From a virus (Duplodnaviria; Heunggongvirae; Uroviricota; Caudoviricetes): a DNA stretch of 64,000 nucleotides. Below the pieces are notes generated by a model that was given only the letters and a program-made list of their open reading frames with translations, searched no databases and was not told the origin of the DNA. Positions 1-64,000 of this stretch are shown here, piece after piece. The position numbers were made by a program, and so were the translations under genes. Positions within the stretch are counted from its first letter, which is position 1, and the number at the start of each line of letters is the position of its first letter. The stretch lies in the IMG/VR virus record IMGVR_UViG_3300042922_001018, one strand, 5' to 3'.

Positions 1-38
1 GTGGGATGCCGCTGGAAGCGGGCCTCCGAGGAGGCTTG

Positions 39-125
39 TGCGCATGACTGGACTCGAACCAGCACGCCCGTTGTATAGGGCACGGCGACCTCAACGCCGC
101 GTGTCTACCATTCCACCACATGCGC
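39..125 (-). tRNA. tRNA-Leu(GAG)
   Basis: Cloverleaf on the reverse strand: acceptor GCGCATG/CATGCGC, anticodon loop TT-GAG-GT, long variable arm, GGTTCGAGTCC T-arm. Confidence 0.95.
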
Positions 126-363
126 ATACAAGGCCGACTCAGTTGTGAACGTGGTCCGCACCTTGCTTACCGTTCTCAGCCGGTGTGTCTGCCTGCCGTA
201 ACGTGGCAGGGGCCAGAAGGTTCCGTTTCCAGCTCGACGCCTCATGTTGTCGCCAATGAGGAGCTATCCGTCTACGTGACGGCCCGCTCCGAGTACGACT
301 CGGAGTTCATTGGTGTCGCTACTCGCCAGTAGCGCTCTTTCACGGTGTACGTCCCACCGGCCG

Positions 364-436
364 TGCCCTCAGAGGGACTCGAACCCCCGACCCCCTCATC
401 CGTAGTGAGGTGCTCTATCCACTGAGCTATGAAGGC
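364..436 (-). tRNA. tRNA-Arg(ACG)
   Basis: Cloverleaf; anticodon arm CCTCA-CT-ACG-GA-TGAGG. Confidence 0.95.
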
Positions 437-634
437 GTACGGACTCGACACAGCCGCTAAGCCACGCCTGTCCGCGACGGACACTACCCAGCCGCCCTGG
501 GGCACTCCCTGTCGCCGTGCACGCGCCTGGATATCGAACCGATTTCTCACGGTCTTGTCCTCAACTCCAGGTCTAGGAACTCGCACCAGCCCCGGCGAGT
601 TGGGGTTACGTCGGGCGGGAAACTCGACGCGTTG

Positions 635-707
635 CTGGAATAGAAGGACTCGAACCTTCAACCTACCGGTTAACAGCCGGTCGCTCTGCCGATTGAGCTA
701 TACTCCA
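635..707 (-). tRNA. tRNA-Asn(GTT)
   Basis: Cloverleaf; CCGG-CT-GTT-AA-CCGG. Confidence 0.95.
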
Positions 708-717
708 ATACTGTGAC

Positions 718-976
718 CCACCCCACCGGGACTCGAACTCGACTCGCAAGTCACTAGGCTTACGAATCGCTCGGACGCTCGCGCAATCCGACCGGACGTG
801 TCGTTCGCGACCACGACTGCACAGAGCAAGCCGCCGTCCACCTAAGTGGACCCGCCCCGTTTCCGAGGGCCGCTGAGACCAGATGGTTTCCCACCATGCC
901 TCCCGAAGTAGCCTCTTGGCAGCCCTCGGGCGGTTTAGGTGTAGACCACCGCGTGTACCAATTCCGCCATAAAGCG
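718..976 (-). ncRNA. tRNA-like RNA with a ~170-nt structured insert at the variable-arm position
   Basis: 5' CGCTTTA-TG-GCGGAATTGGTACACGC (Leu-like D arm); GTGGT/ACCGC stem with 10-nt loop; several hairpins; then TCGAG-TTCGAGT-CCCGG and TGGGGTG, which pairs with the 5' end. Confidence 0.55.
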
Positions 977-1005
977 GTCACATTGAAACGTCTTGCGACG
1001 TTCCG

Positions 1006-1078
<73 letters not shown>

Positions 1079-1080
1079 AT

Positions 1081-1195
1081 AACCTACCGTCTCGTTCATA
1101 GAGCCAGCCCGCTCTGCCGATTGAGCTACCGCCCCTTAGAGGAGCGAATGGGACTCGAACCCACAACCGGCCAGCCGTGCACGATACGGCAAGTC
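1081..1195 (-). ncRNA. Circularly permuted tRNA-like RNA (YrlA/Y RNA-like)
   Basis: Order is T-arm (GTGGG-TTCGAGT-CCCAT), closed acceptor stem (TCGCTCC-TCTAA-GGGGCGG), D-arm (TA-GCTC-AATCGGCA-GAGC); the 5' and 3' flanks pair into a long bulged stem. Confidence 0.8.
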
Positions 1196-1250
1196 CCTCC
1201 AACGCTCCGGAGCGCTGGGTTGAATCGAACGCTTGCAACCGTCCGACCAG

Positions 1251-1324
1251 TCGGGATAACAGGATTTGAACCTGCGACTTCTCGCTCCCAAAGCGAGCGC
1301 TCTACCAAGCTGAGCTACACCCCG
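1251..1324 (-). tRNA. tRNA-Pro(TGG)
   Basis: Cloverleaf; CTCGC-TT-TGG-GA-GCGAG. Confidence 0.95.
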
Positions 1325-1563
1325 ATGTGAGCTGTATCGGGCATCCCCGCCGGACTTCTCGCGTGTCGCAAGACACGCGATTCACCGGAGCGACTTCATC
1401 ACGGGGTTCGCGCCCTAAGGGTACGCGTTACCGCGACTGGTCACTGTTCATGAACACGTGGAGTCCAAACCTTTAGGCGCCCGTCGGCCCCTGTCAAGGT
1501 CTGTCGCTCCTCCGCCTTGGAGCACGCCCGTTACCGGGTCGAGGTGAGTGTTCATCACCACCG

Positions 1564-1636
1564 TGGAGCCTAGGAGATTCGAACTCCTGACATCCTGCTT
1601 GCAAAGCAGGCGCTCTACCAACTGAGCTAAGGCCCC
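1564..1636 (-). tRNA. tRNA-Ala(TGC)
   Basis: Cloverleaf; CCTGC-TT-TGC-AA-GCAGG. Confidence 0.96.
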
Positions 1637-1720
1637 ATTCGGTTCAGGAAGATGCGAGACTCGGCCTTGCTCACGGGTGCCCCCGCGAACTACCTCCACT
1701 CGACGCTGTGTTCTGTCTTC

Positions 1721-1822
1721 CATCGCCTAGAAGTTGTCGCACCGTTCCATCATCCCGGCAACCCCTTGCGGGACCAGTCGGAGAATCGAACTCCCCGGAA
1801 ACTTCAACTTCCTAAGCACGAG
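1721..1822 (-). ncRNA. Divergent permuted tRNA-like RNA
   Basis: CTTAGGAAGTTG/CAACTTCTAGG closing stem encloses a GGAG-TTCGATT-CTCC T-arm and a GGTCCC-GCAA-GGGGTT hairpin. Confidence 0.5.
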
Positions 1823-1869
1823 CGTACCATGCATCCACATCGTACGCAAGTCGAGAACTCGATGAGTCT

Positions 1870-1959
1870 CGAAGAATCAAGGGAGCGCGCTCTTATGCCG
1901 ATTGCACCACCCCGCCCGACCGGGCGGGGACGGGACTCGAACCCGTATCTCTCCCTTCG
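1870..1959 (-). ncRNA. Permuted tRNA-like RNA (YrlA-like)
   Basis: AAGGGAG/CTCCCTT closing stem; ACGGG-TTCGAGT-CCCGT T-arm; CCCGCCC-GGTC-GGGCGGG closed acceptor stem; TG-GTGC-AATCG-GCAT D-like arm. Confidence 0.65.
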
Positions 1960-2033
1960 TCTGGGTAACAGGATTTGAACCTGCGACCTCCGCGTCCCGA
2001 ACGCGGCGCTCTACCAAGCTGAGCCATACCCAG
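1960..2033 (-). tRNA. tRNA-Pro(CGG)
   Basis: Cloverleaf; CCGCG-TT-CGG-GA-CGCGG. Confidence 0.95.
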
Positions 2034-2226
2034 TCATCGAATGGTCAGACGCCCTGTCGAACAGGTTCGGCCCTGGTCACTCCGGACTCGCAAGCTGTTT
2101 TCTGATTTCACTCGACTTTACAGTTCCACGCGGCGAACTCCCCATCCACGGCGCTCACCGTGACCGAGGAGTGGACCCCGGCGCCGTACACTAGCGCGGA
2201 GCTACTTGCGCTAGGTGTCGAACTTG

Positions 2227-2300
2227 CGACCCTGACGGGACTTGAACCCGCGACCTCCGCCGTGACAGGGCGGCACGCTAACCAACTGCGCTACAGGGCC
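2227..2300 (-). tRNA. tRNA-Asp(GTC)
   Basis: Cloverleaf; CCGCC-CT-GTC-AC-GGCGG. Confidence 0.95.
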
Positions 2301-2377
2301 ATAGGCGGACCGAAGTGTCAACCCGCCATGGCAACACCCTAACGTGGGTGTCAGACGACAACCGAATGGTTGCACTG

Positions 2378-2451
2378 CGAGACCGACGGGACTTGAACCC
2401 GCGACTTCCACCGTGACAGGGTGGCACTCTAACCGACTGAGCTACGGCCCC
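2378..2451 (-). tRNA. tRNA-Asp(GTC), second copy
   Basis: Cloverleaf; CCACC-CT-GTC-AC-GGTGG. Confidence 0.95.
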
Positions 2452-2572
2452 AGAGAACGACAAGTAGTGGTGCATCCCGCCTGCGCCCCATTCAGGCGCG
2501 CCGACCCATATAGGGCCGAAGGCACTTCTCGTCGCAGGAACAGTCCACGATGCACTCGCTCGCCGTTCTTTG

Positions 2573-2646
2573 TCGCCCACGCTGATTTCGAGTCAGCGAC
2601 CTCCGTCCCCCTATGGGACGGTGCTCTACCTCTGAGCTAGTGAGCG
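2573..2646 (-). ncRNA. Atypical tRNA (9-nt anticodon loop, non-canonical T loop)
   Basis: CGCTCAC/GTGGGCG acceptor, normal D arm, CCGTC-CCATAGGGG-GACGG, GCTGA-CTCGAAA-TCAGC. Confidence 0.7.
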
Positions 2647-2979
2647 TCAACGCCACCGTAGCGGCGCCGTGGTGTTCTACAGCCGCTCCGATGCCTCGGC
2701 CTACGGACTGCTCACCACTCGGGACTTTCACCCGTGTGACCCCCGCTCGCGCCCTTCCTATGTATTGCGACGCGGCGTCCGAGGCGGTCGCTATCTCCGC
2801 CTCAGTGTTCTACTCGGCCCTAGGTCTTGCCGAGTCACGCGTGACCCACCCGGAGGCGTCACGCTTACAGTTTCAAGCTGGGCACTTGTTCCCTACACTG
2901 CCAGGAAGTCGGTTTCACGCTGACCGACCTAACGGGGAGGACGACACGCAGCGAACGTATCGGCGGACCCTGTCACCAG

Positions 2980-3052
<73 letters not shown>

Positions 3053-3383
3053 ACACAGACCGCCTACCAGTTGACCGCTGGTCGGCTTCCGGACGCTTCA
3101 GAGAAGGTCAACTGTCCTTCACGCCGGGTACCCTCGTCTGCAAGGGGTTGACTCAACAGGCGGACTCCCGAGTCGAAGGAGCGGGATGAACCGAAGCCAG
3201 GACACCATCCTGCTCACAATGAGTATGCTTCGGCATGACTGCCCTACGCCGTGCGTAGCACGGTCGCTGATGGAGTGGTCTCAGAAAGCTTAGGGCTGCT
3301 TCGCGCTCCGTATCGCTAGGCTGCCAGTATTACGGCGGACCGCATTGACCTTATCCTGAGAGAGCAAGACCTTGCTTGCTACG

Positions 3384-3456
3384 AGGGACGTGGGGGATTC
3401 GAACCCCCGTCATCACTTTGGAAGAGTGAGGTACTAGGCCTCTATACGAACATCCC
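3384..3456 (-). tRNA. tRNA-Gly(TCC)
   Basis: Cloverleaf; TCACT-CT-TCC-AA-AGTGA. Confidence 0.9.
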
Positions 3457-3714
3457 ATAGCCTGATTCACGGTTGTTGTTACCGAGAGTCGCTCGCACCA
3501 TCGAGCACAGGCCGCTGACTGTTTCGCGCATCGGAGGTAGATGGTTGCAACGTCCGAGTCGCCATGCGTCAAGGACACCTACCTGTTCCCGCTTACGGCG
3601 GTGAAGCTATTCGACTTGCTCACACTCTGCTGACAGCCAACGGATTCCGTAAGCTCTCAGCAAGAGTGCGAGCGCAGGTCGCTACCCCTGTCCTATCCGT
3701 CAGACTGGAACGGT

Positions 3715-3912
3715 CTAGTTGCCACTCTCGAAGAGAGCAGTTTCAAGTTCGTCGCGACTCGACAGCGGCATGACCCGCCAGAAGTAGTCACCGTCATCCT
3801 CCGGAAGCCGGAACTCCAGCTCCCCGATTTCTTCAGCGCTGAACGGTCCGTACACCGTGGTGTAGTCCGCGTCGCCGTCGCTCCGTACGATGACGTGTGT
3901 CTTGTCACTCAT
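3715..3912 (-). CDS. Small acidic hypothetical protein inside the tRNA array
   Basis: 65-aa ORF with protein-like composition; TAGAGT-aggggaATG upstream. Confidence 0.6.
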   Translation of the reverse strand: MSDKTHVIVRSDGDADYTTVYGPFSAEEIGELEFRLPEDDGDYFWRVMPLSSRDELETALFESGN

Positions 3913-4086
3913 TCCCCTACTCTATCACGAGATGAGGGGACCAGACCGGCCGCTGACGCACGCGATTTGCGGCTCCACCGTCCACACGGCCGGTCATGGG
4001 GTCTGCGCTAAAGTCAAAGACTGGGCGATTCGTCAAAATGAACCCATCAGCCGGGAGACAAGCGGCGCATTCGCCTGCTATTCCTG

Positions 4087-4158
4087 TAGGCCCATAGGGA
4101 ATCGAACCCTAGACACTCGGATTAAAAGTCCGCAGCTCTACCACTGAGCTATAGGCCC
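4087..4158 (-). tRNA. tRNA-Lys(TTT)
   Basis: Cloverleaf; CGGA-CT-TTT-AA-TCCG. Confidence 0.93.
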
Positions 4159-4292
4159 GCAGCACGCTGCACCTTTGCCATTTACGCCACCACAGCGTCA
4201 GGGTCATTGGATAAGGCGAGCTTCACCTTGGATGCCCACCGTAGCTTCCGTCCGCCTTGGTAGTGCGACGCGAGAAGCATGGTGAGCAGGGG

Positions 4293-4377
4293 TGGTGCCA
4301 GTGGAGAGATTCGAACTCCCGAAGCATTACACGGCTGATTTACAGTCAGCTCCCTTTGGCCACTTGGGTACACTGGC
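4293..4377 (-). tRNA. tRNA-Tyr(GTA), CCA encoded
   Basis: Class II cloverleaf; GCTGA-CT-GTA-AA-TCAGC; ends ACCA. Confidence 0.95.
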
Positions 4378-4535
4378 ATTCATTCGCCCGACCGGAAGCC
4401 GGGTGAATCAATAGCGGATTGAGACCGAGTCTGCGGGGCTACCCACTCCCTCGAAGAAGACGCTGCCTCCTACCGCTCTATGGTTGGTCGGCTACCCCTC
4501 TTTCCGCTTCATGACGCGAGGTCGAGGAGACCTTG

Positions 4536-4608
4536 TGCACCCCCTGGGACTTGAACCCAGAACCCACTGATTAAGAGTCAGTTGCTCTGCCGATTGAGCT
4601 AGAGGTGC
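4536..4608 (-). tRNA. tRNA-Lys(CTT)
   Basis: Cloverleaf; ACTGA-CT-CTT-AA-TCAGT. Confidence 0.95.
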
Positions 4609-4790
4609 GTAGCCAAGGGCGCTCCCCGGCAGTTCCATCGCTTCGAGCAGTGCGCTCGCGAGGCATACCGATTAGCGGCCCTTGGCCGTTAAAACTTCAT
4701 CCACTATGGAGTTCCCAAAGAACACCCGCCGTATCAACTTCCGTCTCCCGACGAAAGAGGTTGCCCACCATGGTGGGGGCGGTGGACTCG

Positions 4791-4819
4791 ACGTTACCGG
4801 GTTACCCCGATTCTGTCAA
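4791..4819 (-). promoter_or_regulatory. SigA-type promoter reading into the tRNA array
   Basis: TTGACA-17 nt-TAACGT on the minus strand. Confidence 0.7.
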
Positions 4820-4824
4820 GTTCG

Positions 4825-4897
4825 CGGGTCTGACAGGACTTGAACCTGCAACCGGCGGTTTTGGAGACCGCTGCTCTACCAATTGAGCTACATACCC
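4825..4897 (-). tRNA. tRNA-Trp(CCA)
   Basis: Cloverleaf; GCGGT-CT-CCA-AA-ACCGC. Confidence 0.95.
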
Positions 4898-5018
4898 ATG
4901 TATCTTGCTGTTGAGTTATACGAGAAGAGGCCTCCCGGTGTGGGAAGCCTCTGGGTTTTGGTCCGATTTCTCGGACTTCTCGGTCTGATTCTTGTGAACC
5001 ATCCGGGTCTGCTTTCGC

Positions 5019-5171
5019 TTACCGGTTGACCTCCAGAGGCTGCGCCGTCCCATCGAAGCTATACGGCTTCTGGGTGCGCCAATTCGCCTTCGACAGGTGA
5101 ATGGACGCGGGGGATTCGACGGCGCCACAAAGCACTGCGCGTCCTGCGCCTTGCTTCATTTTGTTCGCCAT
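5019..5171 (-). CDS. 50-aa basic peptide leading the tRNA array
   Basis: AAGGAG Shine-Dalgarno site 6 nt before the ATG of MANKMKQG... Confidence 0.55.
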   Translation of the reverse strand: MANKMKQGAGRAVLCGAVESPASIHLSKANWRTQKPYSFDGTAQPLEVNR

Positions 5172-5264
5172 GCGAATCTCCTTGGTTGGTGACCTGGGTA
5201 GGTCGTTCGTGTTCACTCTAGCACACGCACCCGAAGATGTGTGAACTATGTCGTGCGTACTTCG

Positions 5265-5273
5265 TGTAGGCGG
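5265..5273 (-). promoter_or_regulatory. CCGCCTACA motif upstream of the tRNA array
   Basis: Exact intergenic copy of the regulon motif, pointing into the array. Confidence 0.55.
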
Positions 5274-5347
5274 CGGATGTAGACCCGTGATTCCGTCCAA
5301 CAACAAGCAGCCTATCACACGTTCCGAAGAACGCGCAACCCCTAGTT

Positions 5348-5902
5348 TCAGGGAAGGTCGTCAGCGGGAGAGAAGAACTCCGGAGACGTGCGCGCCCGCT
5401 CATGCGCAGCGCGAACCTCGGGGTCAGCGAGAGCCAGCTCTTCCAGCGGCATCGCCACGCGCGGCTGAGAGGCCAGGCTGCTCGTGCGCATGAGATTCAG
5501 CCGCTCCCCGGAAGACTGAATCATCCGGCGCATGGCGTCCGAGAACTCTGGCGAGATGGAGTGGTAATGCCCCAGCATCGAGGTCAGCGCCGCACGCGAC
5601 TCGGGAGACATGTCCTCGTTCTCGGCTGCCTTCGCCTTCAACTCCTCGATAGTCAGCGGCTCTTCCGCGGGCAGCAGCGCCCGCAGCGTGTCAACGTCGA
5701 TAGAAACTTCACGGGTCTCGAACCCCTGTCCATCGTCGTACACCTCTTCTCGGAGGATACGACGCGCTTCCTCAACGGCGTCATCATGCGCTGACGATGA
5801 TGCGTCCAGAACGACTTCCGGAGACGACCCCGACTTCTCAGCGAACTTGCCGTCAGATGAACGCGGCGTCTCGAACGGGTCGAAGTAGCGAGGCCCAGGC
5901 AT
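5348..5902 (-). CDS. Tagged protein (N-terminal PRSSDGKFAEKSGSSPEVVL), unknown function
   Basis: 184-aa ORF with the shared N-terminal tag; coupled to the stop codon of the upstream gene. Confidence 0.85.
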   Translation of the reverse strand: MPGPRYFDPFETPRSSDGKFAEKSGSSPEVVLDASSSAHDDAVEEARRILREEVYDDGQGFETREVSIDVDTLRALLPAEEPLTIEELKAKAAENEDMSPESRAALTSMLGHYHSISPEFSDAMRRMIQSSGERLNLMRTSSLASQPRVAMPLEELALADPEVRAAHERARTSPEFFSPADDLP

Positions 5903-6180
5903 CAGTCGTCCCAGCGGTCATCGAAGCCGTGGGCGTCCGTTGTCCGCAGAGCGTCCGGGTCGGCATTCCCCACGATACCAGCGTAGTACGCGGCTTCGGC
6001 TTCAGTGTCATGGTTCGAGCAGTGGTAGTCCACGTCGCACTCGCACTCGCGGCCGGGAAGGAGAAAGCCGTTCTGCGGACCGGGAATGTCGGCGTCCAGT
6101 GCAACCTCGGGCGACGCGCCGGTCTTCTCGGCGAACTTGCCATCGGTTGCTCGCACGACTTCGTTTTCGTTGAAGCTCAT
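5902..6180 (-). CDS. Tagged small protein (MSFNENEVVRATDGKFAEKTGASPEVAL) with a CxC..HCxxH motif
   Basis: Start re-assigned to ATG 6180, 7 nt after CCGCCTACA. Confidence 0.85.
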   Translation of the reverse strand: MSFNENEVVRATDGKFAEKTGASPEVALDADIPGPQNGFLLPGRECECDVDYHCSNHDTEAEAAYYAGIVGNADPDALRTTDAHGFDDRWDD

Positions 6181-6187
6181 GAACGGA

Positions 6188-6196
6188 TGTAGGCGG
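6188..6196 (-). promoter_or_regulatory. CCGCCTACA-N7-ATG motif
   Basis: 7 nt upstream of a tagged ORF start. Confidence 0.8.
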
Positions 6197-7270
6197 TCAA
6201 GCGACCGCGCCATTCCATACGCGCTGGGCGAAAGCCATCTCGTCCCCGTCGCAGTCAGCCTGGTACGGGCCGCGCCACGTAGGGACGATGACCTTCGCCA
6301 TGCAGTCGGCCAGCAGTTCCAGCCCGGCATTCCCCGTGGTGAACAGCGCAGCCAGCGTTGGGGAGTCGATGAGCGCCCAGTAGTTCTTGAACTGAATCTG
6401 ATGAGCGTACTCGTGAGCCATCGGCCCCATCCAGTAGCCCTTCGAGTTGCCTGCGACACGATTCGCTACGATGACGCGACCATCCGGGTGAGCACACGCG
6501 ATAGCCGCTGCCATCTCACATACGATGTCCGCCCGCTCTAGATGCACCCATCCGCCGCCCACTGCGTCTAACGCAGAACGAGCGCCTGCCAGAACGGGGT
6601 CTGTGGCAGGCGCTGCGTTTGTATTCGCGGAAGGGTCAGGTGTCGGTGGAGGCTCCTCGTTCGGGTCTAGGCCTTCACGCTGCTCCCGTTCCAGCTCTTG
6701 CTGTTCTTGTTCAGCGCGAAGACGTTCCTGCTCCGCGTCGTATTCCTGGACTTCGGTCCGCAGAACGTTCATCGCGTCTCGTACTGTAGCCGTGGAGTTC
6801 GCCACGACGGCTGGATTCTCGCGTTCAGCCGCTACCCGGTCCTGCTCAGCAGAGACCGTTCGCTCGAACCCGGAGACATCCACCTTCGGCCGAGCCTCAT
6901 CGAGGAGAGCTGCGGCTTCGCCCAACGTGGTGAGGAAGCCTTCCCGGCTAGCGAGAAGCTCCTCCTGCGTCGCGATAGTCGCGTCTTTCTCCGCCACCGC
7001 CGACTCTAGCTCAGCGATACGCGCCTCAGCGTCCCCCGTCTGTTGACGGGCTTCCGCCGAAGTCGATTCCAGCTCAGCCACGCGCGCACTCGCCGAAGCG
7101 TACTGCGCGCCGAAGAAGATTGCAGCGATGATTGCGATGACTGCCACAGCGAGCATGGCAGCGAACATTGTCACCTTGACCCGAGAGAGTCGCTTCTCCT
7201 GGCGACGACGCTTCGCCCCGTCATGGTTGACGAGGATTTGCGCCGAGCTGTCGTCGAATAGTTCGCTCAT
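6197..7270 (-). CDS. Membrane-anchored coiled-coil protein with a C-terminal HExxH metallopeptidase-like domain
   Basis: N-terminal TM helix, long coiled coil, AHEYAH...ELLADC. Confidence 0.8.
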   Translation of the reverse strand: MSELFDDSSAQILVNHDGAKRRRQEKRLSRVKVTMFAAMLAVAVIAIIAAIFFGAQYASASARVAELESTSAEARQQTGDAEARIAELESAVAEKDATIATQEELLASREGFLTTLGEAAALLDEARPKVDVSGFERTVSAEQDRVAAERENPAVVANSTATVRDAMNVLRTEVQEYDAEQERLRAEQEQQELEREQREGLDPNEEPPPTPDPSANTNAAPATDPVLAGARSALDAVGGGWVHLERADIVCEMAAAIACAHPDGRVIVANRVAGNSKGYWMGPMAHEYAHQIQFKNYWALIDSPTLAALFTTGNAGLELLADCMAKVIVPTWRGPYQADCDGDEMAFAQRVWNGAVA

Positions 7271-7698
7271 ACTCCAGCCAGGCCGTCATCTCGGTCGTCG
7301 GAGCCGGGGCGGCGAGGCTTCAGTAGCCCCTTCTGGTGAGACTTCTCAGCCTCAGCGTCAGCGAGGCGACGCTCGTCGTCCACCGGCTGTGGGGTGCCGA
7401 ACCCGGTGATGAGCGCCTCATCCTTCGAGCCGAAGGGAAGCGCCTTGAAGCGGAACCGTTCGAACTCGTTGAGGACGCGCGAGACATCCTGCGCGGAGCC
7501 GTGAACCTCGATGATGGCGATGCGCGTCTGACTGTCCTTCCAGCCGTACGCGCCATGCGCCGAGTAGTTCACAGACGACCCGTCGAGAACGCTCCAGACG
7601 CGCCACAGGCGACGAAGGTTCGCGGCAACCCGAATGAACCTGGGGGTGGACAGACTCGTGTCTGCCTCGGGGCGCTCCAGAACAGCAGCCTCAGACAT
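7267..7698 (-). CDS. Hypothetical protein
   Basis: Start MSEAAVLERP with GAGGA SD; overlaps its neighbours within an operon. Confidence 0.7.
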   Translation of the reverse strand: MSEAAVLERPEADTSLSTPRFIRVAANLRRLWRVWSVLDGSSVNYSAHGAYGWKDSQTRIAIIEVHGSAQDVSRVLNEFERFRFKALPFGSKDEALITGFGTPQPVDDERRLADAEAEKSHQKGLLKPRRPGSDDRDDGLAGV

Positions 7699-8305
7699 AA
7701 GCGATTCCTCTCGCGCTGGGGGTAAGAAGCTCGGGGATAACCGTCGCCCACTCACTCCAATGATACATCCTACGACCCGGCGTTGCGACGTTGTAGGGGT
7801 GGTCGAAAACGACGTGCTCCCAGAAGGGCGCGATGGCGCCCGTGATGACCGGCTTGTCATCGAGCAGCACGTCACCGAACTCGGTGGTCTTGTCCCACTT
7901 CAGCACGGCGCTATGCGCCAGTTCCGGGGAGAAGTCACGGCCGAGCGCGAGAATCTTGTCGCTCGCGCACGTCGGGTTCGAGGCCGTCGGCGCAGAGCAG
8001 ACCTTCGTCAGGACGCCCTGCATCGCCGAGATTTCAGCCATGGCCTCCTGCGCGCCTTCCATGACCGGAATGCGCTTGTAGAAGTGCGGCAGGTCGAAGA
8101 CGAGCTGCTTCTGCTCCTGGGTCAGAAGCGGAGCGTTGACCATGGGGTTGTAGTCCAGACGCGCCAGGCGGTCCGGCACCGGTACATGCGGGAACCGCTG
8201 TCCTACTTCCTCCCAGAACAGAGCGTCCCAGTCGTAGAGGACATTGTCCATGTCCACCAGGAAGATGAACGGCCGGTCGCTGAACGGCCTAATGATGTCG
8301 TTCAC
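7691..8305 (-). CDS. 5'(3')-deoxyribonucleotidase (HAD, NT5C family)
   Basis: DMDNVL motif I, LLDDKP, FDHPYN. Confidence 0.9.
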   Translation of the reverse strand: MNDIIRPFSDRPFIFLVDMDNVLYDWDALFWEEVGQRFPHVPVPDRLARLDYNPMVNAPLLTQEQKQLVFDLPHFYKRIPVMEGAQEAMAEISAMQGVLTKVCSAPTASNPTCASDKILALGRDFSPELAHSAVLKWDKTTEFGDVLLDDKPVITGAIAPFWEHVVFDHPYNVATPGRRMYHWSEWATVIPELLTPSARGIAYV

Positions 8306-8562
8306 TGCATCCCACTTTCGTCAGTCGTGCTGTTCATCGTACCACTGGTCTCAGAGGACGAGTCGAATCGCTCAGACGCGAAGTCTCCGTTGTGTCGCAA
8401 CGCCTCGGCTTCCAGGAACTCCAGGTTCTCGGGAGAGTCCTTCATAAAGCCCCAACGCAGCGGATTTTGAGGGCACTCGAAGCACTCAACCATCAAGGTC
8501 AGGTGCGTGTCCTCGGGACTCAAAGAGACCGGGACGACCGTAGCACGATGCTCATTCGGCAT
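8302..8562 (-). CDS. Small hypothetical protein with CxxC
   Basis: ORF with overlapping start/stop codons within an operon. Confidence 0.55.
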   Translation of the reverse strand: MPNEHRATVVPVSLSPEDTHLTLMVECFECPQNPLRWGFMKDSPENLEFLEAEALRHNGDFASERFDSSSETSGTMNSTTDESGMQ

Positions 8563-9235
8563 CCGAAGCCTCCAGCTCCGTTCCTTCGGCGTTCATGTCG
8601 CCGAAGTTTGCCACCGTGAAAGGACCGGCATGAGTCCATGCGAAGACGAAGTTCGAGCCGTCACCTTCAAGGTCACCGAAGGACACCACCCAGGAAGTCT
8701 CGCTTCCCAGAAGCTCATTGAACCGCTCATCGTCCTTGTAAGACAGCACGCAAGGAAGTTCATCCAGGCCGAGGTGACACTGCGCGGAACCATCCGAGAA
8801 CAGCGTAGCCTGGACCGTGCCGTACTCGAACTGGACCGTTGCACCTTCGACGCGCTCGCGACCCTGCTCGAAGAACCATCCAGCGGAGAGAAGGATGAGC
8901 GCCCCGAGAAGGGAAGCAGCGACGAGCGGGAAGAGAGCATTAGCGAGAGTGCGCCAGAACGTCGGGCGGAGGGGAGAGTCAGCAATCTCCGGGTCGTCGG
9001 CCGCAATCGTCTGAGCCGCGCCATACTCGCGGAAACGCCTGGCCGCATGAGAGCTGATGAACCACGCTACGACGCCGACGATGAGGAAACCTGCGGCAGC
9101 CCACGGGATTGTGTCCGGGTTCGCCGCGAACAGCAGTTCCGCTCGACGGTCTACCGCACCGACAGCCTTGAAGCCGAACAACGCGGTGAACACGACGAGG
9201 GCGAAGGCCACAACGGGCCACAGAACGAAACGCAT
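8552..9235 (-). CDS. Membrane protein (3 TM)
   Basis: Hydrophobic segments; translationally coupled. Confidence 0.75.
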   Translation of the reverse strand: MRFVLWPVVAFALVVFTALFGFKAVGAVDRRAELLFAANPDTIPWAAAGFLIVGVVAWFISSHAARRFREYGAAQTIAADDPEIADSPLRPTFWRTLANALFPLVAASLLGALILLSAGWFFEQGRERVEGATVQFEYGTVQATLFSDGSAQCHLGLDELPCVLSYKDDERFNELLGSETSWVVSFGDLEGDGSNFVFAWTHAGPFTVANFGDMNAEGTELEASDAE

Positions 9236-10056
9236 CAGACTCCTACCAGGCCCATTCTCTTGGGCTGTACCATAGTGTACACGTATTCGTCGGGTACGTT
9301 ATCGGCGACGATGCGCGCGGCGACACGAGGGTCGGTGACGCCGATGCCACGAAGGCGTGTCGCCTCGGCCGGGGAGCATCCTGCGGCGACCAGGAACGGA
9401 AGTGCCTCGATGAGGTCGTCACGCTCGAACCCGTGCGGACCGGTCTCGCAGAGAGACGCCCACGCAAGGGAGTCCCGGCGAGGACCGCGCACCATACCGA
9501 GCTGTGCCAGAATCTTGCGCATCGTGTCCGTGGACAGGCGGCTGAGGAAGGCCTGAGCGTTGTACCCCGACTTAGCCTCCTCGTGGACTTCGTAGAGGCG
9601 CTCGAAGTAGTCGTACGGGATGTTGAACTCAGCGACCGTCTGCACGAACGCTTCGCCGAGAACGTGGGAACCATTCATCACGCGGCTGAGGGTGGCTTCG
9701 AACCATGTCTTCGCTGCCTTCTCGTCCATGCCGAAGCACAGAACCAGAGGGTGAACATCCGGGTTCGCCGCGAGAAGCCGCTCGGTGAAGCCGACGAGAC
9801 CGTCAGCGGCGGCAGCGTTGAACGCGGCTTCATTCTTCAGATAGCCCCGCGCCCATGCTCGGGCCGGGCGAACGCTGGTATGCCGACGATTGCGAAGAGC
9901 GACGCGAAGCCCGGTGTAGAAGTTCGACTTGATGAACCGACGCTCGGCGTAGAAGGCATCTTCCGTCTTGTCCGGACGCATGCCGACGATGACCTGCTTC
10001 ATCAGGTCCAGCGGCGCCAGGGGAATCGAAAGCACCATCTTCGTCATGAGGTTCAT
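9235..10056 (-). CDS. Hypothetical protein, G[VI]P.EY-repeat family
   Basis: C-terminal NVPDEY; TATTCT-N7-ATG leaderless start. Confidence 0.75.
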   Translation of the reverse strand: MNLMTKMVLSIPLAPLDLMKQVIVGMRPDKTEDAFYAERRFIKSNFYTGLRVALRNRRHTSVRPARAWARGYLKNEAAFNAAAADGLVGFTERLLAANPDVHPLVLCFGMDEKAAKTWFEATLSRVMNGSHVLGEAFVQTVAEFNIPYDYFERLYEVHEEAKSGYNAQAFLSRLSTDTMRKILAQLGMVRGPRRDSLAWASLCETGPHGFERDDLIEALPFLVAAGCSPAEATRLRGIGVTDPRVAARIVADNVPDEYVYTMVQPKRMGLVGV

Positions 10057-10156
10057 ACCCACGAGAATAACACGAGCGCTGTCCTCCTGCAAGTCGAGGC
10101 GTGGATTGACACCCCGCGAGCTGGCATGATACGCTCGCGGGGACGAAAGGAATCGA

Positions 10157-10660
10157 GTGCCTCGTAAGCTAGACTTCAACGCAGACCCACTGCTGTTGCC
10201 CGGTATCGGCGCGCCTCGAATCACCGTCAAGCACCAGGGTGCTTACCATCTCACCTCCGCCTACGTCCGCGCCGGTTCCTGGGCGAAGGGCATCTTCATC
10301 GTCGAGGTGGACAGCCGCGAGAAGCGCATCGAGGTGCCCTCGTATTCGTACGCTTCGTTCGGCACTCCCGCCTACGGAGACGAGGTGCCTGGTGTCGCTG
10401 AAGTCTGCATTGGTCCGCGTGGCGACGGTGACTCGACTATCTTCTACACGGAAGACGATGCCGCAGAAGCGCCCGAAGATGTGGACATTGACGCATGGAC
10501 GACGCTGAGCATCCAGTTCCCGCGGCCGTGGACAACTCGCATCCCCACACGACTGCGAAAGCTACTGCGTATCCCCGCACACGACTGGCACTTCTCCGTC
10601 GATGAGAACTACGACAAGTACGGCTTCGTGTTCATTGCGTACCGCTACCGCGGTCTCTGA
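10157..10660 (+). CDS. Hypothetical protein
   Basis: 167-aa ORF filling the gap, protein-like composition. Confidence 0.65.
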   Translation: MPRKLDFNADPLLLPGIGAPRITVKHQGAYHLTSAYVRAGSWAKGIFIVEVDSREKRIEVPSYSYASFGTPAYGDEVPGVAEVCIGPRGDGDSTIFYTEDDAAEAPEDVDIDAWTTLSIQFPRPWTTRIPTRLRKLLRIPAHDWHFSVDENYDKYGFVFIAYRYRGL

Positions 10661-10662
10661 AG

Positions 10663-11406
10663 TCAGCGGCGACGGCCGTGCGACTCGGAGTCGCGCTGGG
10701 CAATACGCGCGTCCCGCTCAGCCATGAAGCTGTCGAACTCGTCAGTCTGACGGAAGTCGCGCAGGTCTTCACGGAGCTGCTCCAGCTCGGCCAGGATACG
10801 GCTGTCGTACGGCTCGAAGCCTGACTGGTCGAAGCCTGCATCCGTGCAGAACGCGTATCGTGCGCGTACTGTTTCTACGGTGCCCTGGGCACCACCGATT
10901 GTGACGGGCGACTGACGAACCTTCGCCGCCTCGATGTCGCTTCCCGTGAGGTCAGCGTAGTACCACATCTGGAGCGCGCGAGCAACCTCGCGCGCCTCAT
11001 GACGGGGGATTTCCGGCTCGTAGGAAGCCGCCCACTGCTGTTCGGCACTCTGAGCGCCACTGGCGCGGGCGCTATCGACCTTGGTAATCCAGGCAGCAGG
11101 GTTCGCCTCCTGCTGGACCTCCCAGTCCGGGTTCATGTCGTAGAGCGCCTGTCCTGCCGCGTCCGCGCCGCTTTCGATGTAGCGGGTGCGTGCGATGGCG
11201 TAGGAGACCCGCATGGCGTCCAGCGCCGACGAGGGAACCGGGACACTCTTCCAGAACCGGATGACCTGCTCCGCGTTGGTGTAGCTGGCAGGCGGGTACT
11301 CGAAGCTTGCGTCGCCGAACTCGTTCAAGCCGATTTCTGGAGCAGAGCCTTCCTTCTCCGAGAACTGGCCGGTGGCGGTACGGGGTTGCATGTCACTCAT
11401 GGTCAT
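10663..11406 (-). CDS. Tagged protein (QPRTATGQFSEKEGSAPEIGL), unknown function
   Basis: Shared tag plus upstream motif. Confidence 0.85.
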   Translation of the reverse strand: MTMSDMQPRTATGQFSEKEGSAPEIGLNEFGDASFEYPPASYTNAEQVIRFWKSVPVPSSALDAMRVSYAIARTRYIESGADAAGQALYDMNPDWEVQQEANPAAWITKVDSARASGAQSAEQQWAASYEPEIPRHEAREVARALQMWYYADLTGSDIEAAKVRQSPVTIGGAQGTVETVRARYAFCTDAGFDQSGFEPYDSRILAELEQLREDLRDFRQTDEFDSFMAERDARIAQRDSESHGRRR

Positions 11407-11413
11407 AGTTCAG

Positions 11414-11422
11414 TGTAGGCAG
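11414..11422 (-). promoter_or_regulatory. CTGCCTACA-N7-ATG motif
   Basis: 7 nt upstream of ATG 11406. Confidence 0.75.
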
Positions 11423-11428
11423 GAGCGC

Positions 11429-14400
11429 TCAACGGAAGCGAGGCGGCGTCGAAGCGCTCGAACCCGGCTGCGGCGCCACGGACGGTGCCGCAGCCTTACC
11501 GTCCAGGATGAGCCGTCGTGTCGGTCCTGCGGTCGGCGTGGCCGGTCCTGCGTTGCCTCCAGGAATGACGCGACGCGTCTGCGGCGTGCCAACGCCACTC
11601 AGCTTCGTGTTCGGGTCAAAGAGAATCTGACGCGGTGCGACCTTCGCGAACGGAGTCGCCGAGTTCGCGGGGGCCGCAGGAAGCGGCGGGACCGGACGGC
11701 CAGCGACCGGAGCACCCGTTACCGGGGTACGGGGCTTCGGAGGACGCGAGGACGGCGCTGGGGCCGAACCGCCGCCACCGTCGCGACGGTCGCGACGCGT
11801 CTGGTTGTTCGCCTTCTGCTGCTCCGCAGCCTGCACAGCCTGCTCCGCCTGGTAGTTGCGGTATGCCGCCATACGGTCACGTCCCGTGACGTTCGACGCT
11901 GCGCGCTTCGTAACGCCCCACGCCGCGCCAGAGGCCTTCGCCGTGGCGTAGGTTGCTCCGACTGCGGTCGCACCGATGACCCACGAGGAGCCTGCGGTCA
12001 TGACGCCGCCACCGACGACAGCCGCGCCGACGGCCACCTTCTTGGCGTCCGACTTCAGACGGTCCTGACGCGCGATGCGGAAGCCGACCTCGTCGAACGT
12101 ACCGTTCTCGTCGGTGTACTGCGCCCGCAGGTCGTCGCCACGGATGTGCTGAATCGGGTGCGCCATCGTGTTCGCGGTCGCCTTGACACCGTTCCACAGC
12201 TCGGAGCGACGCTCGGCCACGTTCTGCTTCGTGCTGAGCCATGCGTTGCGCATACCGTCCGCGCCCGCGGCACGCAGGTTGCGAGGGCCGTTGGCGGTGC
12301 CACCAGCCGCGAGGCCACCGGCCACCCGAGCTTCGGACTTCTGCTGAGAGGCGTACACGCGAGCAGCCATGCGCTCCTGACGCGCTGCGGCGTGTGCCTG
12401 CTGGCGCTGGTCGCGACGAGCAGAACCGAGGAACCCGCCAGCCGCAGCGCCACCGGCAGCCGCAGCGGCCGTACCCAGACCCTTGCCTGCACCAGCGGCA
12501 CTCGCTGCACCAGCCGCAGCCGTACCAACGCCACCAGCGGCAGCGCCCGCGGCACCGAGACCACGTCCAGCCGCACCCTTGCCTCCGGTAGCCGGAGCGA
12601 GCATGCCGCGGCCCATCGAAGCGCGGCGCTCGGCCATCGTCGTGCCGAAGCGACCACCCGAGACCTTGCTGAGGGCGGAAGAGCCAGCGCCCTGGATAGC
12701 CTGACGGCCCGAACGTTCGATAGCGCTCCGAGCCATACGGCCACCGATGAAGCCGCCGACAGCGCCACCCGCCGCTCCAGAGGCGAGACCGTAAGCGATG
12801 CCGCCCTTCATGGACATCGGCGAAGGCATCTTCAGCACCTTCTTGAAAATCATGTTCAGCGAGATGACCGCTAGCACAGGAGCCGCAGCCGCCCATCCCA
12901 GGGCCATGACGGTACCAGCGCCGAAGGAGCCGTTACCGAACTGCACCAGGATGAACGTGGTGAGAACCACCACGGAAAGCAGGACAAGCGACAGCGCTGC
13001 GAACAGCATCGACCCGATGAACTGCTTAGCCGCCGCCCCGAGCTGCTCCAGACCGTTCGCACGGAAGAGCGCCAGAATCATGATGGGCAGGATGGTAATG
13101 GTGCCGAGGACCACGAAGAGCTTCGCGATGACAACGGCAAGCGCCATGCCGAAGAAAATGCACATCATGATGAACGCGCTTACTGCGTAAATCAGCAGCG
13201 GGAACATGTTGCCAGCCGCGTTAGCGCCGTTCAGCGATGCGAGGTAATCCTGGATGTTCGCCTGCGTCGAAGCGTTCGAGATGTTCTCGGTCTTCTTCTC
13301 GATGTCGCTCATGGTGTAGCCGACCGAGAGACCACCCTCGAACTCGTTGTCCGTAGGCTTCTTGTTCCACCACTTCTGGCACTCGTCGGCAGCAACCCCC
13401 GAGAGCTGGTCCCAGCCCGTACGCCACTGCCACGTGCCAGCGCCACGGTTCGACGGCTCACAACCGGCCCAGCCGACCATCGCGCGCTGAATCTGCTCAG
13501 CCGAGGAGGCGGTCCAGACGAGCTGTCCCGTGTCACGAGCGCTCGCCGGGATGCCCGACGCGGCCGTGAAGTCGGCAGCGTTACGGGCGGGAGTCTGAGT
13601 CCAGCCATCCAGGAGACGGCAGTAGGAGTATTCAGCGTACTGGCTGGTTCCGAGCTGAGCGCTCTTCCAGACGGGCAGACCCGTCGTACGCCACATCGAG
13701 TCCATCGTCTGCGTCAGAGCGATACGAGGGGTCGCCAGAGCCGTCGGAGACGCACTCTCGCGGAAGCGCTTGTCGTACAGGTTGACGGACTCCGCGCAGA
13801 GGTTGTTGTTCGCAGTTCCCGGCGCACGGGAGCGGTCCGCGTCAATCTGGCCGCTGGTCTGAGTCTGAACGGTAGCGAGAACTGCACCGACAGGGACGCT
13901 TGCGGCGGTCGAGAGGGAGTCGTTCGCGATGGTGACAATCCAGCCCGGCGAACCGACGCCAGGCTTGTACTGACCGCCCGCAGTGGTCGTGGAGTTCTGC
14001 GCTCCGACCACCATAACGACGAACACGGCCATCGTCGCGACCAGCCCGGCGATACGCCGGAAGAGCATAGCGCTGGCGCCTGGCCCGGCCTTACGCCAGG
14101 ATGCGAACATCCAGATGCCCACCACCACAATCAAGATGAGAGGGATGAGAGCTACGCCGGAAGATGGATTCAGCATCGACTGGCCGAGGGTGGCGCCGAT
14201 TTGGTCCATCTGTGCACCCAGCATGTTGATGGGTTCGAAGTTGATAGCGAGGTCAGCGACCCACTGCGAGACGGTCCAGAAGCCGTTGCCGACGGCCATG
14301 ATGTTGCCCTGGAGCATCGTGCGCGAAGCGGCGTTCATCAGGTCGCCGATGGCCCACATGTCGTACTTGTTCTGGAAGCTCGCCGTAGCGTCACGCCAGC

Positions 14401-14869
14401 GATTCAGCAGAAGGTTCTGCGAGATAGCCGCACGCTCTGCCTGGGCCTCAGGGGACATGTACGGGCCACACGAGCCATCACAGGCTCCGATGGGCGCCCG
14501 GCTGCCATCCGCTGAAGTGATACCGCTGGGCAGGGCGGTAGACGATGCCTGTTGCTGCGTCGGCGCTCCATCGACGAAAGCAACAGCACCCTGCCCAGCG
14601 GATTCCGGGGTCGCGCCGATGACGGCAGGCGCGACAGAGTTGGCGATGGAGTCAGAAGGCTCCACGGATGCGACAGCCACACCGGTAACGGCGACCGTCG
14701 CGAGCATCAGACCAGCGAGAGCTGCGATGCCGGTCTTTGCGAAGCGTCCACGCCACGTTGCGCGCTTCGATGAATCTTTGGCCTTGCGGGGCGTGCCCGT
14801 CAGGCGTGCGCGGGAAGCCTCAGCAGCCTCATGCATCGGAAGGAAGATGCCACCAGTCACTTTAGCCAT
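11429..14869 (-). CDS. Large polytopic membrane protein, possibly VirB6/TrbL-like
   Basis: 1146 aa with an extracellular domain, a cluster of ~5 TM helices and a Gly/Ala-rich basic tail; this architecture is typical of actinobacterial conjugation membrane proteins. Confidence 0.6.
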   Translation of the reverse strand: MAKVTGGIFLPMHEAAEASRARLTGTPRKAKDSSKRATWRGRFAKTGIAALAGLMLATVAVTGVAVASVEPSDSIANSVAPAVIGATPESAGQGAVAFVDGAPTQQQASSTALPSGITSADGSRAPIGACDGSCGPYMSPEAQAERAAISQNLLLNRWRDATASFQNKYDMWAIGDLMNAASRTMLQGNIMAVGNGFWTVSQWVADLAINFEPINMLGAQMDQIGATLGQSMLNPSSGVALIPLILIVVVGIWMFASWRKAGPGASAMLFRRIAGLVATMAVFVVMVVGAQNSTTTAGGQYKPGVGSPGWIVTIANDSLSTAASVPVGAVLATVQTQTSGQIDADRSRAPGTANNNLCAESVNLYDKRFRESASPTALATPRIALTQTMDSMWRTTGLPVWKSAQLGTSQYAEYSYCRLLDGWTQTPARNAADFTAASGIPASARDTGQLVWTASSAEQIQRAMVGWAGCEPSNRGAGTWQWRTGWDQLSGVAADECQKWWNKKPTDNEFEGGLSVGYTMSDIEKKTENISNASTQANIQDYLASLNGANAAGNMFPLLIYAVSAFIMMCIFFGMALAVVIAKLFVVLGTITILPIMILALFRANGLEQLGAAAKQFIGSMLFAALSLVLLSVVVLTTFILVQFGNGSFGAGTVMALGWAAAAPVLAVISLNMIFKKVLKMPSPMSMKGGIAYGLASGAAGGAVGGFIGGRMARSAIERSGRQAIQGAGSSALSKVSGGRFGTTMAERRASMGRGMLAPATGGKGAAGRGLGAAGAAAGGVGTAAAGAASAAGAGKGLGTAAAAAGGAAAGGFLGSARRDQRQQAHAAARQERMAARVYASQQKSEARVAGGLAAGGTANGPRNLRAAGADGMRNAWLSTKQNVAERRSELWNGVKATANTMAHPIQHIRGDDLRAQYTDENGTFDEVGFRIARQDRLKSDAKKVAVGAAVVGGGVMTAGSSWVIGATAVGATYATAKASGAAWGVTKRAASNVTGRDRMAAYRNYQAEQAVQAAEQQKANNQTRRDRRDGGGGSAPAPSSRPPKPRTPVTGAPVAGRPVPPLPAAPANSATPFAKVAPRQILFDPNTKLSGVGTPQTRRVIPGGNAGPATPTAGPTRRLILDGKAAAPSVAPQPGSSASTPPRFR

Positions 14870-15342
14870 CCTTCGGTATCAATCTGCTGCTTGCGACGCC
14901 GTGGCGTCGGGGTGGTCAGGACCGCGGTAGGTGCGACCTGTTCGTATTCGGGACGAAGCTCGATGTCCAGCGGACCGACCATAGCCAGATACGAAGGAGA
15001 GATGGTTTCGTTACATACGAATACTACACCATTCTGCGCCTTACGCTTGTCCCACATGGCCTCGTAACGACGAAGGCCGAGACCGTCGCGCGTACGACCC
15101 TCCACGAAGAAGAAGGTCAGGGCCACGACAATGAGGGGGATGGTCAGAAGAACTACTACGCCCGGCATCATGCCGAACGAGAAGGCGACCGGAGCAATAA
15201 GGCCCACAGGGATAAGAGAAGCCAGGAGAGCCATCACGGTCACGATGAACGACCGACGCGAGATTTCGAACGTCGCCAGGACCATTGTCCGGCCGGTGTT
15301 CTTCTTCGCGCCAGTCAGGCTGGTCATCGAGAACATGTACAT
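14857..15342 (-). CDS. Two-TM membrane protein, possibly VirB3/PrgI-like
   Basis: Two TM helices and a short cytoplasmic tail; overlaps the large membrane gene. Confidence 0.55.
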   Translation of the reverse strand: MYMFSMTSLTGAKKNTGRTMVLATFEISRRSFIVTVMALLASLIPVGLIAPVAFSFGMMPGVVVLLTIPLIVVALTFFFVEGRTRDGLGLRRYEAMWDKRKAQNGVVFVCNETISPSYLAMVGPLDIELRPEYEQVAPTAVLTTPTPRRRKQQIDTEGWLK

Positions 15343-15434
15343 GGTTGTTACCTATTATCCCATCTGGGCGAACGAGAAGTGGCCGAGCACCCGAAGGTGA
15401 CGGCCACTTCCCTGCCGTTGGAAGGCCGTCGGGG

Positions 15435-15728
15435 TTACCGTACGACCGAGTTGACGATGGTGATGAGGAAGCCGACGATGAACTGAAGAACACCGATGAT
15501 GGCCGGAATGACGAGCTGTGGACCAGCCAGTGCGCCCGCGAGGACGACGGCAATCCACGGGAAGCCCTGCATGCCAGCCCCGCCACCCTTGCGTCGCTGC
15601 CACAGCCATACGACCACGGAGATGACGAGGATGACCACACCCAGCACCGTCATGAACGTCAGAACGTTCGACGGTACGACTGCGATGAGACGGTTCCAGC
15701 CGTCCACCCAGTTGAGGCCACTACCCAT
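15435..15728 (-). CDS. Small hydrophobic two-TM protein, possibly pilin/VirB2-like
   Basis: 97 aa, two hydrophobic helices separated by a basic loop; GAAAGG SD. Confidence 0.55.
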   Translation of the reverse strand: MGSGLNWVDGWNRLIAVVPSNVLTFMTVLGVVILVISVVVWLWQRRKGGGAGMQGFPWIAVVLAGALAGPQLVIPAIIGVLQFIVGFLITIVNSVVR

Positions 15729-15774
15729 TGTTGTCTACCTTTCGCTAAGAACCGCTTGATGCGGGCATAGGGGT

Positions 15775-15783
15775 TGTAGGCGG
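15775..15783 (-). promoter_or_regulatory. CCGCCTACA motif heading the membrane-protein operon
   Basis: Exact intergenic copy ~46 nt upstream of ATG 15728. Confidence 0.65.
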
Positions 15784-15866
15784 CGAACGGGTCGCGGGTG
15801 TCACTGTAAGAGACTTGGAGCGCCTCCTATGCACCCATCAGAATAGCAAGTCCACGCATCAAGAGT

Positions 15867-15919
15867 GAACGCGGTGCCAACCCCGAGATAGCTGTCATCT
15901 CAGGGTTGGCACCGCGTTC
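15867..15919. terminator. Long hairpin
   Basis: GAACGCGGTGCCAACCC...GGGTTGGCACCGCGTTC inverted repeat just after the 15931 stop. Confidence 0.75.
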
Positions 15920-15930
15920 GGTAGAAGGAG

Positions 15931-16713
15931 TCAGCAGCCCGCCAGAACCGAGGTGAGCGCCTGCTGGTCCGCGGCCGGAATCGTCAGCTCATACTTCTGG
16001 AGGACGGACGTGAAGTCAACGGCATATGTGCAGTGGTAGGAAGCCGAAGCGGGCATCCACGTGGACGGTCCCTGGTCCGACTTGGAACCGTTCTGCGGTC
16101 CGTCCACGGCCTTCAAGTTGATGGGGTCGTTGGCGAAGAGGATGCGCGTGTCCTGGTCCCAGCTCTCAGCGCCGTTCTGCCAAGCCCAGCTCAGCGGGAT
16201 GACGTGGTCAATCTGGACAGCCATCGAGTCGCCCGTGTTCTTGCCGAAAGCGTTCGTGTGAACGAAGTCGATGGTCTTGCCGGTGTACACATCGTTCAGG
16301 ACGCCGACCTGGACCTCGCAGTCGCCCCGGAAAGTCTCGAACGAAGCGAAGTCACGCTTCAGGATGTCGTTGCGCGTGTCGCAGCCGTTGCCGTCCACGT
16401 CAATCCATCCGTCGCCGAACTGCGCCTTGCGGTCATAGTCCGTGCTCGGGTCAGCCTGCGTCGCCGGAAGCGAAGCGACGAATGCGCTTGCCTCATCGTA
16501 GATGTCGCCCGCGACCGGCTGCTCAGGAGCCGTGGACTCGACAGGGGCCGGAACGACCGCCGACTCGGTCGGCGCCGGGGAGAAGGTCTCGACCGCGGCG
16601 GGGCGCTGTGCCTGCATCGCGTTGAACCCGGCGACAGCGACCAGGACGGCCCCGAGGAACACCAGGATGCCGATGATGGCGACCGGGCGGAAGAAGCGGT
16701 GAGAGTTCGTCAT
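15931..16713 (-). CDS. Secreted or anchored HNH nuclease (DUF1524-like)
   Basis: N-terminal TM; GCDTRNDILKRD, QIDHVIPLSWAW, FANDPINL..V...NGSK. Confidence 0.88.
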   Translation of the reverse strand: MTNSHRFFRPVAIIGILVFLGAVLVAVAGFNAMQAQRPAAVETFSPAPTESAVVPAPVESTAPEQPVAGDIYDEASAFVASLPATQADPSTDYDRKAQFGDGWIDVDGNGCDTRNDILKRDFASFETFRGDCEVQVGVLNDVYTGKTIDFVHTNAFGKNTGDSMAVQIDHVIPLSWAWQNGAESWDQDTRILFANDPINLKAVDGPQNGSKSDQGPSTWMPASASYHCTYAVDFTSVLQKYELTIPAADQQALTSVLAGC

Positions 16714-16740
16714 GTGTATCAGTGTACAGACGAACCACTG

Positions 16741-16878
16741 TCAACGCAAATTGGATTCCAGAAACGTCAAAGCTGCCGTTGCCGCCCAGGTTCCTCCGAC
16801 AAGGAAGACAATCCCAACGGCACTCAGCAGAATGTTCTGAGTACGGCTCAGCTCCGTATCATCCGGGTGTCGGCTCAT
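16741..16878 (-). CDS. Small membrane peptide
   Basis: 45 aa with a single TM helix; GGAGG before the ATG. Confidence 0.45.
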   Translation of the reverse strand: MSRHPDDTELSRTQNILLSAVGIVFLVGGTWAATAALTFLESNLR

Positions 16879-17317
16879 CCTCCGCCTTCGGAGCACGGGC
16901 CTGGCCGGTCGTCGCCTTCCAGGGGGTTCCACCGCATCCCAGCGTCAGCGAACACTTCTTCGTGGAAGGTGCGCTGAAGGCCAGGAAAGAGTAACGCTCG
17001 CACTTGTCGCAGACGGCGACTGTAACGCCATCCCCGTCACGGTCCGTTGGGACGCGAAGATACTGGATGATGTCGAGATGCTTCTCCAGCAGCTCACGCT
17101 GGTCGTCCGGAAGGACGAAGCCCATCATGTTCTCCGGCGTCAAGTCCGCGAAGCTCTTGATGTTCTCCGGGAGCAACGGCTCCTCAGCCTTCGCTCGCTC
17201 ACGATTCAGCGTGGTCACGTTCGACTGGGCAGCCTTCATCAGGACAATCGCCAAGTTCGCAGCGCGCGCCAAAGGCGGCAGAACCGGGTTGGTGCGGAAA
17301 GTACGAGAGCGGGCCAC
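16859..17317 (-). CDS. Hypothetical protein with a C-terminal Zn ribbon
   Basis: CDKC...CSLTLGC; TAGACT -10 element upstream. Confidence 0.7.
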   Translation of the reverse strand: MARSRTFRTNPVLPPLARAANLAIVLMKAAQSNVTTLNRERAKAEEPLLPENIKSFADLTPENMMGFVLPDDQRELLEKHLDIIQYLRVPTDRDGDGVTVAVCDKCERYSFLAFSAPSTKKCSLTLGCGGTPWKATTGQARAPKAEDEPTPG

Positions 17318-17354
17318 GGAAGCAGTCTAGCATGACCTCGCCCACATCGCCAAG

Positions 17355-17732
17355 TCAGCGCAAGGCGGGAAGGTACTCGACCGCGACACCCTGGTTCCAG
17401 TAGTGGATGATGGAGAGGATAGAGAACGAGTTCATCAACCCGACCACACCGAACTCAGGTGGGACTGACGCATGCGACAGGAACACAATCTGGTCGGCGG
17501 ACACCTTGCCTGCGGCTGGGATGAACGCATTCGCGTACTCAGGAGCGACACCCTGCTCGTAGAGTCGCTGCACATCGAACGCAGAGAAGCCTACGGGGTC
17601 GTCGTAGACGAGAGCCGTGACAAGCTGGTCCGTGTACTCACGCGGCACATCGGCGCGGCGTAAGTTCTCGTACATCTGCGCTCGGATGGCGTCCTTCATC
17701 TGGTCGAAGGTGACCACTTCTTCACTCGGCAT
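17355..17732 (-). CDS. Hypothetical protein, G[VI]P.EY-repeat family
   Basis: DVPREY, QGVAPEY, SVPPEF, QGVAVEY. Confidence 0.75.
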   Translation of the reverse strand: MPSEEVVTFDQMKDAIRAQMYENLRRADVPREYTDQLVTALVYDDPVGFSAFDVQRLYEQGVAPEYANAFIPAAGKVSADQIVFLSHASVPPEFGVVGLMNSFSILSIIHYWNQGVAVEYLPALR

Positions 17733-17898
17733 GGCGCCGCTCGTCGATGTGCACAGCAAGCAGCCAAGCGCCGGGCGCTCCGGCTCCCAGGATGGCGAGC
17801 ACCAGGCCATCCGTCTGTGCATCGCCCAGCACAAGGCGCGTGACACCCGCGATGGTTGCCACAGCAAGGAGGATGAGCGCCGTACGAAGCTTGTTCAT
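17722..17898 (-). CDS. Small two-TM membrane protein
   Basis: MNKLRTALILLA..., hydrophobic. Confidence 0.55.
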   Translation of the reverse strand: MNKLRTALILLAVATIAGVTRLVLGDAQTDGLVLAILGAGAPGAWLLAVHIDERRHAE

Positions 17899-17951
17899 GG
17901 TCCCATCCTTGCACCCCCGTAAAGCGATGTCAAGTCTGCTAGGCTCAGGAC

Positions 17952-18275
17952 GTGCGCTACACCGTCCTTGCCGCCCTAGCGATACTCGGTACGTTGATAG
18001 ACGCAACCGCCTCCTGGTACAGCATCGAACATCTCGGCATCGCCGCTGAAGGCAATCCCATTCTTGACTCGGTGGCATCCACCGTAGGGTTCACTGCCAC
18101 GATGGCGATACGCGCCGTCATCGGAGTTGCCCTCATCGCCGCACTCTACGGTTTCGCGACTCGAAGCAAACGACCACAGGCTAGAAAGCTGGCACGGGCT
18201 GGACTCTGGCTATCTGCCATCGTGCTCGACGCGCTTGCCGTCTACCACGTGGTCGGCATCCTCCTTTACGGCTGA
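17952..18275 (+). CDS. Membrane protein (DUF5658-like)
   Basis: DA..S....EGNP motif, 3 TM helices. Confidence 0.75.
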   Translation: MRYTVLAALAILGTLIDATASWYSIEHLGIAAEGNPILDSVASTVGFTATMAIRAVIGVALIAALYGFATRSKRPQARKLARAGLWLSAIVLDALAVYHVVGILLYG

Positions 18276-19009
18276 AGCATCACGTCGATGTACTCGGCCG
18301 CGACATTCGCGCAGAGGTAGTCCACATCGTCGGCTGAAAGCTTCATCTCGAAGAACCGCTGCACCAGCACCGGAGGCATCCCGGTCCATGCGCATTTCGC
18401 GACCACGTCCAGATGCCCGGTCCACTTCGCAGGAACTTCCGCCATGTAGCGAATCGGGAACGCTTCATCGAGCAGGACCGTCAGACCACCAAAACGCAGA
18501 GCGGCGCCCATCCGATGAACACCCTTCGCGCCATGAATCTGTACCGCAGTCATGAACTCTTTCGGTTCCAGACCGGTGCGGACCACGGCGGCGATGGCCG
18601 AATGAATCCCCAGCTCAGGTTGCGGGTTCTTCTGCTTGCCGAAGATGCTCTCACGAACCTCTGGGTCGCTGACGAAAGCCAACAGCTCTTCGGCTTCCGG
18701 AGCGGTCTTGAACCACTGGAAGGCCTGTTCAGTGTACAACGCCACAGGAGCCTGGCTCTTGTTGTACTTGCCGTAGATGTCCGGCGGGAAGATGTCCCAC
18801 CGCCCACGCCACATCTCTGCCAGCGCAGAACCCTCCAGGTTGAAGCGGCGTGCAAGAACATCCAAGCCCTGTTCGAGCATGACCGCCCCGCGAGCGAGGT
18901 CATCATCCGAGTGCAGCTTCGCATTGTCACTGCCCCACGGCTTAGCCGCGGCAGGCCAGTTCGGGAGCATCTGCTCGTAACCTTCAGGGGCGAACACGTT
19001 GTCAGTCAC
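18266..19009 (-). CDS. Hypothetical protein, G[VI]P.EY-repeat family
   Basis: C-terminal NVAAEYI. Confidence 0.75.
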   Translation of the reverse strand: MTDNVFAPEGYEQMLPNWPAAAKPWGSDNAKLHSDDDLARGAVMLEQGLDVLARRFNLEGSALAEMWRGRWDIFPPDIYGKYNKSQAPVALYTEQAFQWFKTAPEAEELLAFVSDPEVRESIFGKQKNPQPELGIHSAIAAVVRTGLEPKEFMTAVQIHGAKGVHRMGAALRFGGLTVLLDEAFPIRYMAEVPAKWTGHLDVVAKCAWTGMPPVLVQRFFEMKLSADDVDYLCANVAAEYIDVMLQP

Positions 19010-19820
19010 GGAACCGAATACCTAGTCTGTCGAAGTCAGGGGTGTCGGCGTTCAACGCCTCACGCGCATAGTCTAGCGGCATACCACTCTCCAACGCAAG
19101 GATGATTTCCTCAGCCGTTCCCCACCAGTCATGCAAGAGCGCCACATCGGCCAGCGGGACACTCCGCTCCCGAGCGAGATGCAGAAGGTCACATCGGACG
19201 AAAGCCGGAACCGTCAGCAAGCCCTGCGTGATGAGTGCCTCTCGGAGCGGCCCTGTGGGCCTGTAGACGAAGAACTCGGCCAGCTCCGGTCCGGAGAAGC
19301 CCTCGTCCAGAAGCCACCGCACAGCGCCATCCTGGGTCGATGCATACAGCCCGGCCGCGAACAGCATGAGCGCGGACTCATCGGAAGCGTCGAGGAACGC
19401 ATTCCGAAACGACTGCGGCATAAGGGCCGCATACGCTGGATGGAAAGCCAGGTCGCGAATGAGGCCCGCCATCTCCTCGGCAGTCAGACGCAGCGCAGCG
19501 GGGACGGCTAGAACGATACTCAGCGCGTTCGTCCGGTCCCCGAAGTCTGAAGGGTCCGCTCCAGAGCTTCGGAGAAAATCCTGCACCTCGTTCTGGTCCT
19601 TGAACGTCTCCGCCGCTTGCAGCCAGTTCATTGCATCGTACGGCGACGGAGATACCCGAGCGCCTACAAGCCTCTCAGCAAGGTCCGGAGTGACGCCCAT
19701 TCGGTTCAACGCCTCAGACATCGGTACCCGCGAGCTACCGTCGGATGAGGCCATCGCGTGTCGCGCGAGAGCGGTCGGTGACTGCGCCTCCACAACGACA
19801 TTCGGCCACTCCACGGTCAC
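19002..19820 (-). CDS. Hypothetical protein, G[VI]P.EY-repeat family
   Basis: C-terminal SGMPLDYA. Confidence 0.75.
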   Translation of the reverse strand: MTVEWPNVVVEAQSPTALARHAMASSDGSSRVPMSEALNRMGVTPDLAERLVGARVSPSPYDAMNWLQAAETFKDQNEVQDFLRSSGADPSDFGDRTNALSIVLAVPAALRLTAEEMAGLIRDLAFHPAYAALMPQSFRNAFLDASDESALMLFAAGLYASTQDGAVRWLLDEGFSGPELAEFFVYRPTGPLREALITQGLLTVPAFVRCDLLHLARERSVPLADVALLHDWWGTAEEIILALESGMPLDYAREALNADTPDFDRLGIRFRD

Positions 19821-21958
19821 CGCTTCCTAGCGAACTTCTTGCCAGTCGGGGTCTTCAGGAAGCGTTCCAATGCGATGTCGATGAGCTTCATCATGATTTC
19901 CGACGGAGTGTCCAGGTCACGGTCACCCGTTGCCACAGCGACCTGAGTGTCCGCCTGGTCGCCGTAGATGGCCTTCAGGGTCATGCCCTTTCGCAACAGT
20001 GCGCTCTGGATGTGCTCGTCGAGTGTGCCCAAGGCCACCATCGTCGTGAGCATGAGATGGTCTGCGGATGCCCCGACTCGGTGCGACCGGTCCTCAGCCT
20101 GCACAACCATCGCAGGAGTCCAGTCCGTCTCCACGAACAGATGGTCACTCGAACGCGTCAGAGTAACGCCCACACCCACGGCGGTAATGGAGCAGACCAG
20201 CACAGCAACCTCGCCGCGCTGGAAACCATCAATCAGCTCGTCCTTCTCATCCGTCGTCGTACGACCGTCGATAAGACCGGAGCGGCCGAGAGACGGGTCG
20301 AGAGCCGCGACCATAGCATCCGCCGTATCATGGTGATGAACCCAGACGATGAGAGGACGCTCCGGCGCCGAAGCCACGAAGTCCCGAATCCATTCGGCGG
20401 CGATGTCCACCTTCGCGAGCGCTGCCGCCACACGAAGGCGGGAGACGAAACGCAGGTTCGACTTCGCGAACTCCTCCATCTCCTTCCCCTGAGGCAGCTC
20501 GCCGGTCTTCTTCACCGTCGAATCGAACCACTCCTCGATGTGCTCGATGATGGCCTTGTGCGCTTCTCGATACGCCTTCAGTTCCACCTCAACGGCCAAC
20601 TCGCTACGGAGCTTCTTCGGGAGGTTGGGGAGCACCTGTGCCTTCGTACGACGTACCCACACGTGCTGTTCAAGCTTCTGCCGCAGCTCACCGAGCGTCG
20701 TCTTCCGAGGCACCCAGGCATCGAACGAGTTCTGGTAGCAGTAGCGCTCCAGGAACTTCTCCGCACCGCCGAAGACAGGACCGAGATGCCCGGTGAAGTC
20801 CAGCAGTGCCACGAGTTCCTGCGGACTCTGGAACACAGGCGTGCCCGTAAGACAAATGGGCAGCTCTGCCTGGTATCCGAGAGCAATCATCGCGCGAGCA
20901 CGATGCGAGGTCGGCGTCTTGATACGGTGCGCTTCGTCAAGGATGACTGCCTGCGGCGCCCACGCGAGCATCCTCTTCAACAGCTCGGGACGGGCGCCGA
21001 GAAGAGAGTCGGCAACGACGATGACGCCGCTCTCGGGGAACTCCGGCTCTTTCTTCTTCGAGCTGATGACAACCACTTCGCTATCCGGGAACTGGCCTCC
21101 CAGAGTGGGTAGTCCGGAACGCTTCGCCTCACGCGCCCAGTGGGTAAGAACGACAGGCGGAGCCGCGATGAGTGTCCGCCGGACACCCTTGATGGACGCA
21201 GCCGCAAGGGCCTGAAGGGACTTGCCGACCCCAGGCTCATCGAACAATCCGAAGTGTCCGGCCGCAACCGCCATCGAGCCGACACGCTGGTACGGGAAGA
21301 GGTTGATTTCGTCGCCACCGAACCACTCCGGCACATCCCCGATAGCGTCGATGAGGCGTTGAGCTTCCTCATCGTTGATGTCGAGGATAGTCGTCGCCTT
21401 CGCGATGTCGGCCACGCCAGCGGCAATGTCCGAGCGGGTGTGTACTCGGGCGACATTCTCCCGTGCCAGCTCGATGACTTCACCCATGAAGATGACCCCA
21501 GGGCGAGGCTCACCGTTCAGGAGCGCGTCGGTGACAGGCATCTCGAACCGGGAAGTCGCCTTGTCCCAGCGGGTGCCGTTCCCCAAGCGCTTCTTCGCTT
21601 CGTCGTATCCGGCAAGCCTGTGACGCGCGAGCAGACCACTCTTCGTGGCGTTCAAGATGACGACCGGCTCGAACAGCTCGTTGAGAGAGGTCAGACCTTC
21701 GAACGTAGGGTCGGTAGCAAGCGAGTAGTCCACGGAGATACCCGCGCGTTCGAATAGCGCGTCCGGCATGATTCCGTCACGGGTACCGCGCACCAGCCAC
21801 CAGCCCGACTGGCGACTGAAATAAGCGCCCAGCCACTCCATGAACTGAAGCATGTTCTTCTCACCGTTGTGAGGATGAATGGCCGTCGGCTCTACTCGAA
21901 CCTCCAGATACGGGTTCCAGCGAGTGCCGCGGAGCCGCGCGTATCCAGTATGTGCCAC
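19817..21958 (-). CDS. SNF2-family (SMARCAL1/HARP-like) SF2 helicase
   Basis: DEPGVGKS, ILDEAH, LTGTP, GVTLT, QAEDRSHRVG motifs. Confidence 0.93.
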   Translation of the reverse strand: MAHTGYARLRGTRWNPYLEVRVEPTAIHPHNGEKNMLQFMEWLGAYFSRQSGWWLVRGTRDGIMPDALFERAGISVDYSLATDPTFEGLTSLNELFEPVVILNATKSGLLARHRLAGYDEAKKRLGNGTRWDKATSRFEMPVTDALLNGEPRPGVIFMGEVIELARENVARVHTRSDIAAGVADIAKATTILDINDEEAQRLIDAIGDVPEWFGGDEINLFPYQRVGSMAVAAGHFGLFDEPGVGKSLQALAAASIKGVRRTLIAAPPVVLTHWAREAKRSGLPTLGGQFPDSEVVVISSKKKEPEFPESGVIVVADSLLGARPELLKRMLAWAPQAVILDEAHRIKTPTSHRARAMIALGYQAELPICLTGTPVFQSPQELVALLDFTGHLGPVFGGAEKFLERYCYQNSFDAWVPRKTTLGELRQKLEQHVWVRRTKAQVLPNLPKKLRSELAVEVELKAYREAHKAIIEHIEEWFDSTVKKTGELPQGKEMEEFAKSNLRFVSRLRVAAALAKVDIAAEWIRDFVASAPERPLIVWVHHHDTADAMVAALDPSLGRSGLIDGRTTTDEKDELIDGFQRGEVAVLVCSITAVGVGVTLTRSSDHLFVETDWTPAMVVQAEDRSHRVGASADHLMLTTMVALGTLDEHIQSALLRKGMTLKAIYGDQADTQVAVATGDRDLDTPSEIMMKLIDIALERFLKTPTGKKFARKR

Positions 21959-21992
21959 TGGGCTATCCTAGCACAAGGCTCGCAGGTAGAGC

Positions 21993-22460
21993 CTACGCGC
22001 AGGCGTCGTCCATCGACACATTGATTCCCGCATCCCCTAGCACCGTCACGTCAGGGTGGGCAGCGGCATACGCCGTATGGATGACCATTTGCGATTCGAC
22101 ATCCTCGGCGTAGACGGAGAGGTCAAGGTAGTCGTACCTGCCCTGTTCAACCGAACCACACACGGCTTCGATGATGGCTTCCGGCATGTCTTCATAGAAC
22201 TCCGCTGCGACGGGGACACTGACGAAGACACCCAGTTCCAGCGCGAAACCGTTCTTGTGCGAAGTGACCGTAGTCTCGCTCTCCGGTACGGCTAGCGAGA
22301 TGGCTTCCTTCATGTCTGCAATACTTCCCGACCCCGAGTCATCCCCGACAATCGGTCGTATCTCATCGCGCAAGGCGGCACAGCCTGTCAGCCCTCCCAG
22401 GAGGAACAACGAGAGACCGACAGCCACTATGGCAGCCTGTATCCTGGTCTTCTCAGCCAT
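21993..22460 (-). CDS. Lipoprotein
   Basis: Signal peptide with LTGC lipobox. Confidence 0.8.
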   Translation of the reverse strand: MAEKTRIQAAIVAVGLSLFLLGGLTGCAALRDEIRPIVGDDSGSGSIADMKEAISLAVPESETTVTSHKNGFALELGVFVSVPVAAEFYEDMPEAIIEAVCGSVEQGRYDYLDLSVYAEDVESQMVIHTAYAAAHPDVTVLGDAGINVSMDDACA

Positions 22461-22493
22461 GCCCAATATCCCTCTCGTGCACCTGACTTATAG

Positions 22494-22994
22494 TCAGGAT
22501 GACCCTAACTTGTTCTCCAACGACCCAGGGGTCGGTCGGGGAACGGGTGCAGGCGATACCTCGCACACCTCGGGGAGAGAGAACACGGCCGTAGTACGGT
22601 GACCAATCACAAGGTCATCACCGTACATCTCTTTGCCCACCGAGAGAACATCGTAATAGTCGTGGCTGTCCTTCTGCGAGAACGAGATGTCTACCCCGTC
22701 GAAAGGGCCACCCTCGTCGCAGACGACGTTGACTGCGCGTACGATGTCGTCGGGCTGCACCTCTTCAAGGTCATCCACCGCGATGTCGAACCCGAGACTG
22801 TACGTGAAGCCGCTCAGGCTGCCTCCGCCGAGCACCTCAGAGTCCGGGAACGCCTCCTCGACAGCGGCGATGACCTCCTCCGCCTGAGCATCAGCGCCAT
22901 CACGATTCAGTTCGCTCGACAGTGCGTTGCAACCGGTGAGTACACTCACCAGAACGAGACCGCCGCCAAGAGCCGCGGCATGCTTCAGACGCAT
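22494..22994 (-). CDS. Lipoprotein
   Basis: LTGC lipobox; similar layout to its neighbours. Confidence 0.8.
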   Translation of the reverse strand: MRLKHAAALGGGLVLVSVLTGCNALSSELNRDGADAQAEEVIAAVEEAFPDSEVLGGGSLSGFTYSLGFDIAVDDLEEVQPDDIVRAVNVVCDEGGPFDGVDISFSQKDSHDYYDVLSVGKEMYGDDLVIGHRTTAVFSLPEVCEVSPAPVPRPTPGSLENKLGSS

Positions 22995-23431
22995 GCCTTG
23001 CCCAAGTCCACTTCGCCTTCCGGCGTCAGCGCACCGGTTGCGCTGTACAGCTCGGTGAGCATCGGCTGGACATCCGTGGGGGTCTCTGCTCCCGCGCTAC
23101 CCAGCGAGAGACGCAGGAAGTCGAAGTTCCCGCTGCTCGATTGGCAGACGGCGGTGACAAGACGCTGGATGTCCTCGGTTGCCGGGACAGCCTCCGTCGG
23201 TGCCTTGACCGTGACGCTCAGGGCGCGAATAGCGCCAGAACCAGAAGCTTCGACGATGGTCTCCGACTCGGGCGGCACGACCTCGGCGACAGCCGTCTTC
23301 ACAACTTCAGTGGCCGGAGTTCCGTCAGAAAGAGTCGGCTGGTTGTCCTCGGCTGAAGGAGAGCTGCACCCTACGAGCGCCATGACGAGGACAGCAAGGG
23401 AAGCTCCGAGAGCGGCACGGTTCGTTTTCAC
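22985..23431 (-). CDS. Lipoprotein
   Basis: LVGC lipobox. Confidence 0.8.
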   Translation of the reverse strand: MKTNRAALGASLAVLVMALVGCSSPSAEDNQPTLSDGTPATEVVKTAVAEVVPPESETIVEASGSGAIRALSVTVKAPTEAVPATEDIQRLVTAVCQSSSGNFDFLRLSLGSAGAETPTDVQPMLTELYSATGALTPEGEVDLGKACV

Positions 23432-23440
23432 TCCTGAAGT

Positions 23441-24184
23441 CTACAGTATCGTCAGGTATTCCAGTGGCACCCCGTCACGCCAACCGGCGCGTGCTGCGAG
23501 CGCTGTTATCTGAGCCTCCATGCACTGAGCGAGGTATGCGGAGGGAACGCCGTCCCGGTAGCAGCGTTCAACGTCCATCGCGTCTACCCACAGAGCATCG
23601 TCAGACAACGAGACGAAGACATCGCGAAGGTAATCGGGCGGAACGCCTACAGACTCGGTGTAAGCCGCACGCTCACACAGCGCTGCCACTGTGACCCAAC
23701 CCATCCACTTCCCCGTGGAGAGAGCGCGAAGATACTCAGGCGTCGCACCACGCTCTAAGGCAGCAACCAGCGCTTCGTAGGCAGGCAACTGCGCCTCGAT
23801 GAAGAACGAGCCGAGCACTTCACCTATAGGAAGCGTCTGTTTGCGAAAGTCGTTGAGCATGTCCATGTAGATGCTGCGCTCCAACGGCGAGCCGAGTGCC
23901 CCCGTCAGACCGCATGCTCGGACGAACGGAGCAAAACGTACGCAATCCTGTGGCGACGCCTGCATCCATTTCAGGTTCTTGAAGAGGAAGGCAACAGACC
24001 GGGAAACCTCATCACTGTCGATGATTCCTCCGCGCGCCACCACGGCCCTAGCCGGAGCGCAGTCGGCGACGAACTGCCTCAGCTCATCGACGTTGCGGAG
24101 TTCCCACTTGTAGTCGTGGAGCCAGGTGGCATCGTACACACCCCATGCAGTGAGCTGGATGTGCGCACGATACCACCCGAACAT
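23441..24184 (-). CDS. Hypothetical protein, G[VI]P.EY-repeat family
   Basis: GATPEY, GVPPDY, GVPSAY, GVPLEY. Confidence 0.8.
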   Translation of the reverse strand: MFGWYRAHIQLTAWGVYDATWLHDYKWELRNVDELRQFVADCAPARAVVARGGIIDSDEVSRSVAFLFKNLKWMQASPQDCVRFAPFVRACGLTGALGSPLERSIYMDMLNDFRKQTLPIGEVLGSFFIEAQLPAYEALVAALERGATPEYLRALSTGKWMGWVTVAALCERAAYTESVGVPPDYLRDVFVSLSDDALWVDAMDVERCYRDGVPSAYLAQCMEAQITALAARAGWRDGVPLEYLTIL

Positions 24185-24186
24185 GC

Positions 24187-25401
24187 TCAGCCCTTCACGC
24201 AGAGGCGTGTCTCCAGGAACGCTTCGACCTCGACCAGCTCAGACTGCGCGCGGATGACCGCGTGCACGTCCTTGTAGGCCTCCGGAAGCTCATCCAGGAT
24301 GCCCGCGTCACGGCGCGACTCGATGTTCCCGAGCTGGCGCTTGATTTCTGCCTGACCGTCATCGTCGCCCCGGAACTTCTCCTTCGCCTTGTTACGCGAC
24401 AGCACGCGACCGGCGCCGTGTGATGCGGAGAAGAACGACTTCGGGTTACCCAGCCCACGGACCACGTAAGAACCGGTCGCCATCGAGCCAGGGATGAGCG
24501 CAAGCTCCCCCTTCGTCGCACGGATAGCGCCCTTTCGGGTCACCAGCATGCTCTCGCCGTCGATGACCTCCTCAGACACGTAGTTGTGGTGGACGTTGAT
24601 GTCCGGCTCGAACGTGACCTTCTTCGAGTCGCCGTAGTGCTCCACGACGGCCCGCTTCACGAGCGCCATCATGATGGCACGTGAACGGAGAGCGTACTCC
24701 TGCGCCCACATGAGGTCGTGGCGGTATGCGTCCATCTGCGCCGTGCCCGAAAGGAACACCGCCATGTCTGCATCGGCGATGCCTTCGTTGTGCGAAAGCC
24801 CCTTCGCAACGGAGATGTGGTAGTCCGCCAGCATCTTCCCGATGTTGCGCGAGCCGGAGTGCAGCGTCAGCCAGACATTGCCGTCGGCATCGGTACAGAC
24901 CTCAATGAAGTGGTTGCCTCGGCCGAGCGTGCCAATCTGCGACTGCGCCTTGCTCTCGATACCACGGACGTACGGCGTGAGGTCGCGGTATGCGCCCCAG
25001 AACTTGTCCCAGCCGCGGTCCAGACCGTACCGACGCACGTTGACGGGCGTGTCGTGGCCCTCGTGGCCGAGAGGAATCGCGCCCTCGATGGCAGCGCGCA
25101 GCGCAGGAAGACGCTCCAGGTCTTCGACCTTCAGGGAAGTCTTCGTCGCCACGACGCCGCATCCGATGTCCACGCCGACCGCAGACGGCGCAACAGCCTG
25201 CTTCATCGCGATGACAGAGCCAACCGTGGCTCCCTTACCAAGGTGCACATCCGGCATGACGCGGACGCCGTGGACCCACGGCAACTCGGCGATGTTCCGG
25301 AGCTGCTGTAGAGCGGCCTGCTCCACATCCTGCTCATGTGCCCACATCAGGGTAGGCGCGGCGGCGCCGCGAAGCGTTACAGGGAACTCGTGAACAGTCA
25401 T
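24187..25401 (-). CDS. rtcB: RNA 3'-phosphate/5'-OH ligase RtcB
   Basis: MPDVHLGKG, GVDIGCG, GNHFIE, HSGSR, HHNY, SHGAGR, DELPEAYK. Confidence 0.97.
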   Translation of the reverse strand: MTVHEFPVTLRGAAAPTLMWAHEQDVEQAALQQLRNIAELPWVHGVRVMPDVHLGKGATVGSVIAMKQAVAPSAVGVDIGCGVVATKTSLKVEDLERLPALRAAIEGAIPLGHEGHDTPVNVRRYGLDRGWDKFWGAYRDLTPYVRGIESKAQSQIGTLGRGNHFIEVCTDADGNVWLTLHSGSRNIGKMLADYHISVAKGLSHNEGIADADMAVFLSGTAQMDAYRHDLMWAQEYALRSRAIMMALVKRAVVEHYGDSKKVTFEPDINVHHNYVSEEVIDGESMLVTRKGAIRATKGELALIPGSMATGSYVVRGLGNPKSFFSASHGAGRVLSRNKAKEKFRGDDDGQAEIKRQLGNIESRRDAGILDELPEAYKDVHAVIRAQSELVEVEAFLETRLCVKG

Positions 25402-25434
25402 GCGGCCCACGATAGCACAAAATCGTGGCGCTCG

Positions 25435-26208
25435 CTAGCCTCCAGCGACCACCAGAGCCGCATACTCAGGCGCTAGGCCATCCGTCCAGCAGGAGAGGAC
25501 GATTTCGTGCGCCCGGAAACCTGCGAAGTAGTCAGAGGATGCGCTCACGAGAGACGTGACTAGCTCAACTGAGTAGGCAACGGGGACGCCTTCAATCGTG
25601 AGCCGCATGATGACATCGTGGTACGTCGCCAACGCCTTCAACTGTTCACCGCGGTACCCCTGACGGATAGCTAGCGCAGTGTACTCGAACCGTCCAGCCG
25701 TACGGTTCACCCACTCATGGAATGGGTCAGCCTTCTTGCCTTCACCGCCCCAGCGCCAGGCATCCTCCCACTCCAGTTCGACCACGAAACTCCGGGTCTG
25801 GTCCTTCTGGAGTTCTGAGAAAGCTTGGAGATGCTCCAGCGGCTCATCTTTCAGGAGAAGGATGCCAGCGAGGGCTGGCACACTCCCTGAGAGTGCGATG
25901 CCCTCACGACCTCGTTCCCAGCCGAACAGAAGCTCGCCCGGCGTCTTACCTTCACGAGCAGCGAGAGGAGCAAGGAACCTCTCAACGTTCGGGTTGTACC
26001 CGTAAGAGGGCTTCTCCCCGAGTTCTGCACGCATCTGCTCAAACAGCTCCGGCCGCGACTTATACGACTCCGCGAGAGCGCGTCCAATCAGCGGGGTCGC
26101 CTGCTCCATGAAGTCGCGAGTGTACCCGCCTCCGGTGAAGACGTTCGGAAACCACTCCGGCAGGGCATAGTCAGCGACCATCTTCGGAGTGCAGAAGGGC
26201 GTTGTCAC
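25435..26208 (-). CDS. Hypothetical protein, G[VI]P.EY-repeat family
   Basis: GVPVAY, GLAPEY; TAGACT-N6-GTG start. Confidence 0.75.
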   Translation of the reverse strand: MTTPFCTPKMVADYALPEWFPNVFTGGGYTRDFMEQATPLIGRALAESYKSRPELFEQMRAELGEKPSYGYNPNVERFLAPLAAREGKTPGELLFGWERGREGIALSGSVPALAGILLLKDEPLEHLQAFSELQKDQTRSFVVELEWEDAWRWGGEGKKADPFHEWVNRTAGRFEYTALAIRQGYRGEQLKALATYHDVIMRLTIEGVPVAYSVELVTSLVSASSDYFAGFRAHEIVLSCWTDGLAPEYAALVVAGG

Positions 26209-26230
26209 ACCTTCAGTCTACCGCAGAAGT

Positions 26231-26461
26231 TCAGGACGAGTAGCCGGAGAACATGTCCGATTCGTAGTAGTGGTCCTGGGAGCGCGAATAGTCCCGCTCT
26301 TCCCAGTCACGCTCCTGGGAGCGCCACTCCTGGCCCTGGCGTTCCTGCTCGATGAGGAGGTCTTCTTCGACCTGAGCCGGGTCTAGGATGAAGACTTCCG
26401 GAGCCGAACCCGTCTGCGCGGTGAACCGCCCGAGGTCGTCACGGTTCGCCTCGTTGCTCAT
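26231..26461 (-). CDS. Tagged mini-protein (NRDDLGRFTAQTGSAPEVFI)
   Basis: 76 aa; divergent tag followed by an acidic tail. Confidence 0.75.
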   Translation of the reverse strand: MSNEANRDDLGRFTAQTGSAPEVFILDPAQVEEDLLIEQERQGQEWRSQERDWEERDYSRSQDHYYESDMFSGYSS

Positions 26462-26769
26462 GCCGCGAACAGCTCGAACTCTTCGAACTCGACTGCGCCG
26501 CCACGGACATCGAACTCCACAATCTTCCTGGGGAGGACGACACGGAGCGGGGCGTTCGGAAGCGGCGGGCCGTGGACAATGAGCTTCTCACCCTCATCCA
26601 CCCAGTCAGGGATGCGGACGACTCGGCTGCCGTAGCTTGTCTTGCGTCCGAGCGGGTCCAGCAGCGCGATTACCAGCTCGTCGCGCGTTTCAGGGGTAAC
26701 GATTGTCATGTTCACAGTGTACCTTTCGCCAGCAACTCTGCTGGTCACTTGTCCTTCGAATCGAGCCAA
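26458..26769 (-). CDS. Hypothetical protein
   Basis: ORF within an operon; start uncertain. Confidence 0.6.
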   Translation of the reverse strand: MARFEGQVTSRVAGERYTVNMTIVTPETRDELVIALLDPLGRKTSYGSRVVRIPDWVDEGEKLIVHGPPLPNAPLRVVLPRKIVEFDVRGGAVEFEEFELFAA

Positions 26770-27764
26770 GACAGGAGAGCCTCGGCCTTTCGCTGCTTCT
26801 GCGTGAAGACAGTTGCCGCACGGGTCGCTTCGAGTCCATCACGCAACGCACTCGAACGGGTCGCGTATCCATTCTTCGCGAGGGACTCGATTTCCTCCTG
26901 GTACGGTCCGCTCCACTCGTCGCCCGAGAGGGAGCGGGCTACGGCGATGGCCTCTGCGTCCGTTGGCGCTACCGTCGTACGCTTCGGTGAGTCGGCGATT
27001 GCACCTGCGTCCAGCCCTTCAGCGTCCTTCAGGGCGGTCCAGCGGTCGCTTGCAACAACGGCCTCATCGAGCTGTTCGCGAAGGTCCGCGTATGCGTAAG
27101 GGCTGCCGTACGTTCCGGGGTCGTGCTCGTTGACGAACTTGATGAACTGCATACGGTCTTCTGACGTGTTCGCGACCAGGGAAGGGGAGAACTCTTCCGG
27201 CTTGTACGTCGTCGAGAACTCCAGCATGACGCTGTTCCAGCTCTCCCCGTTGTCGATAATCTCGGCACCGAACCGGTCCCGGAAGAACTTCTCGACGATG
27301 GGGTAGGCGTCATCGAGTTCGTCGGGCGTGAAGTCATCAGCCCAGAGCATGTCCTCGTAGTAGTTTCCGGTGAGGAGGATGTCACCGTCGTCTGTGAGAC
27401 GCGCATACGGGTTGGTCATCTCGCCACCGGAAGGCTCCCACTCGACATCGCTCAGGTCCATGTCGTAGCCGTCTTCGCTGGGAAGGTCGAAACGCTTCTC
27501 CTTGAACTGTGTCGGTAGGCCCCAATCGCGCTCCCCACCCTCGCGCATGTTCTCGATGACTTCGTCCAGAGTCTCGCGCGGTTCGGTGGCCGGGATACCG
27601 AGTTGGGCGCGAATGCCTTCCTCAGTGAAGGTGTCCCCCTGGTAACGGTACAGCGTGTTCTCGTTCGTCGGAGGGGAAGTCAGCTCGAACTCGGGAGCGG
27701 CGCCAAGCTTCTCAGCGAAGGTTCCGTCAGTCGCGCGCGGGTGGTCGGTCTCAGAGAAAGTCAT
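26745..27764 (-). CDS. Tagged acidic protein (MTFSETDHPRATDGTFAEKLGAAPEFEL)
   Basis: Tag plus upstream motif. Confidence 0.9.
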   Translation of the reverse strand: MTFSETDHPRATDGTFAEKLGAAPEFELTSPPTNENTLYRYQGDTFTEEGIRAQLGIPATEPRETLDEVIENMREGGERDWGLPTQFKEKRFDLPSEDGYDMDLSDVEWEPSGGEMTNPYARLTDDGDILLTGNYYEDMLWADDFTPDELDDAYPIVEKFFRDRFGAEIIDNGESWNSVMLEFSTTYKPEEFSPSLVANTSEDRMQFIKFVNEHDPGTYGSPYAYADLREQLDEAVVASDRWTALKDAEGLDAGAIADSPKRTTVAPTDAEAIAVARSLSGDEWSGPYQEEIESLAKNGYATRSSALRDGLEATRAATVFTQKQRKAEALLSWLDSKDK

Positions 27765-27771
27765 GCCTGGA

Positions 27772-27780
27772 TGTAGGCGG
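27772..27780 (-). promoter_or_regulatory. CCGCCTACA-N7-ATG motif
   Basis: 7 nt upstream of ATG 27764. Confidence 0.8.
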
Positions 27781-27927
27781 TGCCGCGAACTTCTAGAAGC
27801 GACAGATGCCCAGCGCGCGACTCAGTGACACAGAGTCCACAGCCGCCCATCTGTCAGGCAAGTCCACACTACGCACACTGCTCATAGGCTCGATGTAGAG
27901 CGTTGTGTCCTGCGCCCAGCCCGCCGG

Positions 27928-28482
27928 TCAGTTGAGTCGGTAGAGGTAGAACGTCTCATCGTCCGTCTCGATTTCAGTCTCTTCACCATCGTACTGCGCG
28001 AGGTACGGGCCACGGCCGTCTTCCTCGATGGCCCGTTCGACGAAACCTTCCGAGCCGCCATCGGCAAGACCATCGACCATCCGCTTGATGTTCTCCTGGT
28101 GCTTCTCGCCGCCGCCCGAGTCGTTCGCGAGCGCCAAGAACACGCTTACGTCGAGACCCGTCTCCTTAGCGAGAAATCCGCTACCCATGCTCCACATGTT
28201 CTCGTCGATGTAGAGCTTCGCGGCGTCCTGCGCCTGCTCTTCCGTACCGACCCCGTACTCAACTTCACGGCCGTCCGCGTCGATGGCTGTGAACGTGGGG
28301 AGGTGTTCGTAGTGCGTGTCGCCAGTCGAAGTGACGCCGCTGGCGTCGATACCCAGGTGTTCTGCCAATGCGACGCGAGCCTCAGAGGTCTCATCGTCCA
28401 GTTCCAGCTCGGGCGCAGCGCCCAGCTTCTCGGCGAACTTACCGTCAGTGGAACGTGGGTGCTCGGTCTCAGAGAAAGTCAT
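27928..28482 (-). CDS. Tagged acidic protein (MTFSETEHPRSTDGKFAEKLGAAPELEL)
   Basis: Tag plus motif; paralog of the next gene. Confidence 0.9.
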   Translation of the reverse strand: MTFSETEHPRSTDGKFAEKLGAAPELELDDETSEARVALAEHLGIDASGVTSTGDTHYEHLPTFTAIDADGREVEYGVGTEEQAQDAAKLYIDENMWSMGSGFLAKETGLDVSVFLALANDSGGGEKHQENIKRMVDGLADGGSEGFVERAIEEDGRGPYLAQYDGEETEIETDDETFYLYRLN

Positions 28483-28489
28483 GCCCGGA

Positions 28490-28498
28490 TGTAGGCGG
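28490..28498 (-). promoter_or_regulatory. CCGCCTACA-N7-ATG motif
   Basis: 7 nt upstream of ATG 28482. Confidence 0.8.
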
Positions 28499-28504
28499 TC
28501 GCGG

Positions 28505-29044
28505 TCAGTTCAGCCGGTAGAGATAAAGAGTCTGGCCGTCTGCTGCCGCGATTTCGTTCTCCTCGAAATCGTATCCGGCGAGAAGCTGACCGCGACCGTT
28601 CTCCGCGATGAATCGCTTCCCCGCTCCCACTGAGCCACCATCAGCGTGCTCATCGAGCAGACGCGTGAGTTCCTCCAGGTTTTCAGTCCCCTCATCCGCC
28701 GTCTCGTCCAGCTCGGCGAACACCGCCTCGTCCAGACCTGTCTCTTTGGCGAGGTGGGAGTTGGTGAGCGCCCAGATGTTCTTCTGGAACGATTCTTCGG
28801 CCGCAGTCGTGGCCTGTCCATCCGTACCGATAGCGTATTCCTCCTCACCGACCCGGAACGTCGGAAGGTTGTCGTAGTGGACGTAGTCGTCTCCTACCAC
28901 ATCCGCTACGTCCACTTCGAGATGGTCGGCAAGCACAGAGCGGATAGCTTCAGTGTCGGCGATGCTTACCTCCGGTGCTGCGCCGAGCTTCTCAGCGAAC
29001 TTGCCATCGGATGCTCGCGGGTGCTCAGTATTGTCGAAGGTCAT
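28505..29044 (-). CDS. Tagged acidic protein (MTFDNTEHPRASDGKFAEKLGAAPEVSI)
   Basis: Tag plus motif; shares LAKETGLD, GRG..LA.YD.EE and YLYRLN with the previous gene. Confidence 0.9.
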   Translation of the reverse strand: MTFDNTEHPRASDGKFAEKLGAAPEVSIADTEAIRSVLADHLEVDVADVVGDDYVHYDNLPTFRVGEEEYAIGTDGQATTAAEESFQKNIWALTNSHLAKETGLDEAVFAELDETADEGTENLEELTRLLDEHADGGSVGAGKRFIAENGRGQLLAGYDFEENEIAAADGQTLYLYRLN

Positions 29045-29051
29045 GAACCGC

Positions 29052-29060
29052 TGTAGGCGG
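29052..29060 (-). promoter_or_regulatory. CCGCCTACA-N7-ATG motif
   Basis: 7 nt upstream of ATG 29044. Confidence 0.8.
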
Positions 29061-29171
29061 TTGTAGGAACCCTACAACAGAAACCGGCCATCCTTGTACA
29101 CGTCAAACAAGCCCGTGCAGAATAGTGCCAGCAGCGGCACTATTCTGCACGGGCTTGTAGGAACCCTACAA
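29061..29171. repeat. Two copies of the 17-bp palindrome TTGTAGGAACCCTACAA flanking a 23-bp perfect hairpin
   Basis: Copies at 29061-29077 and 29155-29171; hairpin arms at 29107-29129 and 29136-29158. Confidence 0.9.
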
Positions 29172-29177
29172 GGAATC

Positions 29178-29687
29178 TCAGATGAGCTTGTCGGGAACGT
29201 ACAGGAAGACGGGGTCGCTCTCGAAAACGTCAGACGCGTGGAACCCGCCGTACGAGTTCGTGAACATGCAGTCGCCGAACTCTTCAGAGTCCAGGTTCAC
29301 GAAGCCGGGAGCGAACGTGAACGTGGACTCCGGCTCGGACTCGTGCTCGCGGATGTGGACGACCAGACCGATGGTCTGAGGGCCGGACTCGTTGACCATA
29401 GCGACAAGGTCGGGACGCTCAGAGGCCGGGAAGGTCTCGACGACCAGCTCCGGGTTGCGAGCGAGGATGAACTCCTCCGAGAAGACGTTGCCCTTGTCCT
29501 CGGGGTCGTCCACGTAGGCGGACGCCCAGACGGCCGAGTGAATCTCACCGTCGGTGTCGATGTGTCCGGGGATGAGAGTCGCGACGTGCATCATCGGCTC
29601 GTCATACGACTGCGGGTCCGTCAGGTAATCCTCGGGCTGCACGATGAACTTGACGACGGAGCCAGGGTTCGTGGGGAGCTTGTCCAT
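29178..29687 (-). CDS. Hypothetical acidic protein
   Basis: 169-aa ORF with TACCGT -10 and GAGG upstream. Confidence 0.75.
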   Translation of the reverse strand: MDKLPTNPGSVVKFIVQPEDYLTDPQSYDEPMMHVATLIPGHIDTDGEIHSAVWASAYVDDPEDKGNVFSEEFILARNPELVVETFPASERPDLVAMVNESGPQTIGLVVHIREHESEPESTFTFAPGFVNLDSEEFGDCMFTNSYGGFHASDVFESDPVFLYVPDKLI

Positions 29688-29733
29688 ACCTCTACGGTAG
29701 CACCCCGGCTCCGTCGTGTCAAGCGCGTGGTAT

Positions 29734-30465
29734 TCAGCCGAACAGTTGCTCGTCCGTGGTGTAAAGGCGTACGTTGGTCGTGTATGTGCGCTCAGGCGGC
29801 GCCCATCCGCCTTCCGTCTTTCGGTTCCAGGCTTCAGCGATGTTCAGAGCGCCGTGGTAGGCAAGCGAAGCATCGCGTGTCCACTGGCCGTCTGGTGTGT
29901 GCAGAGCACCGTTAGGCGCTTCGATGAACACCTCGACACTCTGTTGTGGAGTTCCTACATTCGCTGTACGCACAGAGTATTCGAAAGGAGGCATCTCGCC
30001 ATTCGATACGGCTTCCTTCACCCGGTTCGTCACGCGCTGTCCCACAACATCAGCTCGCTCCCAGCCGTCGTACAAGGCTCCTACCTGAGTTACGCGGCCG
30101 TCCGCGCGGTCAAGTCGAACGGGCGGCGGCGGAACCGGACGGTCGTTCGAGAACCGGCCCAGAGCGATGCACACGGCCTGATGCATTGGGTCGTTCGGGG
30201 AAAGCTGGGAGCCTTCCTCGTCCACGACGTAAACGGCTTCCGGGGCCGCGCGCACCGCGTATGCCCGGTCGTCGAAAGTGCCGACGAACGAGCCATCACT
30301 ACGCCACATCACCCGGCCGAACAGCTCGTCGATAGTGTCCTCAGGGGCGACGTTGGCCGCAGAAGGCGCGGGCGGGAGAAGCGAAATCTCCGGAGTGGAG
30401 CCATGCTTCTCGGCGAACCGTCCGTCAGTTGCGCGGGGCTGGTTGAAGGAATCCCAGGTACTCAT
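29734..30465 (-). CDS. Tagged protein (NQPRATDGRFAEKHGSTPEISL)
   Basis: Start re-assigned to ATG 30465, 7 nt after CTGCCTACA. Confidence 0.85.
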   Translation of the reverse strand: MSTWDSFNQPRATDGRFAEKHGSTPEISLLPPAPSAANVAPEDTIDELFGRVMWRSDGSFVGTFDDRAYAVRAAPEAVYVVDEEGSQLSPNDPMHQAVCIALGRFSNDRPVPPPPVRLDRADGRVTQVGALYDGWERADVVGQRVTNRVKEAVSNGEMPPFEYSVRTANVGTPQQSVEVFIEAPNGALHTPDGQWTRDASLAYHGALNIAEAWNRKTEGGWAPPERTYTTNVRLYTTDEQLFG

Positions 30466-30472
30466 GTCTTCG

Positions 30473-30481
30473 TGTAGGCAG
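30473..30481 (-). promoter_or_regulatory. CTGCCTACA-N7-ATG motif
   Basis: 7 nt upstream of ATG 30465. Confidence 0.75.
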
Positions 30482-30484
30482 CGG

Positions 30485-31105
30485 TCAATACCAGCCGACA
30501 GACTGGGAATGGTCCCATGCCCCGCAAGGTGTCCCATACCGCGAACCGATGTACCCGAGACCCCACGAAATCTGAGTCGCCGGGTTAGTCTCCCAGTCTG
30601 CGCCCGCACTCGCCATCTTCGACCCTGGAAGAGCCTGGGGAATACCGTGCGCACCAGACGAGCTGTTGTGCGCGTTGATGTTCCAGCCGCTCTCCTTGTT
30701 CCACAACGCTACGAGGCAGCCAAGCTGGTCGCTGTCCCAACCGCGAGCAGCGACCTGCTCGGCAGCGATAGCCTGTGCTCCTTCGGGGTTGGAAGGTGCG
30801 GCCGGGTAGCTGCGAGGAGCGGACCCTCGAACTGGCTGTTTCTCCTCGACGGGCGGCGGGACAGGCTTCGGCTTCTCGATGACGACCACGCTGTACGAAT
30901 AGCGCTCTAGAGAGGTCTGCGCCGCATCCGCCGAGACAGTGAATGTCTGAACATCCGACATCTCGGTCGCGGTGCCGTCAGGAGCTACAGCGGCCCACGC
31001 CGGAGCGAAAGAGAGCGTAGCGACTGCCGCAGCCCCGATGAGACCGAGCGTTAGCGCGCGGGCGCGCCGAAGAACAGATGAACGCATGAGAAGCCGGAAG
31101 ACCAC
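30485..31105 (-). CDS. Secreted lytic transglycosylase-like protein
   Basis: Signal peptide; CLVALWNKESGWN, GIPQALPGSKM, QISWGLGYI..RYGTPCGAW. Confidence 0.9.
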   Translation of the reverse strand: MVFRLLMRSSVLRRARALTLGLIGAAAVATLSFAPAWAAVAPDGTATEMSDVQTFTVSADAAQTSLERYSYSVVVIEKPKPVPPPVEEKQPVRGSAPRSYPAAPSNPEGAQAIAAEQVAARGWDSDQLGCLVALWNKESGWNINAHNSSSGAHGIPQALPGSKMASAGADWETNPATQISWGLGYIGSRYGTPCGAWDHSQSVGWY

Positions 31106-31116
31106 CTACCGGCGAG

Positions 31117-32082
<966 letters not shown>

Positions 32083-32095
32083 TCAAAGGTGGGGG

Positions 32096-33571
32096 TTACT
32101 GCTCGAAAGAGCGACCGTCTACCAGTGTAGCAGGCTCCTCCGGCTTAGGCGTGACCAGTGGGATACGGACACCCTTCCACATGCTCCAGAGCCGCAGAGC
32201 GCCCCACGCAGCGGCAGCAATGCCCAGTCCGAATACCGACCACATGATGATGTCCACCGGCACTTCGCCAGCTCGAACGTAACGTGCGTCAGTCCCCGTG
32301 TTCGGAGCGTAGTAAACGGTCACGGACTCGCCCACCTTCACCGGGCATGCTGTATTCAGTTCGTGAAGCTTCAAGGCGAGCACCTCGAATGACCCGAAGC
32401 CCGTAGCAACTTCGACTGTGGGATGGCAGTAACCGTCCACGTCCATGTTCAGCTCACGGACAACAGCCGCTGCCCGCTGCTCGCCGGATTGGACTGCTCC
32501 CCCGGCAGGAGTCGGGTCGAGAAGCGCGGGGACCGCGAACAACCCGCTGAGGGCTAGGACGAGACCCACCGCGACGGCGATGAGACCAGACCTCGCGCCC
32601 CTCTGCGTCAAGCGTGCGACCCAGGTGCCGCTCTGGAGACTCTTCGCTGCCCGCTCGCGCGGCTGCCTCTCTTCGACGTTCCGTTCGAGCAGCGGTTCAG
32701 TGGAACGCGCCTTCGTCTTCTCGCGCTTGACCCGCTTCGGCTTCCGAGTCGGCTCTTTCACGCCGAGCACAGTATCGAAATCGTCATCGGGTGGTGTGTC
32801 AGCCGTCGGCGTGTCCCATACCGACGTGTCTACGAGAACCGAGTCTTCCATGTCCGGCTTCGGCATCCTGAAAGCGGGAAGCTCTTCTGACGGGAAGGTA
32901 GGCGCCTGCGTCGCAATCGGCTCGCTGACGGTCGGGATTGGCGCCAAGACAGTCGGAAAAGCATCTGTCTCAGTCGGCGTGGGAGGGGCTACAGTCGGGT
33001 ACGTCGGAGCTGCCGTAGGCACCGCTGGAGTCTCAACTACCGGTGCTGCCATACGCGCCGCCTCGTCTGCGAACACCTGGCTAGCGGCAGCGTGGACAGC
33101 CTTCGCATCGTCCGACCATCCCTCGCGCGCCTCTGCGGCGACTTCTGCGAAGGGGCGAGCGCCGGTAACTTCTCGCTCTTCCGGGGTCACCTGGAGAGCG
33201 GCGTAGAGGTCATCTACCGGCGCCGGAGTCTCCGGTTCCGGGCTGTCGAAGACATACGGGTGGGGCATGTCCTGCGGGTCAACCGGCTCTACTAGAGTCC
33301 CGTCCCCGAGCGCGAATCCTCCCTCATCGGCTCCCGCCTCGATTGAGGTCTCAGGCGCCGGAAGATGCGTGGGACGCTCCTGCCGTGCATCCCACAGAGG
33401 TGCTGCCATCGCAACGCCTTCATGCTGACGAGCGCGGAGTTCACGGCGCGACAAAGGCTGCTCCGGCTGTGCGACAGACTTCTCCATCGTCTCGCCGGTC
33501 CAACGCGCGCCATCCCAAAACGCCAGCTTCGAGGGGTCGTCAGGGGAGGGATACCATCCAGGCTGGGGCAT
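32096..33571 (-). CDS. DUF2510 domain membrane protein
   Basis: N-terminal PGWYPSPDD...FWDGARWT; Pro-rich linker; two C-terminal TM helices. Confidence 0.85.
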   Translation of the reverse strand: MPQPGWYPSPDDPSKLAFWDGARWTGETMEKSVAQPEQPLSRRELRARQHEGVAMAAPLWDARQERPTHLPAPETSIEAGADEGGFALGDGTLVEPVDPQDMPHPYVFDSPEPETPAPVDDLYAALQVTPEEREVTGARPFAEVAAEAREGWSDDAKAVHAAASQVFADEAARMAAPVVETPAVPTAAPTYPTVAPPTPTETDAFPTVLAPIPTVSEPIATQAPTFPSEELPAFRMPKPDMEDSVLVDTSVWDTPTADTPPDDDFDTVLGVKEPTRKPKRVKREKTKARSTEPLLERNVEERQPRERAAKSLQSGTWVARLTQRGARSGLIAVAVGLVLALSGLFAVPALLDPTPAGGAVQSGEQRAAAVVRELNMDVDGYCHPTVEVATGFGSFEVLALKLHELNTACPVKVGESVTVYYAPNTGTDARYVRAGEVPVDIIMWSVFGLGIAAAAWGALRLWSMWKGVRIPLVTPKPEEPATLVDGRSFEQ

Positions 33572-33596
33572 GAGACATATCTTAGCCTATCGGTGA

Positions 33597-34406
33597 CTAC
33601 TCGACGGAACTCTCCTGCTCGCGCTCACGCGCTTCCTGGGCCGTCTTCCGCTTGCGTAGACCCAAAACGAGTAGCACGCTGCCGCCCGCAATGACGCCCA
33701 GCTTCATGAGAAGTTGGAAGACGCCGCCGATAGCAAGAAGGACACCAGCCCCAACGAAGACCCACCGGAACAAGTCAATCATACCCGCGGCGGACTGCTT
33801 CATTTCATCGGCGGAAGCCGTGGACAGTCGCACCGAAGAAGGGAACCCTGGCGCGTAGTAAACCCCGACCGTTTCGCCGACGGCAAACTCGCACGGTTGG
33901 CTTTTCACAGGCAAGGGCAGAGAAACAATCGTCTCCTCCACAGAAACGTTCGGCTGGCAGTATCCATCCGTGTCGTAACTCATCTCAACAATCTGAACCT
34001 GAGTCTCACGCTCATTCGCTCGTTTCTCGGCTACGTCCATAGCAGAAGCGAACATGCCTGTGATGTTCCATCCGATGAGCGCGAAGACGATACCGAAGAT
34101 GATGCTAGTGATAGCCGACCCGATACCCGGTCGTCGGCCGATGCCTACAACACCGTCAGCGATAGCGGCACCGCCTGCCACTGCCATTGCAGTGCCCTGG
34201 TTCTTCTCATCCGCAGCGAACTCTTTCGCTCGACCGATTAGGCCGTCGATAAGTCCTTCGCCCCCACCAGAGTTCCATACCGAACCCGGCTGCGGCATGG
34301 GGACAGATTGGGGTGCAGCGACAGGAGAACCAACCCACTGCACACCGTCGTAATACATCAGCTTCGTTGGGTCAGACGGGAGTGGGTACCAACCGGCTTC
34401 GGCCAT
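33597..34406 (-). CDS. DUF2510 domain membrane protein
   Basis: AGWYPLPSD...YYDGVQW; shares D.DGYC.P.V and VGE.V.VYYAP with its neighbour. Confidence 0.85.
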   Translation of the reverse strand: MAEAGWYPLPSDPTKLMYYDGVQWVGSPVAAPQSVPMPQPGSVWNSGGGEGLIDGLIGRAKEFAADEKNQGTAMAVAGGAAIADGVVGIGRRPGIGSAITSIIFGIVFALIGWNITGMFASAMDVAEKRANERETQVQIVEMSYDTDGYCQPNVSVEETIVSLPLPVKSQPCEFAVGETVGVYYAPGFPSSVRLSTASADEMKQSAAGMIDLFRWVFVGAGVLLAIGGVFQLLMKLGVIAGGSVLLVLGLRKRKTAQEAREREQESSVE

Positions 34407-34509
34407 GCTAATCCTTTGTTCGCGAGCGTTCCCGCCCAGGGACTATCGTACCGGATACGGCGTCCGCGCTTGATTTGCTTTCTGGGAGTAACCTGTATAC
34501 ACTGAGGCT

Positions 34510-35412
34510 ATGCTCAGATTACTCGCTGCCATCGCGTGCTCCTTCGTGACCGTCCTGGTCCTCGGAGTCACGGCACCGCTGCCCATCAACCCCGAGACCA
34601 ACATCGTCGTGGCCGACCCGTACCTCGCCGCTGAAGAAGAAATTCAGACCTACTTCGACGCAGCGCAGGATGGATTCGCTGCGTCGGTGCAGACCGAACT
34701 CGCGAAGCTCGACGGAGACAAGGGAAAAGCGAACACCGCCGTTATCGACGAGCTGGCTGCCAATGCGAGAACGGCTGCCGATGCAGCGGAGCCTTTCGGC
34801 CCGTTCGACCACATGTATATGACTACTGTGGCGCACCCCATGAACTCGGCTCCATCCATCGTCGAGCAGAAAGCCGCCATCGACGCGAAGGTCGATGAAG
34901 CACTGAAGCCGGTCGTTGATGCGGTCGCCGCATGGCAGACGGAAGTTGCCGCCGAGAACGAGCGTATCCGTGCCGCGGAGGCGGAGACCGCTCGCGTAGC
35001 TGCGGAGGCAGAAGCAGCCCGAGTTGCCGCAGCTCAGCGCGCAACGTCTTCACCGAGTCCTTCCGGCCGCTCCGGAGGAACGAGTCAGTCCACTGCTCCA
35101 GCACCGCAGGCATCTGGTGGCGAGTCGGCAGACGCACGCATCCAGCGTCTCATGGGGCGTGCCGGGGTTTCCTTCAGCTACGCCATCGCTGACTGCGGTA
35201 TCGCGAATGCTCTCGGCTGCTACAACAGCAACGGCATGATTTACTTCACGCAGCGTGGTCTCCGCGACGACTGCACCATCATGCGCGTCATCACCCACGA
35301 GTACCGTCACCTTCAGCAGCACCGCCAGGGTCTCATCCAGGTGGACGCTAACGGCCAGGTCACGAACCGTGACTGGCTCGAAGCGGACGCGAACGCCCAT
35401 ACCTACTGCTAG
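34510..35412 (+). CDS. Secreted coiled-coil protein with a C-terminal HExxH domain
   Basis: Signal peptide, coiled coil, ITHEYRH...LEADA. Confidence 0.8.
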   Translation: MLRLLAAIACSFVTVLVLGVTAPLPINPETNIVVADPYLAAEEEIQTYFDAAQDGFAASVQTELAKLDGDKGKANTAVIDELAANARTAADAAEPFGPFDHMYMTTVAHPMNSAPSIVEQKAAIDAKVDEALKPVVDAVAAWQTEVAAENERIRAAEAETARVAAEAEAARVAAAQRATSSPSPSGRSGGTSQSTAPAPQASGGESADARIQRLMGRAGVSFSYAIADCGIANALGCYNSNGMIYFTQRGLRDDCTIMRVITHEYRHLQQHRQGLIQVDANGQVTNRDWLEADANAHTYC

Positions 35413-35419
35413 GAGTGAG

Positions 35420-36241
35420 TCAGGGGAGCGCTGCCGAGGACAAGTTGACCTCCGGCGGCGCTCCCGTTTTCGGGGCGAACGAACCAGACGTAGAAGCGGC
35501 CGTAGTCTTACGACGCTCAGATGCCTTCACGGCGGATGCGGTCGCCGACTTCTTCGGAGCGGGAATCTTCACCCTGTCGATGAACTCCAGTTCTGATGCA
35601 GCACGCGTCGTCGCATCAGAAGCGCGGGTGCTAGGGCGACCCCAACTGAGCCGTGACTCCCGCTGCGCCTGCTCACGCGCTTCTTCTACACGCTTGGCGC
35701 CCTGGTCGATGACCTTCTGGCGGCACTCCCGCGCGTACTCCGCTAGTTCGGGGCGACGTTTCAGAACCTCAGCGACATCCTTCCTCTCTGCCGCGTCATG
35801 CGTAGCAGAGAACGTCGATACCTTCAGCGTCTTAGAATCGTAAGGGCGCTGCGTGAAGTAGAACCGGGAGATTGTCGCGCGGTCCTTGTAGTCGGCGATT
35901 GCCGCCGCAGACACACCACGGGCATACCCTCCGCCAGCGGCACAGGCGACAGCCATCTCATCGAATCGCGGAGCGATAGGCGCCTCGTCCGCCCATGCGC
36001 TCGAACCGAACGGATACGTGGACTGACCGCCGGGATTGGCACCGTTCCATGCCCGCTCCGCTTCCTCTTCGGTAGCGTGTCCTACCGAGACCCAGTTGAA
36101 GCTGTCCTGGTCGTACTCGACATCCCATTCATCGTCGTAGTCCTCATCGCTGGGGTCACCCGTCGAATAGAACGAGTAGAACCCTCGGCCCCACGTACCG
36201 TCCTCGGACTGCCATACGACGTTCTCGCGATTCTTGGACAT
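35420..36241 (-). CDS. Protein carrying the shared tag at its C-terminus (GSFAPKTGAPPEVNL)
   Basis: Start MSKNREN lies 7 nt after CCGCCTACA. Confidence 0.85.
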   Translation of the reverse strand: MSKNRENVVWQSEDGTWGRGFYSFYSTGDPSDEDYDDEWDVEYDQDSFNWVSVGHATEEEAERAWNGANPGGQSTYPFGSSAWADEAPIAPRFDEMAVACAAGGGYARGVSAAAIADYKDRATISRFYFTQRPYDSKTLKVSTFSATHDAAERKDVAEVLKRRPELAEYARECRQKVIDQGAKRVEEAREQAQRESRLSWGRPSTRASDATTRAASELEFIDRVKIPAPKKSATASAVKASERRKTTAASTSGSFAPKTGAPPEVNLSSAALP

Positions 36242-36248
36242 ACCTGCT

Positions 36249-36257
36249 TGTAGGCGG
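36249..36257 (-). promoter_or_regulatory. CCGCCTACA-N7-ATG motif
   Basis: 7 nt upstream of ATG 36241. Confidence 0.8.
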
Positions 36258-36310
36258 AATGACGAAGGCCCACACACCAGAACAGTGTGCGGGCCTTCGT
36301 CATTCGATGC

Positions 36311-38473
36311 TCAGAGCGTGCAGGAGACGCACTCCGAAACGTCGGTGCCTTCCAGAGCCATCTGGCGCAGGCGGATGTAGTAGATGGTCTTGATGCCCTT
36401 CTTCCACGCGTAAATCTGTGCGCGGTTGATGTCACGGGTCGTAGCCGTGTCCTTGAAGAACAGCGTCAGCGAGAGACCCTGGTCCACGTGCTCGGTCGCC
36501 GCCGCGTACACGTCGATGACCTTCTCGTATCCCAGCTCGTACGCGTCCTCGAAGAACTCCAGGTTCGTGTTGTCCATGCCCGGCGCCGGGTAGTAGACAC
36601 GACCCAGCTTGCCTTCCTTGCGAATCTCCACCTTCGAGGTGATGGGGTGAATCGAGGAGGTGGAGCCGTTGATGTACGAGATGGAACCCGTCGGCGGGAC
36701 GGCCTGGAGGTAGGCGTTGTAGATGCCGTGCTCCATGACCGAGTCCTTCAGGGCCACCCAGTCAGCCTTCGACGGCAGCTTGACACCGTGCTTCTTGAAG
36801 ACTGCCTTCGCCTCGTCCGTCTTCGGCGCCCACGAGCGAGTCGTGTACTTGTCGAAGAACGTACCGTCCGCGTACTGCGACTTCTCGAACTCGAAGAACT
36901 TGACCCCGCGCTCGATGGCCAGCTTGTTCGAAGCCTTGATGGCATAGAACGCGATGGCCGCGAAGTACGAGGACACGAAGTCGATGGACTCCGGGGAGCC
37001 GTAGTGGATGCGCTCGCGTCCGAGGAAGCCGTGCAGGTTCATCTGGCCGAGGCCGATGGCGTGGCTTGCCTCGTTGCCCTTCGCGATGGAAGGTACCGAC
37101 TCGATGTCCGACATGTCGGACACTGCCGTGAGAGCGCGGACCGACGTGTCCACGACCTTCTCCAGGTCACCGAAGTCCATCGCCGCGGCGATGTTCAGCG
37201 AGCCGAGGTTGCAGGAGATGTCCCGGCCGATGTGCTGGTAGCCGAGGTTCTGGCGGTACGTCGAAGCGGTCGAGACCTGAAGAATCTCCGAGCAGAGGTT
37301 CGACTGGATGACACGGCCCGCGATGGGGTTCGCGTTGTTGACGGTGTCCTCGAACATGATGTACGGGTAGCCCGACTCGAACTGAAGCTCCGCGAGAGTC
37401 TGGAAGAAGCCGCGCGCCTTGCCACGGAACTTCGTCTTCTTGATGCGGTTGTCGTCCACCATCTCGCGGTACTTCTCGGTCACCGAGATTTCCGAGAACG
37501 GCTTGTTGTAGACCTTCTCCACGTCGTACGGCGAGAAGAGGTACATCTCCTCGTCGTTCTTCGCCAGCTCGAACGCGATGTCCGGAACGACGACGCCGAG
37601 CGACAGCGTCTTGATGCGGATTTTCTCGTCCGCGTTCTCACGCTTCGTGTCGAGGAAGCGCTCGATGTCCGGGTGGTTCGCGTGCAGGTAGACCGCGCCC
37701 GCACCCTGACGCGCACCGAGCTGGTTCGCGTAGCTGAAGCTGTCTTCGAACAGCTTCATGACGGGGACAACGCCGGAAGACTGGTTCTCAATCTTCTTGA
37801 TGGGGGCGCCCGCCTCGCGGAGGTTGGTGAGCGCGAACGCGACACCGCCGCCACGCTTCGAGAGCTGGAGCGCCGCGTTGATGGAACGCGAGATGGACTC
37901 CATGTTGTCTTCCATGCGCAGCAGGAAGCAGGAGACCAGCTCACCGCGCTGCGCCTTGCCCGCGTTCAGGAACGTCGGGGTCGCGGGCTGGTAGGCGCCG
38001 GAGACCATGATGTCAGCGATGCTCTCGGCGAGTTCCTGGTTGCCCTCAGCGAGGTACAGAGCGGCGACCGCGATGCGGTCCTCGTAGCGCTCCAGGTAGG
38101 CTTCGCCGTCGAACGTCTTCAGCGCGTAGCTCGTGTAGAACTTGAACGCGCCGAGGAACGTGGAGAACCGAGGCTTCGCGGCGTAGACGCGCTTGTACAG
38201 GCTCTTGACGAACTCGAACGGGTACTGGTCGAAGACCGCCCGCTCGTAGTAGTCGTTGTCGAAGAGGTAGTTGAGCTTCTCCTCCAGCGAGTACGTGGTG
38301 TACAGCTTGCGGTTGACGTGCTGAAGGAAATACTGGCGGGCAGCTTCCTTGTCCTTCGCGAACTGAATCTTCCCGTCCGTGCCCCAGAGGTTCAGCATCG
38401 CGTTCAGCTCATGGAACGACTGCTCCGAAACGCGCATTGACTCTTGGGTCGGCACCTGGGTAGAGGTGGTCAT
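36311..38473 (-). CDS. nrdE: Class Ib ribonucleotide reductase alpha subunit
   Basis: [38 protein letters not shown]-terminal CVSC; GAAAGGA SD. Confidence 0.98.
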
Positions 38474-38493
38474 GGTGTCCTTTCTCGTGCTCA

Positions 38494-39177
38494 TCACACT
38501 GTCTTCTTCGTGGTTGTCCGACGTTTGGCCGTCGAGGTCTGGGTTTGTCCGTCCGGCCCGTCAGGAGCCTGGAGAGGCGACACTGTCACTACCCCGGAGA
38601 CGAGAATCCCGTGAGAATCATGGTCTCCTGACGCTACGAAGTAACTCGGAGCGGTGAGTACCTGTAGGCGGCTGTCCGTCTTCTTCGGAACGTACGGCGC
38701 GACCTTCATCACAAGTTCAATCCACCGCAAGCGAGGCTTCGGTGGAGCACTATTCTCGTCTTCGTCTACCCTACCACTGACCTCGCCAGAGCCGAACTCA
38801 GGTGCCCAGAAAAGCCCGTCATTCCACCGAAGTTGGCCAGCAGGAACCCATCCAGCGGCGTGACCGGCACCTTTGAGGTCCAACCCGGTGCCCACTATCC
38901 GTGGGTCTGGGTCGGGCACCTTGACAACGCCGGATACTGCAACAGGCATCGTAGCGGGAAGCAGATAGGTCGCGCGATTGGTGGTGACCGCAACGATGTC
39001 CGACTCCACCTCCTGCACGGAATACTGCTCACACTCCGCCGGACCGTCCTCATCGAAAGATAGCACCGGCTGCCCGCCCAACTCGTCAATGAGAACTGGG
39101 GTACCGATTGACTGCCGAGTCAGCCCCATCTCCTCCGACTCTTCTTCAGCTACCGGCACGAGAGCGTAGTGAGACAT
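38494..39177 (-). CDS. Hypothetical protein between nrdI and nrdE
   Basis: 227-aa ORF coupled to nrdI. Confidence 0.7.
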
Positions 39178-39578
39178 CAGGCTCCTTCATCCAAGCCGAT
39201 AGACGCGAGGAACCGAGCAAGCCCCTGGCGGACATTCGCCACGTCTTCAGGGGTGCCCATCAGCTCGAACTTGTAGAGCAAGGGAACGCCGTACCGCATC
39301 GAAATGCTCTTCGCTGCCTTGCAATAGTCCTCGCCGAAGTTCGTGTTCCCCGCACCGATGACACCACGAATGAGCGAGGCGTTAGCTCCCGTGTCGAGGA
39401 ATCTCTCTACCTGCTTCGGCAGCTCCCCTCCACCGTACGAGGGAGTGACCAGGACGTACTGCTCAGCCATCTCCGGCTGGGTACCACGAAGGGCGACGGC
39501 GGTTGATGGCAGACCGACTTTCTCCATGAAGCGCTTGGTGTTCTCCGAAGCGCTGGAGAAGTAGACGACGGTGGGCAT
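39177..39578 (-). CDS. nrdI: NrdI flavodoxin
   Basis: YFSSASENTKRF, VTPSYGGG, GNTNFG..YC.A, FELMGT. Confidence 0.96.
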   Translation of the reverse strand: MPTVVYFSSASENTKRFMEKVGLPSTAVALRGTQPEMAEQYVLVTPSYGGGELPKQVERFLDTGANASLIRGVIGAGNTNFGEDYCKAAKSISMRYGVPLLYKFELMGTPEDVANVRQGLARFLASIGLDEGA

Positions 39579-39614
39579 GAGGACTAGCCTACCACCGGCT
39601 ACGTAGAACAGGGG

Positions 39615-39866
39615 TCAGACGACGACAACCTGCGGAGAGATGAGTGAACGAAGTTCGTCGAGGAGGTTGTCCACGACGCTCAGGAGGTCCATCTCCCGAT
39701 ACTGCGCCCCGTAGTCGGCGGGCACATCTCGATAGTCGGACATGTAGTCGGCGAGTCGAGAGTCGTCATCGAAGATGACCGTCATGTTGTTCGACTCGTC
39801 CACCACTGTGTACATGCCCAGTTCAATCTCGGGCGCGCTGCTCACGCTGATGCTCATGTCTCCCAT
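39615..39866 (-). CDS. Small acidic hypothetical protein
   Basis: 83-aa ORF filling the gap. Confidence 0.6.
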   Translation of the reverse strand: MGDMSISVSSAPEIELGMYTVVDESNNMTVIFDDDSRLADYMSDYRDVPADYGAQYREMDLLSVVDNLLDELRSLISPQVVVV

Positions 39867-39884
39867 GATACCGGCGACCTTCCG

Positions 39885-40958
39885 TTAAGCCGACTCAGGA
39901 GAGACCAGCGGGGACTTCACGTTTCGCCAGCGCCGAGAACCGAGCAGCTCACGCACTGTACGCGCAACCTTCTCACCCGTTTTCTGGACGACCGTCGGGT
40001 CATCCTTCTGGACGTTGGCCCACCCCGCGACGTAACGGCCGCTGCGGTCACCACCGGCAGCCTGCATACCGTTCGAGCGCATGAGGACATAAGCGATGGA
40101 CTCGGCCTCAACCTCCATCGCGCCACGCTGGCCTACGCCGCCGTGCTTGCTGCCCGTGTGGTACTCGTCCATGCGGTCTTCGTGTCCGGCAGCGATGTGG
40201 CCGAGTTCGTGAGCCAGGGTGCGCGCGCGTTCAGCCGGGGACAGTTCTTCGCTGATTTCGACGGTCTTGCCCCTGAAGCTGGTTGCCCCTTGCACAGAGC
40301 TGAGGCGATGCTGCGGGACGTAGGAAACCTTGAAGCCACGGCTTTCGATAGCGGCGGTCAGGTCTTCGGAGAATCCCTCTGGGGCATCTTCGGACAGCTC
40401 GGTGTACACGTCGAGGTTGAGCGGCTCGCCGGAAGTCTGCTTGATGTCGAAGGTCGGTACAGGCTTGAAACCGATGACTTGGTCGCGCGTCACAGGCTTG
40501 CCCTTCGCATCGCGCTTCACATTACCGGCGGCGTCCTTGTCTTCCACCTTCTTGATGAGGGGCGCCTGGATGCGGTAGCCAGTCGAACCTTTGCGAGGGA
40601 ATCGGCCCAGCTCCTTCCACTTCGACGCCGCCATGCAGAACTCAGCGGTGCCCTTGGACTGGATGCCGATGAGAAGCTGGTTCGTGAACGAGTAGTTGGG
40701 CTGTCGGGAGACCGCTTCCAGGTACCGGTTCCACTCCTCGTCGTTTTCGAGACGCTTCACTGCGCTCTCGATTTCGGAGACGTAGACCTCGGTGCGGTCC
40801 TTGAAGGTCTCGTACTTGACGACGAACTTGTTGTCCGGGCCGAGCTGAATCTCCTCCAGCGGAACGCCAGTGTCCAGCGTTACTTCGGGGGCGGCGCCGA
40901 GCTTCTCAGCGAACTTGCCATCGGTGGCACGTGGGTGCTCAATCTCTTCGAAACTCAT
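39885..40958 (-). CDS. Tagged ArdC-like ssDNA-binding protein with a zincin metalloprotease domain
   Basis: Tag, then YSFTNQLLI..Q and WKELGR..RKG (ArdC-N), then LAHELGH...EVEAESIAY. Confidence 0.88.
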   Translation of the reverse strand: MSFEEIEHPRATDGKFAEKLGAAPEVTLDTGVPLEEIQLGPDNKFVVKYETFKDRTEVYVSEIESAVKRLENDEEWNRYLEAVSRQPNYSFTNQLLIGIQSKGTAEFCMAASKWKELGRFPRKGSTGYRIQAPLIKKVEDKDAAGNVKRDAKGKPVTRDQVIGFKPVPTFDIKQTSGEPLNLDVYTELSEDAPEGFSEDLTAAIESRGFKVSYVPQHRLSSVQGATSFRGKTVEISEELSPAERARTLAHELGHIAAGHEDRMDEYHTGSKHGGVGQRGAMEVEAESIAYVLMRSNGMQAAGGDRSGRYVAGWANVQKDDPTVVQKTGEKVARTVRELLGSRRWRNVKSPLVSPESA

Positions 40959-40965
40959 GCCCGGC

Positions 40966-40974
40966 TGTAGGCGG
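40966..40974 (-). promoter_or_regulatory. CCGCCTACA-N7-ATG motif
   Basis: 7 nt upstream of ATG 40958. Confidence 0.8.
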
Positions 40975-41006
40975 TAGCACCTAACCGGGCATGAGTTCGA
41001 TGAAGC

Positions 41007-42074
41007 TTACGCGCCGTAGACGGGTGCGGCCGGAACCTCTTCGAGAGAAAGCTCTGCGAACGCACCATCCCATGCTTCACGGAACGGCGCGTACTCCGAG
41101 GCGACAGCGTTCAGCACGACGCTCAGGTCATCGGCGATGGTCTCGACAGCTACCCACGCATCTTCCGGAGCCAGCTCAGCGTCCCCTTCGACAATCTCGT
41201 CGATGCTGTCCCGTGCATCCTGCACGATATCGACGACCTGCTCCGCCGGAGCGGGAAGCTCGGCCGCGCCCAGCAGAAGCAGCGACAGCGTAGCGATTTC
41301 GTCTACCTGCTCGATACGGGATGCGAGGTTAGCCTCGTTGTATACCGTGACCTGCATCCGTTCCATCAGACACTCGGCGAAGGAGCAGAACTGCGCTGTC
41401 GTGGCGAGGGGTGTTGCATCCAGCGCGAACTGGAGGGCTTCCGAGTGGAGGTCGATGGCGTTGCCCGCCTCATCAGTGAGTGCGAAGAGAGGGGACAGGT
41501 CGATGTTGTCGAGCACCGGGTCCGACTCCCCTTCCAGCCACGCTCCGAGACGAAGCACCGTGTCAGGCGCTTCGATGTCGATGCCGTGAGCTGCCAGCAC
41601 ATCCATCCAGGAGCCGGTCTCCGGGTCGTACAGACCAGCGGCCCCCAGCTCGGATGCGACGCGCAGTGCCCATTCGTCATCAGTCTCGATGCGCTCTTCG
41701 CCGGGGATACCGTTGTCGATGAGGAAACGAGTGAGAACCATCTCTGGCAACCAGAAGATAGGAAGCCACAGGAGTTCGGAGTTCATCTCGGAGGGCCAGC
41801 GCTGCAACAGGCCCAGGTCGTCTCGTACCGCAAGCGGGAGGGGAACTGCGCACAGAGGCGATGAGACGATGCGGTCACCCGCGAGACCGGTGACTTCCTG
41901 GAACCAGCGCTCGCGTTCGAAGAACGTCACGGGGTCAGCACCCCGGAAGAGAACCAGCGGCTCGCCGGGGTTACCGAATGAGTCGTCGAAGTCCGAGTAC
42001 ACCTCGTCAGAAGCGTTCGGGAACGAGATGGAGACTGTGCGGTAGAGGAAGCCTTCGTGTTGCATACCTTTCAC
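41007..42074 (-). CDS. Acidic hypothetical protein adjacent to the origin
   Basis: 355-aa ORF. Confidence 0.75.
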   Translation of the reverse strand: MKGMQHEGFLYRTVSISFPNASDEVYSDFDDSFGNPGEPLVLFRGADPVTFFERERWFQEVTGLAGDRIVSSPLCAVPLPLAVRDDLGLLQRWPSEMNSELLWLPIFWLPEMVLTRFLIDNGIPGEERIETDDEWALRVASELGAAGLYDPETGSWMDVLAAHGIDIEAPDTVLRLGAWLEGESDPVLDNIDLSPLFALTDEAGNAIDLHSEALQFALDATPLATTAQFCSFAECLMERMQVTVYNEANLASRIEQVDEIATLSLLLLGAAELPAPAEQVVDIVQDARDSIDEIVEGDAELAPEDAWVAVETIADDLSVVLNAVASEYAPFREAWDGAFAELSLEEVPAAPVYGA

Positions 42075-42079
42075 CTTGC

Positions 42080-42735
42080 GGCACTTTTTGCTGCTACCCG
42101 ACGGCCGTCAACAACTCGCGATGAAGTGGGTGTTCTTAGTGACTCTCCTACAATCAGGAATCGCTGCGTCAGCGCGGCTGTGTCCGCGGGGAACACCCCC
42201 TACTAGGACTCCCCTTCTCTATTGCAATGAATAAAGCCCTTGTGCATTAACGAGGGATGCATACCGGGACGCAGTGACACACGGTCCCCTACTACTACTT
42301 AATTCTGTGGATAACTGAATTGGATAGTAGTAGTACAGGGGGTGCAGTTACCAGTCAGAATAGGGGTTCTCCCCGTTCCACAGCCTGTGGAGAAAGTTAT
42401 CCACAGGCTGTGGATAACTCGTGTCCCGGTTGAGTTAAGGTGGGACGCACCCTAACTAAAACCCCAGGTCAGAGGGCGAAAAAACGGGACGCAAGGTCCG
42501 AAAACACGTTTTACCGTCTGACCTGGGGTTTTCTTGAAACGGCCCTTTCCCTCCGATGCCCCGTGCGTCCCGAGGCCTGTTTCACCAGGGTTATCCACAG
42601 GCTGTGGATAACTTTTGGGCTGTGCACAACGAGGGAAGACACCTGTTCTGCGATGCTCCTTGCACGCAAAACGCCTTCGGGACGCACATTTTGCTTCATG
42701 TGCGTCCCGAAGGCGTGATTGTGGGGTTCCTACAA
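42080..42735. other. Putative replication origin (DnaA boxes, iteron-like GGGACGCA, AT-rich stretch)
   Basis: Perfect TTATCCACA boxes at 42306, 42397, 42409, 42591 and 42603, plus a 1-mismatch box at 42386; six GGGACGCA copies; longest non-coding gap outside the tRNA array. Confidence 0.8.
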
Positions 42736-44265
42736 ACTGAGGCGGTTCCGGAGCCAGGCAACGGCTCCTGCCTCATCCGTGAACTCGCCATCGTCTTGCG
42801 CTTCACGGGCAGCATCCATGATGGGACGGAAATCAGGTCCGGGCTTCATCCCTTCCGCCATCAGATGCTCCCCTCGAAGAAGACCCGGCGCCGGACGCTC
42901 AGCAGAAATCTCGCGAGACCGAGCAACCCAGTCCCATGCCGGAGTCTGAGGGACCGCGTCCTGGTCGAAACGCTTCTGAGCGCTCTCCAGGGCGCCGCTG
43001 CGGCCCCGAACGTCGGCTTCGGCGACGAGCGCCCACTCTTCCAGTGTCGCTGGCTCCAGGCGCCTTACAAGGCGTCGCAGTGCCGCATCCCCTGTCTTCC
43101 CGGCCTTCTGCCACGAGTGCAAGAACATGTGTTCTCCGACCAGCGGTGCCACACGAGCCTGTACCACTTGCGGGAACCCGGAACGCTTCAGGAGTTCGAC
43201 GGCCATCGGGGTGCCGTCCTCCGCATGCCCGGCCGAAGTGATACGACCATCGTCGTGTGTGATGGTAGTAGTCGCCTTGCCGACATCATGCAACATCGCG
43301 GCCATCACGACAACCGTTCGGTCGTACCCTTCCAGCCCTCGCTCCGTGGCCAGCCGTGCCGCCACATCAGCGGCCTGCGACTGGTGCTCGTACACATCAG
43401 CCTCAGGGTGCCAGCGTACGTCCTGTGGCAGACCGATGGTTGCGTTCAGCTCGGGGAAGTGCTCCACCCAGCCGGTCTCCTTCAACACACGAAGACCGGC
43501 GGACGGCTCGTCCGAGCTGATGAGCTTCACGAACTCACCGTAGACACGCGACGCGGGCAGCTCGTCGAAACGGTCCTTGATGCCCCGACACAGAGCGACA
43601 GTATCCGGGTGCATCGTCATACCGAACCGTGCTGCGAACTGCATACCTCGCAGCACCCGCAGCGGGTCATCGTCGAACGCGTCTGAGGTGTGGCGCAGGA
43701 TGCCGTCTTCCAGGTCGCGCTCACCGTTGAACGGGTCGATGACCTCTCCGGTATCCGGCTCCCACCCGATAGCGTTGATGGTGAAGTCGCGACGTGCGAA
43801 TGCGTCATGCGCGTTCATCGTCGGGTCCACAACTACCTCGAAGCCTCGGTGCCCGGCGCCGGTCTTGGACTCCCGTCGCGGGACCGAGACATCGTAGTCC
43901 TCATCGCCGACAGTGACCTTCAGCACGCCGAATGAGGCACCCACTTCAGAGACGTTGCCGACCTTCGCCAGATGCGGGATGAGGTCACGGAGTCCCTTCA
44001 CTTCGTGGACCTCAATGTCGATGTCGTGCCCTGCTCCTCCAGCGTCACCCCGAAGAGCGTCACGGACGGCACCTCCGACAATGAGCGGCTTCCCTCCGGC
44101 AGCTCGGCACGCCTGAAGGATGTCTTGTGCCACAGGGGTCAGTGGGACAAGGTTCTGCTCGTATCGAGTGTTCATGAGGCTCACTTCTGGGCCGGTTCCG
44201 CTCTTATGAGAGAATCGGCCGTTCTCTTCGCGCGGCTGGATGGTGTTCATGTGCTCGTTGTCCAC
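42730..44265 (-). CDS. cca: Tagged CCA tRNA nucleotidyltransferase with HD domain
   Basis: [43 protein letters not shown]; N-terminal [21 protein letters not shown]; GTG 44265 is 7 nt after the motif variant. Confidence 0.92.
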
Positions 44266-44272
44266 AGTACAG

Positions 44273-44281
44273 TGTAGGATG
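44273..44281 (-). promoter_or_regulatory. Degenerate motif CATCCTACA-N7-GTG
   Basis: CCTACA core at the same spacing. Confidence 0.55.
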
Positions 44282-44286
44282 TTGGT

Positions 44287-44778
44287 GTGCAACCCTTCAT
44301 CCCGCCTGCTGTCACCCAGTTCGAACCCTTCACCGCTCTCGCGTGGGGTCTGATGCTGGCGGCGGTCCCGCTGTTCTTCCTGGTCGTGACCGCGCTGATG
44401 CGACGGAAGCTCGCTTTCGTCACCGCTCTCGGGTTCGTGGCAGTCACGTTCGCGGCAGGAGCTTTCCTGGTGTCGCCTCTCGACGCTGAGCGTCAGACCA
44501 CTGCGACGCGCAACAGCGTCGTCAGCGAGTGGCTGGACGAGAACTACCCTCAGTACGGTGGCGCCGAAGCTCTGCTTTCGCACTTCAACGACGGGTCAAC
44601 CTTCAAGGCGACTGCCGATGACGGCAAGCAGCGCACGATGCACTTCTCGTTCTCCCCTGAGTCCGGGTATCGTCTCATCGCGCTCACCGACAGCAAGCCC
44701 GCTGATGTGGTCGTGAAGGACGACCGTCTCGATGTTGCGGGTCAGCTCGCTGAGAAGGAAGCCGCAGCTCAGGGCTGA
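44287..44778 (+). CDS. Two-TM membrane protein
   Basis: Two hydrophobic helices; TAGGAT -10 element upstream. Confidence 0.75.
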   Translation: MQPFIPPAVTQFEPFTALAWGLMLAAVPLFFLVVTALMRRKLAFVTALGFVAVTFAAGAFLVSPLDAERQTTATRNSVVSEWLDENYPQYGGAEALLSHFNDGSTFKATADDGKQRTMHFSFSPESGYRLIALTDSKPADVVVKDDRLDVAGQLAEKEAAAQG

Positions 44779-45620
44779 CGGGCCATCCGAGCAACGGATT
44801 CCACCGACATGCGGTAGAGCTTCCCGTTGCTCGCGCGCATGATGATTTTCGTGGTGCCTGGCTCATGGATGCTCAGTCGTCCGTACTGGCGGTGGACGAA
44901 GATGTCGCCGTACACGACGTACAAGCCATGCCGCGGGTAGTTCTTCCGCGCTACCTTAGTCGGGTCCGCCTCACGTGGGCGTTCTGCCTTGATGAGGTCT
45001 GCGATGGCATTCAGGTCGCCGAGCGATTCTTCGCCGTCCTGGTCGGTGAGGATTGCGGTGCTACGTCGGATGTTGCCCACTGTGTACCGCTTCATCCCGT
45101 TGGCGAACTTGTCGCCTGAGTAAACGGGGGTGCCGTCCGTGGCGTATCCGACTTGACGCTTCATCCCGTTCTCGCGCTGGACTTGGCGAATAGCGGCTGT
45201 GGCTTCGACAGTGGTCTTGCCCTCGTATCCGAGACGCTTGGCCATCGCTTTCCAGCGTGGACCATGCTGCGCGCCGGGGGTGAGAGCGTGCGCAATCTCG
45301 TGGAGCATAGTCTGCCGGAACTCTTCACGGCTGCGGTGTTCGAGAACGGGTCCAGAGTAGGAGATGACCTTCTTCGCGTAGTGGCACTGGCCCTCGCGAG
45401 TCGTGGCACGGTCGAAGGCGAAGGTCCAGCCCTCCGCGGTAAGCCCGTAATGGTCGAGCATGTCCTCAGCAAGGGCAGCCGCTCGCGCGCGCGAGATAGG
45501 CGCGTCTGTCTTCAAACTTGCGTCGCCTTCGTAGCGCAGCGAGACTTCGGGTGTGCCGCCGGTCTTCTCGGAGAAGCGACCATCGTCATCCCGGCGCACA
45601 TCTGTTTCGGAGAAGGTCAT
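44769..45620 (-). CDS. Tagged SprT-like zinc metalloprotease
   Basis: Tag, then W.F.FD.A..R.G.C, LHEIAHAL...HGPRWK. Confidence 0.9.
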   Translation of the reverse strand: MTFSETDVRRDDDGRFSEKTGGTPEVSLRYEGDASLKTDAPISRARAAALAEDMLDHYGLTAEGWTFAFDRATTREGQCHYAKKVISYSGPVLEHRSREEFRQTMLHEIAHALTPGAQHGPRWKAMAKRLGYEGKTTVEATAAIRQVQRENGMKRQVGYATDGTPVYSGDKFANGMKRYTVGNIRRSTAILTDQDGEESLGDLNAIADLIKAERPREADPTKVARKNYPRHGLYVVYGDIFVHRQYGRLSIHEPGTTKIIMRASNGKLYRMSVESVARMARQP

Positions 45621-45627
45621 GCCTTCT

Positions 45628-45636
45628 TGTAGGCAG
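45628..45636 (-). promoter_or_regulatory. CTGCCTACA-N7-ATG motif
   Basis: 7 nt upstream of ATG 45620. Confidence 0.75.
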
Positions 45637-45758
45637 ATGGTTTCGAGCGCACGCCTACTACGGCTTCGGCCCCGCGATACGAGATGGTGGCTCGGGACCG
45701 AAGCCGCGACCGCGCTGCTCTACGTTCCGAGAGCTTGGCTCGGATACGTTCCGCGAGG

Positions 45759-46022
45759 TCAGGCGGAGACGCGGATGAAGACCTTGTACGCGTCACCGAA
45801 TGTACGGTTTCCGGTCACAGCGACACCCGAACGGAAACGCTCGCTGGCGAAGAGGCTGTTGATGAACTTGGCCGCTTCGTCCTCTTCGCGCTGCTCCGCG
45901 ACCGAGATGGTCACGTCGATGTTGTCGCCGGGGTGAGCCAGGCGGCGGATGAGCTTGTAGGCATCGTCCGCGGTGGAGATGCTCTCGGGCCGACGGTCTG
46001 CGGTGGTGACGTTGATGGTCAT
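45759..46022 (-). CDS. Hypothetical protein
   Basis: TATGCT-N6-ATG leaderless start; GC3-rich codons. Confidence 0.7.
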   Translation of the reverse strand: MTINVTTADRRPESISTADDAYKLIRRLAHPGDNIDVTISVAEQREEDEAAKFINSLFASERFRSGVAVTGNRTFGDAYKVFIRVSA

Positions 46023-46061
46023 GGGACCAGCATAGCATAGGGCGCCGACACCTCGAATACG

Positions 46062-46102
46062 ACGATGCGCCCCACGACGTAACATGTCGTGGGGCGCATC
46101 GT
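46062..46102. terminator. Hairpin terminator
   Basis: 17-bp inverted repeat ACGATGCGCCCCACGAC/GTCGTGGGGCGCATCGT after the 46137 stop. Confidence 0.75.
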
Positions 46103-46136
46103 TTCGCTTACAGACCGTGTGGCCTGCGTGCGTGGG

Positions 46137-46739
46137 TCAGGCCTGAGCGCCCTGCGTGGCAGCCGCGCGGGCCTCCTTCAGCTTGGCGAAGGAGCCGTTG
46201 TAGCGGAGCTTCTTCGTGTCGAGCTTCGACACGTCGGGCTGGTACTCCTCGGCGTTCTCGTTGTAGTTCTCGTCGAGGCCGCGGTCGGAGATGCGGGTCA
46301 CGACGCGGTTCTTGCCCGAGTCCGAAACCTGGACCTCGACGGTCAGGGCGACCTTGTGGCCGATGAGGCGTCCGGCCTCCTTCAGGAGGGGACGGCCCAG
46401 CTCCTTGCCGTCGATGCGCTCGGTGCGGACGTGCTCCTTGCCGAGCGGGTTCCAGCGCTCGTGCGCCTTGTCCGACTTCAGGAAGAAGACACCGCGCTGC
46501 GACGACTCCTCGACATCGACGAGGAGGAGCGTGCCGAGCACGGTCTTCGTGGCTTCGACGTTCTCGGAGCGCTTCTCGAACGAGTCGAACGCGTAGATGA
46601 TGGGCGAACCCTCGCCAGTGGCGTTGAGGATGCGCGTCACCTCGTCGGCGATGGCCTGGTCGGTCGCGCCCGGCCCAGCAATCTGGAACGCGAGTGCGAT
46701 GGTCTGTGCCTTGTTCAGGATGGGGGTGTTCTCAGTCAT
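46137..46739 (-). CDS. Hypothetical protein (possible OB-fold DNA-binding partner of the nuclease)
   Basis: 200-aa ORF with strong codon bias; the function is a guess. Confidence 0.7.
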   Translation of the reverse strand: MTENTPILNKAQTIALAFQIAGPGATDQAIADEVTRILNATGEGSPIIYAFDSFEKRSENVEATKTVLGTLLLVDVEESSQRGVFFLKSDKAHERWNPLGKEHVRTERIDGKELGRPLLKEAGRLIGHKVALTVEVQVSDSGKNRVVTRISDRGLDENYNENAEEYQPDVSKLDTKKLRYNGSFAKLKEARAAATQGAQA

Positions 46740-46826
46740 TGCTCACTTCTTTCTGCCTTGCGGCTGTCATTGTTTTCGCCTCTAGGAGGCTGAGTCGCCC
46801 ACCCTGGGTGGGACGTAGTTGGCCTC

Positions 46827-48929
46827 TTATGAGGTCTTCGCGGTGAGAGGAGCGTACGGCTCCTGGACATTGGCGAAGTCCGTGTTGTAGAGGGAGTAGG
46901 AGGTCTCTGCGAGGAACTGAAGCTGACCAGCGACGCGGTCAGCCCATGCGGACCATGCAGCGGTGGGCTGATTCAGCGTAGGCGAAGAGTTCTGGATGAT
47001 GCTGAACAGGAACCCGCGCAGGCGGGTGTTCAGACCGTGGTGCCACGAGAACGCGTCTACCAGTTCTGCCTCTGCGCGCCAGATGACGTGGCCGAGGGTC
47101 GCGGACAGCGCGATGAGGTTGCTGGCGGTGTAGTCCAGTTCGTTGCTCTCGTGGAGCAGACGATACGCCTCCGAGACGATGCCGGACGCTCCGGCGAAAC
47201 CGTGCGAGTTGATGTTGGGACGGCTGCCGTCGGGGTACAGCGCGCTCTCGTCGTAGACCTTGCCTTCGACGTACGCGACGCCGTCCGGAAGGAACCGGCG
47301 CGGAAGGTCCACGTGAGGGGCCATGTCGCCGTCGGAAGCGAGGTATGCGTACGCCCGCGTGTCGTTGTTGAAGTCCGTCTCAACGAGCTGGTAGGTCACG
47401 ACGAGGAGGTCGGTCATGTGGTCTGCGGCGAGCGCAATCCACGTCTTCCAGTCCTCGTCCGTACCGTTCACCGGCAGCGGGTGCTGTGCGATGAACGTAC
47501 GGAGGTCACCGCGCAGGCGAGTGTGGAGACCGTGGTTCCAGTTGAAGGCGCTGTTCGCGACGCGGCGTTCGACGAGCCAGATGAGCTTGCCGAGCGTGAC
47601 GGAGAGCGAGATGATGCGCTGGCTGCTCACAGCGTTCTGCTCCGAGAGCAGCTCGAACGCGAGGGAGGTGAGACCGGTTGCGCCTCCGAACCCGTAAGAG
47701 TTCAGGTTGGGGCGGGCACCGTCGGGGTAGTTGACGAACTCCTTGTAGGAGGAGTCTTCGGCGTAACGCGCGCCGGAGGGCAGGAGTGGCATCTTTCCTT
47801 CTTTCTGCACCGCGGTACGCGGCGCGCTCACACTAGTTCCGTTACTGACGGGCACACTTTCCGTCTTCTTCGATTCTACCACATTCGCAGGCGTTCCAGA
47901 AGGGCGAACGGTCGGAATCCCGAGCATCACAGCGGTCGGCTGAGTGGCCGCAGCGTCACGCGCTTTGTCGGTCTTGACGGTCGCGACGGGGCACGAGTTG
48001 GCGAGCGGGCACCAGCCGCAGAGGGCACCAGGGGTGGCCTTGAACTCGCCCGCTTCGCCCGCCGCCTGCATGGTGTCCCAGGAGCGCGCGAAGCCGTCCA
48101 TGGTGACATCCAGAGCGCGGCGGTTGATGTCGATGGTGCGCTCCTTGCCCGCTGCGATGTAGAGGAGCTTGGCGTCGTCCACCGAGTAGTGCCCGGCTTC
48201 GTCGAGACGCATGAGCTGAGTCTCGTTGAAGTGCTCCTCGCGCAGTTCGGGGTCTTGCAGCACGGTCTCAGCAGTCACCGTGTAGATGCGGAGCTGGTCG
48301 CCGTAGTCGTCGGAGAAGCGGGGGTTCGGCGCCTTGTACTTGCCGCTCTTGTAGTCGCGGATGGCGAGCTTGCCCTCGGGCGTGAAGTCCGTGCGGTCGA
48401 TGAAGCCAATCATCGGAATGACGCGGCCGTCGGGCACCGGGAGGAGAACGCCCTTCAACGCCCACTCGGGCTGGAACACGTCCACCTTCGTCGGGTCTTC
48501 CAGGACAAGGTCACCGAGCGCCATCGCGCGAACACGCTGTTCCCACTCCTGCTTGACCTGACCGTTGACGCTGTTGGTCGAAACGGTGTGGCGGGAGAGC
48601 TTGTCCGGCGTCCATTCCTTGTCGGCAAGTTCGAGCGAGAGACGGATGATGTTCGCCTCGGTGCGCTCCGCTTCAGGAAGCGCGTACAGCTCTTCGAGCA
48701 CGGCGTGGGCGCCGGTACCGAGTTCGGCCGGGGAGAAAGGGTCGTCCATGCGCGGGAGCACGGAGTCAGCAGCGAAACGGGCGGTGCAGCCGCGAAGAGA
48801 GTTGGACGCCGATGCCGAGAGGTTCTTGCGAACAATCTTCTTGATTTTCGCTTCATCGGTGGTGGTGAGTCGGTCACCGTCCCACGCGAACTCAGGCATG
48901 AGCGGCGTGATGGTCTCTTCGTTTGGCAT
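46827..48929 (-). CDS. RecB-family PD-(D/E)xK exonuclease with Fe-S cysteines and a duplicated C-terminal domain
   Basis: LSAS....C, GTGAH, GFIDR, IRDYKSG, QLRIY, CGWCP....C. Confidence 0.9.
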   Translation of the reverse strand: MPNEETITPLMPEFAWDGDRLTTTDEAKIKKIVRKNLSASASNSLRGCTARFAADSVLPRMDDPFSPAELGTGAHAVLEELYALPEAERTEANIIRLSLELADKEWTPDKLSRHTVSTNSVNGQVKQEWEQRVRAMALGDLVLEDPTKVDVFQPEWALKGVLLPVPDGRVIPMIGFIDRTDFTPEGKLAIRDYKSGKYKAPNPRFSDDYGDQLRIYTVTAETVLQDPELREEHFNETQLMRLDEAGHYSVDDAKLLYIAAGKERTIDINRRALDVTMDGFARSWDTMQAAGEAGEFKATPGALCGWCPLANSCPVATVKTDKARDAAATQPTAVMLGIPTVRPSGTPANVVESKKTESVPVSNGTSVSAPRTAVQKEGKMPLLPSGARYAEDSSYKEFVNYPDGARPNLNSYGFGGATGLTSLAFELLSEQNAVSSQRIISLSVTLGKLIWLVERRVANSAFNWNHGLHTRLRGDLRTFIAQHPLPVNGTDEDWKTWIALAADHMTDLLVVTYQLVETDFNNDTRAYAYLASDGDMAPHVDLPRRFLPDGVAYVEGKVYDESALYPDGSRPNINSHGFAGASGIVSEAYRLLHESNELDYTASNLIALSATLGHVIWRAEAELVDAFSWHHGLNTRLRGFLFSIIQNSSPTLNQPTAAWSAWADRVAGQLQFLAETSYSLYNTDFANVQEPYAPLTAKTS

Positions 48930-48997
48930 CGTGTTCCCGTCTGAAAGTCTATCTAGCTACCGCGATAGTCTACCACGCGGTTCCGACAATGAACGGG

Positions 48998-49237
48998 TTA
49001 GCTCAACGTCGGAAGGACGGAGAGCGCCCGGCTGTGCGCCTTCAAGACGCGGCGCAGTACGACTGACAGGATGCACGTGACGATGATGCCCAGAATCGTC
49101 AGCGCTGTCACATCGGTTCGAGTGACGAGGCTGTAGCCGAGGCTGATGAGTGTGAAGATGGCGGCGATGACCTCAACGGAGAAGACCACAATCATCGCGA
49201 TGAAGAGCGCCCGCTCTTTGTACAGAGATGTGTTCAC
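48998..49237 (-). CDS. Small two-TM membrane protein
   Basis: TACGCT-aggagc-GTG start, hydrophobic. Confidence 0.6.
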   Translation of the reverse strand: MNTSLYKERALFIAMIVVFSVEVIAAIFTLISLGYSLVTRTDVTALTILGIIVTCILSVVLRRVLKAHSRALSVLPTLS

Positions 49238-49321
49238 GCTCCTAGCGTACACCGCGAAACTACTGGTGTCAACGGCGCCCTCCACCTTGCGCCTGGTACT
49301 CGCGCGTGGTACACTCAGGGC

Positions 49322-49990
49322 ATGGACACCACGCGACTCGCACTGAAGGACATGACTCCTGAGCTGCTCCTTCACGAAATCGTGCAGACGTTCCCGGACG
49401 TGTACGAGGCAGCAGTGTTCGCGGCCTACTACCACCGCCACGACACCCGCGGCCCCCGTGGAAAGCTCCCGGCTGACCCGTACATCGCTCACCCCTACCG
49501 CGTGACACTTCGTCTTCTTCGCGGCGGCATGCTCGACGAGTTCACCGCGAAGGCGGCTCTGCTGCATGATGTGTTCGAAGACCACGCCGAAGACATCCAC
49601 CGTGAAGAAGGAATGCCCGCAGACCTCTATCTCCCGGCAACCTTCGGCGATGACACCTGGAACGTCATCTTCGCGGTCTCCAACCCGCCGGGTAAGCTCA
49701 CCCCCGAGCAGTACGCAGAGCATGTCCTGGAAATCATCGAGGACGGTGACATCCGCGCCTTCGCCGTCAAGAACAGTGACCTGAGCGACAACGCCCTCTC
49801 GCTCCACCACACCCCCGGCCCGCGCCGCGGCCGTCTGGCTCGCAAGTACCTTCCAGTCGCGGAGCCAGCCATGGCCCGTCTGCGTACCGCCGATGCCCGA
49901 GCTTTCCTCAGCCCGCGCGGTGCCACCGAGTCGCTGGAGATGTGGGAGCGAGGGCTTCCGAAGCTTCGGGAGTTCGCGCAGGAGCAGTGA
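49322..49990 (+). CDS. HD-domain (p)ppGpp hydrolase-like protein (SpoT-HD/Mesh1/SAH)
   Basis: AAYYH, PYIAHP, ALLHDVFED, VK.SD..DN. Confidence 0.85.
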   Translation: MDTTRLALKDMTPELLLHEIVQTFPDVYEAAVFAAYYHRHDTRGPRGKLPADPYIAHPYRVTLRLLRGGMLDEFTAKAALLHDVFEDHAEDIHREEGMPADLYLPATFGDDTWNVIFAVSNPPGKLTPEQYAEHVLEIIEDGDIRAFAVKNSDLSDNALSLHHTPGPRRGRLARKYLPVAEPAMARLRTADARAFLSPRGATESLEMWERGLPKLREFAQEQ

Positions 49991-50721
49991 TGTTCTACGA
50001 GGCGCTTGCTCTTGTCCAGCCACCCGCTCGCGGGGGCGCCATACCGCAGTGGAAGCCACTGGCGGAACGAATCATGGGCAAGCACGCAGAGCTGCGTCCG
50101 TATCTCCAGTACATTGACACACCGTTCGCTATGGAACGGTTCCTGATGGATGTTGCCGGGGTCGAAGACATCGAGTTGGTCTACGGTATCGACGGGCGCG
50201 CGCTGGAAGGCGTCAAGCATCTCTATTTCCTCCTGCATCCGATGAACGAACTTCCGGCACCGGAAGGCATCGCGAACCTTCCGAAACACTTCATCTCACG
50301 AGCATACGCATTGTCGTTGGGTGTGAATGGCCCCGACCACTTCTACACCTGGCCTAGTCTCATCTCCCAGATTGAACCGGACCACATCTTCTTGAACGAC
50401 GCTGAGAAGCAGAGGGATGAGCAGAACACTCAGCTCCACGTCTTCAGTCGGCTGTTGACTGCGTACTCTCATGCGATAGCTCATGGTGGGGCTTGCAGCG
50501 AGGACCACATGGAAGCATGCTCTGAGTTCCGGAAGATTCTGAATGAGCTGGCACCGGGCAACTCGGAGACCGTTTCGCGAGCGTTGCACATCACATCGGA
50601 GATGCCGCTGGACACGGACCCCATCGCTTTCTGTGAGACCGTCCGCGAGCATGGTCTGCATGTGGCTCGGTCCGTCCATGTCGAAGGCGTCCCGCTGGAG
50701 TACGCGAGAGCAACGGTCTGA
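49990..50721 (+). CDS. Hypothetical protein, G[VI]P.EY family
   Basis: C-terminal EGVPLEYA; TGATG coupling. Confidence 0.75.
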   Translation: MFYEALALVQPPARGGAIPQWKPLAERIMGKHAELRPYLQYIDTPFAMERFLMDVAGVEDIELVYGIDGRALEGVKHLYFLLHPMNELPAPEGIANLPKHFISRAYALSLGVNGPDHFYTWPSLISQIEPDHIFLNDAEKQRDEQNTQLHVFSRLLTAYSHAIAHGGACSEDHMEACSEFRKILNELAPGNSETVSRALHITSEMPLDTDPIAFCETVREHGLHVARSVHVEGVPLEYARATV

Positions 50722-51296
50722 TGAGGAACCCGTTCGCGACGGTCCGCCTCCGCGCGCAGGACCGCCCGTGGTATGACAGGCTTCGGCACATCCATCCGGA
50801 GCTGAACCTGAACACGAGTCGGCGCGAGTTCCGTTCCCTCACGCTCGTAGAAGAGCATGTCATGGCGGCGAAGAGTCTGACGCGGGCGGAAGCCTACGAC
50901 CTGCATCCGGATGTCCTCGACGTGCTGTACGGAGAGTCAATGCCGGATGGCTTCGCAACAGCGGACAGCCGTGTCATTCTCTGGTCCCTGGCTCTGGTCC
51001 GCCTGTGGTTTGACCGCCCGCTCCTGGTGGAGTCCGGCGCGGAACGAATGACCGGCGTGGTACTGCACCATCTTCTCGAAACGGGCGGCGACCCGAAGTC
51101 GGTTGCCTTTCAAGGAGCGCTAGCTGAGCACATGGCGCCGACTTATGGGAGCAGTGCCGCCATGGTAGCCGTGTACTGTCCGGACGACATCGACCCGTTG
51201 ACGTTCGTGGCTTACGTGAAGGTGTGCGGACATGCCCACGCCGAGAACATGATTCGCCAGGGTGTCAGCTTGGAGTATGCGGCGGAGATTGTTTGA
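50721..51296 (+). CDS. Hypothetical protein, G[VI]P.EY family
   Basis: C-terminal QGVSLEYA. Confidence 0.75.
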   Translation: MRNPFATVRLRAQDRPWYDRLRHIHPELNLNTSRREFRSLTLVEEHVMAAKSLTRAEAYDLHPDVLDVLYGESMPDGFATADSRVILWSLALVRLWFDRPLLVESGAERMTGVVLHHLLETGGDPKSVAFQGALAEHMAPTYGSSAAMVAVYCPDDIDPLTFVAYVKVCGHAHAENMIRQGVSLEYAAEIV

Positions 51297-51327
51297 CGCG
51301 TCGGCGTCGCTACGCTAAGCTGTTCTC

Positions 51328-51903
51328 ATGACGAACTTCCGCATGCACAAGGCGCTCTCCTGGCTGAAAGACGCTGAAGTGCATCTGGTGACGGTTCACG
51401 GGTCACACCTGTATGGCCTGGCGCACGCAGACTCGGACAACGACATGTACACGGTCGCTGACCTCCCGATGTACCGCCCCGTTCAGTCGGTGGACGGTGA
51501 CGATGACAACACCATCGTCCCGCTCGATGCATTCTTCGACGCGTGCTGGCATGGACAGCCGAAAGCGCTCGAAGCGCTGTGGTCGCCGACGGCCGTGAAG
51601 AGTCCGCTGCTGGTAGAGTTCTCGCGTACGTTCCGTGTGGGTTCAGGGACGGCGCAGGACTCCTTCCGCCGCACGCGTGAGCATCTGTTCCGGGGTGAGA
51701 ACATCAACAAGATGAAGAGCCGTCGTCACGCTCTTCGGCTGGCGGTCCAGCTCCGGTCCATCATGGAGACCGGCCGTTTCAATCCGGTGCTGAACGACCA
51801 CACGAAGTTCTTGCTGACTCGTGTCGCAACTCGATACGACACACAGGAGACGTTCATCCCCGTGATGAACGCATGGTTCGACTGGGCTTCAGACGTTCAC
51901 TGA
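51328..51903 (+). CDS. Pol-beta superfamily nucleotidyltransferase (RlaP/NrdC.11-like)
   Basis: GSHLYGL...DSDND motif. Confidence 0.85.
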   Translation: MTNFRMHKALSWLKDAEVHLVTVHGSHLYGLAHADSDNDMYTVADLPMYRPVQSVDGDDDNTIVPLDAFFDACWHGQPKALEALWSPTAVKSPLLVEFSRTFRVGSGTAQDSFRRTREHLFRGENINKMKSRRHALRLAVQLRSIMETGRFNPVLNDHTKFLLTRVATRYDTQETFIPVMNAWFDWASDVH

Positions 51904-53147
51904 ACTCGGCTCGGCGCGTTCCCGCTGCCCGGCCAGGTGACGTTCTTCTCCAGCTCGCGAGCTTCCCTCGTCATGTACTCGCGCATTCCCCGTCGCTGCA
52001 TGACTGTGTGCACGATAGCTCGGTCCGCTTCGATGAGTTCCTTCATCTTCGCTATCCTGGTCGTCTTCTCTTCGAGCTTCTTCGCGTCGAAAGAGATACC
52101 GAGAGGGGTGTCGAGCGCGCTGGTCAACGCATGCGCGAGGGCTGGAGGAGTCGCCGGGTCGGCAAGAGCTTCGTTGGCTGCGGCAACTGCTTCGGTGGCT
52201 TGGACAGCCTTGACGTACCCTTCCCATTCACGGTGGGGGTTGCTGTACTTGTCGTAGTACCAGACGTTCGTGCTCGCCGCTGAAGTCTGGTCGAGGTCAC
52301 CGTTCAACACGGCGAGCTTCGCATCGAGAGCATCGAGATGCTCCTGGCTGGGAAGTCCGCGGGTCTGGAGTCCGGAGGGGAGCCGGTTGTTGTCCTTCAA
52401 CAAGTCCTCATGGCCGAGCTTCTTGGTCTGCTCGCGCAGCTCTGTGATGCGTTCGACTGTGACCGGGTTCCGAGGGAACACTACCCACGGAGCCGTGTGA
52501 CCTTCGGCGATAGATTTCTGAAGGTTCCGCGCCTGCTCCTGGTTCCGCGCCTGAGCCGAAGTCTCGAACAGCGCTTGGGCTGCGTCACGGTCCACCTTGA
52601 AGGCGAAGTTCGCGTAGGTACTGTCTAACGTGTTGTCTTCATCCACAATGAAAGCGGGATGCTTTTGTAGGTTCTCTACAACGGCGGCAAGACAATCGGA
52701 GTCGTGATTGTCCCCATCGTCACAGTAGCAGTACCGGCCACCGGCTCCATTGCGCGTGTGGACCATGGCAACGGGAGTACGGCCGGTCCAGCTATCTCCT
52801 GCACGCACGGTTGGCCACTTTTCAAGCGGCTTACCAAGGTCGGGCCAGGCTAGCCACGGACCGCTTTCGAGGCGACCGAAGTCCAACTTCAGCTCGTTGT
52901 TGAGATGGTCTTCCATAGTCGTGAGCTGACGCTCACCCAGTGACTCGAACTTCTCCGTCCACCGCCCGATGATGCTCTGCCCTTCATGGTCGAGCGGTAC
53001 GTCATCCACGGTGAGGCCGTATCGCTCCAGTGCAGCCACCAGTTCGGGGGCCGCGGTAGACACGAGTGTTACCTCGGCGGCGGCGCCGGTTCTCTCTGAG
53101 AACCTCCCGGCGGTGTCACGCAGGACAGCAGTCTCGTCGAAGGGCAT
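51897..53147 (-). CDS. Tagged protein (MPFDETAVLRDTAGRFSERTGAAAEVTL) with a H..CxC...H..C motif
   Basis: Start re-assigned to ATG 53147, 8 nt after CCGCCTACA. Confidence 0.85.
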   Translation of the reverse strand: MPFDETAVLRDTAGRFSERTGAAAEVTLVSTAAPELVAALERYGLTVDDVPLDHEGQSIIGRWTEKFESLGERQLTTMEDHLNNELKLDFGRLESGPWLAWPDLGKPLEKWPTVRAGDSWTGRTPVAMVHTRNGAGGRYCYCDDGDNHDSDCLAAVVENLQKHPAFIVDEDNTLDSTYANFAFKVDRDAAQALFETSAQARNQEQARNLQKSIAEGHTAPWVVFPRNPVTVERITELREQTKKLGHEDLLKDNNRLPSGLQTRGLPSQEHLDALDAKLAVLNGDLDQTSAASTNVWYYDKYSNPHREWEGYVKAVQATEAVAAANEALADPATPPALAHALTSALDTPLGISFDAKKLEEKTTRIAKMKELIEADRAIVHTVMQRRGMREYMTREARELEKNVTWPGSGNAPSRVQ

Positions 53148-53155
53148 GTCTCGAT

Positions 53156-53164
53156 TGTAGGCGG
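53156..53164 (-). promoter_or_regulatory. CCGCCTACA-N8-ATG motif
   Basis: 8 nt upstream of ATG 53147. Confidence 0.75.
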
Positions 53165-53201
53165 ACTTGACGCGTTGCACAAGCCCGAGTAGACTCATGG
53201 C

Positions 53202-53600
53202 ATGGATGACCGCAGGAACTACCTCGACCTCCCCGAGAACCCGACGTTCAAGGAGGCGCTCGATTACGCGCTCGCCGACATGTTCCGGGGGCCGGAATCC
53301 GCGTTCCCAGTGTATCCGGATGCCGAGCGTTCTACGCACCCGATGTGGAAGGACTGGGATGAGGTGTCCCGGTACCTTCACGCGGTTCGCGACGGCGAGG
53401 ATGTGTCGGGGTACGAAATCGTGAAGGTCTTCTCAGTGAAGACTGTGGACTGGACCGAGTTCCTCGACACGGTGGCAGGCAACTCCGACCACGATGGCCT
53501 CGTTGCGGAGGTGGAGCGCGCCGACGGGTGGACCGGTCGCTACTGCATCGAAATCTCGTTGGCCAAGGCCATCAGCGCGTTGCAGGAGACACTCCGATGA
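53202..53600 (+). CDS. Hypothetical protein
   Basis: TTGACG-17-TAGACT promoter with ATG 6 nt downstream. Confidence 0.75.
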   Translation: MDDRRNYLDLPENPTFKEALDYALADMFRGPESAFPVYPDAERSTHPMWKDWDEVSRYLHAVRDGEDVSGYEIVKVFSVKTVDWTEFLDTVAGNSDHDGLVAEVERADGWTGRYCIEISLAKAISALQETLR

Positions 53601-53782
53601 GCGGGTCGGTGATGGCTCGCTCGGTGGGCTTGGAGACATGGCCGTATTGCTCGACCGTACAGTGCATGGAATGTAGCGCGATGCGCGCGGCGGGCATGCC
53701 TGCGTCGCCGGTTACTCCACGTCTTCCGCTCCGTGTACGCCTGCGCCTTGCGTTCGAGCGATTCTCTCGCTAGACTGCTGCC

Positions 53783-54052
53783 ATGATGTACGGCAAGCAG
53801 CTCATGGACGCGTTCGACGCCGAACGTCGGGACTTCCTTCGTCGTGACGAGTTCGCGGCGGCTGAGGTGATGAGCAACATGGAGAGCGCGGTGAACAACG
53901 TCATGCACGGACGCCCCGCTCAGGAGATTCATGACTACGCCGTTGACCACATCGGCCGCGTGCTCGGCGATGGCCGTATCGCGCTCTACCGTGCCGAGAG
54001 GGACGCGTACAAGTACGCCCTCGATGTCATCGACTCGGTGCCGGTGCCGTAG
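53783..54052 (+). CDS. Hypothetical protein
   Basis: TAGACT-N6-ATG leaderless start. Confidence 0.7.
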   Translation: MMYGKQLMDAFDAERRDFLRRDEFAAAEVMSNMESAVNNVMHGRPAQEIHDYAVDHIGRVLGDGRIALYRAERDAYKYALDVIDSVPVP

Positions 54053-54060
54053 ACCGGTCG

Positions 54061-54288
54061 TTACTGCGTTGCAGCGACGCGCACAACCCCGGTGGGAAGT
54101 GTAGCGTTGGTCCGCAGCTCGCGCTTCAGCGCGCGCGTGATACGGCGTGCGAGCACCTCGCCTTCCATGCGGTCGGCTGCGTGTCCGATAGCCCGGACAG
54201 CGCCGTTCACTCGTACGACAGCGCGGTAGCCGCCGTCGTAGAGTCCGTAGACGAGGGAGGTGAATGTGGGTCGTGGTGTTCTAGCCAT
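54061..54288 (-). CDS. Small basic hypothetical protein
   Basis: TACACT-N6-ATG. Confidence 0.6.
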   Translation of the reverse strand: MARTPRPTFTSLVYGLYDGGYRAVVRVNGAVRAIGHAADRMEGEVLARRITRALKRELRTNATLPTGVVRVAATQ

Positions 54289-54458
54289 CAGGCTAGTGTA
54301 CCACCGCGGTCATCACTCGCGAGCTTCTCCCAGATAGGCATACCACCTTCGTTCTCCCAGCCGAGTTCATCGTCAGCCGCAAGCACTCCTGCGGTCGGGC
54401 TGACCTTCGAGTCGTCCGGCTCTTCGGGATGGCGCTGGTTCTCTGCCATGCCTCCAGT

Positions 54459-54653
54459 CTACACCCGGAGGAAGATGCCCTTGCGCGCGAGCCGGACGAG
54501 CTTCCGGGCGCGGAGCTGCGCAAGCCAGAGCCACGACGCATAGGTCGTGGCTACCACGGAGCCGTTGGCGGTGTCGATGAGCTGGATGACGTAGTCGTCG
54601 TTGATGTAGCTACCGAACCCGATGGCGGTGGTGTACTGCGGAGAGGTTCCCAT
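54459..54653 (-). CDS. Small hypothetical protein
   Basis: TAGAGT-gagggt-ATG. Confidence 0.6.
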   Translation of the reverse strand: MGTSPQYTTAIGFGSYINDDYVIQLIDTANGSVVATTYASWLWLAQLRARKLVRLARKGIFLRV

Positions 54654-54839
54654 ACCCTCACTCTAGCAAGTGTTGCGCGATGTCGCAAGCCTGTGATACA
54701 GTGGCACCATGAACAAGTTCTACTAGGTCATCCCTTACCTGGATTCCGGGTGATGCAAACCGTACCACGCTAACCGTAGCTGTACACAGTTTGTTCCAAT
54801 CACCCATAGCCAATCGGCACCAGACAAAAGGAATCCATC

Positions 54840-55439
54840 ATGACCACGTTCACCCGCACCTCCCGCCTCGACAAGCGCGACGCTCACCTCATCGCGAAGC
54901 ACGGCGATGACATCAAGTCTCTCCTCGTAGAGATGCGCGAGCACTCCGCCCGCGCTCCCTTCGACCCGGCCACTGCTTCGTTCGATGAGATGAAGCTTCG
55001 CTTCAACACCATCACTGCGTACGCCGACTCGGTGCTCTCGAAGTTCCCGTACGCTCAGCGTGCCTTCTTCCCGCACAACCTCTCTGGCGTCCCCATCGCG
55101 TTCATTCCGGCTGACTCTCAGTTCATCGAAGTGGTGCTCCGCAAGCGCCCGCACCGCTACGGTGTCAAGCCCGCGGAGACCCCGTACGAGTACCACTCGG
55201 TGCTGCTCCCCGCAGAGCTGTTCGGCGGTCGTATCGGCGCCATCACCAGCTACACGCGGACGACCCTGCGGTCCAACCGTGACGACCAGGCTCGGAAGGA
55301 CCGGGAGGCCGCTGAAGCTGAGCAGAAGCGCCTCGTGGCCGAGCGGGACAAGCTGGACAAGGACATCGCTGCGGCCGAGAAGAAGCTCGAAGCCATGCGT
55401 GAGAAGAAGGAGAAGCTCCCGGTCCCTGCGACGGCGTGA
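54840..55439 (+). CDS. Hypothetical protein with a C-terminal coiled coil
   Basis: AAAGGA SD; strong codon bias. Confidence 0.8.
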   Translation: MTTFTRTSRLDKRDAHLIAKHGDDIKSLLVEMREHSARAPFDPATASFDEMKLRFNTITAYADSVLSKFPYAQRAFFPHNLSGVPIAFIPADSQFIEVVLRKRPHRYGVKPAETPYEYHSVLLPAELFGGRIGAITSYTRTTLRSNRDDQARKDREAAEAEQKRLVAERDKLDKDIAAAEKKLEAMREKKEKLPVPATA

Positions 55440-55490
55440 TGATGTGATGGGTGAACCGTGCGAGTCACATACGGTTCACCCATCACATCA
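55440..55490. terminator. Bidirectional hairpin between convergent genes
   Basis: 20-bp perfect inverted repeat TGATGTGATGGGTGAACCGT/ACGGTTCACCCATCACATCA. Confidence 0.8.
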
Positions 55491-56012
55491 CTCCGATAGG
55501 GAAGATGCTATCGCGTATTCAATCGCGACCCCATTGGCGTGATATTCCTGGATGTCGCTCTCATAAAGCCCCGCGCGGATTAGAGCGGCCGCGTATTCGA
55601 CAGGCACACCCGCGGTATGCAATCTCTCAGAAACTTCTACAGGTGCCGGAAAGCTTGGACCGCCCTCTTCCATCAGGTGCAAGGCATGTGCAGTGTTCAC
55701 CGCGCCGATGTACTCGGGCGGCGTAGAAGATGCCATTGCATACTGGAAGTCTACGTCATCGCCCATGTGAACAGCTAGCGTGACTGCCGCAACCCTCTCT
55801 GGCGTGAACCCATGTTCGTAGGCGTGCTTATATGACCCCGCCCCGTCTCGATGGTCTCCGCCTCCGCTTGAAAGCTGTTCTACTGCGCCCTCGCGCAGTA
55901 GACTCCAGGAGGGAAGGTCTTCTTCGTTCTGTGGCCCGAAGTTATCGGACCACATCCTTTCTTCGGCGCCTCGGGCGTCCCGTAACCACGCGGAGAAAGG
56001 AATCGTGCTCAT
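55488..56012 (-). CDS. Hypothetical protein, G[VI]P.EY-repeat family
   Basis: STPPEY, AGVPVEY, NGVAIEY. Confidence 0.8.
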   Translation of the reverse strand: MSTIPFSAWLRDARGAEERMWSDNFGPQNEEDLPSWSLLREGAVEQLSSGGGDHRDGAGSYKHAYEHGFTPERVAAVTLAVHMGDDVDFQYAMASSTPPEYIGAVNTAHALHLMEEGGPSFPAPVEVSERLHTAGVPVEYAAALIRAGLYESDIQEYHANGVAIEYAIASSLSE

Positions 56013-56057
56013 ATCCCGATGTTACCAGCAGCGTACAGCTCTGGTGATTGAAGCTGG

Positions 56058-56591
56058 TCAGTCTTCCATCACCAGCTCTACCGCGAACTCGGCAGCGATG
56101 CCCTGCGTGAACACGTCGATGATGCGCCCCGATACCGGGCCGTACGCCCGCAATAGCACTGCTGCGTACTCCGCGGGTACTCCCGCCGAATGAAGGCTCT
56201 TAGTCGCGAACGTCGGGTACGGGCTAGGGCTGAACCCTTCCTGTATGAGCCTGTCCTGGTAGGCATCATTCACTGTGCGCTGATACGTTGCGGGGATACC
56301 GCTTTCGATAGCGCGGAGAAGGTCGCCATCATTACCTTTCCAGACGGCTCGGGACAGCTCTGCCATCTCCTGTGAGCGGATGCCCAGGTCGAACGCACGA
56401 TGGTAGTGCTTGGCTGCGGTGCTGTGAGGCCAGAGCTGACGTGCATCGAGGTAGTTGTCCCAGTCGGCCAGGCTCCACTTCGGGCGCTGGAAGATGTTGT
56501 GACCTACCTCGCGGTACCAGAGCGCTTTCTCGGCCTCGGACACGAGCGTTGCCCATCGGGCGATAGCGGCTTCTCGCTCCTTCAAGTCCAT
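56058..56591 (-). CDS. Hypothetical protein, G[VI]P.EY-repeat family; paralog of the previous gene
   Basis: SGIPATY, AGVPAEY, QGIAAEF. Confidence 0.8.
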   Translation of the reverse strand: MDLKEREAAIARWATLVSEAEKALWYREVGHNIFQRPKWSLADWDNYLDARQLWPHSTAAKHYHRAFDLGIRSQEMAELSRAVWKGNDGDLLRAIESGIPATYQRTVNDAYQDRLIQEGFSPSPYPTFATKSLHSAGVPAEYAAVLLRAYGPVSGRIIDVFTQGIAAEFAVELVMED

Positions 56592-56592
56592 G

Positions 56593-57030
56593 TCAAGTCT
56601 CGATGACGTTCAGCGCTTCGCGCAGCATCCGGAGTTGGTCTTCTGTGGCTTCGACCGGCGCTTTCGTCTTGTCGTAGAACTGACGCGACGGAATAACGCC
56701 TCGTACACCTCCACGAGGGTCTGCTACGTCCCCTGGGCGCCGTGGGATGAAGTGCCCGTGTGCGTGCATGATGGTCTGCCCGGCAGCGGGTCCACAGTTC
56801 CAGCCGATGTTGAAGTCGGTGACTCCGGCGGCGCGATGAGCGCGAGCGAGAGCGTCGAAGACGCGATGGGTGTCGTATCGCTCCTCTTCGCTCAGTTCGA
56901 AGTAGTCGGAGCGGTGCTCGACGGGGATGACAAGCACGTGTCCAGGTGCGACAGCATACCCGTCGAAGACGACGTAGACGGAGCCGAAGCGCTCTCCCGT
57001 GACGTTGCAGAAACGGCAGTCAGTGCTCAT
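56593..57030 (-). CDS. HIT family hydrolase
   Basis: CRFC, PGHVLVIP, AGQTIMHAHGHFIPR, PRGGVRGVIP. Confidence 0.93.
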   Translation of the reverse strand: MSTDCRFCNVTGERFGSVYVVFDGYAVAPGHVLVIPVEHRSDYFELSEEERYDTHRVFDALARAHRAAGVTDFNIGWNCGPAAGQTIMHAHGHFIPRRPGDVADPRGGVRGVIPSRQFYDKTKAPVEATEDQLRMLREALNVIET

Positions 57031-57042
57031 GCGCTCGCCAGT

Positions 57043-57297
57043 TCAGGAGAGGACCGCTGCGACTTGGAAGGCAGCGGTCAGCAGGAACAGCGCCAGGGCG
57101 CCAATGAAGATGAGCCGGTTGGAGGCATCCGGGTATCGACGCAACATGATGAAGCTGGTCACCGTGAACACTGTCAGGCCGATAAGGACGGAGTACAGAG
57201 GGGCGCCGATGAGTGCCATGATGATGGTGCCGACGGCCGAGCCTAGCTGTACCCAGTAGAGACCGGGGACGCGCGGCTTCTCGTTCTGCTTCTGCAT
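57043..57297 (-). CDS. Small membrane protein
   Basis: Hydrophobic 84-aa ORF. Confidence 0.7.
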   Translation of the reverse strand: MQKQNEKPRVPGLYWVQLGSAVGTIIMALIGAPLYSVLIGLTVFTVTSFIMLRRYPDASNRLIFIGALALFLLTAAFQVAAVLS

Positions 57298-57335
57298 AGC
57301 CTCAGCGTATCACATGAGCGCGAGGCTCAGCCGAA

Positions 57336-57863
57336 TCACGATTCGGTGTCGTACCAGCTCTCGATGTGGAAGAGCAGCGGGCCGTCGATACTGGGGACGA
57401 TGAAGCTCTCGTAGTCCTCGTGCCAGATGATGCGGCGTCGGTCGCTATACGGCAGCTCCACATCGGCGTAGTGATACGTGATGACCACGCGCGGGACGTG
57501 CTCACCGCTGGACCACCGGACCGGTCCTTCTTCATCATCGTCCACGTAAGCGGTGTGGTCGAGCGCCTCTTCGTCGTCGCGCGGGATGCCGCGGAACAGC
57601 TCTACTCGTTCCCACCCGAGTGGGTGGGCCTTCAGCGTGCGGTCTTCTTCGTTGGGCAACGGGTCATCGTCCCGGTCGAAGACGAGGGTGATTTCCCAGT
57701 GGTCGGGGTTGAAGTCCAGACTGAACGTCGGCGTATAGATGTAGAGGTAGCCTTCGGCGTTTATCTCCACATGCCCAACGTCCTCGTGCCCCGCGAGCCG
57801 GGGGAGTCCGATGGCCTTGCGGCGGGGGACTTTCGGCAGGCGGGGCACGAGGTCGTAGAACAC
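57336..57863 (-). CDS. Hypothetical protein
   Basis: Probable GTG start just after the upstream stop, with GAGGAG SD. Confidence 0.65.
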   Translation of the reverse strand: MFYDLVPRLPKVPRRKAIGLPRLAGHEDVGHVEINAEGYLYIYTPTFSLDFNPDHWEITLVFDRDDDPLPNEEDRTLKAHPLGWERVELFRGIPRDDEEALDHTAYVDDDEEGPVRWSSGEHVPRVVITYHYADVELPYSDRRRIIWHEDYESFIVPSIDGPLLFHIESWYDTES

Positions 57864-57870
57864 GAAGCGC

Positions 57871-58539
57871 TTACTCCTCGGTGTCGTCGAGCGGCTTGAT
57901 GATGGGTTCCTGCGTGCCGCTGTCGTAGATGTCCTCGACCTCGGGGGTCGTGATGATACGCGAGGCGCGGTCGAGGGCTGCCTGACCGGTGTAGGTCTCC
58001 CCACCCTCTTCGATGACCATGAGGTCGGTGGGGGTGCCGCCGACGAAGGTGTCGAGCACGAACGAGCGGAACAGGTCAGCGGTCGTCCACGTCTTGTACT
58101 CAGCGACCATGTCAATGAGCTTCGACTGGTAGTTCTTGAAGGACGCGCGGTTCGAGATGACCTCGTCCTGTACCTTCGAGTACATCTCGGTGGTAGCGGT
58201 CAGGTCGGGGTAGGCCTCGGCGATGGCCGAGAACATGGAACCGCCCGTGCCCGGTTCCATAGCGCCGTCGTAGCGCCCCTGAATGGCGTCGGAGAGGATG
58301 TCGTTCAACTTCTCGCTCTGACGGTCAGCGATGCCGAGGGTCTCGTTGATGGTGAGGATGTTTCGCGAGAGTTCGTTCTTGTTGTCGCCGTACTGGGCGA
58401 CGATGCGGTTCTCGCGTTCGATGGCGCCCCCGCGCGCACTGTTCACGGTGCTGTAGCCGATGATGAGGGCGATGATGAGAGCGACGGCGATACCGCCGAA
58501 GATGATGAGCTTCTTGGTGCGGGGCGAGAGAGCAGCCAT
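57871..58539 (-). CDS. Membrane-anchored LemA-like helical protein
   Basis: N-terminal TM; I.EAYPDL...Y.KVQ....SNR..F. Confidence 0.65.
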   Translation of the reverse strand: MAALSPRTKKLIIFGGIAVALIIALIIGYSTVNSARGGAIERENRIVAQYGDNKNELSRNILTINETLGIADRQSEKLNDILSDAIQGRYDGAMEPGTGGSMFSAIAEAYPDLTATTEMYSKVQDEVISNRASFKNYQSKLIDMVAEYKTWTTADLFRSFVLDTFVGGTPTDLMVIEEGGETYTGQAALDRASRIITTPEVEDIYDSGTQEPIIKPLDDTEE

Positions 58540-58601
58540 GAGACTTCCTTTCATGAGGTCTGTGTGAAGAATAGCACGAGTGCGGCGTCGGCCGCAAGTT
58601 G

Positions 58602-60044
58602 TCAGTGCTTCGCGTGCCAGCGCCGGTTGAGTTCAGCGAGCGGGTCCATCCAGCCGAGCGGCTGAGGGCTGTACGAGCCGTATCCGTAGCGGCCACGCAC
58701 TGACATGGTGGGGGTGTATGCCGCCCAGAAGCCGAACGGTACGAGAAGCAGAAGGCTGAACACGGTCGCGAGGACGTAGAGGAGGGTCTGCTGCCCATCA
58801 TCCGGCTCCCAGCCCGCTCCCAGGTATTCGAAGCCCGAGCCGATGTCATCTTCATCCACGGCGTCCATACTGATACGCGCGAACTTGTTCGGACCGAACA
58901 AGGCATCCTCCAGGAGGCCGTCCGTTTTCGTGACACGTTCGGAGCCGGGCAGGAGCACCGGATGTCCGAGGAAGTTCTCGTCGATGACCTCACCTGTCAG
59001 CGTGCTCTCGATGGCGGTGGCGAGACGCTCGTTGCCGACGGGCATGCCAGTGAAAGCTCGGGTCCACTCAGCGGTGGGCTTGCCGTCCTCTGTCCCCACA
59101 CCGACGATGACGACGACTGCGTTCTTGGGAAGAGCGAACTTGCCCATCTCCGCACTCTGCCAGTACGCCATCAGGGTGAGGCCGTAACGCTCTGCTTCGC
59201 TGGAGGGGACATCGTTCTCGTCGAGGAACACGACTCGCAGGTCTCCCTGGAGTTCGCTGCCGAGCGCGGCGCTCAGGTACATGGCGTCCTGTGAAAGCTG
59301 CTTGCGCTGCTCGTCATCCAGCTTCGGGCCTCCGAGGAACTGCGACTTCTCCATCTGGTAGATGTTGTGGAGGTCTTTGCTGATGGGCATGAGAAGGCCT
59401 TCAGCCTTGTACTCGTCGATGTCGGCTGAGTAGTGCTTCAGGATGGACGACTCGGATGCGAGGAGGTAGTTCTTGTACGAGTTCTGCTTGAACACGCCGC
59501 CCGGCTCACCCGCGTCGATACGGGCCTTGGCAGCGCTCCAGACGGCCGGAGGCTCGGTGACCTGCCCGCCGGGGATGGAGCGGTCGCCGCGGTACTGAGG
59601 GCCGGTCATGAAGGTTCCGACGTGGTAGTCCCCGAGGGTCGTACTGATGGTGTACGAGGTCTCCTCGGTGGAGTACGGGCAGTCGTGGTACCGAGTCTCG
59701 CTTCGGACACGGGTCTGCGTCTTGCCGTCACCGTCGGTGTAGGTCTCGACCCACGTGTACGTGTACGGGTCGCAGTGGTATTCGTTCTGGCACGAGCCGT
59801 CGCGTTCGCAGGGCTGAGTGGAGAGCGAAGTTGCGGCTTCGTAGCCGCCCCAGAACTCCTGGAACGTCTGCTCATCGTTCTTCATGATGGTCGTCCCGAT
59901 ACCCCACGTTGCGGGGCCGACGATGGACGCCACGAGCAGTCCCGAAAGAATCGAGACTGTGAAGTTGACGAGGATGCCGCGGTGGTGGAGGAACCAGCCG
60001 ACCGCGCCAGCGACAGCACCGAAGATGAGAGCGAACCAGAGCAT
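58602..60044 (-). CDS. Membrane protein with a large extracellular domain
   Basis: 2 N-terminal TM helices, Cys-rich region, C-terminal TM; adjacent to the LemA-like gene. Confidence 0.8.
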   Translation of the reverse strand: MLWFALIFGAVAGAVGWFLHHRGILVNFTVSILSGLLVASIVGPATWGIGTTIMKNDEQTFQEFWGGYEAATSLSTQPCERDGSCQNEYHCDPYTYTWVETYTDGDGKTQTRVRSETRYHDCPYSTEETSYTISTTLGDYHVGTFMTGPQYRGDRSIPGGQVTEPPAVWSAAKARIDAGEPGGVFKQNSYKNYLLASESSILKHYSADIDEYKAEGLLMPISKDLHNIYQMEKSQFLGGPKLDDEQRKQLSQDAMYLSAALGSELQGDLRVVFLDENDVPSSEAERYGLTLMAYWQSAEMGKFALPKNAVVVIVGVGTEDGKPTAEWTRAFTGMPVGNERLATAIESTLTGEVIDENFLGHPVLLPGSERVTKTDGLLEDALFGPNKFARISMDAVDEDDIGSGFEYLGAGWEPDDGQQTLLYVLATVFSLLLLVPFGFWAAYTPTMSVRGRYGYGSYSPQPLGWMDPLAELNRRWHAKH

Positions 60045-60189
60045 GCCCTCATCCTAGGGCTTAGCGACGGCCTCTGTCAAGTCGAGGATGGGAAACGGCC
60101 ACGGTCGAACTCAGCGACCTGCAAGGCGTATCGTTTCTTCATGAGCAGAGCGAAGAGCAGACCGCTCACGGCCAGGCCTCCGAGGAGGT

Positions 60190-60906
60190 TCAGGAAGCCC
60201 AACGGGTTCCGCCTGTGTACCCGTGCTTGTTCTTCTCGGCACCCCACACGTAGTCCGCGTAGCGCTCCTCGCCTACCAGAACCGTGAGGACCGTCTTAGA
60301 CTCGTGTGCGAACGCGAGTGCGGCTTCCGCTTCGGCGTACGGGTGGGGACCAGGCTCCGGCGAGTAGCCGTACTCGCGTGCGAAGTCTTCCACGTCGTCC
60401 ATCGAGAACTCTTCGGCGACCTGAGCGGTCTCGGCGAGCGCGCCCATGGAGTCGCCGACAGAAGGCGTCTCAGTGACTCCGAGGCCGGTGCCGTAGTCGA
60501 TTTCCGCCTGGCGGAGGAAAGGACCGTCCTTCACAGAGAGGCGGCACTTGTAGTCGTAGGACGGAGTGCCGTCATCGAACAGCGTCGCGCCTTCGACACG
60601 TTCAGCGACACCGCGAATCTTGTCCTGCTGGGAGAGGAAGTTCGCACGCTCGAACACGTCATCGAACCCGGTCTCGTCCGCGTTGCTGGAAACACGGACG
60701 GTTCCGTTCGGAAACCTGGATGCGCGCAGTGCCGTCTTGCCGGGGCGCATCGGCCGCTTCTCGCCAATCTCCATGACAGGCTTCTGAGCCTCGCGAGAGT
60801 GCAGCGCATCGCTGAGCGATACCTCGGGCGCAGTGCCGTTCTTTTCGGAGAACCGTCCGCCCTGGTCGCGTACTACCTTCGCTTCTTCGAATGCAAGATT
60901 GGTCAT
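60190..60906 (-). CDS. Tagged protein (FEEAKVVRDQGGRFSEKNGTAPEVSL)
   Basis: ATG 60906 lies 7 nt after CCGCCTACA. Confidence 0.88.
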   Translation of the reverse strand: MTNLAFEEAKVVRDQGGRFSEKNGTAPEVSLSDALHSREAQKPVMEIGEKRPMRPGKTALRASRFPNGTVRVSSNADETGFDDVFERANFLSQQDKIRGVAERVEGATLFDDGTPSYDYKCRLSVKDGPFLRQAEIDYGTGLGVTETPSVGDSMGALAETAQVAEEFSMDDVEDFAREYGYSPEPGPHPYAEAEAALAFAHESKTVLTVLVGEERYADYVWGAEKNKHGYTGGTRWAS

Positions 60907-60913
60907 GTGTGCC

Positions 60914-60922
60914 TGTAGGCGG
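60914..60922 (-). promoter_or_regulatory. CCGCCTACA-N7-ATG motif
   Basis: 7 nt upstream of ATG 60906. Confidence 0.8.
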
Positions 60923-60940
60923 GTCATGCCGTTGCGGGCA

Positions 60941-61189
60941 TTAGTCGTATGACCGGCGACAGCATGTTAGCGTCCCGTCGCATTGCACGAGTTCGATGGG
61001 ATTCGTGAGCGGCCACATTTCGAGACTCTCCTCGGCTGAGGATTTCTTGGGCGCTCGACCGTCTCGCAGCATCTCTGTGGTGATGTAGTTCAACTCTTCG
61101 GGGACAGGACTTTCCGTGAGGTGACTCGCAGAATGCGCAAGCAACGTCTGAGGTTGTACCCAGGTGGGGCGTCTAGAACTACCAGACAC
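60941..61189 (-). CDS. Small hypothetical protein
   Basis: 82-aa ORF; weak support. Confidence 0.35.
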   Translation of the reverse strand: MSGSSRRPTWVQPQTLLAHSASHLTESPVPEELNYITTEMLRDGRAPKKSSAEESLEMWPLTNPIELVQCDGTLTCCRRSYD

Positions 61190-61221
61190 CGTTCAGTCTA
61201 CGTCTTCCTCTTCGCGGAGCA

Positions 61222-61935
61222 TTACTCGCGTCCTTCCCCGAGGGTTGCGGTGCGTTCGTTGAGGATGGCGCGGCGTGCAGCGTGAGCGGCGACCTGCTGG
61301 GTGAACGCACGAAGCTGCGGAGAACGCGCTTCGGTCATTCCGTTCTCGTTGAACGTCTTGTCGAGGCTGGTGAGGACGGACTCGACGTTCTGCGAGAGCG
61401 CTGCGGCGTCTGCCTGAGAGAGTTCGACCTCCTCGCCGTCTACCCACCACTCGTCGTTCAGCGGGTCGGAGGAGTCGGCGATGGCCGGACCACCGAAGCG
61501 GGTGAGCTTGCCGTTGCGGTAGTACAGCCCGCTGCCGTCACGGGTGTCGATGATGCGCACGGCGGGACCGTTGCGACGGTTCAGCAGCCCCTTCTTGTAG
61601 AAGCGCTGCTCGCGTGTCGGCTTGCCGTCTTCGGTCGTGGCGTCGTCTTCGTCCATAGCGTCGTAGTCGCCTTCCGCTGCAAGCTCCTCGGGGGTCTTCT
61701 TGTCGTGGCTTTCGCCCCACGCCTGGACGGCTTCAGGACTCGGCTTCGGACCGCTGGTGGCGCCGCAGTTCGGGCACTGGCCGATGAAGACTTCGCCGCG
61801 TTCCTGCTCCAGTTCTTCGAGAGGCTGGTTCTCGTCGAAACCGAGTTCGGGAACCTCGCCTTCCTTGTCGGAGAACTTTCCAACGCCATCACGGCGGACC
61901 TTGGACTCGTCGAACTGGTTCTGTGAGAAGCTCAT
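61222..61935 (-). CDS. Tagged protein (FDESKVRRDGVGKFSDKEGEVPELGF) with CxxC and G.L.R..GPA repeats
   Basis: Tag; KGLLNRRNGPAV and NGKLTRFGGPAI repeats; TAGAAT-N7-ATG. Confidence 0.88.
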   Translation of the reverse strand: MSFSQNQFDESKVRRDGVGKFSDKEGEVPELGFDENQPLEELEQERGEVFIGQCPNCGATSGPKPSPEAVQAWGESHDKKTPEELAAEGDYDAMDEDDATTEDGKPTREQRFYKKGLLNRRNGPAVRIIDTRDGSGLYYRNGKLTRFGGPAIADSSDPLNDEWWVDGEEVELSQADAAALSQNVESVLTSLDKTFNENGMTEARSPQLRAFTQQVAAHAARRAILNERTATLGEGRE

Positions 61936-61977
61936 GATTGTGATTCTACCGTTCCTGTTTGGGCGTGGTGAGCGTGG

Positions 61978-62775
61978 TTACTTGTCGAGTTCGGCAGAGC
62001 GTTCCATCGCCTGCTCGAAGAGGATTCTGCGCTGAAACGGGTCCAGCGGGGTCTCATCGGTGAGAGCAGCGAACTGCTCCGTGATTTCGCTCCGGTTTCC
62101 GCTCTCGCGGAAGGCGTTGCTGTCAGGAAGGCGACTGTATTCTGCGCGCTCACCTTCAGCCCGTAGTTCACGGCTGCGGCGCGCTGCCATGATGGTCGCA
62201 GCCTTCAGGTAGAGCGCTCGCTGGTCAGGTTCGAGCGGCCCTGTCGCCTGCTCACGGATGAGGTTCTTGTACGTCACGTCAACGTCGCGTAGCTCCGACA
62301 CGCGTGCGAAACGTTCGCCGGTCTCGTCCATGTAGTCCGCGGCGCCGTAAGTCCCGTACATCATCCGCGTCTCGAAGTTCGCCGCCTCACGTCGGCGGCG
62401 CTCGGCGTAGTTCAGGTGCGGAAGCCCCAGCGCATCATCGGCGCCTTCGACAGCCATCTGGACAACCTGCGACTCAGGGTCCATGGGCTTGTGGTTCAAG
62501 AAGACGCGGGTGGGGCGTCCTTCACCGTCGATGTCTGCGCTGTACTTCACGGTGCCGTCGTCCTCGATGAACTCTACGAAGCTGTCTCGTCCGGCAGCGA
62601 CCGGCTCGTGGACCGTGTAGTTCGCAACGCCCCACGCCTGGGCGATACCGGCCGCAGCAATGTGTGCGGGCGTCTGTACTTCTGCGGTGTCGAGTGCGAC
62701 CTCCGGCTGCGCGCCGGTCTTCTCGGAGAACTTGCCGGAGGTGTCACGGCGCACCTGTGCTTCGTCGAATGACAT
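61978..62775 (-). CDS. Tagged protein (MSFDEAQVRRDTSGKFSEKTGAQPEVAL)
   Basis: Tag; starts 8 nt downstream of another tagged gene. Confidence 0.88.
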   Translation of the reverse strand: MSFDEAQVRRDTSGKFSEKTGAQPEVALDTAEVQTPAHIAAAGIAQAWGVANYTVHEPVAAGRDSFVEFIEDDGTVKYSADIDGEGRPTRVFLNHKPMDPESQVVQMAVEGADDALGLPHLNYAERRRREAANFETRMMYGTYGAADYMDETGERFARVSELRDVDVTYKNLIREQATGPLEPDQRALYLKAATIMAARRSRELRAEGERAEYSRLPDSNAFRESGNRSEITEQFAALTDETPLDPFQRRILFEQAMERSAELDK

Positions 62776-62783
62776 GGCGCGCC

Positions 62784-63299
62784 TCAGTCCTGGGTCTCGA
62801 ACGGGCGGTACGCGACTGCCCAGCCCTCTTCGTAGGTCTGACCCGTTTCCGGCTCGTCCTCGTCCGGGTATGAGGCGTAGACGGCTACGTAGTAGCCGGG
62901 GCGTTCCAGGATGTCTCCGGCCATGCGTCCGCCGAGCTGCTCGGAATCATGCATCCAGGGGCCGTCGTAGCCGTGCTGCCCGGTGTACCCGGAGAGCAGC
63001 TCCCACCCTTCGATGCTGCGGTGGTACGGGTCTACGTTGAAGCAGTCTGGGGCGTGCTTGTGCTGTACGCCGTCGTACACGTCGCCGTTGTCGCCGACTG
63101 CGATGACGTGGTCGAACTCCATCAGGTTGGACAGGTTGCCGTCTTCACGAAGGTCTGGACCGTCGTACTTCTTCCAGTCTGAGGAAACTGCGGGAAGCTC
63201 GACAGGAGTATCACCCAGGTTGACCTCTGGGGGCCAGCCGTTCTTCTCAGCGAACTTTCCGCCGTTGTCGCGTGCTACTGCCGTCTCGTCGAATGCCAT
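62784..63299 (-). CDS. Tagged acidic protein (MAFDETAVARDNGGKFAEKNGWPPEVNL)
   Basis: ATG 63299 lies 7 nt after CCGCCTACA. Confidence 0.88.
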   Translation of the reverse strand: MAFDETAVARDNGGKFAEKNGWPPEVNLGDTPVELPAVSSDWKKYDGPDLREDGNLSNLMEFDHVIAVGDNGDVYDGVQHKHAPDCFNVDPYHRSIEGWELLSGYTGQHGYDGPWMHDSEQLGGRMAGDILERPGYYVAVYASYPDEDEPETGQTYEEGWAVAYRPFETQD

Positions 63300-63738
63300 G
63301 CTCATCTGTAGGCGGCTCCTGCTCCTTCTTCGCAGCTACTTCTGCCCGCATCCATCGCGGGACCAACCGCAGCGGCGGAAGCTTCTCAGAGACAAGCCAG
63401 ATGGCGAAAGCGAGCGGGATGAGCGCGAGTAGGAGAGCGCCGAGTACGTAGAAGAGATGGGTGTTGCCTGTCATCTCGTCCGGACCTTCCGGCCAGAGCG
63501 CTTTGTGCAGCGCGCTCGCGAGGATGAGGATGTAGAACGGTGTGATGAGGTAGATGGTCCCCAGTGGGATACCGGGGAGGCGCAGCAGTCGCTTTGGCCG
63601 AAGGACACCGAACCAGATGAGTCCAGCGAGGATTTGCAGCGCAACAACGCCCCATGTGAGCCACGGTGGCATGGCGGAGATGACTTCAGCGAGCGCTTCG
63701 AGGAAGCGCTGAGCGCGCTCGGTACGTTCCACGCTCAA
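63247..63738 (-). CDS. Three-TM membrane protein
   Basis: Hydrophobic helices; 3' end overlaps the next gene. Confidence 0.7.
   Translation of the reverse strand: MSVERTERAQRFLEALAEVISAMPPWLTWGVVALQILAGLIWFGVLRPKRLLRLPGIPLGTIYLITPFYILILASALHKALWPEGPDEMTGNTHLFYVLGALLLALIPLAFAIWLVSEKLPPLRLVPRWMRAEVAAKKEQEPPTDEHGIRRDGSSTRQRRKVR
63307..63315 (-). promoter_or_regulatory. CCGCCTACA-N7-ATG motif (inside the upstream CDS)
   Basis: 7 nt upstream of ATG 63299. Confidence 0.75.
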
Positions 63739-64000
63739 TCCTCTTCGTCGGTGACCACCCAGACATCACGGAGATAGTCGTCCTGTTCCCCGTTGCGCTC
63801 GTAGACACCTTCCATCGCTTCAGGTACCTTCAACGCGCGGCAGTGGGCATCGAAGACGGTCACTTCGTCGATGGTGGGCGGCAGCACAGAAGTGGTGCCT
63901 TCCGCATCCGTGCGCTCGACTCCGTAGAGGTCTGCGGAGTACCCGTCGGAGCCGTTGCCTGCGACGACATGCAGTCGGGAGATGCTGGAGTCGAGTGTGC
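63735..64000 (-). CDS. 3' end of a hypothetical protein (truncated by the window edge)
   Basis: Open frame ...DYLRDVWVVTDEED* overlapping the next start. Confidence 0.6.
   Translation of the reverse strand, partial: TLDSSISRLHVVAGNGSDGYSADLYGVERTDAEGTTSVLPPTIDEVTVFDAHCRALKVPEAMEGVYERNGEQDDYLRDVWVVTDEED

Follow-up and report, generated by a model that had tools for sequence, protein, structure and literature searches.

To our knowledge, the signals that lead proteins into T4SS-type machines are C-terminal or internal, never N-terminal, and among phages the prohead protease of phiKZ has a known cleavage-site rule. The domain repertoire of proteins transferred with invading DNA has been assigned (Iyer et al., 2017; PMC5512222). 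Here we describe a peptide tag of about 28 residues on 17 proteins encoded in a 64-kb stretch of DNA (the window, which is part of a record of about 450 kb). Judged by sequence comparison, the tag appears to be the stand-alone form of the leader that precedes the modules of phage polyvalent proteins, a previously undescribed motif.

A peptide tag shared by 17 proteins

The tag has the consensus M-[TS]-F-[DNS]-E-x-x-[HV]-[PN]-R-x-x-x-G-[KRQ]-F-[ASG]-E-K-x-G-x-x-P-E-[VIL]-x-L. An HMM of its 29-column core, run against all six frames of the window, matched exactly 17 ORFs, with full-sequence E-values from 4e-18 to 1.3e-11, and the best non-tag match had an E-value of 1.8. The first-pass annotation had listed 16 minus-strand ORFs with the motif at their start and a 17th (35420-36241) with the motif at its C-terminus; the scan recovered this same set and nothing else below E 1. 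All ORFs lie on the minus strand, and they are given below with tag position, E-value and promoter box.

5348..5902, minus strand: 184 aa, acidic, body function unknown; tag from residue 6, nt 5887-5804, E 2.4e-15; no promoter box, start overlapping the stop of the upstream tagged gene
5902..6180, minus strand: 92 aa, Cys/His residues; tag nt 6180-6094, E 5.4e-17; box CCGCCTACA at 6188-6196, 7 nt from the ATG
10663..11406, minus strand: 247 aa, directly downstream of the membrane operon; short tag M..QPR...GQFSEK.G..PE, nt 11406-11323, E 2.6e-12; box CTGCCTACA, 7 nt
26231..26461, minus strand: 76 aa; degenerate tag R...GRFTAQTGSAPEV, nt 26461-26387, E 1.3e-11; no box
26745..27764, minus strand: 339 aa, very acidic (net charge -40); tag nt 27764-27681, E 7e-16; box 27772-27780, 7 nt
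27928..28482, minus strand: 184 aa, member of the paralog pair; tag nt 28482-28396, E 4e-18; box 28490-28498
28505..29044, minus strand: 179 aa, paralog of 27928-28482; tag nt 29044-28961, E 5.6e-18; box 29052-29060
29734..30465, minus strand: 243 aa; tag nt 30459-30376, E 4.7e-16; box CTGCCTACA, 7 nt
35420..36241, minus strand: 273 aa, C-terminally tagged; tag nt 35521-35438, domain E 5e-11; box 36249-36257, 7 nt from the ATG at 36241
39885..40958, minus strand: ArdC-like protein, 357 aa; tag nt 40958-40872, E 2e-17; box 40966-40974
42730..44265, minus strand: CCA-adding / poly(A) polymerase-family enzyme with HD domain, 506-511 aa; tag nt 44259-44173, E 7e-14; partial box TCCTACA 7 nt ahead of a GTG at 44265 (alternative start: ATG 15 nt downstream at 44250, the JGI call)
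44769..45620, minus strand: SprT-like zinc protease, 283 aa; tag nt 45620-45537, E 3e-17; box CTGCCTACA, 7 nt
51897..53147, minus strand: 416 aa, function unknown; tag nt 53147-53064, E 7.5e-15; box 53156-53164, 8 nt
60190..60906, minus strand: 238 aa; tag nt 60894-60811, E 7.7e-15; box 60914-60922
61222..61935, minus strand: 237 aa, weak DUF7848-like Cys motif; tag nt 61920-61834, E 6.5e-13; no box
61978..62775, minus strand: 265 aa; tag nt 62775-62689, E 3.5e-17; no box
62784..63299, minus strand: 171 aa; tag nt 63299-63216, E 1e-16; box 63307-63315

In the short variants encoded by the genes starting at 11406 and 44265, F-D-E is missing and the tag opens near [QH]PR, and the C-terminal copy is reduced to the second half, G.F..K.G..PEV.L. 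Among 208 tag instances, the start methionine lies 9 residues ahead of the invariant arginine in 79%, and unanchored conservation amounts to 98% for K, 99% for G, 94% for L, 89% for E and 83% for P.

After removal of the tag, BLASTP found a single pair of related bodies, 27928-28482 and 28505-29044 (45% identity, E 4e-32), as the first-pass annotation had stated. Its view that the tagged proteins lack membrane helices agrees with a hydrophobic-window test, in which none of the 17 contained a 19-residue window with a Kyte-Doolittle mean of 1.6 or more; net charge is negative in 16. The three functional assignments made earlier also held. The ArdC-like protein consists of the tag, an ArdC-N ssDNA-binding domain and a zincin domain (MPTase-PolyVal / M78), in that order, and its best cultured relatives are ArdC-like genes of Curtobacterium megaplasmids; the CCA enzyme has PolyA_pol/CCA and HD domains, and the third protein is SprT-like. 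Among 98 tagged representatives from a large-scale search, 92 had no Pfam family, and no PDB fold match was found for the 27928-28482 body. In an AF2 model of the latter protein, residues 1-29 have pLDDT values below 50 and the body 80-96. The tag is thus predicted to be a disordered peptide ahead of a folded body, behaving as a linear motif and not as a domain. No record of the tag or of the polyvalent leader motif was found in Pfam, NCBIfam, the PDB or the literature.

A private promoter box

A box with the sequence C[CT]GCCTACA is located 7-8 nt ahead of the start in 12 tagged genes, including the gene with the C-terminal tag. Its form CCGCCTACA occurs 12 times in the window, always on the coding strand, against 0.4 expected. 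The box is kept in relatives, where it is visible as in-frame RLH.GM, and the counterpart in Curtobacterium plasmid D40 reads GCCGC[GA]CACA-N7. Most tagged genes are probably driven by this one private box from a leaderless promoter, and because most members share it, the tagged set would form one regulon. The genes 61222..61935 and 61978..62775, which have no box, each follow an upstream tagged gene.

Relation to phage polyvalent proteins

Searching 1.84 billion representatives with the tag gave 464 matches. Of these, 98 were small proteins that carry it at residue 1-3, and 52 were giant proteins in which its first half recurs 3-9 times at internal positions. The latter are phage polyvalent proteins, in which the repeated motif [WF]DE..HPR...G[KRQ]F..K sits at every module boundary. 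Alignment of this motif with the first 25 columns of the tag by hhalign gave a probability of 98.1% (E 9.8e-14). Polyvalent genes adjoined portal, MuF, terminase or capsid genes in six of six contexts, and gp18 of Gordonia phage Ribeye is a further case. At least 120 IMG/VR stretches match the strict motif pattern, where by our own estimate far fewer than one would be expected; the full tag pattern had no match in 2.9 million IMG/VR contigs. The tag is not confined to the present element, and its first half is conserved across phages associated with Acidobacteria, the gut and actinobacteria. Structural look-alikes of the tag in the Atlas were portal-effector fusions and polyvalent-associated domains (PBECR1, LPD3 and NUDIX-portal), all of them weak, short matches.

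Related contigs and megaplasmids

In related metagenome contigs, orthologs whose bodies are 62-90% identical still carry the tag. Examples are 10663..11406 (65% identical in L097), 26745..27764 (73-74% in L111, L074 and L032) and 42730..44265, which has a full or shortened tag in L079, L106 and L086; the ortholog of 35420..36241 in L111 retains the C-terminal copy. The cultured relatives include Curtobacterium megaplasmids, which are resident, circular and 546-608 kb in size, with diverged tags and their own box. Next to tag arrays there are VirB4-like AAA_10 proteins (in L073 and L107) and a soluble FtsK-like protein (in L088); D40 has orthologs of both types and a coupling protein annotated by PGAP. 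AAA_10 was found in all three complete Curtobacterium megaplasmids and T4SS-DNA_transf in two, and Phage_capsid, TerL_ATPase, Terminase_6C and Phage_portal in none. Capsid, portal and terminase genes were likewise not found in the 64-kb window, nor among the top 25 families listed for about 260 kb of tag-bearing relatives (140 proteins). The gene set has phage-like members (RNR, RtcB and CCA enzyme), and the DnaE of relatives belongs to a PHROG DNA-polymerase family. We describe the source as a giant actinobacterial plasmid-like element.

An untagged operon of the window is also kept in D40, at 540.4-544.5 kb:

11429..15783, minus strand: three-gene membrane operon (97, 161 and 1146 aa, with 3, 2 and 7 hydrophobic segments), preceded by its own CCGCCTACA box

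It had been taken for part of a conjugation apparatus. Polytopic membrane proteins and conservation in D40 are in line with this, but no Pfam, PHROG or NCBIfam model matched its proteins, and we consider the operon a candidate channel component.

Function of the tag

Because the tag appears to be a stand-alone form of the polyvalent-protein module motif, an address label is its most likely role. We give an even chance to the proposal that it addresses cargo delivered with DNA into a new cell, by a conjugation-type apparatus more likely than by a virion. As a disordered, portable short linear motif, it would mark soluble proteins of the element as cargo, which the DNA-transfer machinery of the element would take up and carry into the new host cell together with the DNA. 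In phages the first 20 or so residues precede each enzyme module of giant portal-adjacent proteins; in the element the polyprotein would be split up over more than 100 individual genes, all of which start with the module leader and a lineage-specific extension G..PE[VIL].L. The candidate route comprises the VirB4-like ATPase, the coupling protein, the FtsK-like ATPases and the membrane operon; receptor binding, receptor identity, protein transfer and subsequent tag removal are what we infer for it. For a single element to send out over 100 different cargo proteins would be unusual, which counts against delivery, as does the PLSDB class of the Curtobacterium plasmids (non-mobilizable).

The earlier idea of a portable sorting signal gained from the homology to portal-adjacent polyvalent leaders and from the disordered N-terminal peptide on folded bodies. 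Its proposed route into a virion gained no support in this element family: VirB4-like, coupling and FtsK-like proteins were present, and the four tested virion families were absent from the three cultured relatives. It is improbable that we are dealing with a huge phage whose prohead protease cleaves the tag as a capsid-targeting sequence. The known contexts of the homologous motif are all phage head modules, the phage-like genes fit, and A-P-E would resemble phiKZ-type cleavage sites; against this stand the virion genes missing from the window and from the top families of the relatives, the four tested families missing from the cultured plasmids, the full tag pattern unmatched in IMG/VR, and the resident state of those plasmids in cultured bacteria. 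Still less credible, and disfavoured, is an RNA-level feature, in which the conserved 5' coding stretch would aid initiation on leaderless mRNAs. It would explain why most tagged genes seem leaderless, the conserved stretch forming the mRNA 5' end because the start codon follows the promoter-like box by 7-8 nt. However, the (near-)invariant residues R, G, G, P and E are encoded by 4, 4, 4, 3 and 2 different codons, and as all synonymous codons occur at the conserved residues, selection acts at the peptide level. Moreover, the same peptide is internal in giant proteins and occurs at one C-terminus, and the boxless genes starting at 5902, 26461, 61935 and 62775 retain it.

Two further readings do without a delivery machine, and processing or action after entry would be a simpler account of a motif shared by phages and T4SS-type plasmids, whose machines have no shared receptor that we know of. 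A dedicated protease might recognise the motif, cutting polyvalent modules apart and removing an N-terminal propeptide from the stand-alone proteins, with A-P-E in the second half as a possible scissile site. This reading, though unlikely, has points in its favour: the motif marks every module boundary, [ASG]-P-E at tag positions 13-15 is 69-89% conserved, the weak Atlas look-alikes are portal-effector fusions and polyvalent-associated domains, and among the products of the window are three of zincin type (39885-40958, 44769-45620 and the untagged DUF6782-like 34510-35412). Yet in a single-domain protein a pure cleavage site right at the N-terminus would serve no purpose, a disordered peptide of 28 residues is unlikely to keep unrelated folds inactive, the C-terminal copy, with the second half only, resembles a binding element, and the cultured relatives lack the four virion families. 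Also unlikely, and slightly less favoured by us, is a function after expression, in which the tag docks proteins on a common partner (a host hub, the incoming DNA-protein complex or a chaperone) or is a shared degron that keeps the products of a co-expressed early-gene set short-lived. Control of one regulon by a private promoter would suit such a timed programme, and degrons and docking motifs are likewise disordered and terminal. In phages, however, the genes for the motif-bearing proteins lie within the head-assembly module, next to the portal gene, which points to virion incorporation and not to cytoplasmic action in the producing cell. In addition, given the diversity of phages that conserve the first half, a single host partner would need to be near-universal, and we know of none.

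Comparison with known systems

The preferred reading, a delivery address, departs from T4SS signals in one respect. These are C-terminal or internal, so a tag that is N-terminal in 16 of 17 proteins would be without precedent for a T4SS-type route. The recognisable tagged cargo (ArdC-N with zincin, SprT and the CCA enzyme) fits the repertoire of transferred proteins (Iyer et al., 2017; PMC5512222). In the capsid-targeting sequence of phage T4, address and processing coexist, and the same combination may apply to the tag described here.

Census and conservation of the tag

All 16 minus-strand starts listed in the first-pass annotation translate into proteins that open with the motif, and the 17th ORF carries the second half of the tag at its C-terminal end. 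The HMM suggested in that annotation was built from the 17 tags (29-column core) and run against all stop-to-stop frames of the window and against representative proteins. In the window it returned exactly the same 17 ORFs, with E-values from 4e-18 to 1.3e-11, and the next-best match had an E-value of 1.8; outside the window it gave 464 matches.

Conservation acts on the peptide and not on the nucleotides, because the invariant or near-invariant residues are written with several synonymous codons (four different ones for Arg, four for each of two Gly, three for Pro and two for Glu). With the tag removed, the sole related pair of bodies was 27928-28482 and 28505-29044 (45% identity), as had been claimed. 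No hydrophobic window of 19 residues occurs in any of the 17 proteins, which agrees with the annotated lack of TM helices and Sec signals, and the net charge is negative in 16 of them. The tag itself is polar and charged and lacks the hydrophobic core of Sec and Tat signals. An [ASG]-P-E sequence is present in tags.

In a set of 208 tag instances (window, protein library and related contigs), the distance from the initial Met to the invariant Arg was exactly nine residues in 79%. Un-anchored positions in the same set were conserved as well: F(-7) in 91%, K in 98%, G in 99%, P in 83%, E in 89% and L in 94%. An AlphaFold2 model of one tagged family, made from a seven-sequence alignment, left residues 1-29 unstructured (pLDDT about 40) and gave the other 155 residues a confident fold (pLDDT 80-96). 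The predicted disorder, the fixed Met-Arg spacing and the strong conservation of un-anchored positions together indicate that the tag behaves not as a folded domain but as a short linear motif on a free N-terminus. The body of 27928-28482 had no PDB fold match at E 0.001 or better.

Cargo proteins and untagged neighbors

The CCA enzyme, ArdC-like/zincin and SprT identities proposed from the sequence hold on domain matches:
39885-40958 (-), ArdC-N and zincin body
42730-44265 (-), tagged CCA/poly(A)-polymerase-family enzyme with HD domain
44769-45620 (-), SprT-like protease body

The product of 39885-40958 has the layout of ArdC-type proteins, in which a zincin metallopeptidase comes after an ArdC-N ssDNA-binding domain. 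Its Pfam scores were 29.6 bits for ArdcN (cut-off 22.6), 30.3 for MPTase-PolyVal (cut-off 27.5) and 33.4 for Peptidase_M78, and it matches the PHROG anti-restriction family phrog_7245 with an E-value of 5e-17. The remaining tagged bodies matched nothing in Pfam, PHROGs or NCBIfam.

Several untagged genes in this part of the window were also identified:
24187-25410 (-), RtcB ligase (Pfam E 2e-107)
31117-32067 (-), NrdF of a class Ib ribonucleotide reductase
32096-33571 (-) and 33597-34406 (-), adjacent membrane proteins, each opening with a DUF2510 domain
34510-35412 (+), DUF6782-like putative metallopeptidase (E 4e-5, under the Pfam cut-off)
36311-38497 (-), NrdE
39177-39578 (-), NrdI

The three reductase genes lie among tagged genes. 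RtcB and the tagged CCA/HD enzyme form a tRNA-repair pair that is kept in relatives and in the Curtobacterium megaplasmid D40, which suggests a counter to host anticodon nucleases. The DUF6782-like gene, one of the few on the plus strand, is convergent with the C-terminal-tag gene (35420-36241), and its product is a possible processing enzyme.

A promoter-like box shared by the tagged genes

The sequence CCGCCTACA occurs in 12 exact copies in the window (5265-63315), all on the coding (minus) strand, where 0.4 would be expected. In the slightly wider form C[CT]GCCTACA, this box lies 7 nt (once 8 nt) upstream of the start codon of 12 tagged genes, including the gene with the C-terminal tag, and leaves no space for a ribosome-binding site between box and start codon. 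The remaining tagged genes follow closely downstream of another tagged gene, with which they are probably co-transcribed. Since the box sits 7-8 nt before start codons, the transcripts would be leaderless and possibly read by a dedicated sigma factor. The tagged genes thus probably form one regulon with leaderless transcripts, whose starts we infer. In related contigs (L010-L127) the box is visible as an in-frame RLH.GM or RLQ..M just ahead of the start codon.

Boxes that do not precede a tagged gene were found at these positions:
38663-38671 (-), about 220 nt upstream of nrdE, in the 3'-terminal part of gene 38494-39177
15775-15783 (-), ahead of a membrane operon, with a 7-codon ORF 6 nt downstream and a 97-aa gene starting about 55 nt downstream
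5265-5273 (-), no start codon downstream

The first half of the tag in phage polyvalent proteins

When the tag profile was searched against 1.84 billion representative proteins, the 464 matches at E 0.001 or better included two kinds of protein. Among the best 150, 98 were small proteins of 65-433 aa with a complete two-part tag starting at residues 1-3, of which 92 belong to no Pfam family. The other 52 were giants of 0.5-4.7 thousand residues that repeat only the first half, at three to nine internal sites, following the consensus [WF]-D-E-S-x-H-P-R-D-x-x-G-[RKQ]-F-x-x-K. When the profile of the 17 tags was compared with that of 70 internal copies, the probability was 98.1% and the E-value 9.8e-14 over 25 columns. 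A minor variant, V-x-R in place of H-P-R, was found in small and giant proteins alike. Tag and internal motif thus have in common the spacing aromatic-acidic-Glu, two residues, H/V-P-R, three residues, G-x-F-x-x-K. The second half, G..PE[VIL].L, is peculiar to the plasmid family, and it stands alone at the C-terminus of the 35420-36241 product and of its ortholog in the related locus L111.

The giant proteins carry ART-PolyVal, InPase, MuF, Zeta-toxin, C39-peptidase, FtsK and sigma-factor domains and are polyvalent proteins as described by Iyer et al. (2017; PMC5512222). The motif in them precedes domains such as ART-PolyVal, and in all six genomic contexts analyzed the gene lies in a phage head-assembly module, directly after or near portal, MuF, terminase or capsid genes; adjoining head-module genes carry the motif too. 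The window tags, in contrast, head single-module genes of a plasmid-like element. A cultured case is gp18 of Gordonia phage Ribeye (NC_053241.1; locus nt 9010), a protein of 1,124 aa with one motif copy (FDEAKHKRDVRGKFARK) about 870 residues into the chain; one record annotates this protein as a head maturation protease, another as an RNA ligase. This lead was the sole useful result of a short-peptide tblastn search against phages, a nearly blind method. The strict DNA pattern WDE..HPRD..G.F was present in at least 120 IMG/VR stretches, where by our own estimate far less than one would be expected by chance.

In two phage contigs, polyvalent proteins of 2,025 and 2,533 aa, respectively, have an FtsK/SpoIIIE ATPase among their motif-delimited modules. 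Both genes lie downstream of terminase, portal, GNAT and InPase-MuF genes:
L007, 10001-16078
L129, 10001-17602

Scans of the tagged proteins and polyvalent segments against Pfam, NCBIfam and PHROGs found no family covering the tag, and PDB sequence profiles gave no meaningful match to the alignments of the tags or of the internal copies. The full two-part pattern had no match in IMG/VR, and a search there for related loci with the ArdC-like protein as query returned none. The GTDB species genomes contained 80 single pattern matches, only two of which look like real motif copies, and no tag arrays. A literature search under several motif spellings found no description, and the motif goes without mention in the account of polyvalent proteins (PMC5512222), in that of MuF-fused polymorphic toxins (Jamet 2017; PMC5576092) and in a jumbo-phage review.

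The carriers as probable giant plasmids with cultured relatives

A megablast search with 12.6 kb of the window against phage and plasmid collections matched nrdE alone, and the ribonucleotide reductase set is the one stretch with nucleotide matches (70-78% identity) in public phages and plasmids. A JGI metagenome contig of 450,372 bp carries the gene for the ArdC-like protein, as do two other records of about that size, and a tag-pattern scan of JGI metagenomes yielded 37 loci with 125 real tags, in arrays. Neighbors of these arrays encode DnaE, M23 wall hydrolases, sortase, RtcB, ThyX, methylases and a soluble 561-aa FtsK-like ATPase, and in relatives two AAA_10 (VirB4-type) ATPases of about 865 aa lie immediately upstream of tag arrays. 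The families listed for these relatives included no capsid, portal or terminase, and no capsid, portal, MuF or terminase gene was seen in the window. Genes for a VirB4-type ATPase and a coupling protein were likewise not found in the window; both were found in relatives.

A tblastn search of PLSDB with the ArdC-like protein gave as its best matches circular megaplasmids from cultured Curtobacterium strains, in alignments that begin at residue 14, which lies within the tag:
D40, Curtobacterium sp. MCBD17_040, NZ_CP126274.1, 607,661 bp
pS16, Curtobacterium sp. MCSS17_016, NZ_CP126255.1, 545,759 bp
pCPAA3, C. pusillum AA3, CP018784.1, 567,298 bp

Identity between proteins of D40 and the window
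SNF2 helicase: 42%
RtcB: 64%
NrdE, NrdF, NrdI: 70, 69 and 48%
ArdC-like protein: 38%
CCA enzyme: 39%
PD-(D/E)XK nuclease: 33%
SprT-like protein: 46%

The VirB4-like ATPases and the soluble FtsK-like ATPase found in metagenomic relatives likewise have orthologs in D40. The three-gene membrane operon of the window (11429-15728, minus strand), which encodes polytopic proteins of 97, 161 and 1146 aa, recurs in the same gene order at 540.4-544.5 kb of D40. Its products belong to no family in Pfam, PHROGs or NCBIfam and are a candidate for the channel of a transfer apparatus.

The tags of D40 are all N-terminal; seven are canonical (TF.E.DHPR...G.F.EK) and about 30 belong to a diverged class, M..hhR+.D.G.P.N.G.F..H.R...[DE][VI]TL. 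They lie at 79-104, 336-411, 440-458, 503-504 and 569-571 kb, most of them behind a box, GCCGC[GA]CACA, that is located 7 nt before the start codon and serves both classes. D40 further encodes a PGAP-annotated coupling protein and an FtsK protein of 1,737 aa flanking its main tag array, and its tagged region contains a gene of the sigma-70 family. The flagellar genes fliW, flgL, flgK and flgN at 572-575 kb adjoin one tagged cluster.

The first-pass annotation had offered two routes, virion or conjugation apparatus, to be told apart by the genes that co-occur with the tags. In the three megaplasmids genes of the conjugation side were present, with an AAA_10 gene above the Pfam cut-off in all three and a VirD4-type T4SS-DNA_transf gene in two. 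On the capsid side, none of the three complete sequences contains Phage_capsid, TerL_ATPase, Terminase_6C or Phage_portal. PLSDB types all three as non-mobilizable. Because transfer-type genes are present and the four virion families absent in the cultured relatives, the family is best described as giant plasmids that combine a phage-like replication and nucleotide-metabolism set with a conjugation-type transfer set.

A possible role of the tag in protein delivery

A disordered, strongly selected peptide at the N-terminus of several hundred unrelated soluble proteins would make sense as a delivery address. The cargo that can be recognized (ArdC, SprT, zincins and a tRNA-repair enzyme) would act on incoming DNA or host defenses. 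Phages would string such modules into polyproteins in which each has its own leader, and these plasmids would use one gene per module; the stand-alone start M-[TS]-F-[DN]-E may mimic the N-terminus left when a polyprotein is cleaved immediately ahead of the aromatic residue. Since the second half of the tag survives alone at the C-terminus in 35420-36241 and its L111 ortholog, it is likely to contribute binding of its own. We therefore propose that the tag addresses proteins for passage, together with the DNA, into a new cell, by a conjugation-type route in preference to a capsid, and regard this as evenly poised between right and wrong. It is the simplest account to cover the peptide, its phage homolog, the promoter, the type of cargo and the transfer genes together. 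A bolder version, that the tag is the export signal of an unrecognized protein-delivery pathway of giant actinobacterial conjugative plasmids, in which a single regulon supplies diverse effectors that are injected alongside the DNA and take over or disarm the recipient cells, is possible but has the balance against it. Two weaknesses of an address are that we know of no precedent for N-terminal T4SS signals and of no receptor that phage heads and T4SSs have in common. A complex prediction for the tag alignment with the soluble FtsK-like ATPase of the related locus L088 (671-2356) scored 0.01, which speaks neither for nor against binding.

Other roles seem less probable. The tag might be a processing signal or propeptide, which is unlikely as its main function and would be compatible with an address. 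A docking or degron role independent of any machine is quite unlikely. Its N-end-rule form, in which a cut before W/F exposes the aromatic residue, was set aside, as acidic residues follow the aromatic one and the stand-alone proteins start with Met-Thr or Met-Ser. Loading into virions, raised in the first-pass annotation, would fit the phage relatives of the motif, but for this element it is very improbable given that the four virion families tested are missing from the three cultured megaplasmids. A feature acting at the RNA level has next to no probability, being contradicted by the synonymous codon use and by the internal and C-terminal copies of the peptide. The flagellar genes beside tagged genes in D40 prompted us to consider a flagellar export signal. 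This was set aside because the window and its metagenomic relatives show no such genes and because flagellar signals lack sequence conservation.

Should the tag prove to be a delivery address, it would provide the first sequence rule for spotting the proteins that travel with the DNA of mobile elements. Hundreds of genes now listed as "hypothetical", both here and across thousands of phages, would become a catalog of candidate take-over and anti-defense effectors, the polyvalent cargo of phages and the effectors of plasmids would be joined through one shared peptide, and the tag could serve as a portable means of moving chosen proteins among actinobacterial cells. A tag that proved to be an N-terminal export signal of a conjugation-type machine would be new in kind. 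Even if the role is one of processing or timing, there is an undescribed motif of 20-28 residues, strongly selected and shared by several hundred unrelated proteins, with a private promoter. The cultured Curtobacterium megaplasmids, with their diverged but clearly related tags and box, make the hypothesis open to bench tests.

Comparison with known systems

The T4 capsid-targeting sequence and the propeptides of phiKZ-type inner-body proteins are short N-terminal peptides on unrelated proteins that address them to a DNA-delivery vehicle. The tag is likewise a short N-terminal peptide on unrelated proteins, with possible cleavage after Glu. It has no sequence similarity to these peptides, however, is longer and far more conserved, and occurs on an order of magnitude more genes, and the cultured relatives of the element lack the four capsid/portal/terminase families tested.

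T4SS signals, too, mark proteins that are moved by a conjugation-type machine with a coupling protein and a VirB4 ATPase. Those known (C-terminal charged tails, BID and XVIPCD domains, and the TS domains of relaxases) occupy the C-terminus or internal positions, and either show little sequence conservation or form larger folded domains. Coupling-protein and VirB4 ATPase genes are present in the element family, dependence of the tag on a T4SS being a proposal, but the tag is N-terminal in 16 of 17 genes and is a highly conserved linear motif of 28 residues. The tag resembles a T4-type capsid-targeting sequence or a secretion signal in the way it might work, yet is a member of neither family, because it has no sequence likeness to them, lies at the wrong end for a T4SS signal, has no hydrophobic core and has cultured carriers among its relatives that lack the virion families tested.

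The Curtobacterium megaplasmids share backbone genes with the window, as well as N-terminal tags with a G.F...[DE][VI].L core behind a related box. They differ in GC content (67% versus 61% in the window) and in carrying ordinary accessory genes too (sugar transport, flagellar), and D40 differs in having about 37 tags, mostly of the diverged class. These tags have no annotation, and the literature search found no description of them.

The closest likeness is to the polyvalent proteins of phages and conjugative elements, for which a role as effectors delivered with invading DNA was proposed (Iyer et al., 2017), as it is here. The first 20 or so residues of the tag are the motif ahead of each phage module, and the cargo overlaps in ArdC-N, zincin/MPTase and SprT domains and, in relatives of the window element, ART/GNAT-type enzymes. 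Unlike in phages, the modules of the window are 17 separate genes, each with its own leader and usually its own box; the tag has the extra conserved half G..PE[VIL].L; and the carrier is probably a giant plasmid of T4SS type, in place of a phage head module. What is new here is this unbundled, promoter-linked, two-part tag in giant T4SS-type plasmids and their cultured hosts.

Follow-up and report, generated by a model that had tools for sequence, protein, structure and literature searches.

The window, the whole 64,000-nt stretch of viral DNA that was analysed (IMGVR_UViG_3300042922_001018), contains 15 exact matches to the nonamer C[CT]GCCTACA, hereafter the box, all of which lie on the minus strand, which is the gene strand. 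In 100 shuffles of the window the count averaged 0.52 matches and never exceeded 3, and CCGCCTACA is the most over-represented 9-mer of the window, with 12 copies versus 0.29 expected under an order-2 Markov model. An ATG follows 7 nt (11 copies) or 8 nt (one copy) past the box in 12 of the 15 cases, without a Shine-Dalgarno (SD) sequence. The 12 exact sites listed by the initial annotation are all present, 11 as N7-ATG and the one at 53156 as N8-ATG; its claims of a coding-strand orientation (15/15 exact copies) and of an SD-free spacer hold, while three exact copies (5265, 15775 and 38663) had been missed.

Most box-led genes encode proteins that share an N-terminal tag, MxFxExxxPRxxDGKFAEKxGxxPEV, which heads proteins of unrelated domains. 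At the upper end of the window, CCGCCTACA (63307..63315, minus strand, as are all sites below) precedes the ATG (63299) of a tagged 171-aa gene (62784-63299) by 7 nt, and the box at 60914..60922 takes the same position before the ATG (60906) of a tagged 238-aa gene (60190-60906). The N8 copy (53156..53164), which doubles as a SigA-like TACAAT-N6-ATG, leads a tagged 416-aa gene (51897-53147, ATG at 53147) that is divergent from a plus-strand, TAGACT-led gene at 53202, with a gap of 55 nt. N7-ATG spacing is again found at 45628..45636 (CTGCCTACA; tagged SprT-like gene, 44769-45620) and at 40966..40974 (tagged ArdC-N plus zincin peptidase gene, 39885-40958). The site that had been called degenerate (44273..44281) reads CATCCTACA-N7-GTG and is in frame with a tagged CCA-adding/polyA-polymerase plus HD gene (42730-44265, GTG at 44265). 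The remaining N7-ATG copies with tagged genes are those at 30473..30481 (CTGCCTACA; 243 aa, 29734-30465), 29052..29060 (179 aa, 28505-29044), 28490..28498 (184 aa, 27928-28482), 27772..27780 (339 aa, 26745-27764), 11414..11422 (CTGCCTACA; 247 aa, 10663-11406) and 6188..6196, which starts right behind the stop of gene 6197-7270 and leads a tagged 92-aa gene (5902-6180) followed by another tagged gene (5348-5902).

The other four exact copies lead untagged genes. The box at 36249..36257 has the N7-ATG layout, and its 273-aa gene (35420-36241) carries no match to the tag; this box abuts a hairpin with a 23-bp stem (36257-36305) that ends nrdE. The three copies missed earlier have no real gene start at N7 and are followed by longer leaders. 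At 38663..38671 the box lies inside or after a doubtful 227-aa ORF, with nrdE (36311-38497) beginning ~165 nt downstream; at 15775..15783, 84 nt past a hairpin with a 24-bp stem (15867-15919), a 46-nt leader with GAAAGG precedes a 97-aa membrane-protein gene (15435-15728); and at 5265..5273 a 93-nt leader with AAGGAGA precedes a 50-aa ORF (5019-5171).

The initial annotation had counted gene 35420-36241 as tagged. It is not, and therefore the earlier tally of 13 box-led genes among 17 tagged ones becomes 11 exact boxes plus one degenerate box on 16 tagged genes. The association itself holds (Fisher p ~1e-9, roughly 90 genes), with 11 of the 12 genes that have an exact box at N7/N8-ATG carrying the tag. 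Three of the four boxless tagged genes lie, as reported, in an apparent operon behind a motif-led gene (62775 and 5902 directly downstream, 26461 in the same string); the fourth, at 61935, has TAGAAT-N7-ATG instead. The stronger statement that the box defines the tagged regulon does not survive in full: most box-led genes are tagged, but 4 of the 15 exact boxes lead to the 36241 gene, the 50-aa ORF, the 97-aa membrane protein and the nrdE leader. Most likely, the box class drives tagged genes mainly, not exclusively, and the tagged proteins would therefore be made as one set. As the box fixes the start codon, gene starts can also be corrected. The pattern is real in its sequence, position, conservation and link to the tag.

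A comparison with the leaderless starts of the host type suggests what the box may be. It sits where the host-type -10 hexamer TANNNT sits, and ~31 other starts in the window read TANNNT-N6/7-RTG, including all six quoted by the initial annotation. SigA-type leaderless promoters of Actinomycetota share with the box a -10-region element, a start codon that is the presumed transcription start site (TSS), the lack of an SD, a pyrimidine at -1 and an A at +1 (PMC3890552, PMC4633059). However, they carry TAnnnT, with three invariant bases, versus CCGCCTACA, with nine, and they use AUG or GUG, whereas the box class always has ATG and is tied to one protein set. A SigA-type -10 was rejected as the identity of the box: the T at position 6 of the TACAnn hexamer is found in 2 of 12 window sites (TACAAT at 53156, TACACT at 11414) and is absent from the other 10, and position 6 shows no T preference across 44 aligned sites. 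Taken as the hexamer, TACAnn would end 5 nt before the ATG, closer than the 6-7 nt of the 31 host-type starts, a point against the promoter reading. The nine box positions carry 1.5-2 bits of information in the same 44 sites, while the stretch from -45 to -1 relative to the box carries ~0 bits, in agreement with the earlier claim that no conserved -35 exists. At each of the 12 ATG-spaced window sites, position -1 is C or T and position +1 is the A of ATG; a pyrimidine at -1 is also found in ~89 of 91 sites of the Curtobacterium plasmid pS16 and in 26 of the 31 host-type leaderless starts. This indirect evidence supports the earlier interpretation insofar as the box would act like a -10-only promoter core, not of the SigA type, that gives rise to leaderless mRNAs, with the exclusive link to the tagged regulon removed. 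In mycobacteria a 5'-terminal ATG or GTG is enough for translation (PMC4633059), and Corynebacterium has many leaderless promoters of the TAnnnT type (PMC3890552).

The box might instead act in RNA, with long operons in which it lies 7-9 nt before the AUG and either stands in for the SD or is bound by a translational activator, a repressor or an RNase that the element encodes. An SD typically lies at such a distance from its start codon (7.7 +/- 2.7 nt in C. glutamicum, PMC3890552), and an upstream stop codon lies only 0-10 nt before many boxes, often directly before them, in strings of same-strand genes, an arrangement that would also suit an RNA-level signal within a polycistronic mRNA. But the box lacks complementarity to the anti-SD sequence, its spacing varies far less inside a lineage than SD spacing does, and a pyrimidine at -1 is a feature of a TSS rather than of a ribosome binding site. 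Folding of the region from the box to +75 gave no conserved RNA structure (-1.3 kcal/mol, no covariation). Exact boxes are also found 46-165 nt upstream of genes, and two of these genes carry a clear SD of their own; indeed the presence of an SD tracks distance, with none at the fixed spacing and AAGGAGA (5265), GAAAGG (15775) and AAGGAGG (Varibaculum) where the distance is longer. Finally, a box lies 0-84 nt past each of the three longest and strongest hairpins (23-24 bp stems), which should end upstream transcripts; one of the three is a 20-pair terminator with a T tail. We consider an RNA-level signal quite improbable. A recombination or cassette-boundary site, which would move 'promoter plus tag' gene fronts and be conserved for DNA exchange as opposed to expression, accords with the location of the box at gene boundaries, often touching the upstream stop, and with a tag that heads unrelated domains. 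Most sites, however, lack a partner inverted repeat or an attC-like structure, and DNA exchange would leave unexplained why the distance to the ATG is exact, why -1 is a pyrimidine and why boxes precede leadered, untagged genes. We find this reading extremely improbable.

The pairing of box and tag recurs in metagenome relatives, in pS16 and in a chromosomal island of Varibaculum, so that box carriers range from soil Micrococcales plasmids to an island in a human-associated Varibaculum. CCGCCTACA-N7-ATG is kept in 10 of 11 high-GC metagenome loci despite diverged flanks and spacers, whereas the tagged genes of low-GC relatives and of the Varibaculum cambriense chromosome have CCGCCAACA-N9-ATG upstream. 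In pS16, 91 CCGCNCAYA-N7-9-ATG sites were found versus 2 for the control. The box variants of pS16 and Varibaculum occur on both DNA strands and face the downstream gene wherever this was checked. N7 spacing, seen in 11 of the 15 window copies, applies to nearly all copies in relatives; by lineage, the distance from box to ATG is 7 nt in this element, 8 nt in pS16 and 9 nt in Varibaculum, and therefore a promoter reading asks for a lineage-specific geometry. Within the sampled part of pS16, tagged genes lie behind 17 of 17 CACA boxes and behind none of 8 CATA boxes. The box is rare outside these elements, and all 12 CCGCCAACA copies of Varibaculum fall within ~110 kb of the 135 kb of chromosome examined.

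These distributions bear on whether a host factor reads the box, be it an alternative host sigma or SigA with an element-encoded activator, or whether the box is an operator placed over a weak SigA promoter in the manner of a stoperator. The TACAAT-N6 reading of site 53156 is in keeping with this, as is the lack of a detectable sigma in the window or, by Pfam, in the Varibaculum island. TTGTAGG/CCTACAA palindromes with the box core also adjoin box 29052 and recur in L010 and L011. Here, two copies of the palindrome TTGTAGGGTTCCTACAA (29155-29171 and 29061-29077, minus strand, spanning 29061..29171) flank a hairpin/terminator (29107-29158) that ends 47 nt before the box, with the second copy abutting the box; the pair is a candidate operator. 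Against a host factor or operator stand the absence, at 10 of 12 sites, of the position-6 T that SigA requires, the lack of a -35, the rarity of the box outside the elements, and the clustering of the Varibaculum copies. In addition, the pS16 boxes come in two variants that differ by one base and lead different sets of genes, for which two readers would be needed. The stoperators of mycobacteriophage L5 are asymmetric repressor sites that lie in one orientation relative to transcription and block elongation, and their distance from start codons varies. The box resembles them in being short, asymmetric and present in many copies that all point the same way relative to the genes, but a stoperator identity was rejected, as a variable position is expected and N7 is fixed in 11 of the 15 window copies. 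Reading by a host factor, or an operator role, is unlikely on balance.

We infer the promoter identity of the box, a +1 at the A of ATG and a dedicated reader from these patterns. The divergent layout at 53156, the boxes behind the three strongest hairpins and the survival of the box in diverged relatives speak for such a promoter. In the reading that we think is probably correct, CCGCCTACA is an element-specific -10-region promoter core that lacks a -35 and is read via a dedicated non-SigA factor, yielding mostly leaderless mRNAs for tagged proteins. RNA polymerase carrying this specificity factor, for which a divergent sigma of the element itself is the likeliest candidate, would bind the box at about -16 to -8 and start transcription at a purine 7-8 nt downstream of it. 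In 12 of the 15 copies the start purine would be the A of ATG, and the resulting leaderless mRNA would be translated without an SD, a usual arrangement in Actinomycetota. The same promoter would give a longer leader at the remaining copies, with an ordinary SD at 5265 and 15775. The phage T4 late promoter, TATAAATA at -10, is likewise a single 8-9 bp element without a -35 and is read by a dedicated small sigma-type factor, gp55, of the kind proposed here. T4 late transcription also needs a sliding-clamp co-activator, its mRNAs are not leaderless, and its promoter sequence is unrelated to the box. The large Bacillus subtilis plasmid pBS32 offers a further parallel, with a private promoter set served by its own sigma, SigN (ZpdN), on the host polymerase; Rend-seq and in vitro transcription established SigN and its promoters, as opposed to the sequence evidence used here (PMC6751061). 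The host phylum is different, and the part of that report considered here describes neither a leaderless layout nor a link to a protein tag (PMC6751061).

If the promoter reading is true, the box represents a compact, sequence-defined promoter class private to a giant actinobacterial mobile-element family, of which we found no published description. It would mark a co-regulated set whose members include an ArdC-like protein, a SprT-like protein and a CCA-adding enzyme, and it offers a handle on the purpose of the shared tag. Two box carriers, Curtobacterium sp. MCSS17_016 and Varibaculum cambriense UMB0796, are cultured strains, and therefore TSS mapping and reporter tests are straightforward, with the one-base CACA/CATA split of pS16 providing a ready-made specificity experiment.

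The initial annotation had proposed an element-encoded sigma factor or activator as the reader, which might switch on a putative late or transfer programme. Among the ~60 window proteins scanned, there was no family match to sigma, WhiB or RNA polymerase. In pS16, no Pfam domain scores above threshold in a 281-aa family (A3), but the top 50 structure matches of its AlphaFold model (pLDDT 78) are sigma-70-family chains only. We regard the pS16 A3 as a predicted sigma-fold protein and, for reading the box, as a candidate factor in a relative. The Varibaculum island holds one A3 match, a weak homolog (hhalign 85%) for which the match spans the central part alone, and the only two sigma-70 region-2 genes detected by Pfam in Varibaculum are both outside the island; an A3-family ortholog was not retrieved from the 450-kb contig of this element. 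A more daring proposal, which we find possible but would not favour, is that a Pfam-invisible element sigma reads CCGC-NN-ACA boxes to produce one leaderless regulon consisting of exactly the HPRxxDGKF-type-tagged proteins, forming a portable 'promoter plus address tag' front end, with one base (CACA versus CATA in pS16) sorting genes between two private regulons; the tagged proteins might then move together with the DNA or function during establishment.

The reader could also be a non-canonical RNA polymerase that the element encodes, comparable to the one of the jumbo phage AR9. The AR9 non-virion polymerase is a multisubunit enzyme of the phage's own that recognises the template strand of uracil DNA, and its late promoter is 5'-A(-11)ACA-(6N)-U-A/G(+1) (PMC5449584). 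The N7 sites have the same geometry if +1 is the A of ATG: [T/A]ACA occupies -11 to -8 (ACA at -10 to -8), and six free bases separate it from a pyrimidine at -1, which a purine at +1 follows. However, the box has an additional invariant CCGCC, and the 8-9 nt spacing of the sister lineages breaks the exact geometry. No counterpart of the split beta/beta' polymerase of AR9 was found in the complete pS16 record (0 RNA_pol_Rpb1_2 matches, with the control positive in 14/14 genomes, although very divergent homologs could escape), nor was a T7-type polymerase domain, although here the T7 control carried no information. No large unexplained polymerase-like ORF stands out, and a 1146-aa ORF without a PDB or Pfam match has a membrane segment. 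A polymerase of this type is very improbable, even though the element carries phage-like cargo in the form of a tRNA array, RtcB and RNR. In the window, the 17-tRNA array (38-4897) follows a hairpin (4926-4952) downstream of the 50-aa ORF 5019-5171.

The box C[CT]GCCTACA occurs 15 times in the window against 0.52 copies expected, and only on the minus strand, which bears nearly all genes of this 61% GC sequence. No other 9-mer is as over-represented in the window as CCGCCTACA, which has 12 copies where an order-2 Markov model expects 0.29; the 9-mers ranked next are tRNA arms and codon strings, and no second private k-mer class was found in the window. Twelve of the boxes have an ATG downstream, at N7 except for the N8 of site 53156, and each of these ATGs is the start of a long, high-GC3 ORF. 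The tag, a shared N-terminal motif reading MxFxExxxPRxxDGKFAEKxGxAPEVxL, begins 11 of the 12 box-led ORFs (alignment A1), and the association between box and tag is strong (Fisher p ~1e-9). The degenerate site at 44273, CATCCTACA-N7-GTG, is present as initially annotated and in frame with the tagged CCA-adding enzyme. Pattern and positions from the initial annotation were therefore borne out with small corrections: its list lacked the copies at 5265, 15775 and 38663, and 16 rather than 17 tagged genes were counted, the product of 35420-36241, listed as tagged at 36249, not fitting the tag. This untagged box-led protein starts MSKNRENVVWQSEDGTWGRGF, with a faint likeness to the ARENARxxDGKFG dialect of the Curtobacterium plasmid pS16, and its N-terminus may be a decayed tag.

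Four tagged genes have no box of their own. As previously proposed, three follow box-led genes, those at 62775 and 5902 directly and that at 26461 further down the same gene string; the fourth, at 61935, has a host-type TAGAAT-N7-ATG. Host-type TANNNT-N6/7-RTG starts number ~31 in the window and include all six that had been quoted. The label 'tagged-protein regulon' is largely correct, but the box is not exclusive to tagged genes: untagged targets also occur in the window. A literature search with the box sequence returned unrelated primers only, and no relevant paper containing it was found.

The cargo of the window comprises class Ib RNR genes, RtcB, a SNF2 helicase and a PD-(D/E)XK nuclease, while the tagged products include an ArdC-N/zincin protein, an SprT-like protein and the CCA-adding/HD enzyme. 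One window protein is recorded on a 450,372-bp contig. Megablast of the window against phages and plasmids gave matches limited to the RNR genes, an IMG/VR scan found no close relative, and tblastn of the ArdC-like protein against phages returned just distant peptidases lacking the tag. The RNR genes are split up over 31117-39578 (nrdI 39177-39578, nrdE 36311-38497, nrdF 31117-32067), with nrdF ~4 kb beyond nrdE behind unrelated genes. Between nrdI and nrdE lies a 227-aa ORF (38494-39177) with a low GC3 of 0.64, no family match and an internal box. A 17-tRNA array (38-4897) is adjoined by an RNA-repair-type set (24187-25410, 42730-44265, 51328-51903 on the plus strand, and 56593-57030) made up of an RtcB ligase, the tagged CCA-adding/polyA-polymerase-HD enzyme, an RlaP-like nucleotidyltransferase and a HIT-domain protein.

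An alignment of 44 sites from the window and its metagenome relatives was used to define the anatomy of the box. The nine box bases carry 1.5-2 bits each, the spacer shows a weak G preference alone, at -4 to -2, and upstream, over -45 to -1 of the box, information drops to ~0 bits, which leaves no conserved -35 element, in agreement with the initial annotation. A pyrimidine occupies -1 in 12/12 window box sites and in 26/31 host-type leaderless starts. When the box is read as a hexamer TACAnn, the T at position 6 needed by SigA is found in 2/12 sites. Because the N8 site at 53156 also reads TACAAT-N6-ATG, it may be dual. From the box to +75, the tag codons vary synonymously and the box is invariant; no conserved RNA structure was detected over the same stretch (consensus energy -1.3 kcal/mol, no covariation), and readings of the box as an SD substitute or an RNA structure were rejected. 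The idea that it is the complement of a 16S rRNA segment was likewise set aside, as variant boxes would not keep complementarity.

The position of the start codon relative to the box provides a further distinction between promoter and translational signal. An ATG at the fixed distance from the box lacks an SD, whereas an ATG located further away is separated from it by a leader, which at 5265 and 15775 terminates in an ordinary SD. Downstream of box 5265 come a 93-nt leader, AAGGAGA and a 50-aa ORF, then a hairpin and the tRNA array; downstream of box 15775 come 46 nt of leader, GAAAGG and the gene for a 97-aa membrane protein; and box 38663 lies ~165 nt before nrdE. A box at 1,942,496 in the chromosomal island of Varibaculum shows the same pattern, with AAGGAGG and then an ATG at +21. 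This SD rule is predicted by a promoter with a transcription start 7-9 nt downstream, and not by a translational signal. A role for box 5265 in driving the tRNA array was discarded, as the 50-aa ORF with its SD, and then the hairpin, come first. A small leadered ORF and a hairpin lie just upstream of the first tRNA of the array (tRNA-Trp) in both the window (50 aa, 5019-5171, minus strand) and pS16 (~44 aa, ~9673-9807 of locus L020).

The genomic context of several boxes was also informative. On the gene strand, the three perfect hairpins with the longest stems (23-24 bp) all have a box 0-84 nt downstream. The hairpin at 36305-36257, at the end of nrdE, abuts box 36257; that at 29158-29107, scored in a consensus scan as a T-tailed terminator of 20 pairs, lies 47 nt before box 29060; and that at 15919-15867 lies 84 nt before box 15783. 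Terminators called by the T-tail rule show no overall enrichment at boxes, the association being confined to the long hairpins. In addition, the box gene at 53147 is divergent from a plus-strand gene at 53202, for which a separate TTGACG-17-TAGACT promoter is present, and the two starts are 55 nt apart. Box-led units in such post-hairpin and divergent contexts therefore need a promoter of their own, and the sole conserved word found there is the box. A GmrSD C-terminal-type nuclease gene (15931-16713), which has a host-type leaderless promoter, immediately precedes the 15919 hairpin. The 29158-29107 terminator is flanked by two minus-strand copies of a 17-bp palindrome, TTGTAGGGTTCCTACAA (29061-29077 and 29155-29171), of which that at 29061-29077 touches box 29060; its half-site and the box have CCTACA in common. 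The palindrome looks like an operator giving extra control of the box-29060 unit alone. Two metagenome loci (L010, ~215-270; L011, ~960-1015) have similar TTGTAG(G)-N4-(C)CTACAA repeats ahead of a tagged gene with a box.

A tag scan of the metagenome yielded 13 loci. CCGCCTACA-N7-ATG precedes the matched tagged gene in 10/11 high-GC loci, with unrelated flanks and variable spacers, and of the ~29 box copies in these loci, nearly all lie on the gene strand, ahead of tagged ORFs. An exact box within coding sequence (...IEDIRLHLAEYKAYGE...) is kept in two relatives (L005, 2587-2595; L008, 1912-1920), and is either an internal promoter or a chance match within a conserved run of codons. In the two low-GC loci, and likewise on the Varibaculum cambriense UMB0796 chromosome, MGNNNFExKHPRxxDGKFxEK genes are instead preceded by CCGCCAACA-N9-ATG. 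The Varibaculum copies are clustered: ~110 kb (1.866-1.976 Mb, CP126959.1) contain 12 CCGCCAACA boxes and 14 tagged genes; one box is on the opposite strand, and so is its gene. This ~110-kb integrated element (L022-L030), in a cultured human-associated actinomycete, encodes its own DNA polymerase III alpha, a Dam-type methylase, an IS605-family transposase (OrfB/TnpB type) and an rve-type integrase.

Using the tag as a tblastn query also identified plasmid pS16 of Curtobacterium sp. MCSS17_016 (545,759 bp, NZ_CP126255.1), where the variant CCGCNCAYA-N7-9-ATG occurs at 91 sites on both strands, compared with 2 for the control, almost always with N8 and with a pyrimidine at -1. Within the 70 kb read, CCGC[GA]CACA boxes head tagged proteins in 17/17 cases (N8-ATG) and CCGCGCATA(G) boxes head untagged proteins in 8/8; nine more CCGCGCATA(G) copies on pS16 have no start at N7-N10 and are leadered or unassigned. 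The plasmid has at least three tag dialects (HPRxxxGKFTEK, AARExARxxDGKFGxQ and GGxF...). A single box base thus separates two private gene sets in this 70-kb sample. This CACA/CATA split argues for sequence-specific readers of the box, and links the ...ACA ending with the tag regulon across all three lineages (CCGCCTACA, CCGC[GA]CACA and CCGCCAACA).

Promoters consisting of a -10 element only are used by T4 late genes. Actinobacterial leaderless promoters (PMC3890552) have the same layout as the box, although the box sequence fails the TAnnnT test, and a 5'-terminal ATG or GTG is enough for translation in mycobacteria (PMC4633059). SigN of pBS32 is a known example of a plasmid sigma factor with a private regulon (PMC6751061). 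The late promoter of the AR9 non-virion polymerase reads A(-11)ACA-(6N)-U-A/G(+1) (PMC5449584), and the geometry of the box, [T/A]ACA(-8)-N6-Y(-1)-A(+1), equals it if +1 is the A of ATG. However, no such polymerase was found here and the sister box lineages use N8 and N9, and the likeness is therefore a resemblance only. Taken by position, composition, context and conservation, the box is best explained as a promoter, a reading we consider fairly likely.

Which protein reads the box was approached through domain searches. The sigma factor, WhiB or RNA polymerase gene sought at the suggestion of the initial annotation gave no match among ~60 window proteins compared with Pfam or PHROGs. On pS16, there was no Rpb1-type polymerase domain match, nor a T7-type one, for which the control was uninformative. 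The sole Pfam sigma factor of pS16 is probably FliA-like and not the reader, because it lies within a flagellar cluster. Beside the pS16 tRNA array, an operon encodes a ParA-like ATPase, a WhiB and ORFs of 326, 101 and 281 aa. The 281-aa protein (L020 7286-8131, pS16 477285-478130) matches Sigma70_r3 only below threshold (E 0.006), and from PDB sequences, searched with the single sequence and with a profile, the only hit was a weak one to FliA region 3 (E 0.17). Its family (alignment A3; 27 database homologs found, 22 aligned) has an LGREP motif and no Pfam domain above threshold. An AlphaFold model (mean pLDDT 78) was compared with the PDB using Foldseek, and each of the best 50 matches was a sigma-70-family chain whose alignment spans almost the whole length; the TM scores are low (~0.25), a result we ascribe to the flexible arrangement of the several domains of sigma factors. 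The ~280-aa family is accordingly predicted to fold like a sigma-70 factor, a likeness clear from the fold search only. A profile search returned no family member from the window element's 450-kb contig. In the Varibaculum island, a 178-aa frame aligns to the middle of the family (hhalign probability 85%), and the frame upstream of it gave no alignment to the N-terminal half. A divergent element-encoded sigma factor is therefore plausible as a candidate that might read the box. The pS16 tRNA array behind the ParA-like/WhiB operon also holds an ARAGORN-predicted tmRNA gene.
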